Counted from the stretch's first letter, positions 1-64,000 are shown. The stretch is 64,000 bases of DNA from Myxococcota bacterium (GCA_039028615.1 JBCCHT010000026.1:1-64000); one strand, 5' to 3'. Notes: a model not told the origin generated them from the letters alone. Numbers and translations are program-made.

Positions 1-83
1 ACGCGGTGTAGGGGCTTCTAAGAAATTGCGCCGACGGCCCGGACCGCATCGAGGCGTTTCGGGCCTTCGTCGCGGCGGCGGGC

Positions 84-1253
84 CTAAGAACGAAGGACCG
101 TCGCCAGCGATGTCCGGGCCGCAACGATGGCGGGGAACAAACCCCCGGCCAGGCCCATGAGCGCTCCGCAGACTGCTGCCGTGATGGCGACGCTCGGAGA
201 GGGACGGAACTCGAAGACCACCTGCGACAGGCTCGAGACGTTCATCACCGAGAACTGCACGAAGCCGAGGCCGAGCGCGGCCACCGAGCCCAGCGCGCCG
301 CCCAGCAGCGTGACGGTCAAAGACTCGAGCACGAAGCCACGCAAGATGGCGCCTCGGGTGAAGCCCAGCGCGCGCAAGACTCCGATCTCGCGCCGACGGC
401 TGCCGACCGCGGCATGCATGGTGATGGAGGCGCCGAGCATGGCCCCGACCGAGGCGAGAGCGGCGATGATGATGCCCAAGGTGCCGAGGAACAGTGCGGT
501 GCCCTCGGACTGCTGGGCGTAGAACTCTCGTTCGCGCTGGAATGAGACGTTGAGTCCAGAACGCTCGGCGGCGGTTGCCTGCACTTGTTCGAGAGCTTCG
601 GGGCTCTCGAGTCGCAAACGGACCGACGAGACGACACCGGGTCGCCCGAACGCGCGGCGGATGACCTCGAGGTCACCCCAGACCTCCGACTCGAGCACCG
701 AGCCGCCGGCCTCGAATACGCCGACCACGGTGACTCGTCGCCCGCGGTCGAGCTCGAACGAGCCGCCGAGCGTCAGCCCGTCGAAGCGGCCCTCGATCGC
801 TCGACCCACCATGACCTCGTCGACGCCGGGATTGGGCGGTCGTCCTTCCGTGACTCGGACCTCGGGTCGTAGGGTGAGGGAGGCCCTGGTGGTCCCGCGC
901 AACATCATGTTGCTCCCGCCTTCGGAGCCTTCGTGGGCGAACGACTTGAGGGTGACCAGCTCTCCGGCGACCAACGGCTCGCCCGCTTCGCCCCGCGCGA
1001 CGCCGGGCAGCGAGCTGATGCGGGCCAGGTCTTCGTCGCTGATGAGGCTGCCCATCTCGTTGTCGGCCCCCCGCCGCAGGGCGACGGCACGATCGGGAGA
1101 TCCGGCCTGCCCGGAGCTGCGGCGGATGCCTTCTTGCAACATCAATGACGCAGCGAGGACGAAGACGACGAGGGCCACCCCCATCGCGGTGGCGACGGTG
1201 GTGCGCCAACGCGAGCGGAGGCTGGGCAGGTGATAGTGGCGTAGGAGTTTCAT
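84..1253 (-). CDS. ABC transporter permease (MacB/FtsX family)
   Basis: 389 aa. N-terminal TM helix, large periplasmic domain, C-terminal TM segments with RRREIGVLRALGF motif. Start overlaps the upstream stop. Confidence 0.9.
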   Translation of the reverse strand: MKLLRHYHLPSLRSRWRTTVATAMGVALVVFVLAASLMLQEGIRRSSGQAGSPDRAVALRRGADNEMGSLISDEDLARISSLPGVARGEAGEPLVAGELVTLKSFAHEGSEGGSNMMLRGTTRASLTLRPEVRVTEGRPPNPGVDEVMVGRAIEGRFDGLTLGGSFELDRGRRVTVVGVFEAGGSVLESEVWGDLEVIRRAFGRPGVVSSVRLRLESPEALEQVQATAAERSGLNVSFQREREFYAQQSEGTALFLGTLGIIIAALASVGAMLGASITMHAAVGSRRREIGVLRALGFTRGAILRGFVLESLTVTLLGGALGSVAALGLGFVQFSVMNVSSLSQVVFEFRPSPSVAITAAVCGALMGLAGGLFPAIVAARTSLATVLRS

Positions 1254-2410
1254 GTGGTCCTCCGGAGGGCTTCGCGAGCCGGGATCTTCGAGATGGACAG
1301 GGCGGGGACCAGACCGGCCGCGACGGCCGAGGCGATCGCCACTCCGGCCGAGGTCAGGTGAAGGGCGAGGGGAATGCGAAACCGGGGGAACAAGGACCCC
1401 ATCGATTCCTCGACGGCGGGGCCGATGCCTTGGTCGATGAGCAGGTAGCCACCGAGGCTACCGAGCAGGCCGCCGAGCGCCCCGAGCACCGCAGCCTCGC
1501 CGAGAATCATGAGTACGACGTGCCGGCGGCTGAACCCCAGCGCGGCAAAGACCCCATACTCGCGGACGCGCTCGCGGATGATCATCGCGAGTGCGTTGCC
1601 CAGCACCAGCATGATGATGAGGAGGAGGATGATGGAGATGACGCCCAGGGCGCTCATCACCGCCGCGAAATTGCCCAGCGAGTACTGCTGCATCCCGCGC
1701 TCGCTCATCGTCAGCGTGCGGATTCCGGCGGCGAACTGTTCGTCGATGGCAGTGGCCAGCTCGGTGCCGCGGCGCGGGTCGACGCGGCTCATCAACCACC
1801 CCACCTGCTCGCGTTGGGTCTCGTCGGCGGCGTCGTTGAGGTAGTCCCAGCGGATGAGGATCTGGCTGCGGTCGACGGCGTTGCTCGTGGACGCGTAGAG
1901 CCCCTGCACGCGGAAGGTCCACGCCCCGGGGAAGACGGTGCCCTCGAGGGTGAGCGTGTCTCCGATGCCGAGGCCGAGGTGTGACGCGATGCCTTCACCG
2001 AGGATCACGCCCTGCCGATCGGCGCGCCAGCTCTCGAGCTGCTCGGCGGGCACCTCCATGTCCGTGTAGACGTCGAAGTAGGACTCGGGGTCGATCGCCA
2101 GCACCGTGAGCTGCTCGTCGGGGCGTGCGGGGTGCTTGCCGCCGAACCACGTGGCGAAGGTGACCGCGTCGATGCCATCGATGGCCCGGATGGCCTGGGC
2201 ATGTCGTGCGGGCAAGGGCTGGGCGTAGGAGACCTCGTTCCAGGTCGCGAGGCGATCCTGAGGACCTTCGGAGGTGTTGGCGGTGAGTGACCACAGCGTG
2301 GTTCGAAGCAGCAGCAGGGTGACGATCGCAAAGGTGACGGCGATCGCGGTGAAGGCCAGCCGGGCCCGGTGACGCGTGAGGTTGCGGAGCACCAAGGTCA
2401 GGGAGGTCAT
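1250..2410 (-). CDS. ABC transporter permease (MacB/FtsX family)
   Basis: LRNLTRHRAR N-terminus, ERVREYGVFAALGF motif, TM segments. Start placed at ATG 2410 (ATGA overlap with the ATPase stop) rather than the ORF-track 2449. Confidence 0.88.
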   Translation of the reverse strand: MTSLTLVLRNLTRHRARLAFTAIAVTFAIVTLLLLRTTLWSLTANTSEGPQDRLATWNEVSYAQPLPARHAQAIRAIDGIDAVTFATWFGGKHPARPDEQLTVLAIDPESYFDVYTDMEVPAEQLESWRADRQGVILGEGIASHLGLGIGDTLTLEGTVFPGAWTFRVQGLYASTSNAVDRSQILIRWDYLNDAADETQREQVGWLMSRVDPRRGTELATAIDEQFAAGIRTLTMSERGMQQYSLGNFAAVMSALGVISIILLLIIMLVLGNALAMIIRERVREYGVFAALGFSRRHVVLMILGEAAVLGALGGLLGSLGGYLLIDQGIGPAVEESMGSLFPRFRIPLALHLTSAGVAIASAVAAGLVPALSISKIPAREALRRTT

Positions 2411-3102
2411 GCGAGGACCCCCTTGTCGAGCCGGCGAGTGCGTTTGCACCGTTCCGCGGCCTCGGGGTCGTGCGTGACCATGACGATCGTCTTGCCGAAC
2501 TCGGAGTTGAGCGTGCTCAGCAGGGTCATGATGTGGTCCGCGCTCTTGCGGTCGAGGTCACCCGTGGGCTCGTCCGCCACGATGAGGCGCGGGTCGGTGA
2601 CGAGCGCCCGCGCGATGGCGACGCGCTGCTCCTGGCCGCCGGAGAGCTGTCGCGGCAAGTGATCGGCACGCTCCGAGAGGCCGACGACCTCGAGCGCGGT
2701 ATGGGCTCGCGTGGCTCGCTCTTTGGTCGAGAGGCGAGTCGTGAGCAGCGGGACCTGGACGTTCTCGAGCGCAGTGAGGACGGGAATGAGGTTGAAGGAC
2801 TGAAAAACGAAGCCGACGCTGCGGGCCCGCCAGCGCGACAGCGATGCGTCGCTCAAGGTCGTCAGCTCTTGCCCTTCGACCTGGACTTCACCACTGCTCG
2901 GGCGATCGAGGCCGGCGATGATGTTGAGCAACGTGGTCTTGCCCGAACCCGAAGGACCCATGAGCGCCTCGAATGCGCCGTCCTCGATGTCGAGGTCGAT
3001 GCCGGAGAGGATCTCGAGATCGGGGCCGGAATGTCGCGGGTAGCCCTTGGTCACGGACCGAATACGGATCATGGGATTGGCTCGTTGTGATTCAGAGGAC
3101 AT
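2407..3102 (-). CDS. ABC transporter ATP-binding protein (LolD/MacB-like)
   Basis: Walker A GPSGSGKTT, Q-loop GFVFQSFNL, signature LSGGQEQR, Walker B IVADEPTGDLD, H-loop VTHD. Confidence 0.95.
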   Translation of the reverse strand: MSSESQRANPMIRIRSVTKGYPRHSGPDLEILSGIDLDIEDGAFEALMGPSGSGKTTLLNIIAGLDRPSSGEVQVEGQELTTLSDASLSRWRARSVGFVFQSFNLIPVLTALENVQVPLLTTRLSTKERATRAHTALEVVGLSERADHLPRQLSGGQEQRVAIARALVTDPRLIVADEPTGDLDRKSADHIMTLLSTLNSEFGKTIVMVTHDPEAAERCKRTRRLDKGVLA

Positions 3103-3106
3103 TGGC

Positions 3107-4342
3107 TCACTCGTTTCGCAGCTGGAACTGCTGCCCGTCTTCCAGGTCGGGCGGTACTACGTCGATGATTGGGGTGCCGGGTGCGGGGCCGTCGAGAAGC
3201 TCGATGCCGTTCGCTCCGGACGAACCAACCCGGACGGTCGTGGCACGAACTCTGTCGCCATCGACGACGAACACGACAGATCGCCCACCTCGCTCGGCGA
3301 CGGCGGCGGCAGGGACGACGGGCGGTCGCGGTGTATCGGCTCGAGGTGCGGGCAAGATGTCGATGCGGGCAGCCATGCCGGGACGCACGTCGCCGTCGGG
3401 AGCCACCAGCTCGATCTCGGCCTCGAGGGCGGCGCGAACTCGGTCGACCCCGGTCGCCAGCGCGTGCACGCGTCCGGTGTAGCGACGGTCGGGATAGGCG
3501 GTGAGCGTGACTTCACAGGGAGCTCCGACCTGGACCGTGCTCAGCTGGGTCTCGGGCAGATCGGCGTGGACTCGAAGCTGCTGCAGATCGACCAACTTCA
3601 CCACCGGTTGCGACAGGGGCCCTCCCACCAGCTCCCCGGGGGCGGTGGGCTCCTCGGCGACCGTGCCCGCGATCGGAGCGCGCACGGTCAGGCGGCCTCG
3701 GGCCTGGCGCTGGAACTCGGTGTCGGCTCGAGCCGCGGCCAGCTCGGCGCGTGCCGTCGCCAGCTCGGCGCGTAGCCGTTCCGCCGTTGCCTCTTCTTCG
3801 CGGGCTCGATCGGCGGGGTTGGTGCCCTGAGCGACGAGCCGTGCCTCGACCTTCGCACGGTGCTCGGCCTGACGAAGTTCGGTACGTCGCGCTGCCGCCC
3901 GCATCTGGGCCACGCGCTCTCTGGCTTCGGCCCGGGCCAACGCGCCGTCGTGCTCGATCGAGTCGAGCCGGAACAGGACATCACCCGGCTCGACTCGGTC
4001 GCCGCGGTGCACGACCCGCTCCGCCAAGGTCCCGGCGATGGGGCTGCCCACGTCCGAGGTCACGGGGGCCGTCACGTAGCCGGTGACGGTGAGCTCGACG
4101 GCTGTCGGGTCATTCGAAACGGACGCGATGCGAACGGATCCCAGCACGGGGAGGTCGGAGCCGCCCATGATGCTCGGCATCGACGAGAGCAGCCCGGCGA
4201 TGCCCGCGATGACGACGAGCACCGCGGCCACCACCACCGGGCGACTCGAGCTGGAGCGGGCCGGGGGCTCGGGCTCCAACCTCAGCGACGCGAGTTGCTG
4301 CTGCAGCTGCGACGTGGCCTCGGTGGTGGCGGGGCTCTTCAT
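3107..4342 (-). CDS. Efflux periplasmic adaptor (MacA/HlyD-like membrane fusion protein)
   Basis: N-terminal TM anchor, lipoyl-like halves (GDRVEPGDVLFRLD; VRAPIAGTV), helical hairpin, RPGMAARI. Start at ATG 4342 (ATGA overlap with the cupin stop). Confidence 0.88.
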   Translation of the reverse strand: MKSPATTEATSQLQQQLASLRLEPEPPARSSSSRPVVVAAVLVVIAGIAGLLSSMPSIMGGSDLPVLGSVRIASVSNDPTAVELTVTGYVTAPVTSDVGSPIAGTLAERVVHRGDRVEPGDVLFRLDSIEHDGALARAEARERVAQMRAAARRTELRQAEHRAKVEARLVAQGTNPADRAREEEATAERLRAELATARAELAAARADTEFQRQARGRLTVRAPIAGTVAEEPTAPGELVGGPLSQPVVKLVDLQQLRVHADLPETQLSTVQVGAPCEVTLTAYPDRRYTGRVHALATGVDRVRAALEAEIELVAPDGDVRPGMAARIDILPAPRADTPRPPVVPAAAVAERGGRSVVFVVDGDRVRATTVRVGSSGANGIELLDGPAPGTPIIDVVPPDLEDGQQFQLRNE

Positions 4343-4734
4343 GGCTCGAGGTGCTCGGGGCGGTCCACGGTCCGCTCGGTTCGCACGTTGCCCGTATTGA
4401 TGGTCCCGGCGGGTTCGAAGAGCAGCACGTAGGCGTCCGACTCCGCCCACGGCCGATGCTCTACGCCGCGTGGGATCGTGGCGAGCTGGCCCTTCGACAA
4501 CGTGATTCGCCTGGACCCCGAGTCCTCGCGGAGGTCGATGTGAACGACGCCCTCGACGACGAGGAACAGCTCGTCTTGCGCGGCGTGGTGGTGCCAGTCG
4601 AACTCGCCGCGGAACAGCGCGAGCTTGACATGCTGGCCGTTGAGCTCAGCGACGATCCCGGGGGTCCATGGCCGGGACAGGCGTCGGGCCTGCTGCGCCA
4701 GGTCGGTGACGGTGACGGTCGGTGTGTGGACCAT
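4339..4734 (-). CDS. Cupin-domain protein
   Basis: 131 aa with cupin motifs WHHHAAQDELFLVVEG and IPRGVEHRP. Confidence 0.85.
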   Translation of the reverse strand: MVHTPTVTVTDLAQQARRLSRPWTPGIVAELNGQHVKLALFRGEFDWHHHAAQDELFLVVEGVVHIDLREDSGSRRITLSKGQLATIPRGVEHRPWAESDAYVLLFEPAGTINTGNVRTERTVDRPEHLEP

Positions 4735-4740
4735 GGCAGA

Positions 4741-7053
4741 TCAACTTCGCCAGGTGTGGACCCTCCGCTGAAGGACGGAGGCGGCACCGTCCATGATCAG
4801 CTCGGCGAGTTCGTCGACATGGCGCGAGCGCCAGTCTCGGCGGTCGGTGCCTCGCAGCAGCGCATTGAGCGAGCCCATGGCGGGGCCGCAGTGGATCTGA
4901 AAGTTGGAGCGCTCCTCCAGGTTCCCGGCCAGAGCACTGCGGATCGAGTGGACGAAGTAGGGCACGAACACCCGCACCATCTTGTGGCGCGGCACTCGGA
5001 GCGCGCGCTCGATCTCGTCGTGGCGGCCTCGTTGCTCGAGGTATTGCCGAGTCTCCTGCCAGACCTGATCCAGGCTGCGACGGAAGTAGTGACGCTCGAG
5101 GCTGGCTCGAGTGCCCGAGTCGATCGCGTCGAGCGACTCGAGGCTCTGGTAGAGGCGGTACAGCTTGTTGGCGCGCGCAGGGAAGAGCGTGCCCTTGCCG
5201 CGTACGACCTGGACCTTGGCCCCGAGCTCGAACATGTCGCCGGCCGGGGCGTAGGCGACATCGCCGACCTCCACCGTGGCGAGGATGTCCTTGACCGCGT
5301 CGGAGGTGTCGGCTTCGACCGTGCACTGGTTGATGGAACCGGTGACGATGAAGTCGGCTCCGAGGGCGAACGCGGCGGCGGCGGCTTCCGGGGTCCCCAA
5401 GCCTCCCGCCGCGCCTACCCGAATCGGCTCGGGGAAGCGATGCTCGCCCCCGGCGGCGTCGCGTAGGCGCGAGATGATCGGCAAGGTCGCGGTCGACGTG
5501 GCCCCGTCCGTGTGACCGCCCGAGTCTGCCTCGACGCAGATGTCCTGGGCGATGGGCAGACGGCGTGCGACCTCGGCTTCTTCGGCGCTCAGCTGGCCGC
5601 TCGCGACCAGCGGCCGGAGAATGCGGTCGGGCGCGGGGGCCATGAATAGGCGCGCGACTTCAGGGCGAGAGACCTTCGCGATCACGCGACGCGTCGTGAC
5701 GGCTTGCCCGTGTTCCATGCGACTGCCGGAGAAGCGGAACCGCACGATCGCCGGCGTTATGCGCATGAACGCCGAGGCTTCGACCAGATCGACCCCACGC
5801 TCGAGGTACAGCGATGTCAGGGCCTCCTCGCGATCGGGTTCGTCGGGCGTGTGCAGAAAGTTGGCGCCCCAAACAGCGCCTTCGGGCACGGCCGCGCAGA
5901 TCTGGTCGAGGGCCGAAGCGACCTCGGGCAGCGGCATGCCACCCGTGCCCAGGAAGCTCATCAAGCCCGCTCGTGCCATGCGGATCACGAGGCGGGCAGA
6001 CGCGATGCCGCGAAACATCGCCCCGGACGCGTAGGCGAGCCGGACCCCATGTGCGCGTCGAAACTGGCTGCTACCCAGGGCGCGAGGGGAGACGGAAGCT
6101 GGTGCGGACTGCAGAGCTGAGGGGGAGGCTTGCCTCGGGGCAGGAGCGGGGGCAGCAGGAGTGGGGGGCGGCGACACTCGAGGCGGAGCCTTGGGCACGG
6201 GTCGAGGCGCCTTGGCGGCTTCGGCCCACAGCGACTTCAGCACCCGGCCGGGCCCGAGCTCCTGAATGTCAGTGACGCCGCGTTCGCGGAGCCCATGCAT
6301 CAGCTCGAACCACCGCACGGGTTCCCGCAGCTGTCGGGTGAGCAGCTCGCCGAGCCCATCCGCAGTCACGGGCTGGGCCGTGGTGCCGGAGAGCACCGGG
6401 CGGCGAGGTTCCGCGAAGCGGGTTGCGGTGAGGTCGGCCGCGAACGCGTCGGCGGATGGTTGCATGTAGCGGGAATGAAATGCAGCGCTGACCGCCAGCG
6501 GCACGCAACGAACTCCGTCGATCTCACTCAGCTTCGGGGCCAGCGCCTTCAGCGAGTCGTTGGGGCCCGCGACGATGATCTGCTGATGACCGTTGTGGTT
6601 GGCGATGTCGATGTCATCCGCGTTCAGCCGCTCGAGGTGTGGCTTCAGCTTCTCCATGGGGATGCCGATGATCGCCAGCATGCCTCCATTGCGGGCTTGG
6701 CCCATCAGCTCCCCGCGGCGTTTGATCAGGCGCAGCCCGGTGGGGAAGTCGATGCACCCGGCGGCCAGCAGGGCGTTGTACTCACCCAGGCTGTGGCCGG
6801 CGAAGAAGTCGGGCAGCCCCTCGCGTTTCGCCACCTCCCACCAGGTCATCGCGTTGACGACGAACAGCGCGGGCTGGGTGTACTGCGTCTGGCCGAGCTT
6901 TCGCTCGGGATCTTCGAGACAGAGTCGCTCGATGGAGTAGCCGAGAATCTCGTCGGCGAGGGCAGTCTGCTCTCGGTAGCGGGCGAACAGCTCCGCTCCC
7001 ATGCCCTTGCGCTGGGACCCCTGGCCGGGAAACAACACTGCACGACGGCCCAT
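4741..7053 (-). CDS. Trans-acting malonyl acyltransferase fused to a PfaD-type enoyl reductase/oxidoreductase (LnmG/PksE-like AT-ER)
   Basis: FPGQGSQ, QYTQPAL, active-site GHSLG, SAAFHS (malonyl type). C-terminal PfaD-like domain with GAMFRGIAS, AKVSRPEVA, EADSGGHTD, APAGDMFELG. Start at ATG 7053. Confidence 0.93.
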   Translation of the reverse strand: MGRRAVLFPGQGSQRKGMGAELFARYREQTALADEILGYSIERLCLEDPERKLGQTQYTQPALFVVNAMTWWEVAKREGLPDFFAGHSLGEYNALLAAGCIDFPTGLRLIKRRGELMGQARNGGMLAIIGIPMEKLKPHLERLNADDIDIANHNGHQQIIVAGPNDSLKALAPKLSEIDGVRCVPLAVSAAFHSRYMQPSADAFAADLTATRFAEPRRPVLSGTTAQPVTADGLGELLTRQLREPVRWFELMHGLRERGVTDIQELGPGRVLKSLWAEAAKAPRPVPKAPPRVSPPPTPAAPAPAPRQASPSALQSAPASVSPRALGSSQFRRAHGVRLAYASGAMFRGIASARLVIRMARAGLMSFLGTGGMPLPEVASALDQICAAVPEGAVWGANFLHTPDEPDREEALTSLYLERGVDLVEASAFMRITPAIVRFRFSGSRMEHGQAVTTRRVIAKVSRPEVARLFMAPAPDRILRPLVASGQLSAEEAEVARRLPIAQDICVEADSGGHTDGATSTATLPIISRLRDAAGGEHRFPEPIRVGAAGGLGTPEAAAAAFALGADFIVTGSINQCTVEADTSDAVKDILATVEVGDVAYAPAGDMFELGAKVQVVRGKGTLFPARANKLYRLYQSLESLDAIDSGTRASLERHYFRRSLDQVWQETRQYLEQRGRHDEIERALRVPRHKMVRVFVPYFVHSIRSALAGNLEERSNFQIHCGPAMGSLNALLRGTDRRDWRSRHVDELAELIMDGAASVLQRRVHTWRS

Positions 7054-7055
7054 GA

Positions 7056-7826
7056 TCAAGACTCCCAGGGGAAACGGCGGTCGCGAGCGAACGCCTCGAT
7101 GTTTTGTTGCACTCGAGGTGAAGCCATCAGTCGATCGAGCTCCTCCAACGCGACGTTCTCCACTTCGGGCGTGATCTCCCAGAGTCGATGGAAGTAGCGC
7201 TTGAGGTCTCCGACGGTGGCCGGCTCGACTCGGCGCAGTCGCATGGCCAGCCGTCGCAGGGCGGGCTCGAGGTCGTCCACGCGTTCGTCGACGAGGCGAT
7301 GCCGCACCGCGTCGTCGACTCCCATGGAGCTGGTGCTCAGCGTCAGCGAGTAGGCGGACTGAAAGCCCACGCGGCGGATGAGGAAGGGGAGCACACAGCA
7401 GGGGAGCAAGCCCCACAGTGCTTCGGGGAGGCTGAAGCGACCCGCGTTCGTGGACAACACCAAGTCGCTCGCGGCGACGAGGCCGAGCCCCCCCGCGACC
7501 GCTCGCCCGTCGACCGCCGCGACGACCACCCGAGGGATGGTGGTCAAGCGGCGGAGCAGCGAGAAGTACTCACGACCGGCTCCGGCGGCGGGCGGCCCGC
7601 TACGGTTGGCCTGGGCGGTGGCGCCGAAGTCGAGGCCCGTGCAGAACGAGCCGGGGCGACCCTCGAGCACGACGGCGCGACAGGACGAGGTGCACTCGGC
7701 GAGTTCGAGCGCGTCGTGAAGTCGTCGCACCAAGGCGGTGTCGATGGCGTTGTCGGCTTCCGGGCGATCGATTGCGATGCGCAGGAAGGGGCCGTCTTGG
7801 CGGGTCTGGACGGAGTCCGTGGGCAC
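7056..7826 (-). CDS. Enoyl-CoA hydratase, beta-branching dehydratase (ECH1; LnmF/PksH-like)
   Basis: Crotonase motifs FCTGLDF, DGRAVAGGLG, FSLPEALWGLLP; C-terminal FPWE as in PksH-type proteins. Confidence 0.88.
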   Translation of the reverse strand: MPTDSVQTRQDGPFLRIAIDRPEADNAIDTALVRRLHDALELAECTSSCRAVVLEGRPGSFCTGLDFGATAQANRSGPPAAGAGREYFSLLRRLTTIPRVVVAAVDGRAVAGGLGLVAASDLVLSTNAGRFSLPEALWGLLPCCVLPFLIRRVGFQSAYSLTLSTSSMGVDDAVRHRLVDERVDDLEPALRRLAMRLRRVEPATVGDLKRYFHRLWEITPEVENVALEELDRLMASPRVQQNIEAFARDRRFPWES

Positions 7827-7830
7827 GATC

Positions 7831-9063
<1,233 letters not shown>

Positions 9064-9090
9064 GACGAACTCCAACCAGGGGGGCTGGGA

Positions 9091-9336
9091 TCAGGCCTCC
9101 GGGTAGATCGGCTCTCCGCCGTCGGCCGACTCGATCCGGATCGCCTCGGTAGGGCAGGATCGGGCCGCGGCGATGGCATCGTCATCGGCATCGATGAGCT
9201 CGGTGAGCGCCCGAGATCGGGCTTCGTCGTCGAGTTCGAAGTGATCGGGACAAAGGGCGAGGCATGCACCCGCGCCGATGCAGCGGTCGCGCTCGATGAT
9301 CAGACGCCATCGGGGATTGTCGAGGTCCTTGGCCAT
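9091..9336 (-). CDS. Ferredoxin (P450 partner)
   Basis: CIGAGAC...CP...CPTEAI pattern; lies directly downstream of the P450 gene. Confidence 0.88.
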   Translation of the reverse strand: MAKDLDNPRWRLIIERDRCIGAGACLALCPDHFELDDEARSRALTELIDADDDAIAAARSCPTEAIRIESADGGEPIYPEA

Positions 9337-9358
9337 TTTGATCTCTCCAGGGAGGGGG

Positions 9359-10579
9359 CTACGAGGAGGTCGTCCAGCGCACGGGGAGCGCGTTGACGCC
9401 GTAGACGAAGGTGTCGTTCCGAAAGGGCAGCTCGTCGAAGTCCATGGCGAGGGTCAGCCCGGGGAGTCGGCGCAGCATGGTGTTCCACAGCACGGACAGC
9501 TCCATGCGGGCGAGCTGCTGGCCGATGCACGCGTGCAGGCCGAAGCCGAAGGCCAGGTGGTGCGGTGCCTTGCGCATGAGGTTGACCGTGTCGGGGTTGT
9601 CGAACTTGGTCTCGTCCCGATTGGCCGAGTCGAGCACGACGATCACACCATCGCCTTCCTTGATCTCGACATCGCCGATACGAGTGTCGCGGGTACAGGC
9701 GCGGCGCAGGCCGAAGGCGATGACGGTCTGGAACCGCAGCAGCTCTTCGATCGCGCCGTTCATCATCGAGGGGTCTCGACGCAGCGCTTCCATCTGCTCC
9801 GGGTATCGGAGCAAGGTTGCGGTGCCCAAGCCGATCATGTTGGCGAGGGTCTCGTAGCCGGCGATGAGCAGCAGGGTGGCGATCCCTGCGGCCTCCTCCC
9901 GCGTGATGTCTCCGTGTTCCTTGCTCCGCTGGAGCAGGCGGCTGACCAGATCGTCAGCCGGATCCCGGTCCCGCAGGTCGACCAAGTGGGCGATGTAGTC
10001 CTCGAGCTCGCTGCGCACCTCCTGGTGTCGCTCGCGGGTCTTGTTACGCTGGCCGATGACCTGGACCCTGGCGTGGAAGAACTCGCGATCCTCGAATGGC
10101 ACCCCGAGCAGCTCGCTGATGACCATGGTGGGCATCGGCAGCGCGACGGACTGAATCAGGTCCGTGGGGGGGCCGGCCTCGAGGATCCCATCGATGATCT
10201 GGTCGACGACGCGCTGGACCAGCGGACGCAGCTTCTCGATGCGGTCGGCCTTGAACTCCACCGAGAGCGCATTGCGAAGGCGGGTGTGGTCTGGTGGATC
10301 GAGCCGGATGAACGTGCCGGGCGGGGGCGCGTCGGGTGTCATCCGATGGGGAAAGCCCGGGCGGGCGAAGTCGGAGCTGAAGGTGCGAGGATCGGCGAGC
10401 ACCTGGCAGGCCTCGCGGTGCCGCGTGACTAGCCAGACTTCCTGACCGTCGTAGGCGAGCGAGACGCGGGCGACCGGTCGTTCTCTGCGCAGCTCGGCGT
10501 ACTGCGGCGGCAGCAACATCGGGGTGTTGCGGCGCATGGGGAAGGTCCCGCGCGCAGATCGGTTCGGCGAGTTTTCCAC
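9359..10579 (-). CDS. Cytochrome P450 (LnmA-like tailoring oxidase)
   Basis: LDPPDHTRLR, I-helix LIAGYET, ExxR (EELLR), heme motif HLAFGFGLHACIG. Confidence 0.95.
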   Translation of the reverse strand: MENSPNRSARGTFPMRRNTPMLLPPQYAELRRERPVARVSLAYDGQEVWLVTRHREACQVLADPRTFSSDFARPGFPHRMTPDAPPPGTFIRLDPPDHTRLRNALSVEFKADRIEKLRPLVQRVVDQIIDGILEAGPPTDLIQSVALPMPTMVISELLGVPFEDREFFHARVQVIGQRNKTRERHQEVRSELEDYIAHLVDLRDRDPADDLVSRLLQRSKEHGDITREEAAGIATLLLIAGYETLANMIGLGTATLLRYPEQMEALRRDPSMMNGAIEELLRFQTVIAFGLRRACTRDTRIGDVEIKEGDGVIVVLDSANRDETKFDNPDTVNLMRKAPHHLAFGFGLHACIGQQLARMELSVLWNTMLRRLPGLTLAMDFDELPFRNDTFVYGVNALPVRWTTSS

Positions 10580-10640
10580 TCGCGGAGCGTCGCAGAGCGA
10601 GGGGCGGCGCGACTGCTCAATGATGAGCGCGGCACGTCGA

Positions 10641-11405
10641 TCAGCGCAGGCCGAGCGAAGCCGAGACCCCGCCGTCGACGCGCAAGCAGACGCCGTTGAC
10701 GTAGGCCGCCTGGGGCGAGAGTAGAAACGAGACGACGGCGGCCACGTCTTCGGGCGTGCCCAGTCGGCGCGCGGGGATGCGAGTCTCGATGCGATCCCTG
10801 AGGTTCTCGTATCCCGCCGTGAGTCCGGTATCGATGAAGCCGGGGAGCACGCAGTTGATTGTGATCGAGCGGCGAGACAGCTCGTCGACCACCGAGCGCA
10901 TGAACGACTCGAGCGCGCCCTTGGTCGCGGAGTACACCGCGTTGCCGCGGTTTCCCAGCTGGGAGGAGATCGAACTCATGAACACCAGCCGGCCGCGTCG
11001 CGCTCGGCTCATCGGGCGGCCGAGTCGAGCGACCATCTGCATGGTCGAGAACAGGTTCACGCGAAAGGTGGAGGTGATCTGGTCGAGGTCGAGCTGCGAG
11101 GTCAGGGCGTCGGCCGTCACTGCGGCGTTGCACACGACCCCGTAGGGCGGGCCGTGGCGCTGAAGAACGTGGTCGACCAGCGCATCGACTTGGCGCGCGT
11201 CCCCCAGGTCGCAGGGGTAGTGGGATGCGCGTCCGCCCGCTGCGACGAGTTCCCGTCTCACCGCGTCTCCGGCTCGTGCATCGCGGCTCGCGATGATCAG
11301 CTCGTAGCCCTGCGTCGCGAGTCGTTGCGCGGTGGCTCGACCGATGCCACGCGTACCACCCGTGAGCAAGACGGGACCGGAGGCGGAAGAAGTAGGGGGG
11401 GTCAT
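10641..11405 (-). CDS. SDR family oxidoreductase (FabG-like ketoreductase)
   Basis: TGGTRGIG, CNAA, catalytic YSATK, PGFIDT, VDGG. Start at ATG 11405 overlaps the upstream stop (ATGA). Confidence 0.9.
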   Translation of the reverse strand: MTPPTSSASGPVLLTGGTRGIGRATAQRLATQGYELIIASRDARAGDAVRRELVAAGGRASHYPCDLGDARQVDALVDHVLQRHGPPYGVVCNAAVTADALTSQLDLDQITSTFRVNLFSTMQMVARLGRPMSRARRGRLVFMSSISSQLGNRGNAVYSATKGALESFMRSVVDELSRRSITINCVLPGFIDTGLTAGYENLRDRIETRIPARRLGTPEDVAAVVSFLLSPQAAYVNGVCLRVDGGVSASLGLR

Positions 11406-12580
11406 GGCCACGTCAGGGAATCGAGGAAGGAGCGGGCGAGCGCGACGCGATCGGGCGGGGCGCTGAACATCGACAGGTGATCACCTCGGCCCGACTCGTG
11501 CATGGTCGAGTCGGCGAGCTTCGATGCCGCGACGCGCGAGCCTTCGGGGTGTGCGGTGTGGTCGTCCTGGCTCGTGACCACGAGCGAGCGCTGCCGGACC
11601 CTGGCGAGGGTGGGGCGCAGGTCGGTACTCATGATCGAGCCGTTGAGCCACGCATAGCGGTAGAGCAGCTCGGCGTTGGCGTAGGGATAGAGCAGGACGG
11701 GGGACAGCGCGGTGTCGATGGAGTCGAGCGGTGTCGAACGGATCATCTCGAGCAGCTGCGTCGCGCTGTCGCGGCTGCGCCGGGCGATGGACAACAGCTC
11801 GATCAAGTTGGTCTGGTGCTCCGTGCGTGGAGCCTCGTCTCCCAGGTCGTAGTCGCCGTGCCACAGACTCAGGCTGTGCACGCGTCCGGGGGCCGCTGCC
11901 GCTGCGGCCACCGCCATCGACGTGCCGCCGCAGATGCCCATGATGTGGGCAGATGGGACGTCGTAGTGGTCGAGCAGCGCAACGATGTCCGTCGCTTGGT
12001 CCTCGATGCGCGCGGCCGCCTCGTCGAAGGGGCTCGCGGTGCCAAAGAGCCCGCGGCTGGTCCAGGTGAGCACCTGATACTCGCCGCCGATCTCGTCGAG
12101 CCACGGGCGGGTCAGCTGTCCCAGCATGCCGCAGGCCGACGCGATCACGATGGTTCGATCCCTCGGACCGGGCGCGGCGAAGGCCCGTATCGTGGCGCCG
12201 TCGGGCGTTCGAAGATCGGTGCCGCGAAACCGGGCGTCGAAGGTCTGCGAGGTCCATCGGGGCAGGGACCGGGCGATGATCTGAGCGTCGAGCCCCTGAT
12301 CCGCGAGCTTCGACGCGGCTCCCAGTTCGCTCGCGAAGTAGGCATGGAGCTGAAGCAGCAGCTCGTCGCTACCCGCCCCGGTCGGGGCCGAGCCGCGGGA
12401 GCTGGGCAGCAGCTGCAGACCTTCGATGAACGCCTCGAGCACGTCGCGGGCGGGCGACAGTCGCGGCGGGAGCAGCTGCGCCGCGGTCAGGCCGGGCTCG
12501 ACCGCACCGACGATGGGCTTGGCCGCCAGCAGTCGGTCGCACATCGCGAGGGCGGCCGTATCGGTCTCGGTGTTCACCAT
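11402..12580 (-). CDS. Alpha/beta-hydrolase-fold aminoacyl transferase with Cys nucleophile (SyrC/CmaE-like)
   Basis: Nucleophile elbow GICGG (Cys in place of Ser), C-terminal GDH His; directly downstream of the halogenase. Confidence 0.78.
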   Translation of the reverse strand: MVNTETDTAALAMCDRLLAAKPIVGAVEPGLTAAQLLPPRLSPARDVLEAFIEGLQLLPSSRGSAPTGAGSDELLLQLHAYFASELGAASKLADQGLDAQIIARSLPRWTSQTFDARFRGTDLRTPDGATIRAFAAPGPRDRTIVIASACGMLGQLTRPWLDEIGGEYQVLTWTSRGLFGTASPFDEAAARIEDQATDIVALLDHYDVPSAHIMGICGGTSMAVAAAAAAPGRVHSLSLWHGDYDLGDEAPRTEHQTNLIELLSIARRSRDSATQLLEMIRSTPLDSIDTALSPVLLYPYANAELLYRYAWLNGSIMSTDLRPTLARVRQRSLVVTSQDDHTAHPEGSRVAASKLADSTMHESGRGDHLSMFSAPPDRVALARSFLDSLTWP

Positions 12581-12588
12581 CGGGCGGG

Positions 12589-13532
12589 TCAGCGGGTCAC
12601 GAAGCGATGGCCGCGAGTGGTGTGCGTGGCGATCGGGTTGTGGTGGTGTTCGTCTTTGCCCGAGACCAGGACCGAGCCGAAGCGCTCGAGCGAGATTCGG
12701 CCGCCGTACTCATGGACCTCTTCGGTGTCCGGGTAGACCCGGACACAGGTGGGCACGTAGCGAGACGTGAAGCCGATGCGCGGCGTGTCGGTGCGGCCGA
12801 GGTGAGGGTGCGAGGCGTGCAGGAGCGTCGACCAGAAGATGACGCACTCGCCCGGCTCCAGCTGCATCGAGATCGCTTGGTCCTCCGCGGGCCGCCAGTC
12901 GGGGTCGATCTGGAGCTCGCGGTAGTCGTAGCCGAAGAATCCGCGCTGGGCTCCGTTCTTGACCTGCGTGCCGATCTTGGCGGGGTCGTAGTGGATGTCT
13001 TTGGCCTCGTCGTAGTGCATGTCCCGGTGGGTGCCGGGAATGAACTGGAGGCACCCGGTCTCGATCGTGGACGGCGTGAGGGCGGTCCACACGGTGACCG
13101 TGCCGCCGAAGTCTCGCTGCGCGTCCGGCCACACGATCTGCGGAGTCCCGGAGACGTTGGCGAAGGTGTCCGCTTGGTGCCAATCGGTCCCCTCGTCTCC
13201 CGGATACTTGGGAAAGAACTCACTGCGCCAGCAGAGCACGTTGGGCCCGAGGATTCGGCGCACTCGCTCCACGATCCCGGAGTGACAGACGTGCTCCGCA
13301 AGCCAGTTCGAGTCGAGGTGCCGATCGTAGTTGCTGATGTCCGTGTTGCCGCTGGCCGTCTCGTCACCGTAGACGGCGTGGCTGCGGTCGAGCAGAGCGA
13401 GCCGGAGCTTCTTCCAGCTGCGCTCCATCTCCTCCCGGGAGTACAGGCGAATCGGGCCGAGGTAGCCCTGGGCACGGAATGATGCCAGCTCGGCATCGAG
13501 GTCGACGGGTGGGCGCGTTCCCTTGGATCCGG

Positions 13533-13536
<4 letters not shown>
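12589..13536 (-). CDS. Non-heme Fe(II)/2-oxoglutarate carrier-protein-dependent halogenase (SyrB2/BarB family)
   Basis: NYDRHLD, WRSEFFPKYPGDEGTDWHQADTF (HxA instead of HxD/E), GFFGYDYRELQ, distal His in LLHASHPH. ATG 13536 overlaps the upstream stop. Confidence 0.93.
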
Positions 13537-15365
<1,829 letters not shown>

Positions 15366-15409
15366 GGGTCGGCGGCTGACGAGCCTAGCGGCGCGGAACA
15401 TCGGTCTGC

Positions 15410-15483
15410 CGCTCAACGTTGAGCGCGACGAAGGTCGATGCATGCACCTTCACGACGCTCACAGAGGGGTCTCAACATTGAGC
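15410..15483. promoter_or_regulatory. Candidate operator sites in the divergent promoter (two CTCAAC[G/A]TTGAG palindromes)
   Basis: Perfect 16-bp palindrome CGCTCAACGTTGAGCG (15410-15425) and near copy CTCAACATTGAGC (15471-15483), with GAAGGT-N10-ACCTTC (15430-15451) between them, all in the gap between the two divergent operons. Confidence 0.5.
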
Positions 15484-18400
15484 AGAGGGCGTCCGGGGAC
15501 CTGGCTATAGAGCCCAGGGTGGACGATGGACGGTCATCGAGCCTCCCGCGGGAAACGCTTCTCACGACGTTGATCGGGATCGTCGACGAACTCGTCTCCA
15601 GCGACGGGGAGGTCCGGCCGGACTCGCGGTTGACGGAGCTGGGGATCGGCTCGTTGCTCGCGGTGAGGCTGGGTCTCGCGATCGAGCGCGAGCTGGGGGT
15701 CGAACTCGAGGTCTCGACGTTCGCCGAGCCCATCGAACTCGAAGAGCTGGCGCACCGGATCGAAGAGCGCCGGGGTGATGAGCCGGTCGCGGCGCCCGCA
15801 GCTGCGAGTGAGGCTCGGACGGTGGACCCGGGCGAGCGCGTGCCGCTGACCGACCTGCAGCAGGCGTACCTCGTGGGGCGGGAAGCGGGGCTGACGGACG
15901 ACCCGGTTGGCTGCACCCTCTATAGAGAGTTCGAACTCGAGCGAGTGGACGTCCCGCGGCTCGAGACCGCGTGGCGCCAGGTGGTCGAGCGGCATCCCGC
16001 GCTGCGGATGGTGGTCGTGACCGGGGGGCGGCAGGAGGTCGCCTCTTCGGCACCGCGCGTTTCGTTCGTGGTGCATGCGCTCGAAGACTCGAGCGCGAGC
16101 GAGCGCGAGGCCGCGGTCTCGTCGACGCGCGAGCGAATGCGACGTCGGGTGTTCGACGCGGCGGGTGGCGGCTCGATGTTCTCGGTCGAGGTCTCGCACC
16201 GCTCTTCCACGATGAGCACGGTGCACCTGGCCATCGACGGGCTGCTGACCGACGGGCACGGGCTCTCGATCCTGGTGTCGGACTGGGCAGCGCTCTACGA
16301 CCAGCCCGAAGTACGGCTCGAAGCGCCGCGCGGGGACTACCGGGGGCACCTGCTCGCACTGTCTTCGCAGGGGGCCGAACGTCGCAAGCGGCAGCTCGCG
16401 GAGTGGATCGAGCATTTCGAGGAAGGGGTGCCGCCGAGCCCCGCGTTGGGAGGTCCCGCTGCCGACCTGGAGTCGGGGCCGCGTCTTCACCTGCACGAGT
16501 CGATCCCGGTCGCACGCACGCGAGGTCTGTGGGCCGTGGCGGAACGCTGGGGTGTGTCTCCGTCTTCGCTCGTCTTGGCGTGTTTCATGGAGGTCCTGGC
16601 CCGCAGCAGCGAACCGCAGCGGGCGGCCACGGTGGTGGTCACCCAGAGCGTTCGCGATCGTTGCGAGCCCGCGCCGGATGGCGTGATCGGTCCGTTTACC
16701 AACACTCTGCTCGTCGATCTTCCCGATCCCAACACCGCGTCGTGGCCGAAGTTCGCTCGAGGTGTTCATCGACGACTGTGGGACGCGGTCGGTCGAGGTG
16801 CGGTGGGCGGTACTGCGGTCCTTCGCGAGCTTCGGCGACGACACGGACAGGCTCCGCCATCTTTGCCGGTGGTGTACACGAGCATGCTGGGTATCTCGCG
16901 GCCGGGCGGGAGACTCGATCGCTTTACGGCGAGCGAGGTCTTGGCGGCCAGCCAGACCTCGGGGGTGCAGCTGGACTTTCAGGTCGAGGAGCGTGACGGC
17001 TCACTGCACCTGCGGTGGGATGTGCTCGAGGCCGCGTTCACACCCGGCGGGGCGCAGGTGTCGTTCGCCGCGTTGGTGAACTCCCTCGAGGCGCTCGCGA
17101 CTCTTCGCTCCGGCCCGTTCGCGCGGTGGCCTCTCAATGCGCTGCAGCAGGCGTACTACGTGACTCGGGCCTCACCCGAGCCGGTCGCTCGCGCTGGTTG
17201 CCAGGTGTACCTGAGCTTCGAGGTCGACGAACTCGACCTGCCGCGGCTGGAGAAGGCCTGGCACCGCGTCGTGATGAACCACGACGTCATGCGTGCCACG
17301 GTGACGCGCGAGGGGGAGCTGGTGCGGCTACCGGTTGCTCCGGCTCGCCTGAAGATTCCGGTCATCGACCTCGAAGGTCGTGACGATGCCGCGGCGTGTC
17401 TCGAAGAACTCGCGCATGAAATGGCGGGGGTGGCGTTTCCGCTGGGGCGTTGGCCGATGGCGGATCTTCGGGTGACGCTCGCGAGCGGCACCGCGGTCGT
17501 TCACCTCGCGCTGGACCTCATCCTGTTGGACGGGATCAGCCTGCATCGCCTCGCCCGGGAGCTGATGCACGCCTACGCGGACCCGAGGCACATGCCTCGG
17601 CGGGCGCTCCCGTGGCCGCCGATCGAACGATCGAGGTCCACCGACGACGTCGCCGCGGTGCGGGCGTATTGGCGTGATCGGTTCGCCGAGATGCCGGCTG
17701 GGCCCGCGGTGCCCGATTCTGAGGTTCCGGCTCACGAGCGCCGTCGCTTTCGATTGGTGGGTGAGGTCGGTTCCTGGCGGGCGGTGGCGGACGCTGCGGC
17801 GGCTGATGGCCTCGAACCGGATCACGTGGTCTTGGCCGCGCTCCTCGAAGCGTTCGCTCGGCAGTGGGGCGACGCGCCGTTCTCGTTGCCGGTCGTGCGG
17901 TGGAGCGAAGCGCTCGATCCTCATCGCCCGGCCGAACGCACCGTGCTCAGCTGGGTCAGCCACGATGGGGCGCGGAACTCCGTGTTGGATCGGGCCCGAC
18001 GCGTTCGCGAATTGCTCGCCGCGGATCCTCCTGCTTCGGCTCCGAGTGGCCTCGATGTCTTGAGGACGAAGGTGCTCCGGGCTCGGCGCTCGGGTGAGTT
18101 CTCGTTGCCCTTGGTCTACACCAGCGTGCTGCAGCTCGAGGGCGACCTCCTCCCCGAGGGCGTCCGGCACGGACCGTGGCTGACCTATACCCCCGACGTC
18201 GCGATCGACTGCATCGCGATGGACGAAGGGGGCGGGTTGCGCTGCACGTGGGACGCGGACGAGGCCGTGGTCGTGCGCGAGCGAATCCAGGCCGTGTTCG
18301 ACACGTTCCTGGAGCTGCTCGGCGCGGCGGTCGATGGCGTACGGAGTCCTTCGGCGCCTGTGGAACCGCCGACTCTGCCGGAACCGCTGCGGACCACGGT

Positions 18401-21400
18401 GCTCCAGGAGTGGAACGACACCGCGGCGCCCTTCCACACCGACGATCTGATCCACGGTGGCTTCGAGCGCTACGCGGCGGCCAGGCCCGGTGCGATCGCG
18501 CTGAGGTGGTCCGCGGGGCAGCTCTCGTTCGGTGAGCTCAACGCCTTGGCGAACCGTATCGCGTGGCGCCTGCGAAGAAGCGGCGTCGCGCCGGGTGACC
18601 TCGTCGCCGTGCATGTCCCTCGGGGGCCTCTGCTGATCGCGGCGGTGCTGGGCGTGGTCAAGGCGGGAGGCGCCTACGTGCCGCTCGATCGGGGGCTGCC
18701 TGCGCCTCGCATTCACTCGATTCTCCGTCGCTCCCAGTGCCGACGGATGCTGATGACCGAAGCGGCGGACCTCGAGCTCGATCCCGCCGTCGAGCGGATC
18801 GTGCTCGACGACACGGGACCGGCCGAAGGAGGCCCGTGGCCGTCGAACGATCTGGAACCCATCGCGAGCACCGATGACGTGGCCTACGTCATCTTCACGT
18901 CGGGAAGCACGGGCGAGCCCAAGGGCGTGGTCGTCACGCACCGCCCCGTACTCAACCTGTTGCGATGGGCCCAGCGACGCTTCGACTTCGACGACCGCGA
19001 CATTGGGCTCGCCATCGCTTCGATCGGCTTCGATCTGTCGGTCTTCGACGTGTTCGGTGTCCTCGGCGAGGGCGGCAGCTTGTACGTGGCGAACGAGCGC
19101 GAGCAGAAGGACCCCGACGCGTTGTTGCAGGTGCTGCTCGAGCAACGCATCACGTTTTGGAACTCGGCTCCCGCCGCGCTGGCTCAGGTCATGCCGCTGG
19201 TGGCCCGAGCCCAGGGGCAATCGGAGACCGAGCACCTGCGCTTGGTATTTCTCAGCGGAGACTTCACGCCGTTGTCGTTGCCCGATGAGCTGCGGGCGGT
19301 TTTTGGTGGCGCCAAGTGCATCAACCTCGGAGGGGCGACCGAAGCCACCGTCTGGTCCAACTACCACGAGATCGGAGCCGTCGACCCCGAGTGGCGGAGC
19401 ATTCCCTACGGGCGGCCCATCGACAACGCGCGCTACTACATCCTCGATGAGTCGCTCGAGCCGGTCGCGCCGGGGGTGGAGGGAGACCTCTATATCGGAG
19501 GCGATTGTCTCGCTGCGGGCTACCTGCGAGAGCCCGAGCTGACCGCTCGGAGCTTCGTGCTCGATCCTTTCGTGGCGAACGCGGGGAGCCGGATGTACCG
19601 GACCGGCGATCGTGCGCTGTTCCTGCCGGACGGGGTCATGTCGTTCGTCGGCCGGAACGACGGGCAGGTCAAGATTCGCGGCTTTCGGGTGGAACTCGGG
19701 GAGATCGAGCACTGCTTGCGACAGCACCCCGGCATCAAGGACGCGGTCGTGCTCGCCCGCACCGATGCGGGAGGAGACCGCAAGCTGGTCGCCTATCTCC
19801 GCACCGAGTCCGAGGCCGCGCCGAGCACCCGGGAGCTGCGGGCGCATGCCGCCGCGACCCTGCCGAGCTACATGGTGCCCAACTTCTGTCATCGTGTGGA
19901 GAGCTGGCCGGTGACGGCGAACGGGAAGCTCGATCGCGATGCACTCCCGTGGCCGTTGAACTCGGCCACGACCGAGCTGGCCGCCCCTGTTGCCGAGCTC
20001 ATCCCGGAGCCGAAGGTGCCCGCCATCGACCAGCGTCAGCTGTGCCGCGAGGTCGCCTCGATGTTCGCGGATGCGTTGGGCGTGGATGTCGATGAGCAGG
20101 AAGATCTGTGGGACCAGGGCGCTACGTCGTTCACGATGGTCCAGGTCTCCAACCGTCTTCGTGATCGGTTTGGATGTCGGATCCCCGTCGCTGCGCTCAT
20201 CGACGACGCGACCGTGGTCGGGGTCGCGGCCCTCGTGGCGGAGCGCATGGACCCGAGCAAGGCGGGCGTTGCGTCGGCCGTCGTTGCGGAATCTCCGACC
20301 AACGTTCGTCCCTCGCCACCGATCGACGAAGAGCCCGCGTCGGTCGACCTGCTGGACGCCAATGCAGTGGCACGCTTCAAGGCTCGCCACCTGCATCGAC
20401 GACCGCGCTCGGGAGCAACGACCATCGCGTTGCCCGAGCGGGGCTCCGATCGATCGCTCCATCGTCTTCGGGCCACCTGCCGTCGCTTCGAGTCCCGAGT
20501 CGTGGCGTTCGAGTCGTTGGCACAGCTGCTGGGGTCACTCGCCGACGTGCCGGGGGAGCCTACGCGGCGGCTGTACCCCTCCGCGGGGGAGACCTACGCG
20601 GTGCAGGTCTACGTCCACGTGCGCGACGGCGCCGTCGAGTCGGTTCCGGGGGGCCTGTATCACTACCGGCCGTCCGACAACGAGCTCGAGCGCATCGAAG
20701 GCCGGCTCGGATCGCACCTGCACTTCATCTACAACCGCCCCATCGCGGAGGCGGCTGCGTTCGGGTTGTTCTTGGTGGGGCAGACGCGGGCGATCGAGCC
20801 GCTCTACGGCGACCTGACCGACCGGCTGCTGGCCGTCGAAGCCGGCTACATGGGGCAGCTGCTGATGATGGGCCAGGCGAGCGCCGGCCTCGGCTTGTGC
20901 CCGATTGGAGACGTGGCGACGGAGGTCCTGACCCGGGGTTTCGGCCTCGACCCGGACCATCGCTTCGTACACGCGCTGCTCGGCGGTCCCGTCGATCACG
21001 ATAGCCGCCACGGTACGCTCGGGTTCCCCCGCTCAGCTACGTCTGCCGAAGCACCGCGGTCGTTGCCGGACGAGGTGGCGGTGGTCGGCATGGCGGTGCG
21101 GTGCGCGGGCGCGGATACGCCTTCGCAGCTATGGAGCGGGCTGGCATCGGGCTCGTGCTCCATCCGTCCCTTGCCGCCAGCTCGCCGGGCGCAGTTGGCC
21201 GCGGGGGGGCACGCGTTGCCCGAGGTCGAGGGCGGGTTCCTCGACTCCATCGATCACTTCGACTGCCTGCGGTTTCGCGTCTCCCCCCGTGAGGCGAAGA
21301 GCCTCGACCCTCAGATCCGCCTGTTGTTGCAGGCCGTGTGGTCGTGTCTCGAGGAGGCCGGGCACACCGCGGAGTCTCTCCGGCGGGACGCCCCGCGAGT

Positions 21401-24400
21401 CGGGGTCTTCGTCGCCGCGATGTGGCACGACTACCAGCTGGCGGGCGCCGATGCGAGACGAAACGGAGGCGACGGCACAGTCTCCGCGCTCGGCTCCGAC
21501 ATCGCCAACCGGGTTTCCTTCGCCTTCGGCTTCGACGGTCCGAGCCTGGCGATCGACACCTCGTGCACGTCCTCGATCACCGCGCTGCATCTGGCATCAC
21601 GTGCCATCGCCAGCGGTGAGTGTGACGCGGCGATCGTGGCTGCGGTCAACCTCGTGTCTCACCCCTTCCACCTGGGGATCCTCAGCGACCTCGAGTTGCT
21701 GGGGGAGGGGGCGGTTCGTGCCTTCGATACGAACGCGACGGGCTGGAATCCGGGTGAAGGCGCAGCCGCGGTGTTGCTGAGGCCGCACGGAGCGGCGCTG
21801 GGCGGCGGTGAGCATGTGCACGGAATCGTGGAGGCCACTCGGGTCGGACACTCGGGTCGTGGTCGGCGCCTCACGGCGGCGCGCAGCGATGTGCTCGCGC
21901 GTTCCTTGGAACAAACGCTGCGCGACGCGGGGCGCTCGGTGGAGGAACTCGACTATGTCGAGTGCTCGGCCGCGGGAGCGAGCATTGCCGACCAGGCCGA
22001 GCTCGAGGCCATCGAGGAACTCGTTCGGGGGCAGCGAACACGAGCGCTACCCATCGGGACCACCAAGCCCAACGTCGGGCACCTCGAGGCTGCCGCTGGT
22101 CTCGTGCAGCTCATCAAGGTGCTGCTGCAGCTGAAAGAGGAGAGCTTCGCACCGACGTTGGCTGCGGCCGATGCATTGGCGGGGCAGATCGATGCGGTGG
22201 ACCTGGTCACGGAGCCGCGACCATGGCGAACAGTCGCTGGGTCTACGCGGCGCGCGTTGGTCAACGCGATGGGAGCCACGGGGACACACGGTCACGCGTT
22301 GATCCGCGAAGCCGAACTGGCGAACGCGGTGAGCGACAGTGCGATGGGGCCCAACATCATCACGCTGTCTGCGACGACTCCCGAGGCCCTGAGCAAGATG
22401 GCCGACGCGCTACGTCGGTCGCTCGAAGCGGCGCCCGACGGTGGGCGAACGCTGCCGGACGTCGCGTTCACCACCCAGTGCGGACGGGCGGCATTGCCTC
22501 ACCGGGCGGCGTTCGTCGCCGACGATCGGTCGAGGCTCGTCCGGAGTCTCGACGCGTTCGTCTCCGGTCGCTTCGGCGCCGAGGTGTTGACCGGCCATGT
22601 CCCGACCCCCGACACCGGGAGCCCACGCTCTGTGCCGGCCGATCCGTACCGCGCCGCCCGGGCATGGTGTGAGGGAGTGGCGTTGGACTGGAGGCAAGCG
22701 TGGCGCGGTTCACCTCGACGGGTCTCGCTGCCGGGGCATCCTGCCGCGGAGGAGTCCTACTGGCTCGACCCTTCACCCCGCGCGACGGAGAAGTCTCCGG
22801 CATCCGAGCGAGCCGCCGACACCGAGGCGCTCGAGCAGCACTTGGTCCGCGTGTTCGCTCGTGTCTCGGGCTTCGACGTGGCGCAGGTGAGCGTCGACGT
22901 GCCCTTCGAGGAGTATGGCATCGACTCGCGGATGATCGTCGAACTGAGCGATGTGATCGGCCGTGAGCTGAGCTCGGTGCCCAACTCGCTATTCTTCGAG
23001 GCTAGAGACCTGGCCGAGGTCGCCGACTACTTGCGCGCTCGCGGAGGTACTACCGCCTCGAGCTCGGCGAAGCCGAGCCCCGCGCGTGGCGATGCCACGG
23101 GGACAGACGAACCGATTGCCATCATTGGTTTGGCCGGTCGCTACCCGGGCGCCGCGGACCTCGATGCGCTATGGGAGCTGTTGGTCGAGGGCCGAGACAT
23201 GGTCGGGCCACTGCCCTCGTCACGTCGTCAGCCGGGGTGGCCCGTGGACTCGATGTGGGGGGCGTTCCTCGAGCACGTCGATCGTTTCGATCCGCTGACC
23301 TTCGGTATCTCGCCGCGTGACGCGGGATTGATGGATCCTCAGGAACGACTCTTCCTCGAGGTTGCGTGGGAAGGTCTCGAGGATGCGGGCTACGGTCGTA
23401 CTCGCCTGCGGACGCGCCATGGATCGCGATGCGGCGTGTTCGTAGGCGCGATGTACAACGAGTACCCGTTCTTCGGCGTCGAGCGTACGGCGAGGGGCGG
23501 CGAACCACTGTCCTGCGGCTCGGCGATCGCGGGTATCGCCAACCGGGTCTCCCACTTCCTGGATGCGAACGGGCCCAGCCTCACGGTGGACACGATGTGT
23601 TCGTCGAGCCTGACCGCGCTGCACCTGGCGGTGGAGAGCCTGCGGCGAGGGGAGTGCGAGGTCGGGCTGGTCGGCGGGATCAACCTGTGCCTGCACCCCA
23701 ACAAGTTCGTGACGCTCAACCAGCTCGGGATGGCATCGTCCGACCATCGGTGCCGGAGTTTCGGTACGGGGGGAGACGGCTTCGTTCCGGGAGAGGGGAT
23801 CGGGGCCGTCATTCTCAAGCCGCTGTCGCGTGCTCGGGCCGACGGGGATCGCATTCGGGCGGTGGTGCGGGCGACCGCGATCAACCACGGCGGTCATACC
23901 CACGGCTATACCGTTCCCAATCCTCGCGCGCAGGCGAGCGTCATCACCGAGGCGTTGCGCCGAGCCGAGGTGAACCCGCGAACGATCGACTACATCGAAG
24001 CTCACGGTACGGGGACCTCGCTCGGCGATCCGGTCGAGATTGCTGGCCTGACGCGCGCGTTCGGATCACAAGCGCGTCCGGTTCCCCATGCCGTCGGTTC
24101 GATCAAGTCGAACCTGGGCCACCTCGAGGCGGCGGCCGGGGTACTCGGGTTGACCAAGTGCGTGCTGCAGCTCGAGCGGGAGATGCTGGTGCCTTCGCTG
24201 CATGCCGACGAACTCAATCCCGACGTCGACTGGTCTTCGGTGCCGCTGCGAGTGCAGCGAGAGGCAGAGTCGTGGGCGGCTCCGCGAGACGGGCGAGGAG
24301 CAGGCGAGCCGCGACGAGCCGCGGTGAGTGCGTTCGGAGCAGGGGGGTCCAATGCCCACGCGATCATCGAGGCAGGCGAGCTGCGGCGTCGTTCCTCCGA

Positions 24401-27400
24401 TTGGCGAAGCGTGGAGCATGGGCCCGAGGCCATCGTGCTGTCGGCGCGTAGCGAGGCCCAGCTTCGAACGGTGGCGGGGCGACTCGCGGATCACCTGACG
24501 TCAGACTCGAAGTCCTCTGCGGGAGCTGGGCCCGCCGCGGGGCCCGGACGTTTGCTGGCAATGCTCGAAGACTTCGTCGGGCAGAACGAGCGGGCGACGG
24601 CCGGCGAAGCCGCGGCCCACCTTCGGGATGCCCTCGTGGATCCTTCGCGGGCCAACGAAGGCCAGCGTCTCGCTGATCTCGCGTACACGCTGCAAGTTGG
24701 GCGCGAGCCGCTGCGGGAGCGCTTCGCCCTGGTTACCGACGAGGTGCGTACGCTGGTCGCCCAGCTGCGCCGCTTCGCCGCCGGAGAACCCTGCGATGCG
24801 ATGCGCGGGCGAGCCTTGCCGGGCGGTGCAAGAGCGGGCGGAGGCAATGGCGTCGGAACGGAACTCTCGACGACGGAGGCCCGAGCCCGAGCTTGGGTGC
24901 AGGGGTACTCGGTCGACTGGGAGGCGACGTGGAGTGAGCGAGCGCCGCGCTTGATCACCCTTCCTCGCTACCCCTTCGACGGGGTGCGCTGCTGGCTGCC
25001 CGACTCCGTTCCCTCGGCTGCCACGACCACGACCGCGACTCGACGAGCGGACACCGCGGTGGACCTGCAGAGGGTCGAGTGGGTGGATGCCCCGCATCGC
25101 GGGTCGTCTGCTGAACCTACCGTCCTGCTGTGCACCCATCACGCGGGCAACCGAGACCTCGCGGCCGCATTGACCGAAACGTTCGGCCCAGGACCGGTTG
25201 CCGTCGTCGGCCCACCCTCCGAATTTGAGCGTCTTCGAGACGACGTCGCCGCGGCTCTGTCTCGTTCCGAGACGGGATCCGTCGTCTGGGTCGATCTGTC
25301 CGACCTCGAGTCCAGGGAGGCGCACGACGAGTCCTGGCGGGAACGCTTGGCGCTGCTTCAGGGGCTGCTGCGAAACCTTGCCCACCGCGGTCGAGAACTT
25401 CGGCTGCTTCACGTGACTCGAGGACTGCTCGATGCTCCCGGTGTCGAGCCCAACCCTCTCGGCGCTCGCATGGCGGCCTTCGTTCGTGGCCTGCTCGCCG
25501 AAGACTCGGCGGCGACGCTGTGCACGATCGACGTCGACATCGCGGGTGAATCGCTCGTCGCGGGGTTGCGCCGCGAGGCGGCTACGGGCGATGCCGAGGG
25601 GCGTGTCGCGTTGCGGGGCGGTCGTCGCCTCGTTCCGGCCTGGCGCTCGCTATCGCGGCAAGCCGAGCTCGGCGCGCCTCTGGATCCGCGGGGGCTGTAC
25701 CTCGTCACGGGCGGTACCCGGGGCATCGGTGCCGCGGTCTCCCGACGCCTCGTCCATCGAGGTGCACGCCATCTGCTTCTGCTGTGTCGCCAGCCGCTAC
25801 CCCCACGCGAACAGTGGCAAGACCAGCGCATCGCTGCGTCGGTACGCGAGTCCATCGAGACCGTCGCCGCACTGGAGTCCGCGGGGGCAGAGGTACGTAT
25901 CCACGGTGAGTCGTTGCCTTCGCGAGGAGGCCTTCAGCGAGTGCTCGACGAGGCCCGACTCCGCGAGCAGAAGATCGCGGGCGTCGTGCACTGTGCGGGC
26001 GTCGGGCCCCGCTGGGGTCGGCGTTTCGTCAGCGCAGACTTGAGCGAGGCCGACGATGTCTTGGACCCGAAGGTCGACGGCCTCGAACAACTGCTCGAGC
26101 TCACGGCTGGGGACGATCTGGACTTCTTCATCGCGTTCTCCTCCGTCTCGGGCAGCGCTCCGAGCCTGGCCCGAGGAGCAGCGGACTACGCGGCGGCGAA
26201 CGCCTTCATGGATCTGAGGTGCAGCGTCGAGGCGCGACGTGGTCGCCCGATCTGCTCCATCGTCTGGCCAGCGTGGAAGGGAAGCTCGGCGACCTCGCAA
26301 CAACTCCGTGCGTGTCGTGATGCCGGCTTCGACGGGGTGACCTTCGAGCAGGGGCTCGCCGTCCTGGACACGGTGATCGCTTCGCCCATGCGCGCGCCGG
26401 TCGTGCTTCCCCGCTGCACCCCGGACCAGGACACCGTAGCCGTCGAAGAACCTGCACCGCCGAAGAGTCCAGCCACGATGCCCTCGTCGTCCCTCGGATG
26501 GCTACGCGAGTTGTTCGCGAAGCGCTTGATGATTCCCACCGAAGAACTCGACGACGACGTGGACTTTGCGGACCTCGGCGTGGAGTCGATGCTCCTTGCG
26601 GAACTGCTCGAGGCCATGGAGGAGCGACTTGGTCGCCCCCTGGAGCCGGGCGCCATCCTGAGTCACCCCACACTCAAGCAGCTGGCGGACCACGTCGATC
26701 GAGTGCATCCGGCATCGGGAGACGACCGCACGGTCGAGGCCGGGGCCGCTCAGTCGAGTCCGATGGTGCGCACGGCGTCGGCCGACGACGGTGCGATCGC
26801 GGTGATCGGCCTCAGCTGTCGACTACCGGATGCGCCCGATCCCGATGCGTTCTGGCAGAACTTGATCCGCGGACGGTCGAGCATCATCGAGGTGCCGCCT
26901 TCGCGGTGGAGCATCGAAGACCTCTACGATCCCGCGGGGGGCCCGGGCCGCTCGGCGAGCAAGTGGGGAGCGTTCCTCGACGCAATCGAGCGCTTCGACT
27001 CCGAAGCCTTCGGGATGTCGGAACGAGACGCTCGCCATTGCGATCCCATCGCCCGTCTCTTGCTCGAGCTGTCGGTCGAGGCGCTGTCTGATGCCGGGTA
27101 TCGTGGGGCGGAGCTGGCCGGCCGCGACGTCGGTGTGTTCGTGGGCGGCCGTGCCTCTCGCTATCGAGAACGCGTCGTGCGGCATCTGGGAGTCGGGGGG
27201 CCGGGCGCCGATCAGAACTTCCTCGCTGCTCGGATCGCCCATCATCTCGATCTTCGCGGTCCGAACTTCGTGGTGGACTGCGCTTGCGCTTCGGGCCTGG
27301 TCGCGGCGCACCTGGCCTGCGGGGCCTTGACACAAGGCGACTGCGAGGTCGCGCTGGTCGGGGCGGCGGACGTGTTGCTCGACGAAGAGGTCTATCGAGA

Positions 27401-28226
27401 GTTCACGCGAGCGGGCGCACTGTCCCGCAGCGGCCTGTGCCGGACCTTCGATGCCCGAGCCGACGGGTTCGTACCCGGCGAGGGCGGAGGGCTTGTGGTC
27501 CTCAAGCCGCTCTCGCGGGCGATCGCCGATGGCGATCGAGTCCAGGCCGTCATCGAAGGAGGCGCGGTGGGTAACGACGGCCGCACGATGGGCCTGACGA
27601 CACCCAACCCCGAAGCTCAAGCCGCGGTGATTCGTCGTGCACAGCGTGATGCCGGCATCTCGCCCGATGAGGTCTCGATGATCGAGGCCCATGGCACGGC
27701 GACCAAGATCGGCGACCCGATCGAGCTGCGCGCGCTGAACGAGGTGTTTCGCGAGTCGACCTCTCGCAAGGGCTTCTGCGCCATCGGGAGCGTCAAGTCC
27801 AACATCGGTCACCTGTTGAGCGCGGCAGGGATGGCCGGATTGCTGAAGGTCGTGCTCGCGGTCGCCCACGACCGCATCCCGGCCACCATGCACTGCGAGC
27901 AGCCGAACCCGCGCTTCGACTTCGCGGACTCACCATTCGCGCTCGCCGATGTGGCGAAGTCGTGGCCGGCCGGGCGGCGGATCGCGGGAGTGAGTGCGTT
28001 CGGGCTCGGTGGAACCAATGCCCACCTGGTCGTCGCTCAGGCCTCCGAGCAAGGCGCGAACGTGCGCTCACCACTGCCGCCGCCGGCTCTTCGTCGGCGC
28101 CACCTGTGGTTGACCCCGCAGGGCCGCATCGCCGACGCCCCGGGGTCGCCACCGACGTCGACGCCGGTCGAACCGAACGCCGAAGCTCCGCTGGTGGCGT
28201 CCACCCTTCGGTTGTCCTTGACCTGA
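15438..28226 (+). CDS. Hybrid NRPS/trans-AT PKS megasynthase, LnmI-like (PCP-Cy-Cy-A[Cys]-PCP-Ox-KS0-ACP-KS-KR-ACP-KS)
   Basis: PCP GIGSL; two Cy domains (LQQAY, DGLLTD, DLILLD); A code read as DLFNFSLVWK (Cys type); PCP GATSF; Ox YPSAG; KS1 DTSC but ECSAAGA in place of EAHGTGT; ACP GIDS; KS2 DTMC/HGTGT/GHLE; KR GGTRGIG/YAAAN; ACP GVES; KS3 DCAC/HGTAT/GHLL. No AT domains. The real start may be GTG 15519. Confidence 0.93.
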   Translation: MHAPSRRSQRGLNIEQRASGDLAIEPRVDDGRSSSLPRETLLTTLIGIVDELVSSDGEVRPDSRLTELGIGSLLAVRLGLAIERELGVELEVSTFAEPIELEELAHRIEERRGDEPVAAPAAASEARTVDPGERVPLTDLQQAYLVGREAGLTDDPVGCTLYREFELERVDVPRLETAWRQVVERHPALRMVVVTGGRQEVASSAPRVSFVVHALEDSSASEREAAVSSTRERMRRRVFDAAGGGSMFSVEVSHRSSTMSTVHLAIDGLLTDGHGLSILVSDWAALYDQPEVRLEAPRGDYRGHLLALSSQGAERRKRQLAEWIEHFEEGVPPSPALGGPAADLESGPRLHLHESIPVARTRGLWAVAERWGVSPSSLVLACFMEVLARSSEPQRAATVVVTQSVRDRCEPAPDGVIGPFTNTLLVDLPDPNTASWPKFARGVHRRLWDAVGRGAVGGTAVLRELRRRHGQAPPSLPVVYTSMLGISRPGGRLDRFTASEVLAASQTSGVQLDFQVEERDGSLHLRWDVLEAAFTPGGAQVSFAALVNSLEALATLRSGPFARWPLNALQQAYYVTRASPEPVARAGCQVYLSFEVDELDLPRLEKAWHRVVMNHDVMRATVTREGELVRLPVAPARLKIPVIDLEGRDDAAACLEELAHEMAGVAFPLGRWPMADLRVTLASGTAVVHLALDLILLDGISLHRLARELMHAYADPRHMPRRALPWPPIERSRSTDDVAAVRAYWRDRFAEMPAGPAVPDSEVPAHERRRFRLVGEVGSWRAVADAAAADGLEPDHVVLAALLEAFARQWGDAPFSLPVVRWSEALDPHRPAERTVLSWVSHDGARNSVLDRARRVRELLAADPPASAPSGLDVLRTKVLRARRSGEFSLPLVYTSVLQLEGDLLPEGVRHGPWLTYTPDVAIDCIAMDEGGGLRCTWDADEAVVVRERIQAVFDTFLELLGAAVDGVRSPSAPVEPPTLPEPLRTTVLQEWNDTAAPFHTDDLIHGGFERYAAARPGAIALRWSAGQLSFGELNALANRIAWRLRRSGVAPGDLVAVHVPRGPLLIAAVLGVVKAGGAYVPLDRGLPAPRIHSILRRSQCRRMLMTEAADLELDPAVERIVLDDTGPAEGGPWPSNDLEPIASTDDVAYVIFTSGSTGEPKGVVVTHRPVLNLLRWAQRRFDFDDRDIGLAIASIGFDLSVFDVFGVLGEGGSLYVANEREQKDPDALLQVLLEQRITFWNSAPAALAQVMPLVARAQGQSETEHLRLVFLSGDFTPLSLPDELRAVFGGAKCINLGGATEATVWSNYHEIGAVDPEWRSIPYGRPIDNARYYILDESLEPVAPGVEGDLYIGGDCLAAGYLREPELTARSFVLDPFVANAGSRMYRTGDRALFLPDGVMSFVGRNDGQVKIRGFRVELGEIEHCLRQHPGIKDAVVLARTDAGGDRKLVAYLRTESEAAPSTRELRAHAAATLPSYMVPNFCHRVESWPVTANGKLDRDALPWPLNSATTELAAPVAELIPEPKVPAIDQRQLCREVASMFADALGVDVDEQEDLWDQGATSFTMVQVSNRLRDRFGCRIPVAALIDDATVVGVAALVAERMDPSKAGVASAVVAESPTNVRPSPPIDEEPASVDLLDANAVARFKARHLHRRPRSGATTIALPERGSDRSLHRLRATCRRFESRVVAFESLAQLLGSLADVPGEPTRRLYPSAGETYAVQVYVHVRDGAVESVPGGLYHYRPSDNELERIEGRLGSHLHFIYNRPIAEAAAFGLFLVGQTRAIEPLYGDLTDRLLAVEAGYMGQLLMMGQASAGLGLCPIGDVATEVLTRGFGLDPDHRFVHALLGGPVDHDSRHGTLGFPRSATSAEAPRSLPDEVAVVGMAVRCAGADTPSQLWSGLASGSCSIRPLPPARRAQLAAGGHALPEVEGGFLDSIDHFDCLRFRVSPREAKSLDPQIRLLLQAVWSCLEEAGHTAESLRRDAPRVGVFVAAMWHDYQLAGADARRNGGDGTVSALGSDIANRVSFAFGFDGPSLAIDTSCTSSITALHLASRAIASGECDAAIVAAVNLVSHPFHLGILSDLELLGEGAVRAFDTNATGWNPGEGAAAVLLRPHGAALGGGEHVHGIVEATRVGHSGRGRRLTAARSDVLARSLEQTLRDAGRSVEELDYVECSAAGASIADQAELEAIEELVRGQRTRALPIGTTKPNVGHLEAAAGLVQLIKVLLQLKEESFAPTLAAADALAGQIDAVDLVTEPRPWRTVAGSTRRALVNAMGATGTHGHALIREAELANAVSDSAMGPNIITLSATTPEALSKMADALRRSLEAAPDGGRTLPDVAFTTQCGRAALPHRAAFVADDRSRLVRSLDAFVSGRFGAEVLTGHVPTPDTGSPRSVPADPYRAARAWCEGVALDWRQAWRGSPRRVSLPGHPAAEESYWLDPSPRATEKSPASERAADTEALEQHLVRVFARVSGFDVAQVSVDVPFEEYGIDSRMIVELSDVIGRELSSVPNSLFFEARDLAEVADYLRARGGTTASSSAKPSPARGDATGTDEPIAIIGLAGRYPGAADLDALWELLVEGRDMVGPLPSSRRQPGWPVDSMWGAFLEHVDRFDPLTFGISPRDAGLMDPQERLFLEVAWEGLEDAGYGRTRLRTRHGSRCGVFVGAMYNEYPFFGVERTARGGEPLSCGSAIAGIANRVSHFLDANGPSLTVDTMCSSSLTALHLAVESLRRGECEVGLVGGINLCLHPNKFVTLNQLGMASSDHRCRSFGTGGDGFVPGEGIGAVILKPLSRARADGDRIRAVVRATAINHGGHTHGYTVPNPRAQASVITEALRRAEVNPRTIDYIEAHGTGTSLGDPVEIAGLTRAFGSQARPVPHAVGSIKSNLGHLEAAAGVLGLTKCVLQLEREMLVPSLHADELNPDVDWSSVPLRVQREAESWAAPRDGRGAGEPRRAAVSAFGAGGSNAHAIIEAGELRRRSSDWRSVEHGPEAIVLSARSEAQLRTVAGRLADHLTSDSKSSAGAGPAAGPGRLLAMLEDFVGQNERATAGEAAAHLRDALVDPSRANEGQRLADLAYTLQVGREPLRERFALVTDEVRTLVAQLRRFAAGEPCDAMRGRALPGGARAGGGNGVGTELSTTEARARAWVQGYSVDWEATWSERAPRLITLPRYPFDGVRCWLPDSVPSAATTTTATRRADTAVDLQRVEWVDAPHRGSSAEPTVLLCTHHAGNRDLAAALTETFGPGPVAVVGPPSEFERLRDDVAAALSRSETGSVVWVDLSDLESREAHDESWRERLALLQGLLRNLAHRGRELRLLHVTRGLLDAPGVEPNPLGARMAAFVRGLLAEDSAATLCTIDVDIAGESLVAGLRREAATGDAEGRVALRGGRRLVPAWRSLSRQAELGAPLDPRGLYLVTGGTRGIGAAVSRRLVHRGARHLLLLCRQPLPPREQWQDQRIAASVRESIETVAALESAGAEVRIHGESLPSRGGLQRVLDEARLREQKIAGVVHCAGVGPRWGRRFVSADLSEADDVLDPKVDGLEQLLELTAGDDLDFFIAFSSVSGSAPSLARGAADYAAANAFMDLRCSVEARRGRPICSIVWPAWKGSSATSQQLRACRDAGFDGVTFEQGLAVLDTVIASPMRAPVVLPRCTPDQDTVAVEEPAPPKSPATMPSSSLGWLRELFAKRLMIPTEELDDDVDFADLGVESMLLAELLEAMEERLGRPLEPGAILSHPTLKQLADHVDRVHPASGDDRTVEAGAAQSSPMVRTASADDGAIAVIGLSCRLPDAPDPDAFWQNLIRGRSSIIEVPPSRWSIEDLYDPAGGPGRSASKWGAFLDAIERFDSEAFGMSERDARHCDPIARLLLELSVEALSDAGYRGAELAGRDVGVFVGGRASRYRERVVRHLGVGGPGADQNFLAARIAHHLDLRGPNFVVDCACASGLVAAHLACGALTQGDCEVALVGAADVLLDEEVYREFTRAGALSRSGLCRTFDARADGFVPGEGGGLVVLKPLSRAIADGDRVQAVIEGGAVGNDGRTMGLTTPNPEAQAAVIRRAQRDAGISPDEVSMIEAHGTATKIGDPIELRALNEVFRESTSRKGFCAIGSVKSNIGHLLSAAGMAGLLKVVLAVAHDRIPATMHCEQPNPRFDFADSPFALADVAKSWPAGRRIAGVSAFGLGGTNAHLVVAQASEQGANVRSPLPPPALRRRHLWLTPQGRIADAPGSPPTSTPVEPNAEAPLVASTLRLSLT

Positions 28227-28243
28227 TTTTGCGTCGCTTCCTC

Positions 28244-31200
28244 ATGCCTTCGCCGACAACAACGCCCATGCCTGCTCTCGAATGTCGTCTGGTTCTCACC
28301 CACTCGGATTTCATCATGCAGAACCACCGGGTCCACGGTGTCTCGCTGATGCCGGGGGTGGTGTTTCTCGACATCATCATCCGAATGCTCGCCGAGCGAG
28401 GGATCGAGCCTCGTCGGGTCGTTCTGCGCGACATCTTGTTCACCGAGCCCGTATCCACCGAGCCGGGGACCTCGAGAGAACTCCTGATCTCGGTCGATGG
28501 CCTCGAAGGGGGTGGTCGGCTGGTGGGGCGAAGTCGATTGCAGCGCGATGGAGTCGTCGTCGGCGATTGGGACGAGCACGTTCGAGCGGAGTTGTCCATC
28601 GAGGATCGGCCCGAGCCGCCTGCGTTGGAGTTGTCGCCGTGGCGCTCGGTGGCCGCGGGCGCTCGGGACGTCGAGTCGATGTACGCGATCGCTCGACGAG
28701 AGGGCATCGTGCATGGCGACCCCATGAAGTGTCGCGGCTCGATGACCGAGATGGAGCAGGGGTTGCTGGTCGAGCTACGGCTCGACTCCACGAGCGAGAG
28801 CATCGAGGAGGGATTTCACCTGCATCCGGCCAAGCTCGATGCCTCGACGATCGTCGCCTATGCGCAGACGAGCTTCTCGGATCGCCATCCTTTCATCCCG
28901 GTCTTCGTTCGCGAGTTTTGGGCCCCGCGGGCGAGCCGGGGTCCGTGTTTCGTCCACGTCCCGGGGCGTGAGCAGCTGGCCAGCTCGGGGGACGTCATCC
29001 GCAACGACTACGCGCTGCACGACGAGCACGGACAGCTCGTCGCGCAGGTGGTCGGGCTTACGTGCAAGAGAATCCGGCATCCAGAGCTGATCACTCGCCT
29101 CGTCGGAGGACAGGGGGATGTCACGGATGAGGCTGCTGCGGAGATCCAGACCGGAGCCGAACCCGAGTTCGCGGCCGAGGGAGACCTCGATGGGATGGGC
29201 TGGTTTCTGCGTGAACGGATCGCCGAACGGCTCGGTCGACCTCCTGCCCAAGTGCCGACGACCAAGGGCTTCTACGATCTCGGGTTGGATTCGGTCGACC
29301 TGCTCGAGCTGTCCGAGGCACTGCAAGGGACGCTTCGTTGTCCCGTCTACCCGACCCTGCTCTTCGAGTTCTCGTGCGTCGACGACTTGGCCCGGCACCT
29401 CCACGAACTCGGGGCCGTCGCGCCTTCCGAGCCTCGAGCCGAGTCTGCACCGACGACGACGAGCACGGAGGTCGTCGAGGACGTCGAAGCCGAGTCCCGC
29501 ATGTATCGGCCCCAGTGGGAGCCCGATGGTGCGGATACGGTCGAGATCGGTGCAGCCCCGGTTCTGGTGATCGCTGACTCGTCGCCGGACGCGAGCGCGG
29601 TGGCCGAAGTCTGGCGGGCTCGCGGGGTGGAGGTGACCGTGGCGTCGTTGGGCGTCGAGTCGGAGGCCGAGATCGATCGAATCTCCACCGAGGCCGCGCG
29701 CTTGCTCGCCGAAAGCACGGTGCGGCAGGTCGTGTGGCTTCTCCCCGAAGACGAAATCGGAGCCGAGCCGCAGGTCCTGCTCACGGCCATGGCGCTGGGC
29801 AAGGCGCTCGTCGAATCCGCGCGTGAGGCTGGGGCCACCTTGGTCGTCGCAGCACGAACGGACGACGGCGGCGAACCGACGCCTCTGGCATGGGGCATGG
29901 CCGCCGCGCTGCGTACCATGTCTGCCGAGACGTCGGGGCTGAGGGCACGGGTCGTGGTGAGCCATGCCGCGGACCCTAGCTCGCAGGTCGCCGAGCGGCT
30001 TTGTCAGGAGCTGCATCGAGACGATCGAGAGACGCTGGTGTCGTACCGGGAGCAGCGTCGCCATCGGTTGCGGTACGCCCTCATCGAGGAGCCGCCGCCG
30101 AACTCCGACTTTCTGCCCGGTGGGGTCTATCTCATCGCCGGAGGCTCGGGTGGTCTCGGTCGAAGCGTCGGCCAGTGGCTGGCTCGCGAGCGTGGAGCTC
30201 GAGTGGCGCTGGTCGGCCGCCGTGAAGCCGATGCTGATCTTCAGCGAGACCTCGCTTCGGGGAGCGAGGGCAACGGAGAGGTCGTGTACCTCTCGCACGA
30301 CCTGTCGACCACGGCTGGCGCCCGCGCGGCGGTGGATCGAGTCAAGCGCCGCTTCGGCTCCATCGACGGCGTGCTCCAATGCGCAGGTACGGTTCGAGAC
30401 GGAGTCTATCTACTCAAGCGAAGCGCCGACGTGCGTGATGTCTGCCGAGCCAAGCTTTCGGTGACCCGCGCGTTGGCGGAGGCGACCCGTGGGGAGTCGT
30501 TGTCGTGTTGGGTGACGTTCTCTTCGCTGTCCGGCTCCATGGGCAACCGCGGCCAGACCGACTACGCGTTCGCCAACGCCTACCTCGAGGGGCTGAGCCG
30601 GCAGTGGTCAGGAACGACCGAGGTTGCCCGGCGAGTGCGATCCATCGCGTGGCCGCTGTGGGAAGGGGGCGGCATGTCCGTGTCCGATACCCGCCAGTCC
30701 CGGTCGGAGGCCAGCACCGGTTTTGTTGCTCTGCCGACGGCGCGGGGGCTGGAGCTGTTGCGACGTGCGGTGGCGAGCGAGGAGCCCGTGTCCGTCGTGC
30801 TGCACGGCGACCCGCGACGCTTCGACGCATCACTGCCGATGACTCGAGCGGTCCCAGCCTCGCCGAAGGCCGAGCCTGGGACCCGGTCGTCGATCGCGAT
30901 CGTGGGAATGGCCGGACGATATCCCGGCGCGGCCAACCTCGATCAGCTGTGGAACAACCTCGAGTCGGGCCGAGACTGCATCACCGAGATCCCCGCCGAC
31001 CGATGGGACCACACTGCGATCTTCGATCCCGAGCGAGGCGTCGAAGGCAAGACCTACGGACGCTGGGGCGGGTTCCTCGACGACATGACTCGGTTCGAGG
31101 CCTCCGCGTTCGGAATCTCTCGGCGCGAGGCCGAGCGCATGGATCCGCAGGAGCGTCTGTTCCTCCAGACCAGCTGGCAAGCGATCGAAGATGCGGGCGA

Positions 31201-34200
31201 AGACCCGATGTCTTGGCGAGGCCGCGAGGTCGGGGTGTTCGCGGGCGTGATGTGGAACCACTATCAGCTCGTCGAAGACGGCAGTGGCTCCGCACAGCCG
31301 ACGGCACTGCTGTCGTCGATCGCCAACCGCACCTCCTTCGCCCTCGATCTGCGCGGCCCGAGCCTCGCCACCGACACGATGTGCTCGTCGTCGCTCACGG
31401 CCATTCACCTGGCCGTGGAGTCGTTGCGTCGGGGCGAGTGCGACGCGGCGCTCGCAGGCGGGGTCAACGTCATCACCCACCCCCAGAAGTATCTCCAGCT
31501 GGCGCAGGGGCAATTCCTGTCCGAGGACGGGCGCTGTCGAGCATTCGGAGCCGGGGGTACCGGTTATGTGCAGGGGGAGGGCGTCGGCGTGTTGGTGCTC
31601 ATGCGCCTGGAGGATGCTCGAGCGGCGGGCCATCCGATTCGCGCGGTGATCCGCGGGTCGTGGACGGGGCACGGAGGCCGGACCGGTGGGTTCACCGTGC
31701 CCGATCCTTCCGCCCAGGCTCGGGTGATCCGACGCGCCCTGAAGCGCGCGGCGGTCGATCCAAAGAGCGTCTCCTACGTCGAGGCTCATGGTACCGGCAC
31801 GTCGCTCGGAGACCCGATCGAAATCAAGGGGATGGTCGACGGTTATGGGGCGACGTCGGGCGCACTGACGGTGGGCTCCATCAAGTCGAACCTGGGGCAT
31901 CTCGAGGGCGCGGCCGGTGTCGCGGGGGTCACCAAGGTGGTGCTCCAGATGCAGCATCGGCAGCTCGCGCCTTCGCTTCATAGTCGTGAACTCAACCCCC
32001 ACATCGACTTCGATGCGGCGGGTATCCGGGTCCCGGGTGCGGCCGAGCCGTGGATCGGTGGAGCCTCGGGCGAGCCGCTGCGCGCGGGCATCAGCGCGTT
32101 CGGAGCGGGCGGCAGCAACGTTCATCTCCTGCTCGAAGCGGCCGACGAGGCACCTGCCACCTCGATGCCCGAGCAGCCGGTCGCGTTCGTTCTGTCGGCG
32201 AGGGATCAGCCGGGGCTTCGACGCTACGCACGAGATTGGCTCGTGTGGCTCTCGGGGCAATCGGAGTCCACGTCGACTTCGGCGGCGCAGCTGCGCGAGC
32301 ACGTCGCTCGGACTCTCGGTGTGTCGGCCGACGACTTGGCGGGGGAGTCGATCGTGGACCTCGGGCTCGACCCCGCGACGCTGCAACGACTACGAGCCGA
32401 CGTCGATGCGGAGCCTCGCGCTCCAGGCAACGCTTCTGTGGCCCTCACCGACATCGCCCATACACTTCAAGTCGGGCGCCCTGCGTTCGAGCATCGGCTC
32501 GCCGTCGTCGTGCGTACGCTCGACGAGCTTCGCCGCCACCTGGAGAGCTTCGTCGCTGAACAACCCGCGTCTGGGACGCTGGCGTGGTGGGGCGAGCCTA
32601 CGGCTCCATCGAACGATGCCCTCGATCCCACGAGCCTCGAGGCGTTGGCCCAACGTTGGCAGCGAGGCGAGCCCGTCTCGTGGCCACGCGTCGGCGAGGG
32701 AGGCTCGAGCCCTCGCCGCATCAACCTCCCCCCGTATCCGTTTCACGGCGAGAGCTACTGGTACGGCCGCTGGAAACGCGGCAACGAGCCGGGGCCCCTC
32801 GTCGCCGCCCGACCCACTCCCGATCAGGTATCGACCATGACCATCGCAGAACCAACCGAGAAGAAAGTCCCGGATTATCACGGTGACGAGGTCGGACTCG
32901 AAGTGCTCGAGTCCGGGATCGCGGTGCTGATGCTGCAGGCAGAGGCCCACGACAACATGTTCACTTCGGGGTTGCTGCAGGGGCTCCAGTGGGCGCTGGC
33001 GAAGGTCGAGCGAGACCCTCGGGTCCGCGCCTTGGTGTTGAGCAGCCGCGGCCCCACGTTCTGCATGGGCGGCACGCCGGAGGCGCTCGAACGCCTCGCG
33101 CGCAAACAAGGGCGCTTCACCGACGCTTCGATCGTCTACGAAGGGTTGCTCCGGTGCCCGGTTCCCGTGATCTCGGCCATGCGCGGGCACGCCTCGGGAG
33201 GCGGCCTGATGTTCGGACTCTATGCCGACATCGTGGTGATGTCGCAGGACGCGGTCTATGGCGCCAACTTCCTCAAGTACGGGTTCACGCCCGGGATGGG
33301 GGCGACCTACGTGCTGGAGAAGCGGGTGGGAAGTGCGTTGGCCTCGGAGATGTTCCTGACCGGTCGAGGCTTCGGAGGTCGTGAACTCGAACGGCGAGGT
33401 TGCAATGCCACGTTCCGCACCACGGACGAAGTGCTGCCCCATGCATTGGAGCTGGCCCGGGCGGTCGCGGCGATGCCCCCGAGCGCGGTTCGGGTGCTGA
33501 AGGCGGAGCTCGCGGGGCGTTGGCTCCGAGAGCTGCCCGCGACGATCGAACGTGAACTCTCGATGCACGAGCGTGTGCTCGGCGACGAGTCGCTCCAGCA
33601 GATCGAACGCCACCTGGGTCGCGAAGTCGGCGACGTGCCGCCACCTGCTCCGCGCACGCCTTCGCCGATCCCCGAGGCGGTGGTTCAGAGCAACGCCCCG
33701 ACCAACGTCGCGGTGACGAAGTCGGTGGACGTCGATGCGCTGCGGCGGCGAGTCGAAACGACGCTGGTCGAGATCCTCGGCAAGACCCTCTACCTCCGTG
33801 AGGACGAGATCGATCACCGTCGCCCCTTCAACGAGCTCGGTGTCGACTCGATCGGTGCGGTCACGATCATCCGGGACCTCAACGATCGCTACTCCATGAG
33901 CCTCGACTCGGTGCTCCTGTACGAGCATCCGACGGTCGAACGGCTCGCCTCGTATGTCGCGGAGGCACTGGCGGACCAACAGCGTTCGACCGACGCGGTG
34001 TTGCGTGATGCTCCAGCGCCGATTGTGGAGCCGCAGCCCCTTCCCGCGATCGAGCCCGAGCCCGAGCCGGTGACGACTCCACCAACGTCGCCGCGCTTGT
34101 TGCCGCTGGCCGATCTCGGGGTCGAGGCGCAATCCGACTGGCCCGTGGATCCGTCGCCGGGGCGGGTGGCCCTCGCCCCGATCGAGGGCCGCCCGCCCGC

Positions 34201-37200
34201 GGGGTCTCACGATCCGGTTCAGCACGACAGCTCCGATCGACCCGAGCCAGAGGCGACGAAACCCGCGACCACGGGGCCTCGACCCATCGCGGTGATCGGC
34301 ATGTCGGGTCGATTCCCGGATGCCCCCGACCTCGATGCGTTGTGGACGAACCTCGCCGAAGGGCGCAGCAGCGTGCGGGAGATCCCGCGTGAGCGTTGGG
34401 ACGTGGAGCGCTACTACGACCCCGACCATCGTGCGCCCGGCAAGACCCTCAGCAAGTGGGGGGCGTTGTTGGACGACATCGATCGGTTCGATGCGCGGCT
34501 ATTCAACATCTCGCCGATGGAAGCGGAGGTCATGGATCCGCAGCAGCGCCTCTTCCTCGAGCAGGCATGGGCGAGCCTCGAGGATGCGGGCTACGCCTCT
34601 TCGGCGGGGCAGACCTCGTGTGGCGTGTTCGTGGGGTGTGCGGCGGGAGACTACGCCGACCGTCTCGTCGACCACGATCGGCTGAACACGGGCGAGGGCT
34701 TCCTGGGCACGGCGGGGTCGGTTTTGGCGGCGCGGATCGGGTATGTCCTCGACCTCACCGGTCCCACCGTGGCCATCGATACCGCGTGCTCGTCCTCGCT
34801 GGTCGCGTTGCACATGGCGTGTGAGGCGATTCGTAGTCGGCAGTGCTCGATGGCGATCGCGGGTGGCGTTGCGTTGATGGTCACCCCGCACATGCATGTG
34901 CGTACGAGCAAGCTGGGCATCCTGTCGCGGCGAGGCGTTTGTGCTCCCTTCGACATCTCCGCCGACGGCACCGCGCTGGGCGAAGGCGTCGGTGCGGTCG
35001 TTCTCAAGGACCTCGAGCAGGCCATCGCCGACGGCGACCACATCCACGCCGTGGTTCGTGGCTCGGGCATCGGCGGCGACGGTCGAACGAACGGACTGAC
35101 GGCCCCCAACGCACAGGCTCAGGCGTCGCTACTACGTACGACGTGGGAGCGCAGCGGCATCTCGCCCTCCGACATCGACTACATCGAGGCCCACGGCACG
35201 GGGACGGAGCTCGGCGACCCGATCGAGCTCAAGGCGATCGTCGAAGCGATGGGGGAGGACGCGAGCGGAGACCGGCCGTGTGGCGTCGGCTCGTTCAAGT
35301 CCAACGTCGGGCACACCACGATGGCCGCGGGGATCGGCGGGTTATTCCGAGCCGTGCTGGCGATCAAGCACGGCATCGTTCCGCCCACGGCTCACTTCCA
35401 GTCGCTCAACCCCAAGGCCAACCTCGGCGGCACTCGACTGTGCATCGATGCGGTTGCGCGACCGTGGAACCCGGGAGCGGTGCAAGAGCGCGTGGCCACG
35501 GTGAGCGCCTTCGGGTTCTCCGGTACCAACGCTCATGTGGTGGTGTCGGGGGCTCCGCCTCGCCGAGACGGCCTCTCGATGGCCGCCGATCAGCCCGTGC
35601 TCGTGCCCGTGTCCGGGCGAACGACCGAGGCGCTGCGTCAACGAGTGGCCGATCTCGCCGCCGCTCTCGACTATGGGCACGCGGCCGTCGATGTCGCGTT
35701 CAGCCTCGCGGTGGGTCGTAGTCACCTCAATCACCGTGTCGCGTTCGTGGCTCGAGGCGAGGCGGAGCTGCGTCGTGCGTTGTCGTCGTGGTCGCGCCGC
35801 GCCGACGGTGAATCGGCATCCGCGGGATCGATCGCGCCGCCAGACGAGCGTGCCATCGAGGTCGCCACCGCTCGACCGGAGGGCGAGTCGGCACTGCGCG
35901 TGCTGGCTGACGCCTACGAAGCCGGCCGAGACCTCGACTGGTCGCGCGTGTTCGCGGGGCGAGGAGGCCGTCGCGTTCCGCTCCCGACCTACCCTTTCGA
36001 AGACCAGCGCTTCTGGCTCTCGGAGCGGACTTCGGTCGAACCTTCGACGGATGCGCAGACCTACGCGACCACTCACTATCGGGTGGCCGCGCGTGACGAG
36101 TGGGTGGCCGACCATCGGGTCGCGGGGCGATCGTTGGTCCCGGGCGCGGCCTGCATCGCGTGGGTGGCTTCGGCGATCGAGGCTTCGTCGTTCGAGATCC
36201 AAGGCCTGCGATGGCTCGAGCCGCTGGTGGTGGACGATGTCCTCGAAGTCGCGTTGACCACGGGGACCGGACAGGGCGGGACGGGATTCCGCCTCGAGAC
36301 GCGCGGGGGCACGGCACATGCGACGGGCCGCGTTCGCTCGGGGACTTCGAGTTCGCCTGAGCCAGTTCGTGATCTCGACCACGTCTTCCGCCGTTGCTCA
36401 CGGATGCTGGACGGCGCAGATGTCTACGCCGCCTTCGTTCAGTCGGGCCTCGAGTACGGACCGTCGTACCAGGGCCTCGAGGAAGTACGGCTGGGCACGG
36501 GCGAGGCACTGGGTCGTATTCGTCTCGGCCGTGGGTCTCGAATCGACGGTGTGGGGGCACTGGACCCACGACTCCTCGACGTCGCCTGGCAGGCGATCGC
36601 AGCGCTGACTTGGGACGAGGCTCGCACCTCTCTGGTGCCGTTCTCCGTCGACTCTATCGTGGTCTTCGATGTGACTGCACCCGTCGCGTACTCCCACGTT
36701 CGCCGAATCGATGCATCACACTTCGACGTGGAGCTCCTGGATGCGACGGGGCAGGTGTCGATCCGCTGCGAAGGCATGCACTTGCGCGCAGTGGCTCCGC
36801 CCAGGCGGAGGTCGAGCTATCGACCCACGTGGCAGCCGTGCCCGACTCCGCCAGAGCCGACCACCACCACCACCACGAACATCACTGTGATCCACGAGGA
36901 TCGCGACGAGCCGTTGGTCGAGGCCGTGCGGCGGGCCGCGGGAGGCTCGTCGGTGAACGCCGTATCACTGTGGGAGTCGTCGTCCGCATTGGAGCGCGCG
37001 CTGCGGGACAGCGAGGCGATCTTGGTCGTCGCTGGCTCGAGCCGTCCCGAGGGAGCGGGCCCGGCCGAGCTGGGGAGTGCGGCGCTGCGAGTGACCAAGG
37101 CGCTGTTCTCCGCGGGGCGCCGTCGCGCTGCGTTGGCCCTCACCTTCGTCGTGAGGAACGCGTGCGCACTCGAGGGAGGAGAGCGACCTCAGCCGCGGGC

Positions 37201-40200
37201 CGCCACCTGGATCGGCCTGAGTCGTGTCATCACGGCGGAGGTCTCGCGATGGCATGTCACGTGTGTGGACATCGGCTCCGAGCCCGCAGATGAGCGGCTC
37301 GCTCGCGCGCTCGTCGACGGTCCACCTCATCCACTGTCCGCGATCCGCCAAGGCGCATGGCATCGACCTGCGTTCTCCAGCATCGACCTCGTGCCGCCGC
37401 AGCCCGGCCGTGGGTTCGAGCGGGGAGGGGTGTATCTCATCGTGGGCGGGGCAGGGGGGATCGGTCATGCCATCTCCCGGGAGCTGGCCACGCGCTACCG
37501 AGCGACGATCGCTTGGGTGGGGCGGCGTCCGCTGGATGCCGCGATCGAGCAGCAGATCCTCGAGATCGAGAAACTCGGCGGCCGTGCCCTCTATCAGTCG
37601 GCCGACGTCTCCGACGCCGACGCTTTCGAGGCCGCGGTGACGCGTCTCGAGGCACAGGTCGGCCAGTTCCACGGCGCGATCCACTGTGCGGCCGTGTTCT
37701 CCGATCGATCCCTCATCGCGATGGAGGAGGGCGACTTCCGAGCCGTGCTCGCGCCGAAGGTCGCGGGGGCCGAGGTCTCGTCTCGCGTGTTCTCGCGTCG
37801 GCCGCTGAAGTTCATGGTGTTCTTCTCGTCGGCGGCATCGTTCGTCTTCGCGGGGGGCCAGGCCAACTACGCGGCGGCCAGCACCTTCCTCGATGCACAC
37901 GCCGCCTCGCTCGACCTGCCGTTCCCGGTCTCGGTCGTGAACTGGGGCTACTGGGGCAGCGTCGGGGCGTTTGCCGACGAGGACCATCGGCGGCGTTTCG
38001 AGGCGCTGGGGGTCGAGCCGCTGAACCCCGAGGTCGGGATGGACGCGTTGGAGCGAATCGTCGCGCAACGAGTGCCGCAGGTCCTGGTCCTCGACGCTCC
38101 GCGTGAGCGTCTGGCGAGCTTTGGGATCGATGTGGTGGAGCCGGCGGCTGCTACACCGCGGTCGACCATGCCCGCGGCGGCCGCAGTCGCATCTTCGTCG
38201 TCCTCGGTGGCGGCACCCGCCGTGCTTCGGTACGTCCGGGAGATCTTCGCCGAGGTGCTCAAGTACTCGGTCGATGAACTCGATCCTCAGTCCACCTTCG
38301 AGGCTTTTGGTGTGGACTCGCTCGTCGGAGCGAAGGTTGTCGATCGCCTCGCGGAGGACGTCGGCGAGCTACCGGCCACGTTCCTGTTCGAGCACATGAC
38401 CATCGCATCGGTCGCCGATGCGTTGAGCCAGACCCATGGCGAACCACTGGCGCGAATGCTGGGCGCACCCGAACCGAAGCGCGCCGACGAGGTGGTGGCG
38501 AGGCCTTCGCGGCGACCCGCGGCCGTGCGTGCTCCGGTTTCCGTCGCCACGGACATCGCCGTGGTCGGCGTGAGCGGCCGCTACCCTCGCTCACCCGACA
38601 TCGATGCGTTGTGGCGCAACCTTCGAGACGGGGTCGACTGCATGTCGGAGATCCCCGCCGATCGCTGGAACTGGCGCGACCACTTCGACGGTGAGGAGGG
38701 CCGCGGCATCTATAGTCGCTGGGGCGGCTTCCTCGAGGACGTCGAGGACTTCGACCCGGGCTTCTTCGGAATCTTGCCTCGCGACGCGTCCGAGATCGAT
38801 CCGCAAGAGCGCTTGTTCCTCGAGAACTCGTGGCATCTGCTGGAGCAGGTCGGTCAGGGCAGCAGGGACACCCATGTCTCGCGAACCGGCGTGTTCGTCG
38901 GGGTCATGTACGGGGCGTATGGACAGCTCGCGGCGACGCACTGGCCTCAGGGGCGCTTCCCGGGGGCTCACTCCGCTCACTGGTCGATCGCCAATCGGGT
39001 GTCCTACACGTTCGACTTCCAGGGGCCGAGCTACGCCGTCGACACGGCGTGTTCTTCGTCGCTGACGGCGGTCCATCTCGCGTGCCAGTCGATCCTCGCC
39101 GGGGAGTGCGAGCAGGCCATCGCAGGCGGCGTGAACCTCATCCTGCATCCGGCCCACTACGCGGCGTTGTGCCATCGCCGGATGCTGGCTCGGGACCCGC
39201 ACTGCAAGGTCTTCGACGAGCGCGCCGACGGCTACGTGCCGGGCGAGGGCGTGGGCGCCGTGATGCTCAAGTCGCTGGCACAGGCCGAGGCCGATGGCGA
39301 CACAATCTGGGCGGTCATCAAGGGCAGTCACGTCAACGCGGGGGGCAAGACCAGCGGGTACACGGTGCCCAACCCCAACGCACAAGCGGCGCTGATCGAG
39401 ACGGCGCTGAAGCGCGCCAACGTGGAGCCTCGAACCGTCTCCTACATCGAGGCGCATGGTACGGGCACGGCACTCGGCGACCCGATCGAGGTGGTGGGGC
39501 TGTCGCGAGCGCTGCGAGATCGAGGCGCGATGGAGGCTTGTGCCATCGGATCGGTGAAGGCCAACCTGGGCCACCTCGAAGGCGCGGCCGGCATCGTGGG
39601 GTTGACCAAGGTGCTGCTGCAGCTGAAGCACCGCCAGCTGGCGCCCTGTGTGAATCTGGACAACCTCAACCCTCGCATCGACCTCGATGGAGCGCCGGTC
39701 GAGCCGCAGCGGGCGCTCGCCGACTGGCCACGAGCGAGTGCGTCGACGGACGATCGCGGGGAGCGAGTGAGCCCGCGGCGCGCGGGCGTCAGCTCCTTCG
39801 GAGCTGGCGGAGCCAACGTGCATGTGGTGCTCGAGGAGTACGTGGGCACGCAGGGGGCGGCCGACGCTCCTCGCTCGCCCGTCGACGGACCGTTGCCGTT
39901 CTTGCTTAGCGCACGGTCGGAGCGAGAACTGGACGCACTGGTGACCCGAACCGCCGCATGGGTCGAGGCCGCCGACGTGTCGTTGGAGTCGCTGGTCTAC
40001 ACCAGCCAGATCGGGCGTCGCGAGATGCCGCATCGGATCGCCGTACTCGCGTCCTCCGTGTCCGAGCTCGGACGTCGACTACGCGCCGTCGCCGAGGGCG
40101 ATGCGACCGTCGAAGGCGTGGTCCGAGGAACCTCGGACCATGGCGTCGACCGACGTTCACCGCTGCTGGCCGGCGAGGAAGGCAAGGCGTTCGCCCAGCT

Positions 40201-43200
40201 GCTGATGGATCGCGGTGATGTCTCTCGGGTGGCTCAGGCCTGGGTCGAGGGCCTACCCACGCCGTGGTCTCGCTGGTGGACGGACTCGCATCCTCCTCGC
40301 GCGCCGCTGCCCGGCTATCCTTTCGCGCGCAAGCGCTTCTGGGTCGATCCGGTGGGGATGGACTCCGTGGCTGCGCCGTCGCCCGAGCTTCCGCTTCGGC
40401 ACGAACTCGACATCGATCCGAGTGATCCCATCGTCCTCGAGCACCGCGTCGACGGCACGGCCATCGTGCCGGGTATGGCCTGGCTCGAGATCGTGCGGAG
40501 AAACCTACCGGGTGTGACCGCCGATTCTTCGATCGAGGTCGAGGGGCTCACGTGGCCTACGCCCATGCTCGGGTGGTCGGAAGGCGTGATGACCCTGCAG
40601 CCGCGCGACGATGGCTACGACTTCAGCGTGGAGTCGGTCGTGGGTGATCGCGTGTACGCACGAGGGTACGTGCGTGTGGTGAACCACTTCGATGGTCGCG
40701 TCGAACTGCAGCGGTTGCAGGCCCGCATGCCGGGACGCATCGACTCCAGCGACTTCTACACCCGCGCTCGCGAAGGCGGACTCGACTACGGTCCGACCTT
40801 CCAGGTCATTCGCGACTCGTGGGAGGGGGCCACGGAGGTCCTGATCCGCCTGGAAACGAGCGGTGACGCCCCGCTTCGTGGAGCGAGCCTTCGTCCCGAC
40901 CTTGCCGACGGTCTCGTGCAGGGAATCATCGCGCTCGAGCGCGAGGGTCGATCGTACCTGCCGACGGCGGTGGAACGCATCGTCGCTCGTGGCCCCTGGC
41001 CGTCTCGCGGCTGGGCCCACGTGGTCGAGGTCGAAGCCGCGGCCGGGACCGATGCCCGGTTGAACCGGCGCTTCGACGTCACTCTCGTCGCCGACGATGG
41101 TCAGGTGATGGCCCGGCTCCATGGGGTGACCGCCACCCTGGTCATGGCCAAGCGAGTCACGAAGTCGGACCCGAGCCCGATTGCCGCCCCGCCTGTGGCG
41201 ACCGGTTCGGTGGAAGAGCACCTGGAAGCCGCGTTGCGAGGCATGGCCCGCAGCTTCTTGCTGGTGGAAGAGTCCGATGTCGATCTCGACGCTTCCCTCG
41301 AGGAGCTCGGCTTCGACTCGCTGTCCCTGGTCGACCTGATCGACGAGATCAACGAGAGCTACGGACTCGATCTCGCTCCGCAGGTGCTGTTCGATTGCCC
41401 CACGCTGCGTGCCGTCGGTCGCTACCTGGCCACGAACCACGCCGACGCGGTCGCGTCTTCCATGCCGGCTTCGGTCGCGCTCGAGCCCACCGCTGCCCCG
41501 GTCGTGGCGGAGGTGGTGCTTCCGCAACAGCCGGTCCGGGCCGAGGTCTCGGATGTCGATGAAGCCAGCACCATCGCCATCGTGGGAGCGGCTGCCGTCC
41601 TGCCGGGCTCGGCCACGTTGGACGAGCTGTGGGATCACCTGGTTGCAGGTGACGATCTGGTCGGGCCCGTTCCGCCCGCGCGGATCGAGCTTTATGAGGG
41701 GCTGAACGGGCACAAGGTCTGGGGCGGCTTCGTCGACGACGTCGATCGCTTCGACGCGGCGTTCTTCCGGGTCTCGCCCCGCGAGGCGACGTTGATGGAC
41801 CCGCAGCAGCGCTTGTTCCTCGAGGTCGCGTACCGAGCGGTCGAATCCTCCGGCCATCGGGTGTCCTCGCTCGCCGGCACCCGCACGGGGTTGTTCGTGG
41901 GTGTCGGCACCTCCGACTACGGCGACCTCCTACGCCGCTACGACGTGCCCATTGCGGCCCACTGCGCCACGGGCATCGCTCACTCCATCTTGGCGAACCG
42001 GGTCTCGTTCCTGCTCGATCTGCAAGGCCCGAGCGAGGCGATCGACACCGCATGTTCGAGCTCGCTGGTCGCGATTCATCGTGCGGCGCGAGCCATCCTC
42101 GACGGAGAGTGCGACGTGGCTCTGGCGGGCGGCGTCAACCTGACGCTGAGCCCCGGCTTGTTCCAGGCCTTCACCGACTCGGGCATGCTCAGTCCGCAGG
42201 GGCGCTGCAAGACCTTCGACGCCAATGCCGATGGCTACGTCCGCGGAGAAGGGGCGGGCGCCATCGTCATCAAGACCATGGCGAAGGCGCGAGCGGACGG
42301 AGACGACGTGCTCGCGTTGATTCGCGGCAGTGCCGTCGGTCACGGCGGGCGCACGCAGTCGCTCACCGCTCCGAGCCCTGCGGCTCAGGAGCGGGTGCTC
42401 GTCGACGCCTACCTGGCCGCCGACGTCGACCCTTCAACCGTGTCGTACGTCGAGGCGCATGGCACGGGCACCAAGCTGGGTGATCCGGTGGAAGTCGAAG
42501 CACTGCTGCGAGCCCTTCGACGGCTCGAGCAGGAGCATGGCGGCACGCGCCCGGCGGAGGCCTCGATCGGAATCGGCTCCGTCAAGACGAATATCGGTCA
42601 CTTGGAAGCCGCGGCGGGAATCGCTGGCGTGCTCAAGGTCGTGCTCGCGATGCGTCACCGACAGTTGCCTCCGATGCTTCACTACCGTCGCCTCAACCCT
42701 CACCTGAAGCTGGAGGGATCGCCCCTGTTCGTGCTCGATCAGCTGACGCCATGGGCCGGGCGCACGGACGCCGATGGTCGCCTGGTGCATCGCGCGGGGG
42801 TCAGCTCCTTCGGCTTCGGCGGCACCAATGCCCACGTCGTGCTGGAGGGTCCGCCTGCATCCGAGCGGTCGTCGGGCACCATCCCGGCCGAGGCGCGGTT
42901 CTTGCCGCTGTCTGCACCGAAGGCCAACGGCCTGCGTGACCTGGCCGCCGCGGTGCTGCAGATGCTCGAGCGTGAACCGTCGCTGGAATTGTCGCGCTTG
43001 CTCTTCACCTATCAGTTCGGTCGCGACGCCTTCGATTCACGGGTCGTCATCGCGACACGGGACCGCGACGGCCTGGTCGCGGCGCTCGTGGCCGTAGCGG
43101 CCGGCAATCCCCTGCCAGGGATCGTGTTCCAGCCCGGCGACCAAGGGGCACCCCATGCCGCTGCCTCGTGGCTCGTTGGCGAAGGCTCGCTCGACGAGGG

Positions 43201-46200
43201 GTTATGGCCGAGCCCTCGTCCGACCCGTATCGCGGCTCCCGGGTGCCCGTGGAACCGGACTCGGTTCTGGTTCGAGCGGCCCGATCCAAAGACCCCCGAT
43301 GCGCGCCCCGTGCCTTCGAATGGCCAGGGCAAGCTTCGGCTGGTACCCGCGCGACGCGGGACCCCGGCGCGGGCGAGCGCCGTCTCGTCGAGCGCAGTGG
43401 CGGCCAAGGTTCCCGAGGGGCACAGCGCGACTGGACTGCGTGAATTCATCGAAGGCGAGGTTTCCACCTTGCTCGGTGTCCCTCGAGCCGAGCTTTCCCA
43501 TGAGACCCCGTTCGTCGACTTGGGGTTGGACTCGATCTTCGCGATGCAGCTGATGCGCCGCATCGAGAGCACCTACGGTGTCGAGCTGGCGACCTCGGAG
43601 ATCTACGATCACGACACCATCGCACGCCTAGCCACGTTCGCGGCCGCGCAGTGCGAGCAAGAGTCGAGCCCCGCCGAGCCGATCGCAGCCTCGGACCAAT
43701 CCGTGACGGACTCGTCCGAGATCGAGAGCGCCGCCAATGCGGACCCCACCGACCCGAACGCGGCCGACGGAGAGTTCGTGGAGGCGCAATCGCTTCTGCT
43801 TCGGAGGTTCGAGTCGGTCCTCGATCGGCCCGTCGCCACCGACGTGCCGTTCTCCGAGCAGCTCAGCTCCTTCGACATGCTCCGGGTCATCGCTGACCTC
43901 GAGCGTCGACTGGGGACGCTGCGCAAGAACCTGCTGTTCGAGTACCCGACCGTCCCCGCGCTCACTCTGCACCTCGTGCGAGACCACGGCGCAGACCGCT
44001 TCGGTGAGGAAGAGCAGGGTGAGAACCAGCCCAACGCGGGAGCCTCGCTGCTCAGCGAGGGCCTCGATGAGCCGGGCCCGTGGCTGCTGGCCAAGACGGT
44101 GGTGCGGGCAAACCCGCGGCTCCAGGCCGAGTTCACCGAACTCGAAGGTCGCCACGGCAAAGAGGGAGGCCTGCCCAACCGAGACATCTCCCCCTTGGTG
44201 TTCCTCGACTCGGCGCGTCGCGGGTACTTCAACTGTGCGCGTCGAGGCGAGGTCCTGTTCGCGTTCAGCAGCGTCGCGTCCGAGGAGGACTTCCCCGCGC
44301 TCGTCCGTGACTTCGTGACCTTCGCCCAGCGCAACGGCCTGGCGCCCAACTTCCTCTCCGTGCTCCCCATGGAGGAGGCGGGCGGCGTTCGGCTCAGCGC
44401 GACGCCCTTCGGTGTGGTCCAGCGGCTGCCGGAGCTCGCGTCCTTCGTGACGACCGGGAAGGCGAAGCGGCAGCTTCGCTACATGCTGCGGAACTTCACC
44501 CGCGATCGTACGTGCCGCACCGTCGAGTACCAGGTCGGGACCTCGACCGAGACGGATCGACAGATCGGCGAGATGATCGATCGCTGGTGCGAGACCAAGC
44601 GCATGATCAACCCCTACGTCCATCGGGTTCGAGAAGAACTGGTGGCGGGGCGCCTCGATGAGCGTCATCGGTTGTTCCTGACCTACGCCGATGACGCGCT
44701 GGCCAACGTGGTCATCTTGACCTCGATTCCCTCGGAGAACGGGTATCTCCTCGACCTCGAGTTCTACCCCGCGGAATTCCAAGGCGGCCTCGAGTTCGCC
44801 CTGGTGCGGCTATTCGAGCTGCTCCAGGAAGAGGGATGCACCATGTTCAGCTTTGGTGGGACGTTCGGGGTGAAGGCCACCGACTCGGCCAACGCCGATC
44901 CGCAAACCGAAGCGGACCTCGAGCAACTGCGGGAAGACGGGATCTTCGACGGGCGCGGCAACTACCAGTTCAAGAACAAGTTCCGCCCCGACAACGTGCC
45001 GATCTACCTGTGTCGACCGCTGGAGCCTGCGGCCACGCCCGTCGCGGAGATCATCCTGATGATTGCGTCACCCACCGTCGGCGCGACGAAGTCGACGGGG
45101 GAGTCGCCCGTGGCTCCCGTGTTGGGTGGCGAGGACGAGGCCGAGCGGCAGCGTCTGCTGGAGGACGTCGGTCACAACCCGCTGGTGCTCCCGGCGGCCG
45201 CGGTGCCCCTCGATCTGTCCACCGACTCGTGGGCGGAGATCGAGGAGGGTTTCGTGGCCGAGCGCATGAGCACCTTGCGGAGCCTGCCGCGGGGTGAGCA
45301 ACAGGCACCCCACCCCTTGCCCTTCCGGCACGTGTTCTCGGCCCCATCCGGTCGGGACGCCGAGGCGATGTTCTGCGGGGCGATGTCTCGTCGGCGCGGG
45401 GTCGTGCTCACCAACGGTCTGTTTCCCACGTGGTCGCTGAACCTCGTCGAGGCGGGCCTGGAACCCCACGTGCTGCGACCCAGCGAGACCAGTGGACGCT
45501 TCCGTGCGGACGTCGACCTCGAAGACTTGGTGGGTCAGCTCGCCACTCGACCCGGCGACATCGCCTTCGTTTGCCTGGAGCTGAGCAACAACGCGGGCGG
45601 CGGTCATCCGCTGTCCATCGCCAATCTCCGGGCCGTGCGTGAGCAGCTGGTGGTCCACGGTATTCCGCTAGTGCTCGATGCGACCCGCTTGCTCGAGAAC
45701 GCATACTTCGTGGCCGAGCACGAGACCGGTCGGGACAGCGATGACGTGTGGGCCGTGGCACGCGAGATGTTGGCGCTCGCGGACAGCATCACGCTGAGCC
45801 TGTCCAAGGATTTCGCCACCGACTACGGCGGGGTCGTGGCTACGCGGGATCCCAAGCTGGTGACGGCGCTGCACGAGCGTCGGGCCATGCGGGGTAACGA
45901 AGTCAACGCGAGCAACCGGCGACTGATCGAGGCAGCGCTGGCTCGTCCCGCCGAGGTCGCTCCGTTGGTACGAGCACGGATGGACGCGGTCGCGGGACTG
46001 TGGAGCGCGATGCGGGAGCGGGGCCTCCCCGTGCCGGAGCACACCGCGGGCCACTGCGTCGTGCTGGACGTCTCTGCGCTGCCGGCCTTCGCCTCGCTGC
46101 GCAATCCCCTGCCCGCGTTCGTGGCGGAGCTGTATCGCCAGGGAGGCGTTCGGGTGGCGCCGCACCTCGTCCCGGAGAGCTCGCCGATGTCGGGCCACGT

Positions 46201-47272
46201 ACGGTTCGCGGTGCCCGTGGGGATGCCGGCGGAGCGCCTCGACGCGGTGGCCGAGGTCGTGGCTCGGATCGCCGACCCCGACCATCGCCCGCTCGACCTC
46301 GAGCCGATGCAGACCGGCTCACCTGGGGCCTCGGTCGCCCGCTACCGCCCGGTCATCGAGGTGTCGCCGACGATCGTCAACGCACTCGAAGGCCGTCGTC
46401 AGACGCGGAACGAGAACGCCGAGGTGGTGGCCGAAATCTGCCCCGACGCGGAGCGTCGCATCGTGTCGCTGCCCGAGGGCCAGGTCGAGGTGTTCATGGT
46501 CGGTGATGGCCCGCCCGCGGTGCTGATGCACCCCTTCAACATCGGGGCAGGGATCTTCGCGGATCAGCTCGCGGGGCTCCGCGATGCCCATCGCGTCGTC
46601 GTGATCCACCACCCGGGAGTCGGAGCGACGACGGCGGCACCCGACCTGTCGCTGGACGGACTGGTCGCGCTGCTCCACGATGTGATCCGGGCGCTGGAGA
46701 TCGACGAGCCGCTGCATGTCGTGGGCGCGTCCGTCGGTGGCCTCGAAGCGCAGGCCTATGCCCTGCGGTACCCGGAACAGGTCGCCTCGCTCACGCTGCT
46801 GTGCAGCTCGTACCGGGTCGGCAATCGCAACGGCGTCATCAGCCCATTGGCAGACGTCGTCCGGGACGACTTCGCGGCGTTGGTGGCCGAGCGACCCGGG
46901 TTCCCGGAGCAACAGGACCGGCTCGCTCAGCGACTGTTCCGCTGCGAGAGCATGGCCCCTCAGATCGGGCTGCGTTATATCGACGAGTTCGAGATGGACC
47001 CGGGGCTGCTGGCACGCTTGCCTCAGCTGAAGTGCCCCACGCTCATCGTTCACGGGGGTCACGACACGGTGATCGACCGCACTACGGCCCGGGCCTTGTG
47101 GACGGCGATCGACGGCGCTCGTTGGGTGGAGCTGGAGCACGCGGGCCACTTCCCGAGCCTCACCGACCCTGCCGAGTGCAACGCACTGCTGCGGGAAGCG
47201 TTCGCGTCCGCGACTGAAGGCGACTCCGGCTCGGACTCCGATCCGGCGAAGGCCGAAGGAGGAGGACATTGA
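28244..47272 (+). CDS. Trans-AT PKS megasynthase, LnmJ-like (DH-ACP-KR-KS-ECH-ACP-KS-DH-KR-ACP-KS-DH-ACP-KS-ACP-ACP-DUF2156-SH-TE)
   Basis: DH HRVHGVSLMP; ACP GLDS; KR GGSGGLG; four intact C/H/H KS domains; ECH GHASGGG...YGFTPGMG; DH HRVAG, KR GGAGGIG; DH HRVDG; DUF2156-like YLLDLEFYP...QFKNKFRP; PLP lyase DLSTDSW, LDATR, SLSKD; TE GASVG. Start placed at ATG 28244 (or 28268), after the LnmI-like stop. Confidence 0.93.
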   Translation: MPSPTTTPMPALECRLVLTHSDFIMQNHRVHGVSLMPGVVFLDIIIRMLAERGIEPRRVVLRDILFTEPVSTEPGTSRELLISVDGLEGGGRLVGRSRLQRDGVVVGDWDEHVRAELSIEDRPEPPALELSPWRSVAAGARDVESMYAIARREGIVHGDPMKCRGSMTEMEQGLLVELRLDSTSESIEEGFHLHPAKLDASTIVAYAQTSFSDRHPFIPVFVREFWAPRASRGPCFVHVPGREQLASSGDVIRNDYALHDEHGQLVAQVVGLTCKRIRHPELITRLVGGQGDVTDEAAAEIQTGAEPEFAAEGDLDGMGWFLRERIAERLGRPPAQVPTTKGFYDLGLDSVDLLELSEALQGTLRCPVYPTLLFEFSCVDDLARHLHELGAVAPSEPRAESAPTTTSTEVVEDVEAESRMYRPQWEPDGADTVEIGAAPVLVIADSSPDASAVAEVWRARGVEVTVASLGVESEAEIDRISTEAARLLAESTVRQVVWLLPEDEIGAEPQVLLTAMALGKALVESAREAGATLVVAARTDDGGEPTPLAWGMAAALRTMSAETSGLRARVVVSHAADPSSQVAERLCQELHRDDRETLVSYREQRRHRLRYALIEEPPPNSDFLPGGVYLIAGGSGGLGRSVGQWLARERGARVALVGRREADADLQRDLASGSEGNGEVVYLSHDLSTTAGARAAVDRVKRRFGSIDGVLQCAGTVRDGVYLLKRSADVRDVCRAKLSVTRALAEATRGESLSCWVTFSSLSGSMGNRGQTDYAFANAYLEGLSRQWSGTTEVARRVRSIAWPLWEGGGMSVSDTRQSRSEASTGFVALPTARGLELLRRAVASEEPVSVVLHGDPRRFDASLPMTRAVPASPKAEPGTRSSIAIVGMAGRYPGAANLDQLWNNLESGRDCITEIPADRWDHTAIFDPERGVEGKTYGRWGGFLDDMTRFEASAFGISRREAERMDPQERLFLQTSWQAIEDAGEDPMSWRGREVGVFAGVMWNHYQLVEDGSGSAQPTALLSSIANRTSFALDLRGPSLATDTMCSSSLTAIHLAVESLRRGECDAALAGGVNVITHPQKYLQLAQGQFLSEDGRCRAFGAGGTGYVQGEGVGVLVLMRLEDARAAGHPIRAVIRGSWTGHGGRTGGFTVPDPSAQARVIRRALKRAAVDPKSVSYVEAHGTGTSLGDPIEIKGMVDGYGATSGALTVGSIKSNLGHLEGAAGVAGVTKVVLQMQHRQLAPSLHSRELNPHIDFDAAGIRVPGAAEPWIGGASGEPLRAGISAFGAGGSNVHLLLEAADEAPATSMPEQPVAFVLSARDQPGLRRYARDWLVWLSGQSESTSTSAAQLREHVARTLGVSADDLAGESIVDLGLDPATLQRLRADVDAEPRAPGNASVALTDIAHTLQVGRPAFEHRLAVVVRTLDELRRHLESFVAEQPASGTLAWWGEPTAPSNDALDPTSLEALAQRWQRGEPVSWPRVGEGGSSPRRINLPPYPFHGESYWYGRWKRGNEPGPLVAARPTPDQVSTMTIAEPTEKKVPDYHGDEVGLEVLESGIAVLMLQAEAHDNMFTSGLLQGLQWALAKVERDPRVRALVLSSRGPTFCMGGTPEALERLARKQGRFTDASIVYEGLLRCPVPVISAMRGHASGGGLMFGLYADIVVMSQDAVYGANFLKYGFTPGMGATYVLEKRVGSALASEMFLTGRGFGGRELERRGCNATFRTTDEVLPHALELARAVAAMPPSAVRVLKAELAGRWLRELPATIERELSMHERVLGDESLQQIERHLGREVGDVPPPAPRTPSPIPEAVVQSNAPTNVAVTKSVDVDALRRRVETTLVEILGKTLYLREDEIDHRRPFNELGVDSIGAVTIIRDLNDRYSMSLDSVLLYEHPTVERLASYVAEALADQQRSTDAVLRDAPAPIVEPQPLPAIEPEPEPVTTPPTSPRLLPLADLGVEAQSDWPVDPSPGRVALAPIEGRPPAGSHDPVQHDSSDRPEPEATKPATTGPRPIAVIGMSGRFPDAPDLDALWTNLAEGRSSVREIPRERWDVERYYDPDHRAPGKTLSKWGALLDDIDRFDARLFNISPMEAEVMDPQQRLFLEQAWASLEDAGYASSAGQTSCGVFVGCAAGDYADRLVDHDRLNTGEGFLGTAGSVLAARIGYVLDLTGPTVAIDTACSSSLVALHMACEAIRSRQCSMAIAGGVALMVTPHMHVRTSKLGILSRRGVCAPFDISADGTALGEGVGAVVLKDLEQAIADGDHIHAVVRGSGIGGDGRTNGLTAPNAQAQASLLRTTWERSGISPSDIDYIEAHGTGTELGDPIELKAIVEAMGEDASGDRPCGVGSFKSNVGHTTMAAGIGGLFRAVLAIKHGIVPPTAHFQSLNPKANLGGTRLCIDAVARPWNPGAVQERVATVSAFGFSGTNAHVVVSGAPPRRDGLSMAADQPVLVPVSGRTTEALRQRVADLAAALDYGHAAVDVAFSLAVGRSHLNHRVAFVARGEAELRRALSSWSRRADGESASAGSIAPPDERAIEVATARPEGESALRVLADAYEAGRDLDWSRVFAGRGGRRVPLPTYPFEDQRFWLSERTSVEPSTDAQTYATTHYRVAARDEWVADHRVAGRSLVPGAACIAWVASAIEASSFEIQGLRWLEPLVVDDVLEVALTTGTGQGGTGFRLETRGGTAHATGRVRSGTSSSPEPVRDLDHVFRRCSRMLDGADVYAAFVQSGLEYGPSYQGLEEVRLGTGEALGRIRLGRGSRIDGVGALDPRLLDVAWQAIAALTWDEARTSLVPFSVDSIVVFDVTAPVAYSHVRRIDASHFDVELLDATGQVSIRCEGMHLRAVAPPRRRSSYRPTWQPCPTPPEPTTTTTTNITVIHEDRDEPLVEAVRRAAGGSSVNAVSLWESSSALERALRDSEAILVVAGSSRPEGAGPAELGSAALRVTKALFSAGRRRAALALTFVVRNACALEGGERPQPRAATWIGLSRVITAEVSRWHVTCVDIGSEPADERLARALVDGPPHPLSAIRQGAWHRPAFSSIDLVPPQPGRGFERGGVYLIVGGAGGIGHAISRELATRYRATIAWVGRRPLDAAIEQQILEIEKLGGRALYQSADVSDADAFEAAVTRLEAQVGQFHGAIHCAAVFSDRSLIAMEEGDFRAVLAPKVAGAEVSSRVFSRRPLKFMVFFSSAASFVFAGGQANYAAASTFLDAHAASLDLPFPVSVVNWGYWGSVGAFADEDHRRRFEALGVEPLNPEVGMDALERIVAQRVPQVLVLDAPRERLASFGIDVVEPAAATPRSTMPAAAAVASSSSSVAAPAVLRYVREIFAEVLKYSVDELDPQSTFEAFGVDSLVGAKVVDRLAEDVGELPATFLFEHMTIASVADALSQTHGEPLARMLGAPEPKRADEVVARPSRRPAAVRAPVSVATDIAVVGVSGRYPRSPDIDALWRNLRDGVDCMSEIPADRWNWRDHFDGEEGRGIYSRWGGFLEDVEDFDPGFFGILPRDASEIDPQERLFLENSWHLLEQVGQGSRDTHVSRTGVFVGVMYGAYGQLAATHWPQGRFPGAHSAHWSIANRVSYTFDFQGPSYAVDTACSSSLTAVHLACQSILAGECEQAIAGGVNLILHPAHYAALCHRRMLARDPHCKVFDERADGYVPGEGVGAVMLKSLAQAEADGDTIWAVIKGSHVNAGGKTSGYTVPNPNAQAALIETALKRANVEPRTVSYIEAHGTGTALGDPIEVVGLSRALRDRGAMEACAIGSVKANLGHLEGAAGIVGLTKVLLQLKHRQLAPCVNLDNLNPRIDLDGAPVEPQRALADWPRASASTDDRGERVSPRRAGVSSFGAGGANVHVVLEEYVGTQGAADAPRSPVDGPLPFLLSARSERELDALVTRTAAWVEAADVSLESLVYTSQIGRREMPHRIAVLASSVSELGRRLRAVAEGDATVEGVVRGTSDHGVDRRSPLLAGEEGKAFAQLLMDRGDVSRVAQAWVEGLPTPWSRWWTDSHPPRAPLPGYPFARKRFWVDPVGMDSVAAPSPELPLRHELDIDPSDPIVLEHRVDGTAIVPGMAWLEIVRRNLPGVTADSSIEVEGLTWPTPMLGWSEGVMTLQPRDDGYDFSVESVVGDRVYARGYVRVVNHFDGRVELQRLQARMPGRIDSSDFYTRAREGGLDYGPTFQVIRDSWEGATEVLIRLETSGDAPLRGASLRPDLADGLVQGIIALEREGRSYLPTAVERIVARGPWPSRGWAHVVEVEAAAGTDARLNRRFDVTLVADDGQVMARLHGVTATLVMAKRVTKSDPSPIAAPPVATGSVEEHLEAALRGMARSFLLVEESDVDLDASLEELGFDSLSLVDLIDEINESYGLDLAPQVLFDCPTLRAVGRYLATNHADAVASSMPASVALEPTAAPVVAEVVLPQQPVRAEVSDVDEASTIAIVGAAAVLPGSATLDELWDHLVAGDDLVGPVPPARIELYEGLNGHKVWGGFVDDVDRFDAAFFRVSPREATLMDPQQRLFLEVAYRAVESSGHRVSSLAGTRTGLFVGVGTSDYGDLLRRYDVPIAAHCATGIAHSILANRVSFLLDLQGPSEAIDTACSSSLVAIHRAARAILDGECDVALAGGVNLTLSPGLFQAFTDSGMLSPQGRCKTFDANADGYVRGEGAGAIVIKTMAKARADGDDVLALIRGSAVGHGGRTQSLTAPSPAAQERVLVDAYLAADVDPSTVSYVEAHGTGTKLGDPVEVEALLRALRRLEQEHGGTRPAEASIGIGSVKTNIGHLEAAAGIAGVLKVVLAMRHRQLPPMLHYRRLNPHLKLEGSPLFVLDQLTPWAGRTDADGRLVHRAGVSSFGFGGTNAHVVLEGPPASERSSGTIPAEARFLPLSAPKANGLRDLAAAVLQMLEREPSLELSRLLFTYQFGRDAFDSRVVIATRDRDGLVAALVAVAAGNPLPGIVFQPGDQGAPHAAASWLVGEGSLDEGLWPSPRPTRIAAPGCPWNRTRFWFERPDPKTPDARPVPSNGQGKLRLVPARRGTPARASAVSSSAVAAKVPEGHSATGLREFIEGEVSTLLGVPRAELSHETPFVDLGLDSIFAMQLMRRIESTYGVELATSEIYDHDTIARLATFAAAQCEQESSPAEPIAASDQSVTDSSEIESAANADPTDPNAADGEFVEAQSLLLRRFESVLDRPVATDVPFSEQLSSFDMLRVIADLERRLGTLRKNLLFEYPTVPALTLHLVRDHGADRFGEEEQGENQPNAGASLLSEGLDEPGPWLLAKTVVRANPRLQAEFTELEGRHGKEGGLPNRDISPLVFLDSARRGYFNCARRGEVLFAFSSVASEEDFPALVRDFVTFAQRNGLAPNFLSVLPMEEAGGVRLSATPFGVVQRLPELASFVTTGKAKRQLRYMLRNFTRDRTCRTVEYQVGTSTETDRQIGEMIDRWCETKRMINPYVHRVREELVAGRLDERHRLFLTYADDALANVVILTSIPSENGYLLDLEFYPAEFQGGLEFALVRLFELLQEEGCTMFSFGGTFGVKATDSANADPQTEADLEQLREDGIFDGRGNYQFKNKFRPDNVPIYLCRPLEPAATPVAEIILMIASPTVGATKSTGESPVAPVLGGEDEAERQRLLEDVGHNPLVLPAAAVPLDLSTDSWAEIEEGFVAERMSTLRSLPRGEQQAPHPLPFRHVFSAPSGRDAEAMFCGAMSRRRGVVLTNGLFPTWSLNLVEAGLEPHVLRPSETSGRFRADVDLEDLVGQLATRPGDIAFVCLELSNNAGGGHPLSIANLRAVREQLVVHGIPLVLDATRLLENAYFVAEHETGRDSDDVWAVAREMLALADSITLSLSKDFATDYGGVVATRDPKLVTALHERRAMRGNEVNASNRRLIEAALARPAEVAPLVRARMDAVAGLWSAMRERGLPVPEHTAGHCVVLDVSALPAFASLRNPLPAFVAELYRQGGVRVAPHLVPESSPMSGHVRFAVPVGMPAERLDAVAEVVARIADPDHRPLDLEPMQTGSPGASVARYRPVIEVSPTIVNALEGRRQTRNENAEVVAEICPDAERRIVSLPEGQVEVFMVGDGPPAVLMHPFNIGAGIFADQLAGLRDAHRVVVIHHPGVGATTAAPDLSLDGLVALLHDVIRALEIDEPLHVVGASVGGLEAQAYALRYPEQVASLTLLCSSYRVGNRNGVISPLADVVRDDFAALVAERPGFPEQQDRLAQRLFRCESMAPQIGLRYIDEFEMDPGLLARLPQLKCPTLIVHGGHDTVIDRTTARALWTAIDGARWVELEHAGHFPSLTDPAECNALLREAFASATEGDSGSDSDPAKAEGGGH

Positions 47273-48222
47273 GCGCTAGGCTCGTCACGGGTCGGCTCGA
47301 TCGACTCGACGTCAGCACCGTCCATCGCCAGGTCGTGGTTCGGCCGGCGATGTGCGGCGCCCACTCGTTGTTCACGGGACAGGTCGGGGATTGGACCTGG
47401 GATGCGGTGGCGCAGGTCTGTGACGCCGACGTTCTCGCGGCACGGAACCCCGATGGCGACCCGACCTACCTGGCCTTCTACTACTACCACGTGCGGGGAG
47501 GGCCCCAGGCACACGTCGGAGGGCTGACCTTCGGAGACCACCTCGACGTGGTGTCCAAGGTCTACGGCTGCGGCGCGGAGTCGGTGCTCACCCTGCACAA
47601 GATCTCGGTGAATTCTCCGTCCGCGGGCCAGGACTTCACCTCGGCGGACTTCTTCGACTATCCCGATCCGTCGTGCATCTACGTCCAGAACTTCAACCGC
47701 TGGGTCTGTCGTAGCGCGCCGGGCAGCAACTCGGGCCTGAAGCGTTCTTCGCCCGAGGGCTTCATGCACGCTCACCTCCCGAGCCTCCCCGAGCGTCACT
47801 CTCCGCGTCGGGTCTACGGCCTTGCGAAGCGAGCCGGTCGCTTTCGGGGCCCCGGCCAGGCGCCGACCAAACCCGTGGCCCAGGTCGAGTTCCGATACGA
47901 GCTCGATGCATCGCGGGACGTCAATGGGGTGGGACTGATGTACTTCGCCTCGTACCACGCGATCATCGATCGCGGCATCTGGACGTTGTGGCGTCGACTG
48001 GGCCGGACCGACTCGTCGTTCGTGAGTCGCGTCGTGCTCGACCACAAGCTCTGTTATCTACGCAACGCCGAGCTGGGCTCTTCGTTGCAGCTGAGGGTGA
48101 GGCTGTCCTCACCGCCGGGCGATTCAGGCTCCGAGATCTACGACGTAGAGCTCTTCGAGGCCGAATCCCGAGAGGCGCTCGCCATCGCGAGCGTCGTGAT
48201 CGCGACTTCGGAGGTTTCATGA
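47269..48222 (+). CDS. lnmK: LnmK-family bifunctional acyltransferase/decarboxylase (methylmalonyl to propionyl-ACP)
   Basis: 317 aa. PAMCGAHSLF...GDWTW, YLAFYY, NFNRW, RDVNGVGLMYFASY motifs recognised as LnmK family. Lies directly after the LnmJ-like PKS and before ACP and HMGS, as in lnmJKLM. Confidence 0.85.
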   Translation: MSARLVTGRLDRLDVSTVHRQVVVRPAMCGAHSLFTGQVGDWTWDAVAQVCDADVLAARNPDGDPTYLAFYYYHVRGGPQAHVGGLTFGDHLDVVSKVYGCGAESVLTLHKISVNSPSAGQDFTSADFFDYPDPSCIYVQNFNRWVCRSAPGSNSGLKRSSPEGFMHAHLPSLPERHSPRRVYGLAKRAGRFRGPGQAPTKPVAQVEFRYELDASRDVNGVGLMYFASYHAIIDRGIWTLWRRLGRTDSSFVSRVVLDHKLCYLRNAELGSSLQLRVRLSSPPGDSGSEIYDVELFEAESREALAIASVVIATSEVS

Positions 48223-48464
48223 CCCGACGAGATGTCATCGCCGCCCTGCATGAGGCGGTTGCCCTGGTCTTGCCCCACGTGGGCGCAGAAGAGATCCGAA
48301 TGGACCGTAACCTCGAGCAGCTCGGAGCGGACTCCGTAGACCGAATCGAGATCCTGGTGGGTATGACTCAGCGCCTGGGCGTTCAACGGCCGCTGTCCAG
48401 CTTCGCCACGGTGCCCGACATCGGGGCGCTCATCGACATGCTGGTCTCGGAGGCGGGCCGATGA
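48219..48464 (+). CDS. Discrete donor acyl carrier protein (LnmL/AcpK-like)
   Basis: 81 aa from ATG 48219 (ATGA overlap); LGADSVDRIEI motif. Confidence 0.88.
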   Translation: MTRRDVIAALHEAVALVLPHVGAEEIRMDRNLEQLGADSVDRIEILVGMTQRLGVQRPLSSFATVPDIGALIDMLVSEAGR

Positions 48465-49705
48465 GCGCCTCGGAGCTCGGGATCGGCATCGAGGACCTCA
48501 ACGTCTACCTCGGCTGCCTCAAAGTACCCGTTCGCAGCTTCTTCCAGGCGCGCGGGCTCGACGAGCGTCGCTACGGCAACCTCCAGATGCAGGATCGTTC
48601 GATCGCACTGCCTCACGAGGACCCGGTGACCCACGCCGTGAATGCGGCCAAGCCCATCGTCGATGCGCTGGGCGACGCCGAGCGAGCCTCGATCGAGGTG
48701 TTGGTCACGGCTTCGGAGTCGGGCGTAGACATGAGCAAGTCCATCGCGTCTTATGTACATCGATACCTCGGGCTCTCGGGGCGGTGTCGCCTGCTCGAAG
48801 TGAAGCAAGCCTGCTTTGCCACGACGGGAGCGGTGCAGCTCGCTTCGGGCTACTTGGCATCGGGGATCTCGCCGGGAGCGAGGGCGTTGGTCATCGGTAC
48901 CGATGTGGCGATCGTCAACGAGCGAGCTCAGTACGCCGAGCCCACCATCGGCACGGGCGCAGCGGCGCTGCTGCTCGGCCCCCGGCCTCGGGTCTTTCAT
49001 CCCGATCACGGAGCGTTCGGCAATCACAGCTTCGAGACCATGGATTCGGCGCGCCCTCGGCCCGACTTCGAGATTGCGGATGTCGACGGCTCGCTATTCG
49101 CCTATCTCGACTGCCTGGACCGGAGCTTCGCCGCCTACGCGGATCGAGTCGAGGGCGTCGACTTCGAGCGGACCTTCGACTATCTCGCGTTTCACACCCC
49201 CTTCGTCGGACTGGTCAAGGCCGCGCACCGCAAGATGATGCGGAGCACGGGAGCCGACCCGGGGCAGGTGGCGGCCGATTACGAGCGCCGGGTCGCGCCT
49301 TCGCTCGTCTACCCGGGGCAGGTGGGCAACCTTTGTTCCGCGTCGGTGTACCTCGCACTCGCGAGCATCATCGACAGCGGGAACTTCGACGAGGGAACCC
49401 GCGTGGGCCTGTTCTCCTACGGCTCGGGGTGTTCCTCGGAGTTCTTCAGCGGTCGTATCGACATGGAGTCCAAGCGCACGCTGGCAAAGCACCGCATCGC
49501 CCAGCGCCTGGCCGATCGCATCGAGATTACTTTTGAGCAGTACGAGCGCCTACTCGAGGAGAACATGAAGTGCCTCGTACCCGTGGCGGACCGGGTCCTC
49601 GAGACCGCGCCCTACGACGCGTTGCTGGATCGGATCCCGGACCGGGATCCGATGTTGGTCCTGAAGAGGATTCGCCACTTCCACCGCGAGTACGACTGGG
49701 TCTGA
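48461..49705 (+). CDS. HMG-CoA synthase-like beta-branching enzyme (LnmM-like), copy 2
   Basis: EDPVTHAVNAA, SESGVDMSK, EVKQACF, LAFHTPF, FSYGSGC. Confidence 0.93.
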   Translation: MSASELGIGIEDLNVYLGCLKVPVRSFFQARGLDERRYGNLQMQDRSIALPHEDPVTHAVNAAKPIVDALGDAERASIEVLVTASESGVDMSKSIASYVHRYLGLSGRCRLLEVKQACFATTGAVQLASGYLASGISPGARALVIGTDVAIVNERAQYAEPTIGTGAAALLLGPRPRVFHPDHGAFGNHSFETMDSARPRPDFEIADVDGSLFAYLDCLDRSFAAYADRVEGVDFERTFDYLAFHTPFVGLVKAAHRKMMRSTGADPGQVAADYERRVAPSLVYPGQVGNLCSASVYLALASIIDSGNFDEGTRVGLFSYGSGCSSEFFSGRIDMESKRTLAKHRIAQRLADRIEITFEQYERLLEENMKCLVPVADRVLETAPYDALLDRIPDRDPMLVLKRIRHFHREYDWV

Positions 49706-49726
49706 GCCCAGGGAAACGAGTTCACC

Positions 49727-49987
49727 ATGCAGCCCAACAACTCTCTCGATGGCCACATCCTGTCCGTTCTTCGCCAGTCCTTGCGCACCGTCCTCCCCGA
49801 CCTGAGCGAAGAGCAGCTCGTGCTCGACCGAGACCTCGCCGAGCTCGGGTTCAACAGCCTCGATCGTGCCGACGTCATCACGATGACCATGGAGGCGCTT
49901 GGGGTCGAAGTGCCGGTGGTGCAGTTCCTCGGGGTGAAGACCATCCGAGAGCTGACCCAGCTATTCGCTCGGCAGTCCCGTCGATGA
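49727..49987 (+). CDS. Discrete donor acyl carrier protein (AcpK-like), second copy
   Basis: 86 aa; LGFNSLDRADV motif. Confidence 0.85.
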   Translation: MQPNNSLDGHILSVLRQSLRTVLPDLSEEQLVLDRDLAELGFNSLDRADVITMTMEALGVEVPVVQFLGVKTIRELTQLFARQSRR

Positions 49988-51228
49988 AGATCGCGATCAC
50001 GGGGATGGGGGCTGCGACCGCCGCGGGGTACGGCGTCGCGCCACTGGTCGACACGCTACGCAGTGGTCGTTCGCAGATGGTCGCGGGAGCTCCACTGGAG
50101 CCTCCCGTATTGGCTCGCCTCCCAGACTCGAAGCCGGGCTCGCCCCCGGGGGCGGTCGAAGTGCCCGCCGGGGTCACGCGGTTGCTCGCTCGTAGCGGGC
50201 CCGAGCTCCAGGCCCTCGTGTGGGCGGGGATGGAGGCTTGGGTCGATGCATCGCTCCACGGAGGGGCCGTGCCGCCTCGTCGCATTGGCTTGGTGATCGC
50301 CGGACACAATCTCACGCAATCCCGGGCCCTCGAGGTCGAGCTGACCTACGCGGGGCGGCGTCGCTACGTGAGCCCTCGATTCGTGCAGGAGTCCCTCGAC
50401 TCCACCGCGCTCGGCATCGTGAGTGAAGCGCTCGGCATTCGCGGTGAAGGAGTGTTGGTCGGTGCCGCCTCGGCGAGTGGGAATGCGGCACTAATCCACG
50501 GCTGCCGCATGATCGCCGACAGTAGTGTCGACGCATGTCTCGTGCTCGGGGCGCCCACCCGATTGACGGCGATGCAGGTCCAGAGTCTCGCCAACACGGG
50601 CGCACTCGGAGGCGCGACCCAAGCCTCGAATCCTCGACGAGCGTGCCGCCCCTTCGACGAGGGTCGAGACGGCTTCATTCCCGGGCAAGCGGCGGCCGCG
50701 ATGGTGCTCGAGTCGATCCCCAGCGCGGCAGGGCGCGGTCGGCCGATGCATGCGACGGTGCTCGGCTACGGCAGTGCACTCGCTGCTCGTAGCGGGCTCG
50801 AGCCCTCGGTCGAGGCCGAGGCCGAGGCCATGACGACCGCGCTCGCCCGCGCGGGATTGAGCCCGGGCCGAGTTGACTATGTCAACGCGCACGGGACTGC
50901 GTCGCGGCTCGGGGACGAGACGGAAGCCGAAGCCCTACGACGCGTCTTCGGTGCGGCGCGCCCGTGGATCAACTCGACGAAGGGTTGGGTCGGGCATGCC
51001 ATTCATGCAGCCGGAGTGTTGGAGGCCGTTGCCGTCGTTGCTCAATTGTGTGGCGGTTTCGTGCACCCTAACGCCAATCTCGACCGGCCGATTGATTCCG
51101 CTCTGCACTTGGTGGGACCCGAAGCCATCGATCAGCCCATCACTCATGCGTTGTCCAATGGGTTCGGCTTCGGCGGCATCAACACATCGATCGCTTTCGG
51201 ACGTGCGCCACGAGCGGAGCAACGATGA
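49984..51228 (+). CDS. Stand-alone decarboxylating ketosynthase (PksF-like, Cys to Ser)
   Basis: GAASASGN at the active site (Ser instead of Cys), CRPFD, NAHGTAS, GHAIHAAG, GFGFGG. Start ATG 49984. Confidence 0.9.
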   Translation: MKIAITGMGAATAAGYGVAPLVDTLRSGRSQMVAGAPLEPPVLARLPDSKPGSPPGAVEVPAGVTRLLARSGPELQALVWAGMEAWVDASLHGGAVPPRRIGLVIAGHNLTQSRALEVELTYAGRRRYVSPRFVQESLDSTALGIVSEALGIRGEGVLVGAASASGNAALIHGCRMIADSSVDACLVLGAPTRLTAMQVQSLANTGALGGATQASNPRRACRPFDEGRDGFIPGQAAAAMVLESIPSAAGRGRPMHATVLGYGSALAARSGLEPSVEAEAEAMTTALARAGLSPGRVDYVNAHGTASRLGDETEAEALRRVFGAARPWINSTKGWVGHAIHAAGVLEAVAVVAQLCGGFVHPNANLDRPIDSALHLVGPEAIDQPITHALSNGFGFGGINTSIAFGRAPRAEQR

Positions 51229-51986
51229 GCACTCCGAACCATTGGATCCGAAGTCCGCCCAGAGCCTCGGGGAGGATCAAGCTGTTCTGCTTCGCGCATG
51301 CCGGAGGCGGGGCAGGGTTCTTTCATCCCTGGGTCCGCGCACTCGCCCCGGACATCGAGGTGCACCGAATCGTCCTGCCCGGCCGAGAGTCTCGCCGTCA
51401 CGAGCCCGCCATCTCATCGATGAGCGAGTTGGTGCCCCTGGTGGCCTCTGCTTTGCAAGCCCATGCGACGGGACCCTACGCCTTGTTCGGCCACAGCATG
51501 GGAGCAGCGATCGCGTATGAGGTTGCACGGTGGATGAGCACCGCCGATCGCACTCCTCCGGTTCATTTGTTCGTGTCGGGGCGCCGTGCCCCACATTTGC
51601 CGGCCCGGAGGGATCCTTTCCACCTGCTGCCCGATCCGGACCTACTTCGGCTGATTCAGCAGCTCAATGGAACGCCGAGTGAGGTCTTCGAGTCTCGAGA
51701 CCTGATGTCCGAGTTCCTTCCCTGCCTCCGCGCTGATTTCAAACTCAATGAAACCTATCAGCCAGTGCCAGGGGTACCCCTACATTGTGGCGTCACCGGG
51801 CTGGCGGGCGACGGCGATCCGGAGGTCGATTTCGATGAACTGTTCGCGTGGGGCGAGCTCACCACGGGTCCGTTCGAATCGCGCCTATTCGAAGGCGACC
51901 ACTTCTACCTGAACACGAGGCAAGAACAGCTACTCTCCGAGTTGAGCCGACGACTTGTTCGTGCTACCGATCTCTTCCTTCGCTGA
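51225..51986 (+). CDS. Type II thioesterase (LnmN-like)
   Basis: FCFAHAGG, LPGRESR, GHSMG, LRADF, FEGDHFYL. Confidence 0.93.
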   Translation: MSTPNHWIRSPPRASGRIKLFCFAHAGGGAGFFHPWVRALAPDIEVHRIVLPGRESRRHEPAISSMSELVPLVASALQAHATGPYALFGHSMGAAIAYEVARWMSTADRTPPVHLFVSGRRAPHLPARRDPFHLLPDPDLLRLIQQLNGTPSEVFESRDLMSEFLPCLRADFKLNETYQPVPGVPLHCGVTGLAGDGDPEVDFDELFAWGELTTGPFESRLFEGDHFYLNTRQEQLLSELSRRLVRATDLFLR

Positions 51987-52133
51987 ACAGCTGCAGAAAA
52001 GTCCGACTTCCGTAGCGAGTTCGACGCAGCTCGAATGCGACCCTTCGCATACACATGAATTAGCCACGCATAGGTGCGCCGCTTCGGCATAAGTGGATAC
52101 AAACCGGACCCTGGGACGGCCTACACTTTTGTC

Positions 52134-52153
52134 GGTGTGACGTATTTGACACC
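52134..52153. promoter_or_regulatory. Crp/Fnr-type binding site candidate
   Basis: GGTGTGA-CGTATT-TGACACC, i.e. TGTGA-N6-TGACA, one mismatch from TGTGA-N6-TCACA, upstream of the Crp/Fnr gene. Confidence 0.55.
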
Positions 52154-52337
52154 AGCGCCGAGCGTTATTGCAACGGGTCGGTCGGCTGGAAGGGTGGTCC
52201 GCCAAGGGCCACAAAAATGCTGTTCTGCTCAAGTCTGAGCAGAATGGGCGTAGAGCAACCCCCTATCGTCGCAGCCAACTCAGTCGTCGGGACCGTATAA
52301 AGGCCGTTGCTTGTTTGGCAATGCATGATGCCCGGCC

Positions 52338-53075
52338 ATGGTGGTCCTGCGCAAGGCGTTTTCGCACGTGTCTCGATACATACACGCGGACCTTCATTTG
52401 GGCCTACCGGAGAATACTCGGGTTTCTGTGGCAGATTTTATTGCCAGTAAAACTCTGAGTACGAAGCCTACGGTAGTCCCTCGAGGAACAATCATATACG
52501 GCTGTGGGATGAGCAGCGACTCTGTATGCCTCATTGAAGAAGGCAAGGTCAAGCTCGTTATGCCCACAGAGAAAGGAAAGTGCTGTCTACTGGACATACG
52601 ATCGAATGGTGAGTTGTTCGGTGAACTCGCCATTGCTTCATCGAGTCGCAATCACCTCGCGGTGGCGATGCAGCGGACTTCCTTCTATCGATACCCTTCC
52701 TCCCGACTCTTGACCGAGCTGGCGGACACCGGGCTCTTGCCCGAGCTGGTGAAGTACCTCGCCGCCCAAATCATCCAGCAGGAGGAAATCATCACCGAGT
52801 TCGTCACGACCTGCAGTGAAGAGCGCCTCGCGTTGTTGCTGCTGCGTCTGGCCAAGCGCAGCGTAGGTCGCGATGGCTCGCGCCTGATCCTCGAGGAGCG
52901 AATCTCTTGTCAGGACCTGGCCCAGATGGTCGGGACGACGCGGTCGCGCATCGGGCTGTTCCTCAAGCGGTTCCGAGAACTGGACCTGGTGCGCTCGGGG
53001 AAGACCTTCTTTCTGTCGATCGACGCACCTCGGCTCCGGCAGTACCTCGACGAGCACTTCGGTACCGAGACCTAG
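52338..53075 (+). CDS. Crp/Fnr family transcriptional regulator (LnmO-like position)
   Basis: cNMP-binding beta-barrel (IEEGKVKL, GELFGELA), ERLALLLLRLA helix, HTH QDLAQMVGTTRSRI. Exact start uncertain. Confidence 0.88.
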   Translation: MVVLRKAFSHVSRYIHADLHLGLPENTRVSVADFIASKTLSTKPTVVPRGTIIYGCGMSSDSVCLIEEGKVKLVMPTEKGKCCLLDIRSNGELFGELAIASSSRNHLAVAMQRTSFYRYPSSRLLTELADTGLLPELVKYLAAQIIQQEEIITEFVTTCSEERLALLLLRLAKRSVGRDGSRLILEERISCQDLAQMVGTTRSRIGLFLKRFRELDLVRSGKTFFLSIDAPRLRQYLDEHFGTET

Positions 53076-53145
53076 CCAATCAGGCCTTGGCTCGGTGCTC
53101 ATGATTGAGCGGGAAGCGGGCGACGGTCGGGACAATATTCGGGTA

Positions 53146-54687
53146 ATGGACGCACGAACCGTCTCGGCTGACTCCGAGCTTCGCACCATCCTCGATGTCC
53201 TCACCGCTCGCGCCGCCCACGAGCCCGAACGCGTGGCGTTGCGGGTGATCGGGGGCCCGTCGTTGACCTTCGGTGAGTGGGAGCGGCGAGCCAACGCGGC
53301 AGCCCACGCTTTGCTCGACGCTGGAGTGAACAAGGGCGACGTCGTTGCCCTGTTCTTCGACGACAGAGACTGGGTGGACTACGCGGTCGCGTATATCGGA
53401 GCGTACAAGGCGGGGGCGGCTACGGTACACATGAACCCGTGGTACCCCGAGGCGGAGCTCGAGCGTCGCATCGAACAATGCGGCATCGAGACGCTCGTCC
53501 ACTCCGCGGACCTACGGCCGCCCAAGGCCGGCCGGGTCCTCAGCGCAGACGCCCTCCACCATGAAGATGTCACTGCGCCCGATGTCCCGCTCGGACCCAA
53601 GGACCTGGCCGACATCGCCTATACCGCGGGCACGACCGAGGGGCGCTCCAAGGGCGTGATGGTCGAACACGACGACTACCTGCTGGGGATCGACCTGGAG
53701 GAGGTCGTCGGCAATGACTCCGCCCTGAGCTTCTTGGGTCCCTTTCCCGCGGGCACTCCCTCGAGTCAGAATATCTTGTTGATGGGGATGGCGATGCCCC
53801 GACAGCTGTTGCTGCTGGACGAGCCCTCGCCGCAAGCCACCTGGGACGCCATCGAGTCCGAGGCCATCACCAACGTGATGATCACGCCGGGCATGGCGGT
53901 CGACTTGGTCAACTTGCCCTGCGCCCGACAAGGCGTGCTCGAGTCGGTGACCTCGCTGTCCGTGGGGGCGGCCGCCATTGCTCCCACGATGATCGCTCGC
54001 TTGATCGCGTTGTTCCCCAACGCATCGGTGACTCAGTACTACCTGTCGCTGGAGTCCATCCCCGCGATGGTGGCGTCGAGCTACGATCCGAAGCGGCCCG
54101 GCGCGGTCGGCAAGCCGCTGCCCGGGACCGGGATCGAGATCAGAAACCAGGCGGGCGAGGCCCTCGGGACCGGTGAGATCGGGGACATCTGGATGCAGCC
54201 GGCGGGGCGCGTACGTGCCTACAAAGGCGATCCGGAGTGGAACGCGAGGACCTTCCACGGCGCATGGATGTCGATGGGGGACAAGGGCTTCATGGACGAG
54301 GATGGCTACTGCCACTTCTACGATCGGGCGGCCGACGTGATCTCCGGCCCGGAGGGCTTCACGTCGACGCTGGCCGTCGAGGACGCGCTCTTTCAGCATC
54401 CCGGCGTGCGGGATGCCTGTGTCGTAGGGGTCCCGGGGGCCGATGGAGCGACACGAGTCGCCGCGGCGCTGGTGCTCGCGCCCGGGGCCGCGGTCGACGA
54501 CGTCCTCTCGGTGTGCCGCGAACACGTCGCGCCGCACCAGGTGCCAAGCGAGGTCCGAGTCGAGGGGTATCTACCCCGCGGGATCATCGGCAAGACGCTC
54601 AAGCGAGAGGTTCGCAAGTGGTTCCATCCCAACAGTGGCGATGCGGCATTGTTGGCACATCGAGAAGATCGAGTGCGCTATTGGTGA
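53146..54687 (+). CDS. AMP-dependent acyl-CoA synthetase/ligase (LnmW-like)
   Basis: YTAGTTEGRSKG P-loop variant, VGKPLPG, MGDKG, VEDALFQHPGV, LPRGIIGK. Start 53146 or 53095. Confidence 0.85.
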   Translation: MDARTVSADSELRTILDVLTARAAHEPERVALRVIGGPSLTFGEWERRANAAAHALLDAGVNKGDVVALFFDDRDWVDYAVAYIGAYKAGAATVHMNPWYPEAELERRIEQCGIETLVHSADLRPPKAGRVLSADALHHEDVTAPDVPLGPKDLADIAYTAGTTEGRSKGVMVEHDDYLLGIDLEEVVGNDSALSFLGPFPAGTPSSQNILLMGMAMPRQLLLLDEPSPQATWDAIESEAITNVMITPGMAVDLVNLPCARQGVLESVTSLSVGAAAIAPTMIARLIALFPNASVTQYYLSLESIPAMVASSYDPKRPGAVGKPLPGTGIEIRNQAGEALGTGEIGDIWMQPAGRVRAYKGDPEWNARTFHGAWMSMGDKGFMDEDGYCHFYDRAADVISGPEGFTSTLAVEDALFQHPGVRDACVVGVPGADGATRVAAALVLAPGAAVDDVLSVCREHVAPHQVPSEVRVEGYLPRGIIGKTLKREVRKWFHPNSGDAALLAHREDRVRYW

Positions 54688-54878
54688 TGTCCGACACAGA
54701 GCCATAATCAAACTGTGCTGACCATGAGGCAATTGCACCGTGCGAGTCGTAGAACTTTGGGGTTGCGGACCGCTGGCCGGCAGGCCTCTTTCCGTTGCCG
54801 TGTTCCGGCTCAGGAACGTGAAATCTCACGGTCCATTGCATCTTGCGTGGCACCGACAGCGGATATAGTCTCGCGGCC

Positions 54879-55271
54879 ATGAGCAAGGCTTCAGGCACAT
54901 TCGAGCTTTCGGCGACCCACGACATCTATGACGAGAGTCCGGGCGCGAAGCTCAGTCGCACCAAATACACCAAGACCTTTCAGGGAGACCTTGTCGCATC
55001 GAGCACGGTCGAGTCCTTGCAGGCGGTCTCCGACGACGAGAAATCTGCGGCATACGTGGGCATGGAGCGAATCTCCGGCACGCTCGGTGGGCGCTCGGGC
55101 TCCTTCGTGCTCCAGCACAGCGGCCTCATGGTAGGGGACGGCATGGAACTCGAGGTCAAGGTGCTCCCAGGAATGTCGACCGATGAGTTGACCGGCCTTT
55201 CTGGCACGATGAGCATCGACATCAGGGACGGTCAGCACTTCTACGAGTTCGAGTATTCCCTCGAAGGTTGA
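54879..55271 (+). CDS. DUF3224-like beta-barrel protein
   Basis: 130 aa. KTFQGDL, AYVGMERISGTLGGRSGSFVLQH, TDELTGLSG pattern recalled for DUF3224. Confidence 0.7.
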   Translation: MSKASGTFELSATHDIYDESPGAKLSRTKYTKTFQGDLVASSTVESLQAVSDDEKSAAYVGMERISGTLGGRSGSFVLQHSGLMVGDGMELEVKVLPGMSTDELTGLSGTMSIDIRDGQHFYEFEYSLEG

Positions 55272-55513
55272 GTTGTTGAATTGATCGCGAGTATCGGTCA
55301 TTGTCGCGGTGCTCGCCCCTTCGGTTCATCGAATGGGCAAGTGCGAGCGGCAAGGCCGTATCGCGAGTGCGCGTTTCGAGCTTGCGCTCTTACGGGCTCG
55401 TGTTTGTAGGTCGAGTGGTGATTACGTCGTTGTTTGGGGTGGACCTCTTTCCTCTGTTCTGGCGCTCAATGATGAGCAGAGGTGATGAGAGTTCTTCGCT
55501 AGACCACGAGTCG

Positions 55514-55876
55514 ATGTCACAACCCGACATGAGCAAGATTCACCCGATTTTCATTCAGCAGGGAGAGCTGCTCGCGAAGCGCGATCTCGATGGGCTGATG
55601 GACCTGTACCATCCCGATGCCGTCTTCGTGCGATTCCAGCGTGTCGCCAGCGGCAAGAAGGAGATCCGGGAGGTCCTCGAGAAATACATCGCGCTGCAGC
55701 TCGAGTTCGTCGCTCTCGAGGAGTACGTCGATACTGGCGAGACCATCATGATGCGTTCCACCATGAAGGTCGAAGGCGAGACCGAGACCTCGTGTGCGAC
55801 GCTCGTGCTCCGCGACGGCAAGATCTGGCGACAGGCGGCCGCGCGAGAGGGTGGCGCCCGCGATTGGGGCTTCTAG
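55514..55876 (+). CDS. SnoaL/NTF2-like protein
   Basis: About 120 aa. DLDGLMDLYHPDAVF...GKKEIR...LRDGKIWRQ NTF2-like pattern. Start 55514 or 55529. Confidence 0.75.
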   Translation: MSQPDMSKIHPIFIQQGELLAKRDLDGLMDLYHPDAVFVRFQRVASGKKEIREVLEKYIALQLEFVALEEYVDTGETIMMRSTMKVEGETETSCATLVLRDGKIWRQAAAREGGARDWGF

Positions 55877-55879
55877 AGG

Positions 55880-56605
55880 GTGTCGGCGGACCACAGCGGT
55901 GAAATCCCACGGCTCGCTCTGGAGGCGTTCGCCCGGAGCTTTCACCGTGAAGCATGTTCCTACGGCTTCACGGGCGTGGATTACCTGCGGTTCGTCAATC
56001 ATCTCTTCGAGCGCATTTTGGAAGGGGAGCCCGACCCCGAGGTTCGACCGGGTCCCGCTGTCGTTTCGGCGGGGACCCGGGCCGACCTCACTCTTCCGTT
56101 GATGGGCCACGGGGTCGCGCTGGAGCGTTATCTCGAGGCTCGGCATGGCCCAGTACTCAGGCGTTGGCTCGCGGGACGGGCTGGGCGCTACTTCGCGATG
56201 TCGCGAACGACCGCCGAGCGACTGGACGCCGAGCGGCTGATTCGCGATCCCGAGACGGCCTTGGGCGTCATCGCGACACCCGACGGGAGCCCGCTGGGCA
56301 TCGCCGCCTACTTCGGGCTCGATCGAGCACAGGACCGGGCCGAGCTGCGAGTCATGGTCGGCGAGGCGTCCCTGCGGGCGGACGAGCTGCTCGAGGAAGC
56401 GGTGCGCCTGTGGGTCCGGTACGGGATCGAGGAGCTGGGCCTGCGAAAAATCGTGGCCAGCCTCTTGGGCGCTGACCTGCTCGGTGTGCGAGTGCATCAG
56501 CGGCTCGGCTTTGACCTCGAGGGCGTTTTTCGCGACGAGGTGGCCCTGGACGACGGCTTCCACGATGTCGTCCGCATGGCGCTGCTGAGCCCGCCTCAGG
56601 TCTGA
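55880..56605 (+). CDS. GNAT family N-acetyltransferase (RimJ/RimL-like) with an N-terminal extension
   Basis: RAELRVMVGE, YGIEELGLRKI, HQRLGFDLEGVFRDEV...DVVRM C-terminal GNAT pattern. Confidence 0.7.
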   Translation: MSADHSGEIPRLALEAFARSFHREACSYGFTGVDYLRFVNHLFERILEGEPDPEVRPGPAVVSAGTRADLTLPLMGHGVALERYLEARHGPVLRRWLAGRAGRYFAMSRTTAERLDAERLIRDPETALGVIATPDGSPLGIAAYFGLDRAQDRAELRVMVGEASLRADELLEEAVRLWVRYGIEELGLRKIVASLLGADLLGVRVHQRLGFDLEGVFRDEVALDDGFHDVVRMALLSPPQV

Positions 56606-56984
56606 GTCCAGATGGGCGCAGGCTCGAGCATCCTGCGGAACGCTGCGTCCTTCGTTGCGTGGCCGTAGGGCGTCCGTTTCGGTGCGGATCCATCAGCTGT
56701 CTCCAGAACTCGAGATGGAACTCGCTCTCGGTTTCGCCTGACTCGTCTGCTTCGAGACCCGCGCGGGGCCTGGCCCCCAATGGAGGCTGGAGACCCCGGT
56801 TCCCGCTACGTCTCGCCGTGCTGCGTTCCCGTGCGAGTGCTGCACGCGGGAACGAGTCGTTCATGCAAATGCTGCCGGCTCGAGCCGCGGCCGTCCGTCG
56901 TTGGTCCGTGCGGTCGAAGTGACAGTGCCGACCGTCACGATCTTCGCGGCCACTCGATCACGCCATTAGGCTCATAATGGTGGA

Positions 56985-58793
56985 ATGGAAATGGATGGTT
57001 GTCGGGTGCCGCAGGCGCGGCGTGGGTTTGGCGTGGCGCCGGGCGGATGGCTGTTGGCTTTGGGCATTGCCGGGTTGGCGTCGGCGGGTTGTGGCGACGA
57101 CGCGGGCAACGGTGACTCCGCAGGGGAAGGAGGCTCTGGCTCGGGTGTCGGCACCGGTTCGGGTGGCGTCGTCGACGGCACCATCGGTGACGCCGGGGAT
57201 GCCACCGCGGGCGGTGATGCCAACGACGACGGTAGCGATGACACGGGTGGTACCGACACCGGCGGTCAACAGTGCCCCGAGCCTGCGCCGGCCTCGGTCG
57301 TCAGCCGAGTCATCGAGCCGTTCCCCTCGGGCGTCGAGCTGGCGCTGGAGGACTACTTTGCCACGCACTGGCTCAACGCCAGCCCGGCCACGCATCTCGC
57401 CCAGCAGACCTACGTCGGCTCGTGCAACGTCGGTACCGCGTCGCCCTTGGTCTACGCGTCGGTGTCGACGGGCGACAACGAGGACTGCGAGTCCGAGGAT
57501 GGCCTGGACCGCTACGGCTGGGGTGGATGTGGTGGCCTGCTCGTCGAGCTGGCCTACGAAGAGGGAGGAGGCCTCGAGGCGACGGGCAAGGTCGCCGAGC
57601 TGGGCGAGTGCGTCGAGCTGTACGGGGTCGCGCCGAGCCCCGATTGCAGCACGGTCGCCGTGCTGTGTCGCCGAGAGAACATGGCCACCGAGGCGGCGGC
57701 GGGAGAGATCACCAAGAACTCCTTGCTGACCCATGGCGACTCCGACTGGATGACCCACCCGCTCAACATGAACGGGGATGGTCGCCGCATGGACGAGATC
57801 TGGCTCTACGAGTGGCCGGGCGGTGACATCGAGGAACTGGCCGACAAGTACGTCGTGCATCGGGCCATCGGCACTTCGTACGGAAAGTACTCGCTCATTC
57901 GCGGCAGCGACGACACCTACGGCATCGGCGTTCGATCGGACCTGTTCTCGGGCGATGGCACCATGCACTCGGCCGATGCCATGCTGATCCTCGACGCTCA
58001 GACCTTCGATTTCACGGACCGAGGGTACTCTTGGGCGTGTGGAGTCGGGCACACGGTGACCAATTTCATGGCGTACAACCCGGCGACGGAGAAGTACGCC
58101 ATGCACTGCATGACGGACTGGAACGCCGACGAAGTCCCGGCGGGGGACTCGTATATCCGCCTGGAAGATGGCGACAAGGACAACGACGGCGACGGGGTGA
58201 ACAACGGCTACTTCCGGCACCACCGCTGGGACGGGTCGATGGTCGGTGGCGCCATCCAGCTGCAGCCCGTGTCCGACGGCGGCTTCATCGGAGCCTTGGT
58301 GGGCATCCCGGGCGATGCGGGTCCCCACCCCGAGCCACTTCATGAAGCGCCGGTTCCGACCTCCGTCGGTGTGGCGCGCTTCGAGCCCGACGGTCGGCTC
58401 ATCGGCGAGATTCAGTGGCTCGAGTCGGACGACGACGGCCTGGTCTCCCACGTGCAGCTGGCCCCGCTCGGCAACGATCGCTTCCTGTTCGGATGGGGCA
58501 CCATGCATCGCTTTTCGTCCTACGAGGACGACCGACACATGGACTACAAGGTGCCCCACGAGTATCACTTGTACGAGATCGACGACTCGGGGACGGTCCT
58601 CACCGAGGCCCTCGATCTGCCGAGTGATGCGGGGTGGGGCGAGTGGGACGAGATGACTCCGCTCGGCCATGGCCGAACGGCGTGGATCCACTCGACTCCG
58701 TCGACGGTGACGCTCGAGGAGGGATCCACGAGTCAGTTCGACCTGAACCGAGACACGCTGGTCACCCACGTCTACACCGCGGCGTGCCCGTGA
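56985..58793 (+). CDS. Putative lipoprotein of unknown function
   Basis: Hydrophobic signal with lipobox LASAGC, Gly/Asp/Thr low-complexity linker, acidic Cys-containing body. Confidence 0.7.
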   Translation: MEMDGCRVPQARRGFGVAPGGWLLALGIAGLASAGCGDDAGNGDSAGEGGSGSGVGTGSGGVVDGTIGDAGDATAGGDANDDGSDDTGGTDTGGQQCPEPAPASVVSRVIEPFPSGVELALEDYFATHWLNASPATHLAQQTYVGSCNVGTASPLVYASVSTGDNEDCESEDGLDRYGWGGCGGLLVELAYEEGGGLEATGKVAELGECVELYGVAPSPDCSTVAVLCRRENMATEAAAGEITKNSLLTHGDSDWMTHPLNMNGDGRRMDEIWLYEWPGGDIEELADKYVVHRAIGTSYGKYSLIRGSDDTYGIGVRSDLFSGDGTMHSADAMLILDAQTFDFTDRGYSWACGVGHTVTNFMAYNPATEKYAMHCMTDWNADEVPAGDSYIRLEDGDKDNDGDGVNNGYFRHHRWDGSMVGGAIQLQPVSDGGFIGALVGIPGDAGPHPEPLHEAPVPTSVGVARFEPDGRLIGEIQWLESDDDGLVSHVQLAPLGNDRFLFGWGTMHRFSSYEDDRHMDYKVPHEYHLYEIDDSGTVLTEALDLPSDAGWGEWDEMTPLGHGRTAWIHSTPSTVTLEEGSTSQFDLNRDTLVTHVYTAACP

Positions 58794-58834
58794 CGCTGCG
58801 GTGCGTGGCTACTCCCGTTCGCCGACCCGAGCGG

Positions 58835-59842
58835 TCAACCGACCGGGGGTAGCTCGGGCTCGGCCCAGGGCGCGGCCAGGTCGTTGCACGTGTAGCCCAG
58901 GTCGCCGATGAAGGTCATCGTGCCGTCCATGGTGACTTCGTACAGGCCTCGTACCGTGCTCTGGTTGTTGTTGGTGCAGATGTACAGCGCGCCGTTGTCG
59001 GGGTGATGTTCGAAGCCCACCAGACCGAGGGTCTCGCTGAGCGCCGTGACCAGTGAGTAAGTGCCGGTCGTGGTGTTCACCTCGTACATCGAGTTGGTGC
59101 CGGCCTCGACGGCCATCAGCATCTGGTCGGCCTCTACCCAGGTCGCGCCGCCATTGCCGATGTTGAAACCCGCCGGGCCCATCTCGGTGAAGACTCCCGT
59201 GTCGACATCGACGCGGTAGAGGCGGTCGGTGGTGCTGTCGACCGCGTACAGGCCGTAGTCTTCGTCGGGACTGATGCCGTTCACCCCGCTGACGTTCCCT
59301 GGGTAGGTCGCGACGCGGGTCGCCACGCAGGAGGGGAGCTCGATCTCCCACAGGCCGTCCGAGCCGTTGTTGGCGCCGATCAGCCGGTCGTCCCGGGTGA
59401 AGGTCATGCTCGAGAACTCGAAGGGGGACCCCGTCTCGGGGTTGATGAGCTCGCACAGCTCGACGGTCGACGCATCGACCCGCGAGACTCGATAGAGGGT
59501 TCCGCCTTCGGAGTTGAGCATCCACTCTACGGGTTCGCTCATGTTGCCGACGTCCGGGCCATTGCCGAGGTCGAACAGGATCCCGGAGTCGTCCTCCGTG
59601 GTGCCCGAGTCGGGGTCGGTGCTGCCCTCATCCCCCGTGCTGCTCGCCGAGCTGGTGGTGCCTCCGGCCGAGCTGGTGGTGCCGTCGGCCGAACCGGTCG
59701 TGTTGGCCGTCGAACCAGTCGACGCATTGGCGGTATCGAGGTTGGTTCCGACACCGTCGCTGCCCGCGGCGTCGGGCGCTGGTTCGGTGCCGCACGCAGC
59801 GGCGGCAAGCATCACGATCGAGACTCCAATAAGGCGAACCAT
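58835..59842 (-). CDS. Putative lipoprotein with a beta-propeller-like C-terminal domain
   Basis: Lipobox LAAAAC, Ser/Thr/Gly linker ending LFDLGNGPD, repeated LYxV(D/N)xxTG blades. Confidence 0.72.
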   Translation of the reverse strand: MVRLIGVSIVMLAAAACGTEPAPDAAGSDGVGTNLDTANASTGSTANTTGSADGTTSSAGGTTSSASSTGDEGSTDPDSGTTEDDSGILFDLGNGPDVGNMSEPVEWMLNSEGGTLYRVSRVDASTVELCELINPETGSPFEFSSMTFTRDDRLIGANNGSDGLWEIELPSCVATRVATYPGNVSGVNGISPDEDYGLYAVDSTTDRLYRVDVDTGVFTEMGPAGFNIGNGGATWVEADQMLMAVEAGTNSMYEVNTTTGTYSLVTALSETLGLVGFEHHPDNGALYICTNNNQSTVRGLYEVTMDGTMTFIGDLGYTCNDLAAPWAEPELPPVG

Positions 59843-60268
59843 GTCTCGAGTATTTCACAGGGCGTCGCGGCGTCTCAACTCGACACGGAGCAAGTGCGAT
59901 CGAGTCGAACGTTTTTGCGAAGACCGGATCGTTCCTCGCCGGCACCATGCTCACACACGGTGCGACATCATCGGTCGATCGATCGAAGACATCAGTGCTG
60001 CACGTAGGCGGGAGCATCCGCATGCGGCAGGGACTGCATCGTGAACGATTGGTTCGGACGAACGAGACTGGGTGGGGCATGCCATTTCTGCACGACTGAC
60101 TCGGTGTATTTCGCGATCGGCTGCAGTTTTCGCTTCGACGCTCTCGCACGGACCGACACCCGACGGTTTCGAGCGGCAGAAATCTCGACCATGACCAAGT
60201 CGGCGTTTTCGTCTTTGAGGAAGAGTCAGCGGGTTCGCGTGAGCAACCTACGGATGTGCACGCCGTGC

Positions 60269-61147
60269 TCAGCACGATTCCTCGATCCCGACCCGTTCGC
60301 ACGCCCACCGCCAAAACTGCTGCGCCTGATCCTCGTCGCGCGACTGCTCGCTCGAGTCGACCACTGCAAAGTGATGGAAGTAGCGACCGCCGGCTTCGTC
60401 CAGCGGGGTCTCGCCGTAGAGCTTGGCCAGGCCATCGGCCGAGTCGTCGAGGGCGGTCGCGAACGGCATGCGAGGCAGGATGGAGCGCAACGCAAAGCGC
60501 ATGAACGTCTTGGGGGCGCCCACGGCCGCAGTCGTGGGCACGAACCCGGGAGACACCACGCTGAAGTGCACCCCTCGGTTCCCGACGCGACGCTCGAACT
60601 CGTAGGCGACCCACAGCAGCGCGAGCTTGCCGTTCTTGTAGGCGCGCTTGGGGTGGTAGTTGGCGTCGAGGTTCGGATCGTCGAGGCGAAGGTCGACCGC
60701 GGGCCCGCGTGCGTCGGGGTAGTGCAGCGAGGAGCCTACGCCCCAGATCTGGGACGGCCGCGTGAGCGTGGGCAGTAGCAATCGGGTGAGCAGCAAGGGG
60801 GCCACTGCGTGCACCTGCAAGCTCTGCTCGATGCCGTCCTCGGTCAGCGTTCGTTCCGGCGGCGGGAAGAGCATGCCCGCGTTGTGCACGAGCACATCGA
60901 TGCGCTCCTGCTCGGCGAGCACGGCTTCGGCCAGCTCCCGTACCGACGAAAGCGAGGCCAGATCGAGGACGCGAGCTTCGATCTCCGCCCCCGGCACTTC
61001 GTGCGCGAGCCTCTGTGCCGCGGCGCTGGCTTTGGTGTCGTCCCGTGCCGTGACGATCAACCGATGTCCTGCCCTCGCCAACCGCTGGGCGGCCGCGAGA
61101 CCGAGGCCGCGATTCGCTCCGGTGATGAGGATGGTCCGGCGAGTCAC
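60269..61147 (-). CDS. SDR family oxidoreductase (retinol dehydrogenase/WWOX-like)
   Basis: TGANRGLG, LDLASLSSV, HNAG, YKNGK, SPGFVPT. Confidence 0.88.
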   Translation of the reverse strand: MTRRTILITGANRGLGLAAAQRLARAGHRLIVTARDDTKASAAAQRLAHEVPGAEIEARVLDLASLSSVRELAEAVLAEQERIDVLVHNAGMLFPPPERTLTEDGIEQSLQVHAVAPLLLTRLLLPTLTRPSQIWGVGSSLHYPDARGPAVDLRLDDPNLDANYHPKRAYKNGKLALLWVAYEFERRVGNRGVHFSVVSPGFVPTTAAVGAPKTFMRFALRSILPRMPFATALDDSADGLAKLYGETPLDEAGGRYFHHFAVVDSSEQSRDEDQAQQFWRWACERVGIEESC

Positions 61148-61183
61148 GGCCGGGATGATGCCATCATCGCTCGACTCGGGGGG

Positions 61184-63202
61184 CTAGTCTTTGCGGTTGT
61201 CGCGGAGCTGCATCGTGGCGTCCACCAGGTCGATGAATGCCGCCCGGTACCCAGCCAGGTCGGCCCCCTTGGCGTTGTTGGCCAAGCGACGGACACGTCG
61301 AAGCGAGGTCGCGCCCCGGTGCTCCGAGTCACGCAGCTCCATACCGTACATGGCCACGGCGGCGGCGAACCGTAGATCTTCGCTGGCATTGTCGATGGAG
61401 TTGGGCCGCCCCTTCATCGTGACCTCCATGCGCTTGCTTCGAGAGCCGCGAGGTTTCTTGAAGCGCACCGCGACCGTCATCCACTCGTTGCCCGCGGCGT
61501 CCGAGGTGAGGGCGCGGTCGCGTTGGTAGCGGAGGCGCTTGCTCTTGCGGTCGCGCATGCTCTGGGGCGGCTCGGTGCCGCTGGGTACGAGCTCGTAAAG
61601 AGCGGTCACGCTGTGCCCGGCCCCGAGTTCGCCCGCGTCCTTGGTGTCGTCGTCGAAGTCCTCGTCGGCGAGCAGGCGGTTCTCGTAGCCCACGAGTCGG
61701 TAGCCCGCGATCTTGGCGGGGTTGAATTCCACCTGCAGCTTGACGTCCTTGGCGACGGTGACGAGGGTCGAACCCGCTTGGTCCACCAAGACCTTGCGGG
61801 CCTCTTGGAGGTCGTCGATGTACGCGTAGTTGCCGTTGCCATGGTCGGCGAGCTGCTCCATCTTGGCGTCTTGTAGGTTGCCCTGGCCGAAGCCGAGTAC
61901 GGTCAGGAACACGCCGCTCTCGCGCTTCCTCTCGATGAGGCGCACCAGCTCGCCATCGCTGGTCGTGCCGACGTTGAAGTCGCCGTCGGTGGCGAGGATG
62001 ACCCGGTTGATGCCCGACTTGATGAAGTTGCGGCGGGCGAGTCGATAGGCGAGGCGGATGCCGCCGGCCCCGTTGGTGCTGCCGCCGGGCTCGAGGGCGT
62101 TGATGGCGTCGCGGATGGTGGTGCGGTCCTTGCCGCTGGTGGGTGGCAGAACGACGCCCGCCGCTCCGGCGTAGACCACGATGCTCACGTGATCCTCGGG
62201 CCGCAGCTGCTGGACCAGCAGCTGCATGCCGCGCTGGAGTAGCGGGAGCTTGTCGGGCGAGCTCATGGAACCCGAGACGTCGAGCAGGAACACCAGGTTG
62301 CGCGGCGGCACTTTCTCGGTGGCGATGGGGCGAGTCTGCAGGCCGATGCGGGCGAGCAGGTGATCCTCGTTCCACGGGCACTCGGCCACCTCCCAGTTGA
62401 TCGAGACGGGGCGATCGGCCTTGGGGGTGACGTAGTCGTACTCGAAGTAGTTGACCAGCTCCTCCACGCGTACCGCGTCGGGCGGCGGGAGCTGCCCGTA
62501 GCTGATGAAGCGCCGCACGTTGGAGTAGGACGCCGTGTCGACATCGGCGGAGAACGTGGACAGCGGTCGATCGAGCGGCGCGATGAAGGAGTTGTCGTCG
62601 ATATGAGCGTAGCCCTCGCGGTTCGAAGGCTCCTGCTGCTGGCGAATGGGTTGAGCGGTGGAGTTCGAGAATCTGACGCCGGCCGAGTCTCGTGATGCGG
62701 TGGCCGAGGCTGAGACGACTTGGGTGAAATCGCGGGAGGTCGAGCTGCCCACCGGGATGTTGTGGAAGTCCTCCATCGAGAGGGTGCGCCCCACCGACGT
62801 TTTTTGCTCGACGGGTTTGTGCTGGACCTGGATGGTGCGCTTGAACGAGTCGGAGGGGTCGATCACGAAGTTCAAGCGGAGCTTGGCGCCCGCGACCATC
62901 GTGGAGACCTTGGTGACGTCGGCTTTGCCCGAGAGTACTTGGACGGAGCAGTGGCGCGCGGGAACGTCGGCGAACCGAAAGAGGCCGTTGGCGTTCGTCT
63001 GTGTCTCGCGGATCTCTTCCCCCGTGCACTGCAGGATCACCATCGCTCCGGCGATCCTCGTGCCCTCTTGATTCTTCACGACCCCCGAGATTTGCCCTGC
63101 TCTCGAAGGCGCGGGCGCGGCTGCCTGAGCCTGCGTGGGGCCGATCCCGGTGGGGCCGAGGAAGGCGAGGGAGAGCAGGGCGGGAAAGAGCGCGCGTCGC
63201 AT
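61184..63202 (-). CDS. Secreted vWA-domain protein (YfbK-like) with an N-terminal carboxypeptidase-regulatory-like domain
   Basis: Signal peptide; STFSADVDTASY; MIDAS DVSGSM; LATDGDFNVG; YRLVGYENR; DAGELGAGHSVTALYE. Confidence 0.9.
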   Translation of the reverse strand: MRRALFPALLSLAFLGPTGIGPTQAQAAAPAPSRAGQISGVVKNQEGTRIAGAMVILQCTGEEIRETQTNANGLFRFADVPARHCSVQVLSGKADVTKVSTMVAGAKLRLNFVIDPSDSFKRTIQVQHKPVEQKTSVGRTLSMEDFHNIPVGSSTSRDFTQVVSASATASRDSAGVRFSNSTAQPIRQQQEPSNREGYAHIDDNSFIAPLDRPLSTFSADVDTASYSNVRRFISYGQLPPPDAVRVEELVNYFEYDYVTPKADRPVSINWEVAECPWNEDHLLARIGLQTRPIATEKVPPRNLVFLLDVSGSMSSPDKLPLLQRGMQLLVQQLRPEDHVSIVVYAGAAGVVLPPTSGKDRTTIRDAINALEPGGSTNGAGGIRLAYRLARRNFIKSGINRVILATDGDFNVGTTSDGELVRLIERKRESGVFLTVLGFGQGNLQDAKMEQLADHGNGNYAYIDDLQEARKVLVDQAGSTLVTVAKDVKLQVEFNPAKIAGYRLVGYENRLLADEDFDDDTKDAGELGAGHSVTALYELVPSGTEPPQSMRDRKSKRLRYQRDRALTSDAAGNEWMTVAVRFKKPRGSRSKRMEVTMKGRPNSIDNASEDLRFAAAVAMYGMELRDSEHRGATSLRRVRRLANNAKGADLAGYRAAFIDLVDATMQLRDNRKD

Positions 63203-63421
63203 GGTTGCCCCGAAAACGCCGAGCCGGTTGACCCATTACGCGAAACCATCCCTAGAGGGGATCGATGTCGGAGGGGGGCGTTGATGCTCGTACCCGATTT
63301 CGGATCGATGCGACGGCGCGTGCCTGAACGCCGTTTTGTTCTCTAGTGCCCGAGTACGGGCCCGTGGCGGCAGTCGTGTCCGTCGTGATCCGGCGGATGG
63401 CCTCGGGCGTCTACGTGGGCA

Positions 63422-64000
63422 ATGACGGTTCGACACCACACTACTGCCCTGCTGTGCGCGGCCCTCTCGATGGTCGGCGTGGCGTGTGATGAAGGGGAAG
63501 ACCTGACGATTCCGACCTTCGAGGCGACGCGCATCGGACCCCTGCTGCCGTGCGCCGAGGGCAGCTATGACCGCGAACAAATCAACGCCGAGCTGGCCGA
63601 CTACCCCGAACTCGCGCAGGAACTCGGCATCGACGAGGTCCAGACCTGTGAGGACGCGTCTGCGTACTTCGGGGCCTACACCGACTTCATCGAGAGCCTA
63701 CCTTCGGCGGAGGAGGACCGGGTTTCCGATGACCCCTCGGACTTCCGAATCGCGTCCGCCGACGGCACGAACCTCTCCACGGGAGGCGTGCTCGAGATCC
63801 CGGGGTGTACGGGGGTGCTCATCACCGAACGCGCCCTCATCACGGCGGCGCACTGCGTCGACCAATACTCCCCCGATGGCTCCCGGAACTACTGGAAGAC
63901 GGGCTTTACGATCAAAGACTTCGGCTCCACGGAGTGGACGGGCACGGTTCGAATCAACGTCCACCCCAACTGGACCGGGGGGGACTTCGGCGGCCAGACC
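63422..64000 (+). CDS. Trypsin-like serine protease lipoprotein (partial, runs off the window)
   Basis: Translated by hand from ATG 63422: MTVRHHTTALLCAALSMVGVAC lipobox, then CTGVLITERALITAAHCV (S1 protease His motif) and VHPNW. No stop before the window end, so it is absent from the ORF track. Confidence 0.8.
   Translation, partial: MTVRHHTTALLCAALSMVGVACDEGEDLTIPTFEATRIGPLLPCAEGSYDREQINAELADYPELAQELGIDEVQTCEDASAYFGAYTDFIESLPSAEEDRVSDDPSDFRIASADGTNLSTGGVLEIPGCTGVLITERALITAAHCVDQYSPDGSRNYWKTGFTIKDFGSTEWTGTVRINVHPNWTGGDFGGQT

Follow-up and report, generated by a model that had tools for sequence, protein, structure and literature searches.

The NRPS-PKS assembly line

The window (the whole stretch of DNA analysed, 64,000 nt) contains two megasynthase genes on the plus strand. 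By domain and motif calls, the first (15438..28226) encodes an LnmI-type NRPS-PKS with the order PCP-Cy-Cy-A-PCP-Ox-KS0-ACP-KS-KR-ACP-KS, 45% identical to plasmid-borne actinomycete orthologues. The second (28268..47272, start approximate) encodes an LnmJ-type PKS, DH-ACP-KR / KS-ECH-ACP / KS-DH-KR-ACP / KS-DH-ACP / KS-ACP-ACP-DUF-SH-TE, from which a methyltransferase domain is absent (28268-47272). Its module 7 (38552..41440) is KS-DH-ACP without a KR, and its terminus (44072..47206) consists of DUF2156, a PLP-dependent thiocysteine lyase (SH) and a thioesterase. An earlier note on this DNA had listed Cy-Cy-A(Cys)-PCP-Ox and a KS0-ACP-KS interface, which we see in ORF 15438-28226, and a split DH-ACP-KR module and a terminal DUF2156-PLP lyase-TE, which we see in ORF ∼28268-47272.

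The reading frames of the two megasynthases stay open for 4262 and 6436 codons, which excludes chance. Neither protein has an AT domain and a discrete AT-ER is encoded at 4741-7053, as in AT-less PKSs. There are eight modules (loader, Cy-Cy-A-PCP-Ox and six with an elongating KS) plus one KS0. The Cys/His/His residues are kept in six KSs (KS_b has DCACAS/EAHGTAT/KSNIGH); in the first KS, SAAGA replaces HGTGT. Motifs are present in all three DHs, all three KRs, the SH domain (SLSKD) and the TE (GASVGG). For the DUF2156-SH-TE terminus, the best solved relative is a PKS domain (PDB 9CEN, E 1e-73), with the PLP-lysine motif SLSKD aligned. The A-domain code, DLFNFSLVWK, is Cys-like.

The leinamycin-type assembly line is thus real and intact. 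The leinamycin family is defined by eight modules ending in KS-ACP-ACP-DUF-SH-TE (PMC7618002); the architecture and the intact motifs match this definition and support membership of the locus in the family. LrgI has a Cys-like code and yet yields an oxazole, and the LrgJ TE is able to close lactones (PMC13200230); because of these precedents, a thiazole and a lactam are only probable here.

Starter, trans-acting and accessory genes

Upstream, on the minus strand, lie an A(Thr)-PCP didomain (13533-15365), a SyrB2-type chlorinase (12589-13536; HQA motif, TIGR01762 over cut-off) and a SyrC-like aminoacyl transferase (11402-12580), the same starter trio as LrgY/LrgH/LrgS of largimycin (PMC9396626). 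The same strand encodes a free-standing FabG-like SDR (10641..11405), a cytochrome P450 (9359-10537), a ferredoxin (9097-9336), an LrgM2-like HMG-CoA synthase homologue (HMGS 2; 7831..9063), a beta-branching LnmF/LrgF-like enoyl-CoA hydratase (ECH1; 7056..7826), an LnmG-like trans-acting acyltransferase fused to a PfaD-type enoylreductase (4741..7053; TIGR00128 and TIGR02814 over cut-off, GHSLGE/AFHS motifs) and a small cupin protein (4339..4734). By likeness to the largimycin system (PMC9396626), we infer that HMGS 2 serves the C9 branch. A MacAB-like exporter identified by Pfam (84..4342) follows on this strand, with two FtsX permeases (84-1253, 1250-2410), an ABC ATPase (2407-3102) and a periplasmic adaptor (3107-4342); neither the permeases nor the adaptor is matched in any of the 16 actinomycete loci compared.

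Downstream, on the plus strand, are an LnmK acyltransferase/decarboxylase (47269-48222; TIGR04098 over cut-off), a donor ACP (48219-48464) and HMGS 1 (48461-49705), which by analogy with lnmKLM/lrgKLM1 would form a propionyl-derived C3 branch. They are followed by a second donor ACP (49727-49987), a decarboxylating KS0 with Cys replaced by Ser (49984-51228), a type II thioesterase (51225-51986) and a Crp/Fnr regulator (52338-53075). The order LnmK, ACP, HMGS, then thioesterase and regulator is that of lnm. Further on are an acyl-adenylate ligase (53095-54687), a DUF3224 protein (54843-55271; in 13 of the 16 actinomycete loci), a SnoaL-like protein (55301-55876) and a GNAT protein of uncertain cluster membership (55880-56605). 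All the lnmK/L/M-like, thioesterase, Crp/Fnr, AT-ER, ECH, P450, ferredoxin and exporter genes named in the earlier note were found in their places; its list did not include the A(Thr)-PCP/SyrB2/SyrC-like loader, the second HMGS, the second donor ACP and a KS0, nor the free-standing SDR, nor module 7's lack of a KR.

The HMGS cassettes are accompanied by one ECH1 and no trans ECH2, a family trait that leaves a carboxylated C3 branch, and the chlorothreonine loader with two beta-branch cassettes is characteristic of the largimycin subgroup (PMC9396626). No oxime-forming FAD/flavin oxidoreductase of LrgO type was found by Pfam or motif among the genes of the window and of contig C81 (see below), so the cluster was not filed as a largimycin. 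A plasmid-cluster query for a GnmP-like persulfide methyltransferase gave only partial matches (E 7e-9), elsewhere in the genome.

Probable extension onto contig C81 and the sugar genes

The window begins at the end of its contig (C26). A terminator hairpin at this assembly break (36..71) matches, at 35 of 36 nt, a hairpin located right after a tylF-like gene on contig C81 of the same genome (G000). No other contig of that genome carries the hairpin, which lies at the contig ends and between convergent stop codons; nt 1-35 of C26 match only loosely. The DUF6039 pair, present in 16/16 actinomycete leinamycin-type loci, is absent from the window and present on C81. DUF6039 was found in 0/72 other Nannocystaceae genomes, and among 72,556 plasmids it matched the same four records as DUF-SH. 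It was not found in a second myxobacterial leinamycin-type cluster, in genome G666, so the pair is not universal. Because the hairpin match is unique in the genome and C81 carries this family marker, C81 was assigned to the cluster, which would run across the hairpin to a total of ∼70 kb, the join being deduced from 36 nt and gene content; the island would then consist of C81 and window positions 72-56605. The cluster had been called apparently complete, which does not hold: C81 adds the DUF6039 pair and 11 further cluster genes, and only with them is the set of conserved accessory genes (DUF6039 pair, P450, type II thioesterase, Crp/Fnr) full.

One run on C81 contains an NDP-hexose 2,3-dehydratase (1076-2533), an AlkZ-like glycosylase (2587-3726), a glycosyltransferase (3794-4987) and the DUF6039 pair (5034-5939, 5997-6935). 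C81 also encodes a TylF O-methyltransferase (167-937), the second P450 of the cluster (6959-8176), a sugar C-methyltransferase (8305-∼9549), another 2,3-dehydratase (9661-11073), a 3-ketoreductase (11052-12044), a 3,5-epimerase (12041-12646) and a DegT aminotransferase (∼12643-13770). The best solved relatives of the aminotransferase are CalS13 and two other aminotransferases (E 1e-127 to 1e-136); those of the other sugar enzymes are a D-mycarose 3-C-methyltransferase, a sugar 3-ketoreductase, NovP/MycF and CalG1. Motifs of rmlA/rmlB were seen on contig C65. The sugar genes of C81 form a coherent pathway to a 4-amino-2,6-dideoxy-methyl-sugar; with two 2,3-dehydratases and one transferase, the number of sugars may be one or more. 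The AlkZ-like protein, aligned to AlkZ (PDB 5UUJ), has QAQ, a (Q/H)-aliphatic-Q motif and not Q-x-D; the only actinomycete locus of the 16 that has AlkZ inside its cluster also has a Thr/halogenase loader. This sugar/AlkZ half is a more surprising feature than the content of the window.

The core, DUF6039, P450 and AlkZ genes could belong together while the sugar genes leave the final product undecorated, serving another acceptor or transient self-protection, or being inactive cargo. We regard this as unlikely: every step for one amino-deoxysugar is intact and interleaved with family marker genes, and 2,3-dehydratases are uncommon across the phylum (7/400), the only ones of this genome being those of the cluster. 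Such a reading would fit the occurrence of the cassette in 0/16 actinomycete leinamycin-type loci, the lack of a sugar-bearing member among described leinamycin-family compounds and the glycosyltransferase's weak scores, far below cut-off, against macrolide-inactivating transferase models; resistance glycosylation, however, normally uses plain glucose. A sugar attached to the product is the reading that we prefer.

Module 7 and the free SDR

A KR is present in module 7 of 16/16 actinomycete loci. The free SDR, a candidate trans-acting ketoreductase for the KR-less module, has a best match of ≤31% in these loci; those with the same Thr loader have the module-7 KR and no SDR orthologue. Its best named homologue is from Endozoicomonas sp. 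G2_1, on a 366,106-nt contig, and a KR-less LnmJ-type PKS is likewise located on a 366,106-nt contig. An SDR orthologue accompanies one of three KR-less PKSs on long contigs, none having been found for P0005 and P0015; a metagenome scan for the SDR clade gave generic FabG-level matches only (35-43%). The free SDR probably supplies the missing ketoreduction.

It is distinctly unlikely that the line works with module 7 unreduced, leaving a C5 ketone (an enone, with no episulfonium), or yields an oxazole or lactone, with the SDR acting elsewhere, e.g. on the starter. The missing KR, the SDR gene adjoining the loader genes, the one-in-three co-occurrence and, for the oxazole or lactone, the LrgI/LrgJ precedents point that way, but the intact module-7 DH needs a beta-hydroxyl, the Thr-loader actinomycete loci have the KR without the SDR, and AlkZ argues for a DNA-alkylating product. 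Reduction in trans by the SDR remains our preferred reading.

Host, phylogeny and origin

The genome is uncultured, assembled from a marine metagenome, with a contamination estimate of 1.83%. Its RpoB is 94% identical to that of Paraliomyxa miuraensis and 85% to those of Nannocystis/Enhygromyxa; the MYXO-CTERM sorting signal had 65 matches versus 0 in 14 controls. Marker-gene placement and sorting signal support a marine Nannocystaceae myxobacterium as host. Outside the cluster, a host flank (56985..63202) with paralogues elsewhere in the genome contains Nannocystaceae-type lipoproteins (56985-58793, 58835-59842), an SDR and a vWA protein (61184-63202). Homologues of flank genes occur in 4/72 Nannocystaceae genomes, the vWA orthologue (71% identity) in a same-genus genome; a gene at the far end of C81 has orthologues (75-76%) in two genomes of the genus, so that both outer ends of the island carry genes with 71-76% orthologues there. 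A single 18.8-kb unitig covers 44501-61658, bridging the PKS and host lipoprotein genes, with no differences and an even depth of 17-23; its reads are possibly those behind the assembly and so not independent. These data bear out the Nannocystaceae-like host proposed earlier, and the flanking genes place it outside Actinomycetota.

In the DUF-SH tree, the query groups with leinamycin-type PKSs, falling among the 56 rows with a C-terminal DUF-SH-TE (support 100) and apart from 15 N-terminal/internal types, which agrees with the family membership claimed from architecture and motifs. The best DUF-SH relatives have 50% identity at near-full coverage; no near-identical sequence was found. LnmJ-type proteins occur also in Pseudomonas, Endozoicomonas, Burkholderia and an acidobacterium (eight named diderm ones), and the G666 cluster was separately acquired. 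The earlier restriction of the family to actinomycetes therefore stands for characterised producers and fails for databases. The query forms a clade with Pseudomonas sp. H3(2019), Endozoicomonas sp. G2_1, P0003, P0015 and P0023 (SH-aLRT 98-100), all with a KR-less module 7, P0015 having an identical domain string. This distribution shows that the family has, as far as sequences can tell, entered myxobacteria at least twice, and other Gram-negative phyla.

Horizontal acquisition is likely because the full DUF occurs in 1/73 Nannocystaceae genomes and the cluster, by its codon usage, ranks with the 6 most atypical of 189 blocks. The suggested acquisition of a new member in another phylum thus gains weight, though the nearest kin are of Pseudomonas/Endozoicomonas type and not an actinomycete clade. 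That faulty assembly or binning brought in the cluster or C81 from a co-occurring actinomycete is very improbable: metagenomic assembly, deviant codon use and many genes with actinomycete best named or solved relatives would suit this, but the unitig bridges PKS and host genes at even depth, the C81 far end has its same-genus orthologues, estimated contamination is 1.83%, the exporter has a periplasmic adaptor and the PKS groups with diderm sequences.

Predicted pathway and product

With fair confidence, we propose that this marine, Paraliomyxa-like myxobacterium uses a horizontally acquired island of ∼70 kb to make a glycosylated macrocycle of the leinamycin family, a predicted new variant. 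As in largimycin, the A-PCP would load threonine, the SyrB2-type enzyme chlorinate it and the SyrC-like enzyme pass the unit to the first PCP; the genes and motifs for this step are observed. Cy-Cy-A-PCP-Ox would add a Cys-like residue and form an azole, probably a thiazole. Six AT-less extensions fed by AT-ER would follow, giving a 10,12-diene (modules 3-4), a C9 exomethylene (ACP/KS0/HMGS2/ECH1 and in-line ECH2), a C6=C7 alkene without C6 methyl, as the MT is absent, C4-C5 reduced by the module 7 DH, the SDR as trans-KR and the ER, and a propionyl-derived C3 branch from LnmK/ACP/HMGS1. DUF-SH would put a hydropersulfide at C3, and the TE would probably cyclise the chain onto the amine of threonine, giving an 18-membered lactam.

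The P450s, DUF6039 pair and ligase may tailor the macrocycle. From host dTDP-4-keto-6-deoxyglucose, the dehydratase, 3-ketoreductase, 3-C-methyltransferase, epimerase, 4-aminotransferase and TylF would yield a 4-amino-2,4,6-trideoxy-3-C-methyl(-O-methyl) sugar, attached by the CalG1-like transferase to a Thr-derived or P450-made hydroxyl, the candidate acceptors. The product may alkylate DNA via a sulfur/alkene episulfonium, and an epoxide derived from the chlorohydrin may serve as a second site. Protection of the cell would come from AlkZ and the tripartite exporter.

More tentatively, at somewhat less than even chances, this would be the first glycosylated leinamycin-family compound, guided by its amino-deoxysugar, cross-linking DNA through two electrophilic sites (episulfonium and epoxide) and stemming from a hitherto unrecognised, largely Gram-negative branch that outsources the module-7 KR to a FabG-like enzyme. 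The described family is small (leinamycin, an antitumour antibiotic that damages DNA, and the guangnanmycins, weishanmycins and largimycins), valued for sulfur-based DNA alkylation; its members, from actinomycetes as far as characterised producers go, carry no sugar. An amino-deoxysugar member, if real, would bring to the family a DNA-targeting handle that no described member has; its glycosyltransferase would be a tool for glycosylated analogues. The cluster offers a new background in which to study reduction in trans in module 7, what the DUF6039 pair and the acyl-adenylate ligase do, and whether AlkZ-type enzymes confer resistance to leinamycin adducts; according to PMC13200230, the enzyme that makes the dithiolanone has yet to be identified.

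Comparison with known systems

With largimycin (lrg, Streptomyces argillaceus; PMC9396626, PMC13200230), compared by published description, the cluster shares the loader of Thr A-PCP, SyrB2-type halogenase and transferase, the LnmK/ACP/HMGS and ACP/KS0/HMGS cassettes, a single ECH1, ECH2 in module 5, tandem ACPs in module 8, trans-AT and several P450s. It differs in having two P450s versus three and no LrgO-type flavin oxidoreductase seen, and adds the sugar cassette, AlkZ, free SDR, tripartite exporter and myxobacterial host. Leinamycin (lnm, Streptomyces atroolivaceus; PMC9570651, PMC8479088) has in common two megasynthases, six extensions, DUF-SH-TE, AT-ER and the C6=C7 alkene module, whereas the query has a chlorothreonine starter instead of D-alanine, a second beta-branch cassette, an in-line ECH and sugar genes, and lacks a methyltransferase domain and the module-7 KR.

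Weishanmycin and guangnanmycin (wsm, gnm; PMC7618002, PMC8479088) share two HMGSs, KS0, ECH1, the thiocysteine-lyase SH domain and, for wsm, the module-5 ECH; LnmK and the halogenase loader set the query apart, as does the lack of a convincing GnmP-like persulfide methyltransferase. The Pseudomonas/Endozoicomonas LnmJ-type forms have no in-line ECH, and their module 6 shows a gap with methyltransferase matches; Endozoicomonas sp. G2_1 shares the SDR. Although distant from AlkZ itself (E 2e-12), the glycosylase shares PF06224, the QAQ catalytic motif and a position inside the cluster with AlkZ-family self-resistance glycosylases (AlkZ, HedH4; bioRxiv 10.1101/2021.10.29.466481).

Megasynthases of the leinamycin type

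The window is the start (first 64 kb) of contig C26 in a genome of 12.27 Mb and 94 contigs (completeness 96.7%, contamination 1.8%). It contains two open megasynthase frames, of 4262 codons (LnmI-type, 15438..28226, + strand) and 6436 codons (LnmJ-type, 28268..47272, + strand). The first encodes the domains PCP-Cy-Cy-A-PCP-Ox-KS0-ACP-KS-KR-ACP-KS and the second DH-ACP-KR-KS-ECH-ACP-KS-DH-KR-ACP-KS-DH-ACP-KS-ACP-ACP-DUF2156-lyase-TE. Catalytic motifs are kept in six KS domains, with HGTGT gone from the first KS; motifs of the DH, KR, lyase and TE domains are all intact. The closest solved structure for the lyase domain is a PKS domain (PDB 9CEN, E 1e-73), with tyrosine phenol-lyases far behind. 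The leinamycin family is defined in PMC7618002 by eight modules with a KS-ACP-ACP-DUF-SH-TE terminus (DUF-SH, DUF2156 plus PLP thiocysteine lyase). Domain order, motifs and the 9CEN match agree with this definition; thus, the domain reading of both megasynthases in the earlier note was right. By every genetic test the island is a leinamycin-family cluster, and it is predicted to work like one.

The PKS genes are followed 3′ by genes for LnmK, ACP, HMGS, a second ACP, KS0, TEII, a Crp/Fnr regulator, an acyl-adenylate ligase, DUF3224, SnoaL and GNAT. The DUF3224 gene (54843-55271) is conserved in leinamycin clusters (13 of 16 actinomycete loci) and is a useful border marker. G+C content falls to 61-62% at 52001-56000 (Crp/Fnr to GNAT) versus about 68% elsewhere, and GC3 of the TEII and Crp genes is about 0.70; together these values suggest a mixed origin at the right border. 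A divergent minus-strand run encodes A-PCP, a SyrB2-type chlorinase, a SyrC-like hydrolase, a FabG-like SDR, P450, ferredoxin, HMGS, ECH1, AT-ER, cupin and a tripartite exporter. No tRNA gene was found in the 64-kb window.

Probable continuation of the cluster on a second contig

The earlier note took the cluster to be complete within the window; this was rejected on the gene content of a second contig, C81, and a hairpin match. When the genome was searched with the genes of two leinamycin-type clusters annotated on plasmids, a DUF6039 pair and a second P450 were found on C81. The same contig encodes a TylF O-methyltransferase, two NDP-hexose 2,3-dehydratases that share 53% identity, an AlkZ-like glycosylase, a glycosyltransferase, a C-methyltransferase, a Gfo/Idh/MocA reductase, a 3,5-epimerase and a DegT aminotransferase. 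The first 290 nt of C81 are a fold-back (an assembly artefact) around the terminator hairpin 3′ of tylF. At window nt 36-71, 35 of the 36 nt are identical to this hairpin, of which the genome has no further copy; the similarity of nt 1-35 to the tylF end is loose. Once joined, the convergent genes on either side would end at stop codons separated by about 54 nt, with one terminator between them, and the cluster would measure about 70 kb.

Gene content bears on the join as well. DUF6039, presumably LnmE/LnmH, is present twice in all 16 actinomycete leinamycin-type loci compared (from 14 genomes and two plasmids; each locus spans 50-102 kb, contig ends truncate some of them, and many come from close kin). 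It is confined to the cluster in the three genomes searched whole, absent from the 72 other Nannocystaceae genomes and, among 72,556 plasmids, present in the same four records as DUF-SH. On the other side, the leinamycin-type cluster of another myxobacterium (genome G666) has no DUF6039. Hairpin match and gene content together support the join that we infer.

Sugar genes and an AlkZ-like glycosylase

The C81 enzymes were compared with solved structures. Closest are CalS13 (which we take to be a C4 aminotransferase) and two further aminotransferases for the aminotransferase, D-mycarose 3-C-methyltransferase for the C-methyltransferase, a sugar 3-ketoreductase for the Gfo/Idh/MocA reductase, NovP/MycF-type O-methyltransferases for TylF and CalG1 for the glycosyltransferase. 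Together the sugar enzymes would make up a single pathway to a 4-amino-2,4,6-trideoxy-3-C-methyl sugar, probably an O-methylated one of L configuration. Motifs like those of rmlA and rmlB occur on another contig of the genome, C65.

The 16 actinomycete loci lack counterparts of the TylF, the dehydratases, the transferase, the C-methyltransferase, the reductase and the aminotransferase, and one of them has a lone epimerase match (36%). Among 18 DUF-bearing actinomycete genomes, 11 have a 2,3-dehydratase, in no case within 4.8 Mb of the DUF on its contig, though fragmented assemblies may hide a link, as they did here; the family occurs in 7 of 400 other genomes of the phylum.

The AlkZ-like protein has a QAQ motif, as do cluster-associated AlkZ glycosylases (bioRxiv 10.1101/2021.10.29.466481). 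Of the 16 actinomycete loci, one has an AlkZ-like gene, which sits within a cluster that shares the Thr/halogenase loader. There, in Streptomyces sp. NPDC019224 (G741:C6, L139:16457-18252), it lies directly 3′ of the Crp/Fnr regulator and is 45% identical to the C81 protein. Leinamycin alkylates guanine N7 via its C6-C7 alkene and sulfur (PMC9570651).

A candidate reductase for module 7

Module 7 (38552..41440, + strand) is KS-DH-ACP, with an intact DH and no KR; a KR is present at this module in all 16 actinomycete loci. The four best homologues (48-55%) of the free-standing SDR (10641..11405, − strand) stand apart from generic FabG. One of them, from Endozoicomonas sp. G2_1, lies on a 366,106-nt contig, and the KR-less LnmJ-type PKS of that strain likewise lies on a 366,106-nt contig. 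No SDR homologue on the contigs of two other KR-less PKSs, P0005 and P0015, was among the matches listed (co-occurrence 1/3), and the SDR clade was not recovered in a metagenome scan. With moderate confidence, the best reading of the SDR is a trans-acting reductase for module 7.

Host and cluster borders

The earlier note's suggestion of a Nannocystaceae-like host is borne out, and an actinomycete host is rejected. RpoB is 94% identical to that of Paraliomyxa miuraensis and 85% to those of Nannocystis and Enhygromyxa; MYXO-CTERM matches number 65 in the genome versus none in 14 controls. An 85.9-kb cluster from Paraliomyxa has reportedly been expressed in Myxococcus xanthus (PMC10051162). One 18,848-nt unitig, from a marine-metagenome run that may be the assembly's own source, spans 44501-61658, from the PKS end into host lipoproteins, with no differences and even depth. 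The first flanking lipoprotein is one of four paralogues in this genome, and 4 of the 72 family genomes have homologues; for the vWA gene, a genome of the same genus has an orthologue (71%). The unitig path splits into short pieces at 61633-62014, within the vWA gene, which has paralogues in this genome; the split is unrelated to the cluster.

A gene at the far end of C81 has 75-76% orthologues in two same-genus genomes; therefore, both outer borders of the joined cluster would be host DNA. A search of relatives for an empty insertion site found the orthologues of the left and right flanks on separate short contigs. At the far border, a 608-aa gene that may or may not belong to the cluster (C81 13789-15615, L054) has no Pfam/NCBIfam match and no paralogue; its N-terminal half is dioxygenase-like by eye. 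An 18-nt tandem repeat (17250-17452, L054; Ala/Lys-rich protein) ends C81 and also contig C63.

Distribution and origin

We examined the best 120 of 136 matches in a DUF-SH protein search (848 candidates scored, 3488-11099 aa; proteins alone, not their clusters). The KS-ACP-ACP-DUF-SH-TE terminus is present in 56 of the 120, the window's LnmJ-type PKS included. Eight of the 56 come from diderms with a name (Pseudomonas, Endozoicomonas, four Burkholderia, Verminephrobacter and Thermoanaerobaculia) and none from a named myxobacterium. With these proteins and the G666 cluster, the earlier note's picture of a family known only from actinomycetes fails at the database level. The phylum jump alone is less singular than first thought; the C81 half raises interest again. 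A tight Burkholderia/Verminephrobacter clade (P0058, P0064, P0070, P0072 and P0074) has full LnmJ-type PKSs, one 90% cluster having 46 members; no product of this clade was found in the literature searched. About half of the DUF-SH matches (within P0046-P0119) carry ACP-DUF-SH at the PKS N-terminus, a non-leinamycin type with Lysobacter, Tahibacter, Sporocytophaga and Thermoanaerobaculia among its hosts.

Searches for the full DUF found it in one of the 73 family genomes (the present one), in 2 of 401 class genomes (this and G666, plus one partial unrelated match) and in none of 18 and 182 further phylum genomes, the depth of Myxococcaceae coverage being unconfirmed. A DUF-SH query against 401 phylum genomes gave matches in 141; those listed from other genomes (18 were not) cover the lyase half only (residues about 310-720), at tryptophanase level (best E 5e-41). 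A partial match in same-genus genome G446 (C927:8771-12250, L050) was rejected as leinamycin-type: a DUF2156-like domain without lyase is inserted into a cis-AT PKS module, with the AT and the DH on either side of it.

The G666 cluster (Polyangia, another family; C33:24032-79694, L055, L056, L214, L215) is of the leinamycin type and whole, and its surroundings are myxobacterial. The LnmI-type gene and the LnmJ-type gene each fall into at least two frames; it has one ACP/KS0/HMGS cassette, AT-ER, ECH1, P450, a discrete NRPS-like loader and an aminotransferase-like gene, and lacks LnmK, halogenase and sugar genes. One shared myxobacterial origin of the two clusters was rejected (AU test, p 0.017; pair named beforehand, quick tree, LG+G4), and G666 is unrelated to the window's PKS in the tree. 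The latter groups with five other KR-less proteins (SH-aLRT 98-100, four KS plus DUF, SH and TE; 97, 93 and 69 in three separate partitions). These are quick, unrooted trees of G666 and 37-38 of the 56 proteins, from which partial and near-duplicate sequences had been removed; they have no bootstrap values and include compositional outliers. A tree of DUF-SH alone places the window's PKS at the base of the leinamycin-type side without resolving its position. Codon use of the cluster is among the six most deviant of 189 blocks (GC3 0.81 versus 0.855). Horizontal gain is favoured because of the patchy distribution and the atypical codon use.

Comparison with known family members

Meng et al. count 109 DUF-SH clusters in four families, with no phyla named in the main text (PMC8479088). 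None of the papers found by full-text search, PMC8597713, PMC7930024, PMC13014233 and PMC9230918 among them, reported a myxobacterial or glycosylated member; hosts that are diderms, or clades predicted to be glycosylated, may be listed in Pan et al. 2017 and in the main supplement to Meng et al.

The loader A-PCP has a Thr-type specificity code (DFWNVGMVHK), and the chlorinase exceeds the TIGR01762 cut-off and has an HQA motif. The loader trio and two beta-branch cassettes are alike in largimycin, where mutants demonstrated the use of chlorothreonine, the exomethylene group at C9 and the derivation of the C3 branch from propionyl (PMC9396626). A LrgO-type flavoenzyme was not found among the window and C81 genes by Pfam annotation and motif search, and so the cluster is not a largimycin. 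The LnmI-type A domain has a Cys-like code (DLFNFSLVWK); the azole is only probably a thiazole, because the LrgI code is also Cys-like, yet gives an oxazole (PMC13200230).

Set against lnm, gnm, wsm and lrg as described in the literature, the cluster is, as predicted from its genes, a new variant of the family in its myxobacterial host, its chlorothreonine starter without an oxime enzyme, its outsourced module-7 reduction and, above all, its amino-deoxysugar cassette with AlkZ.
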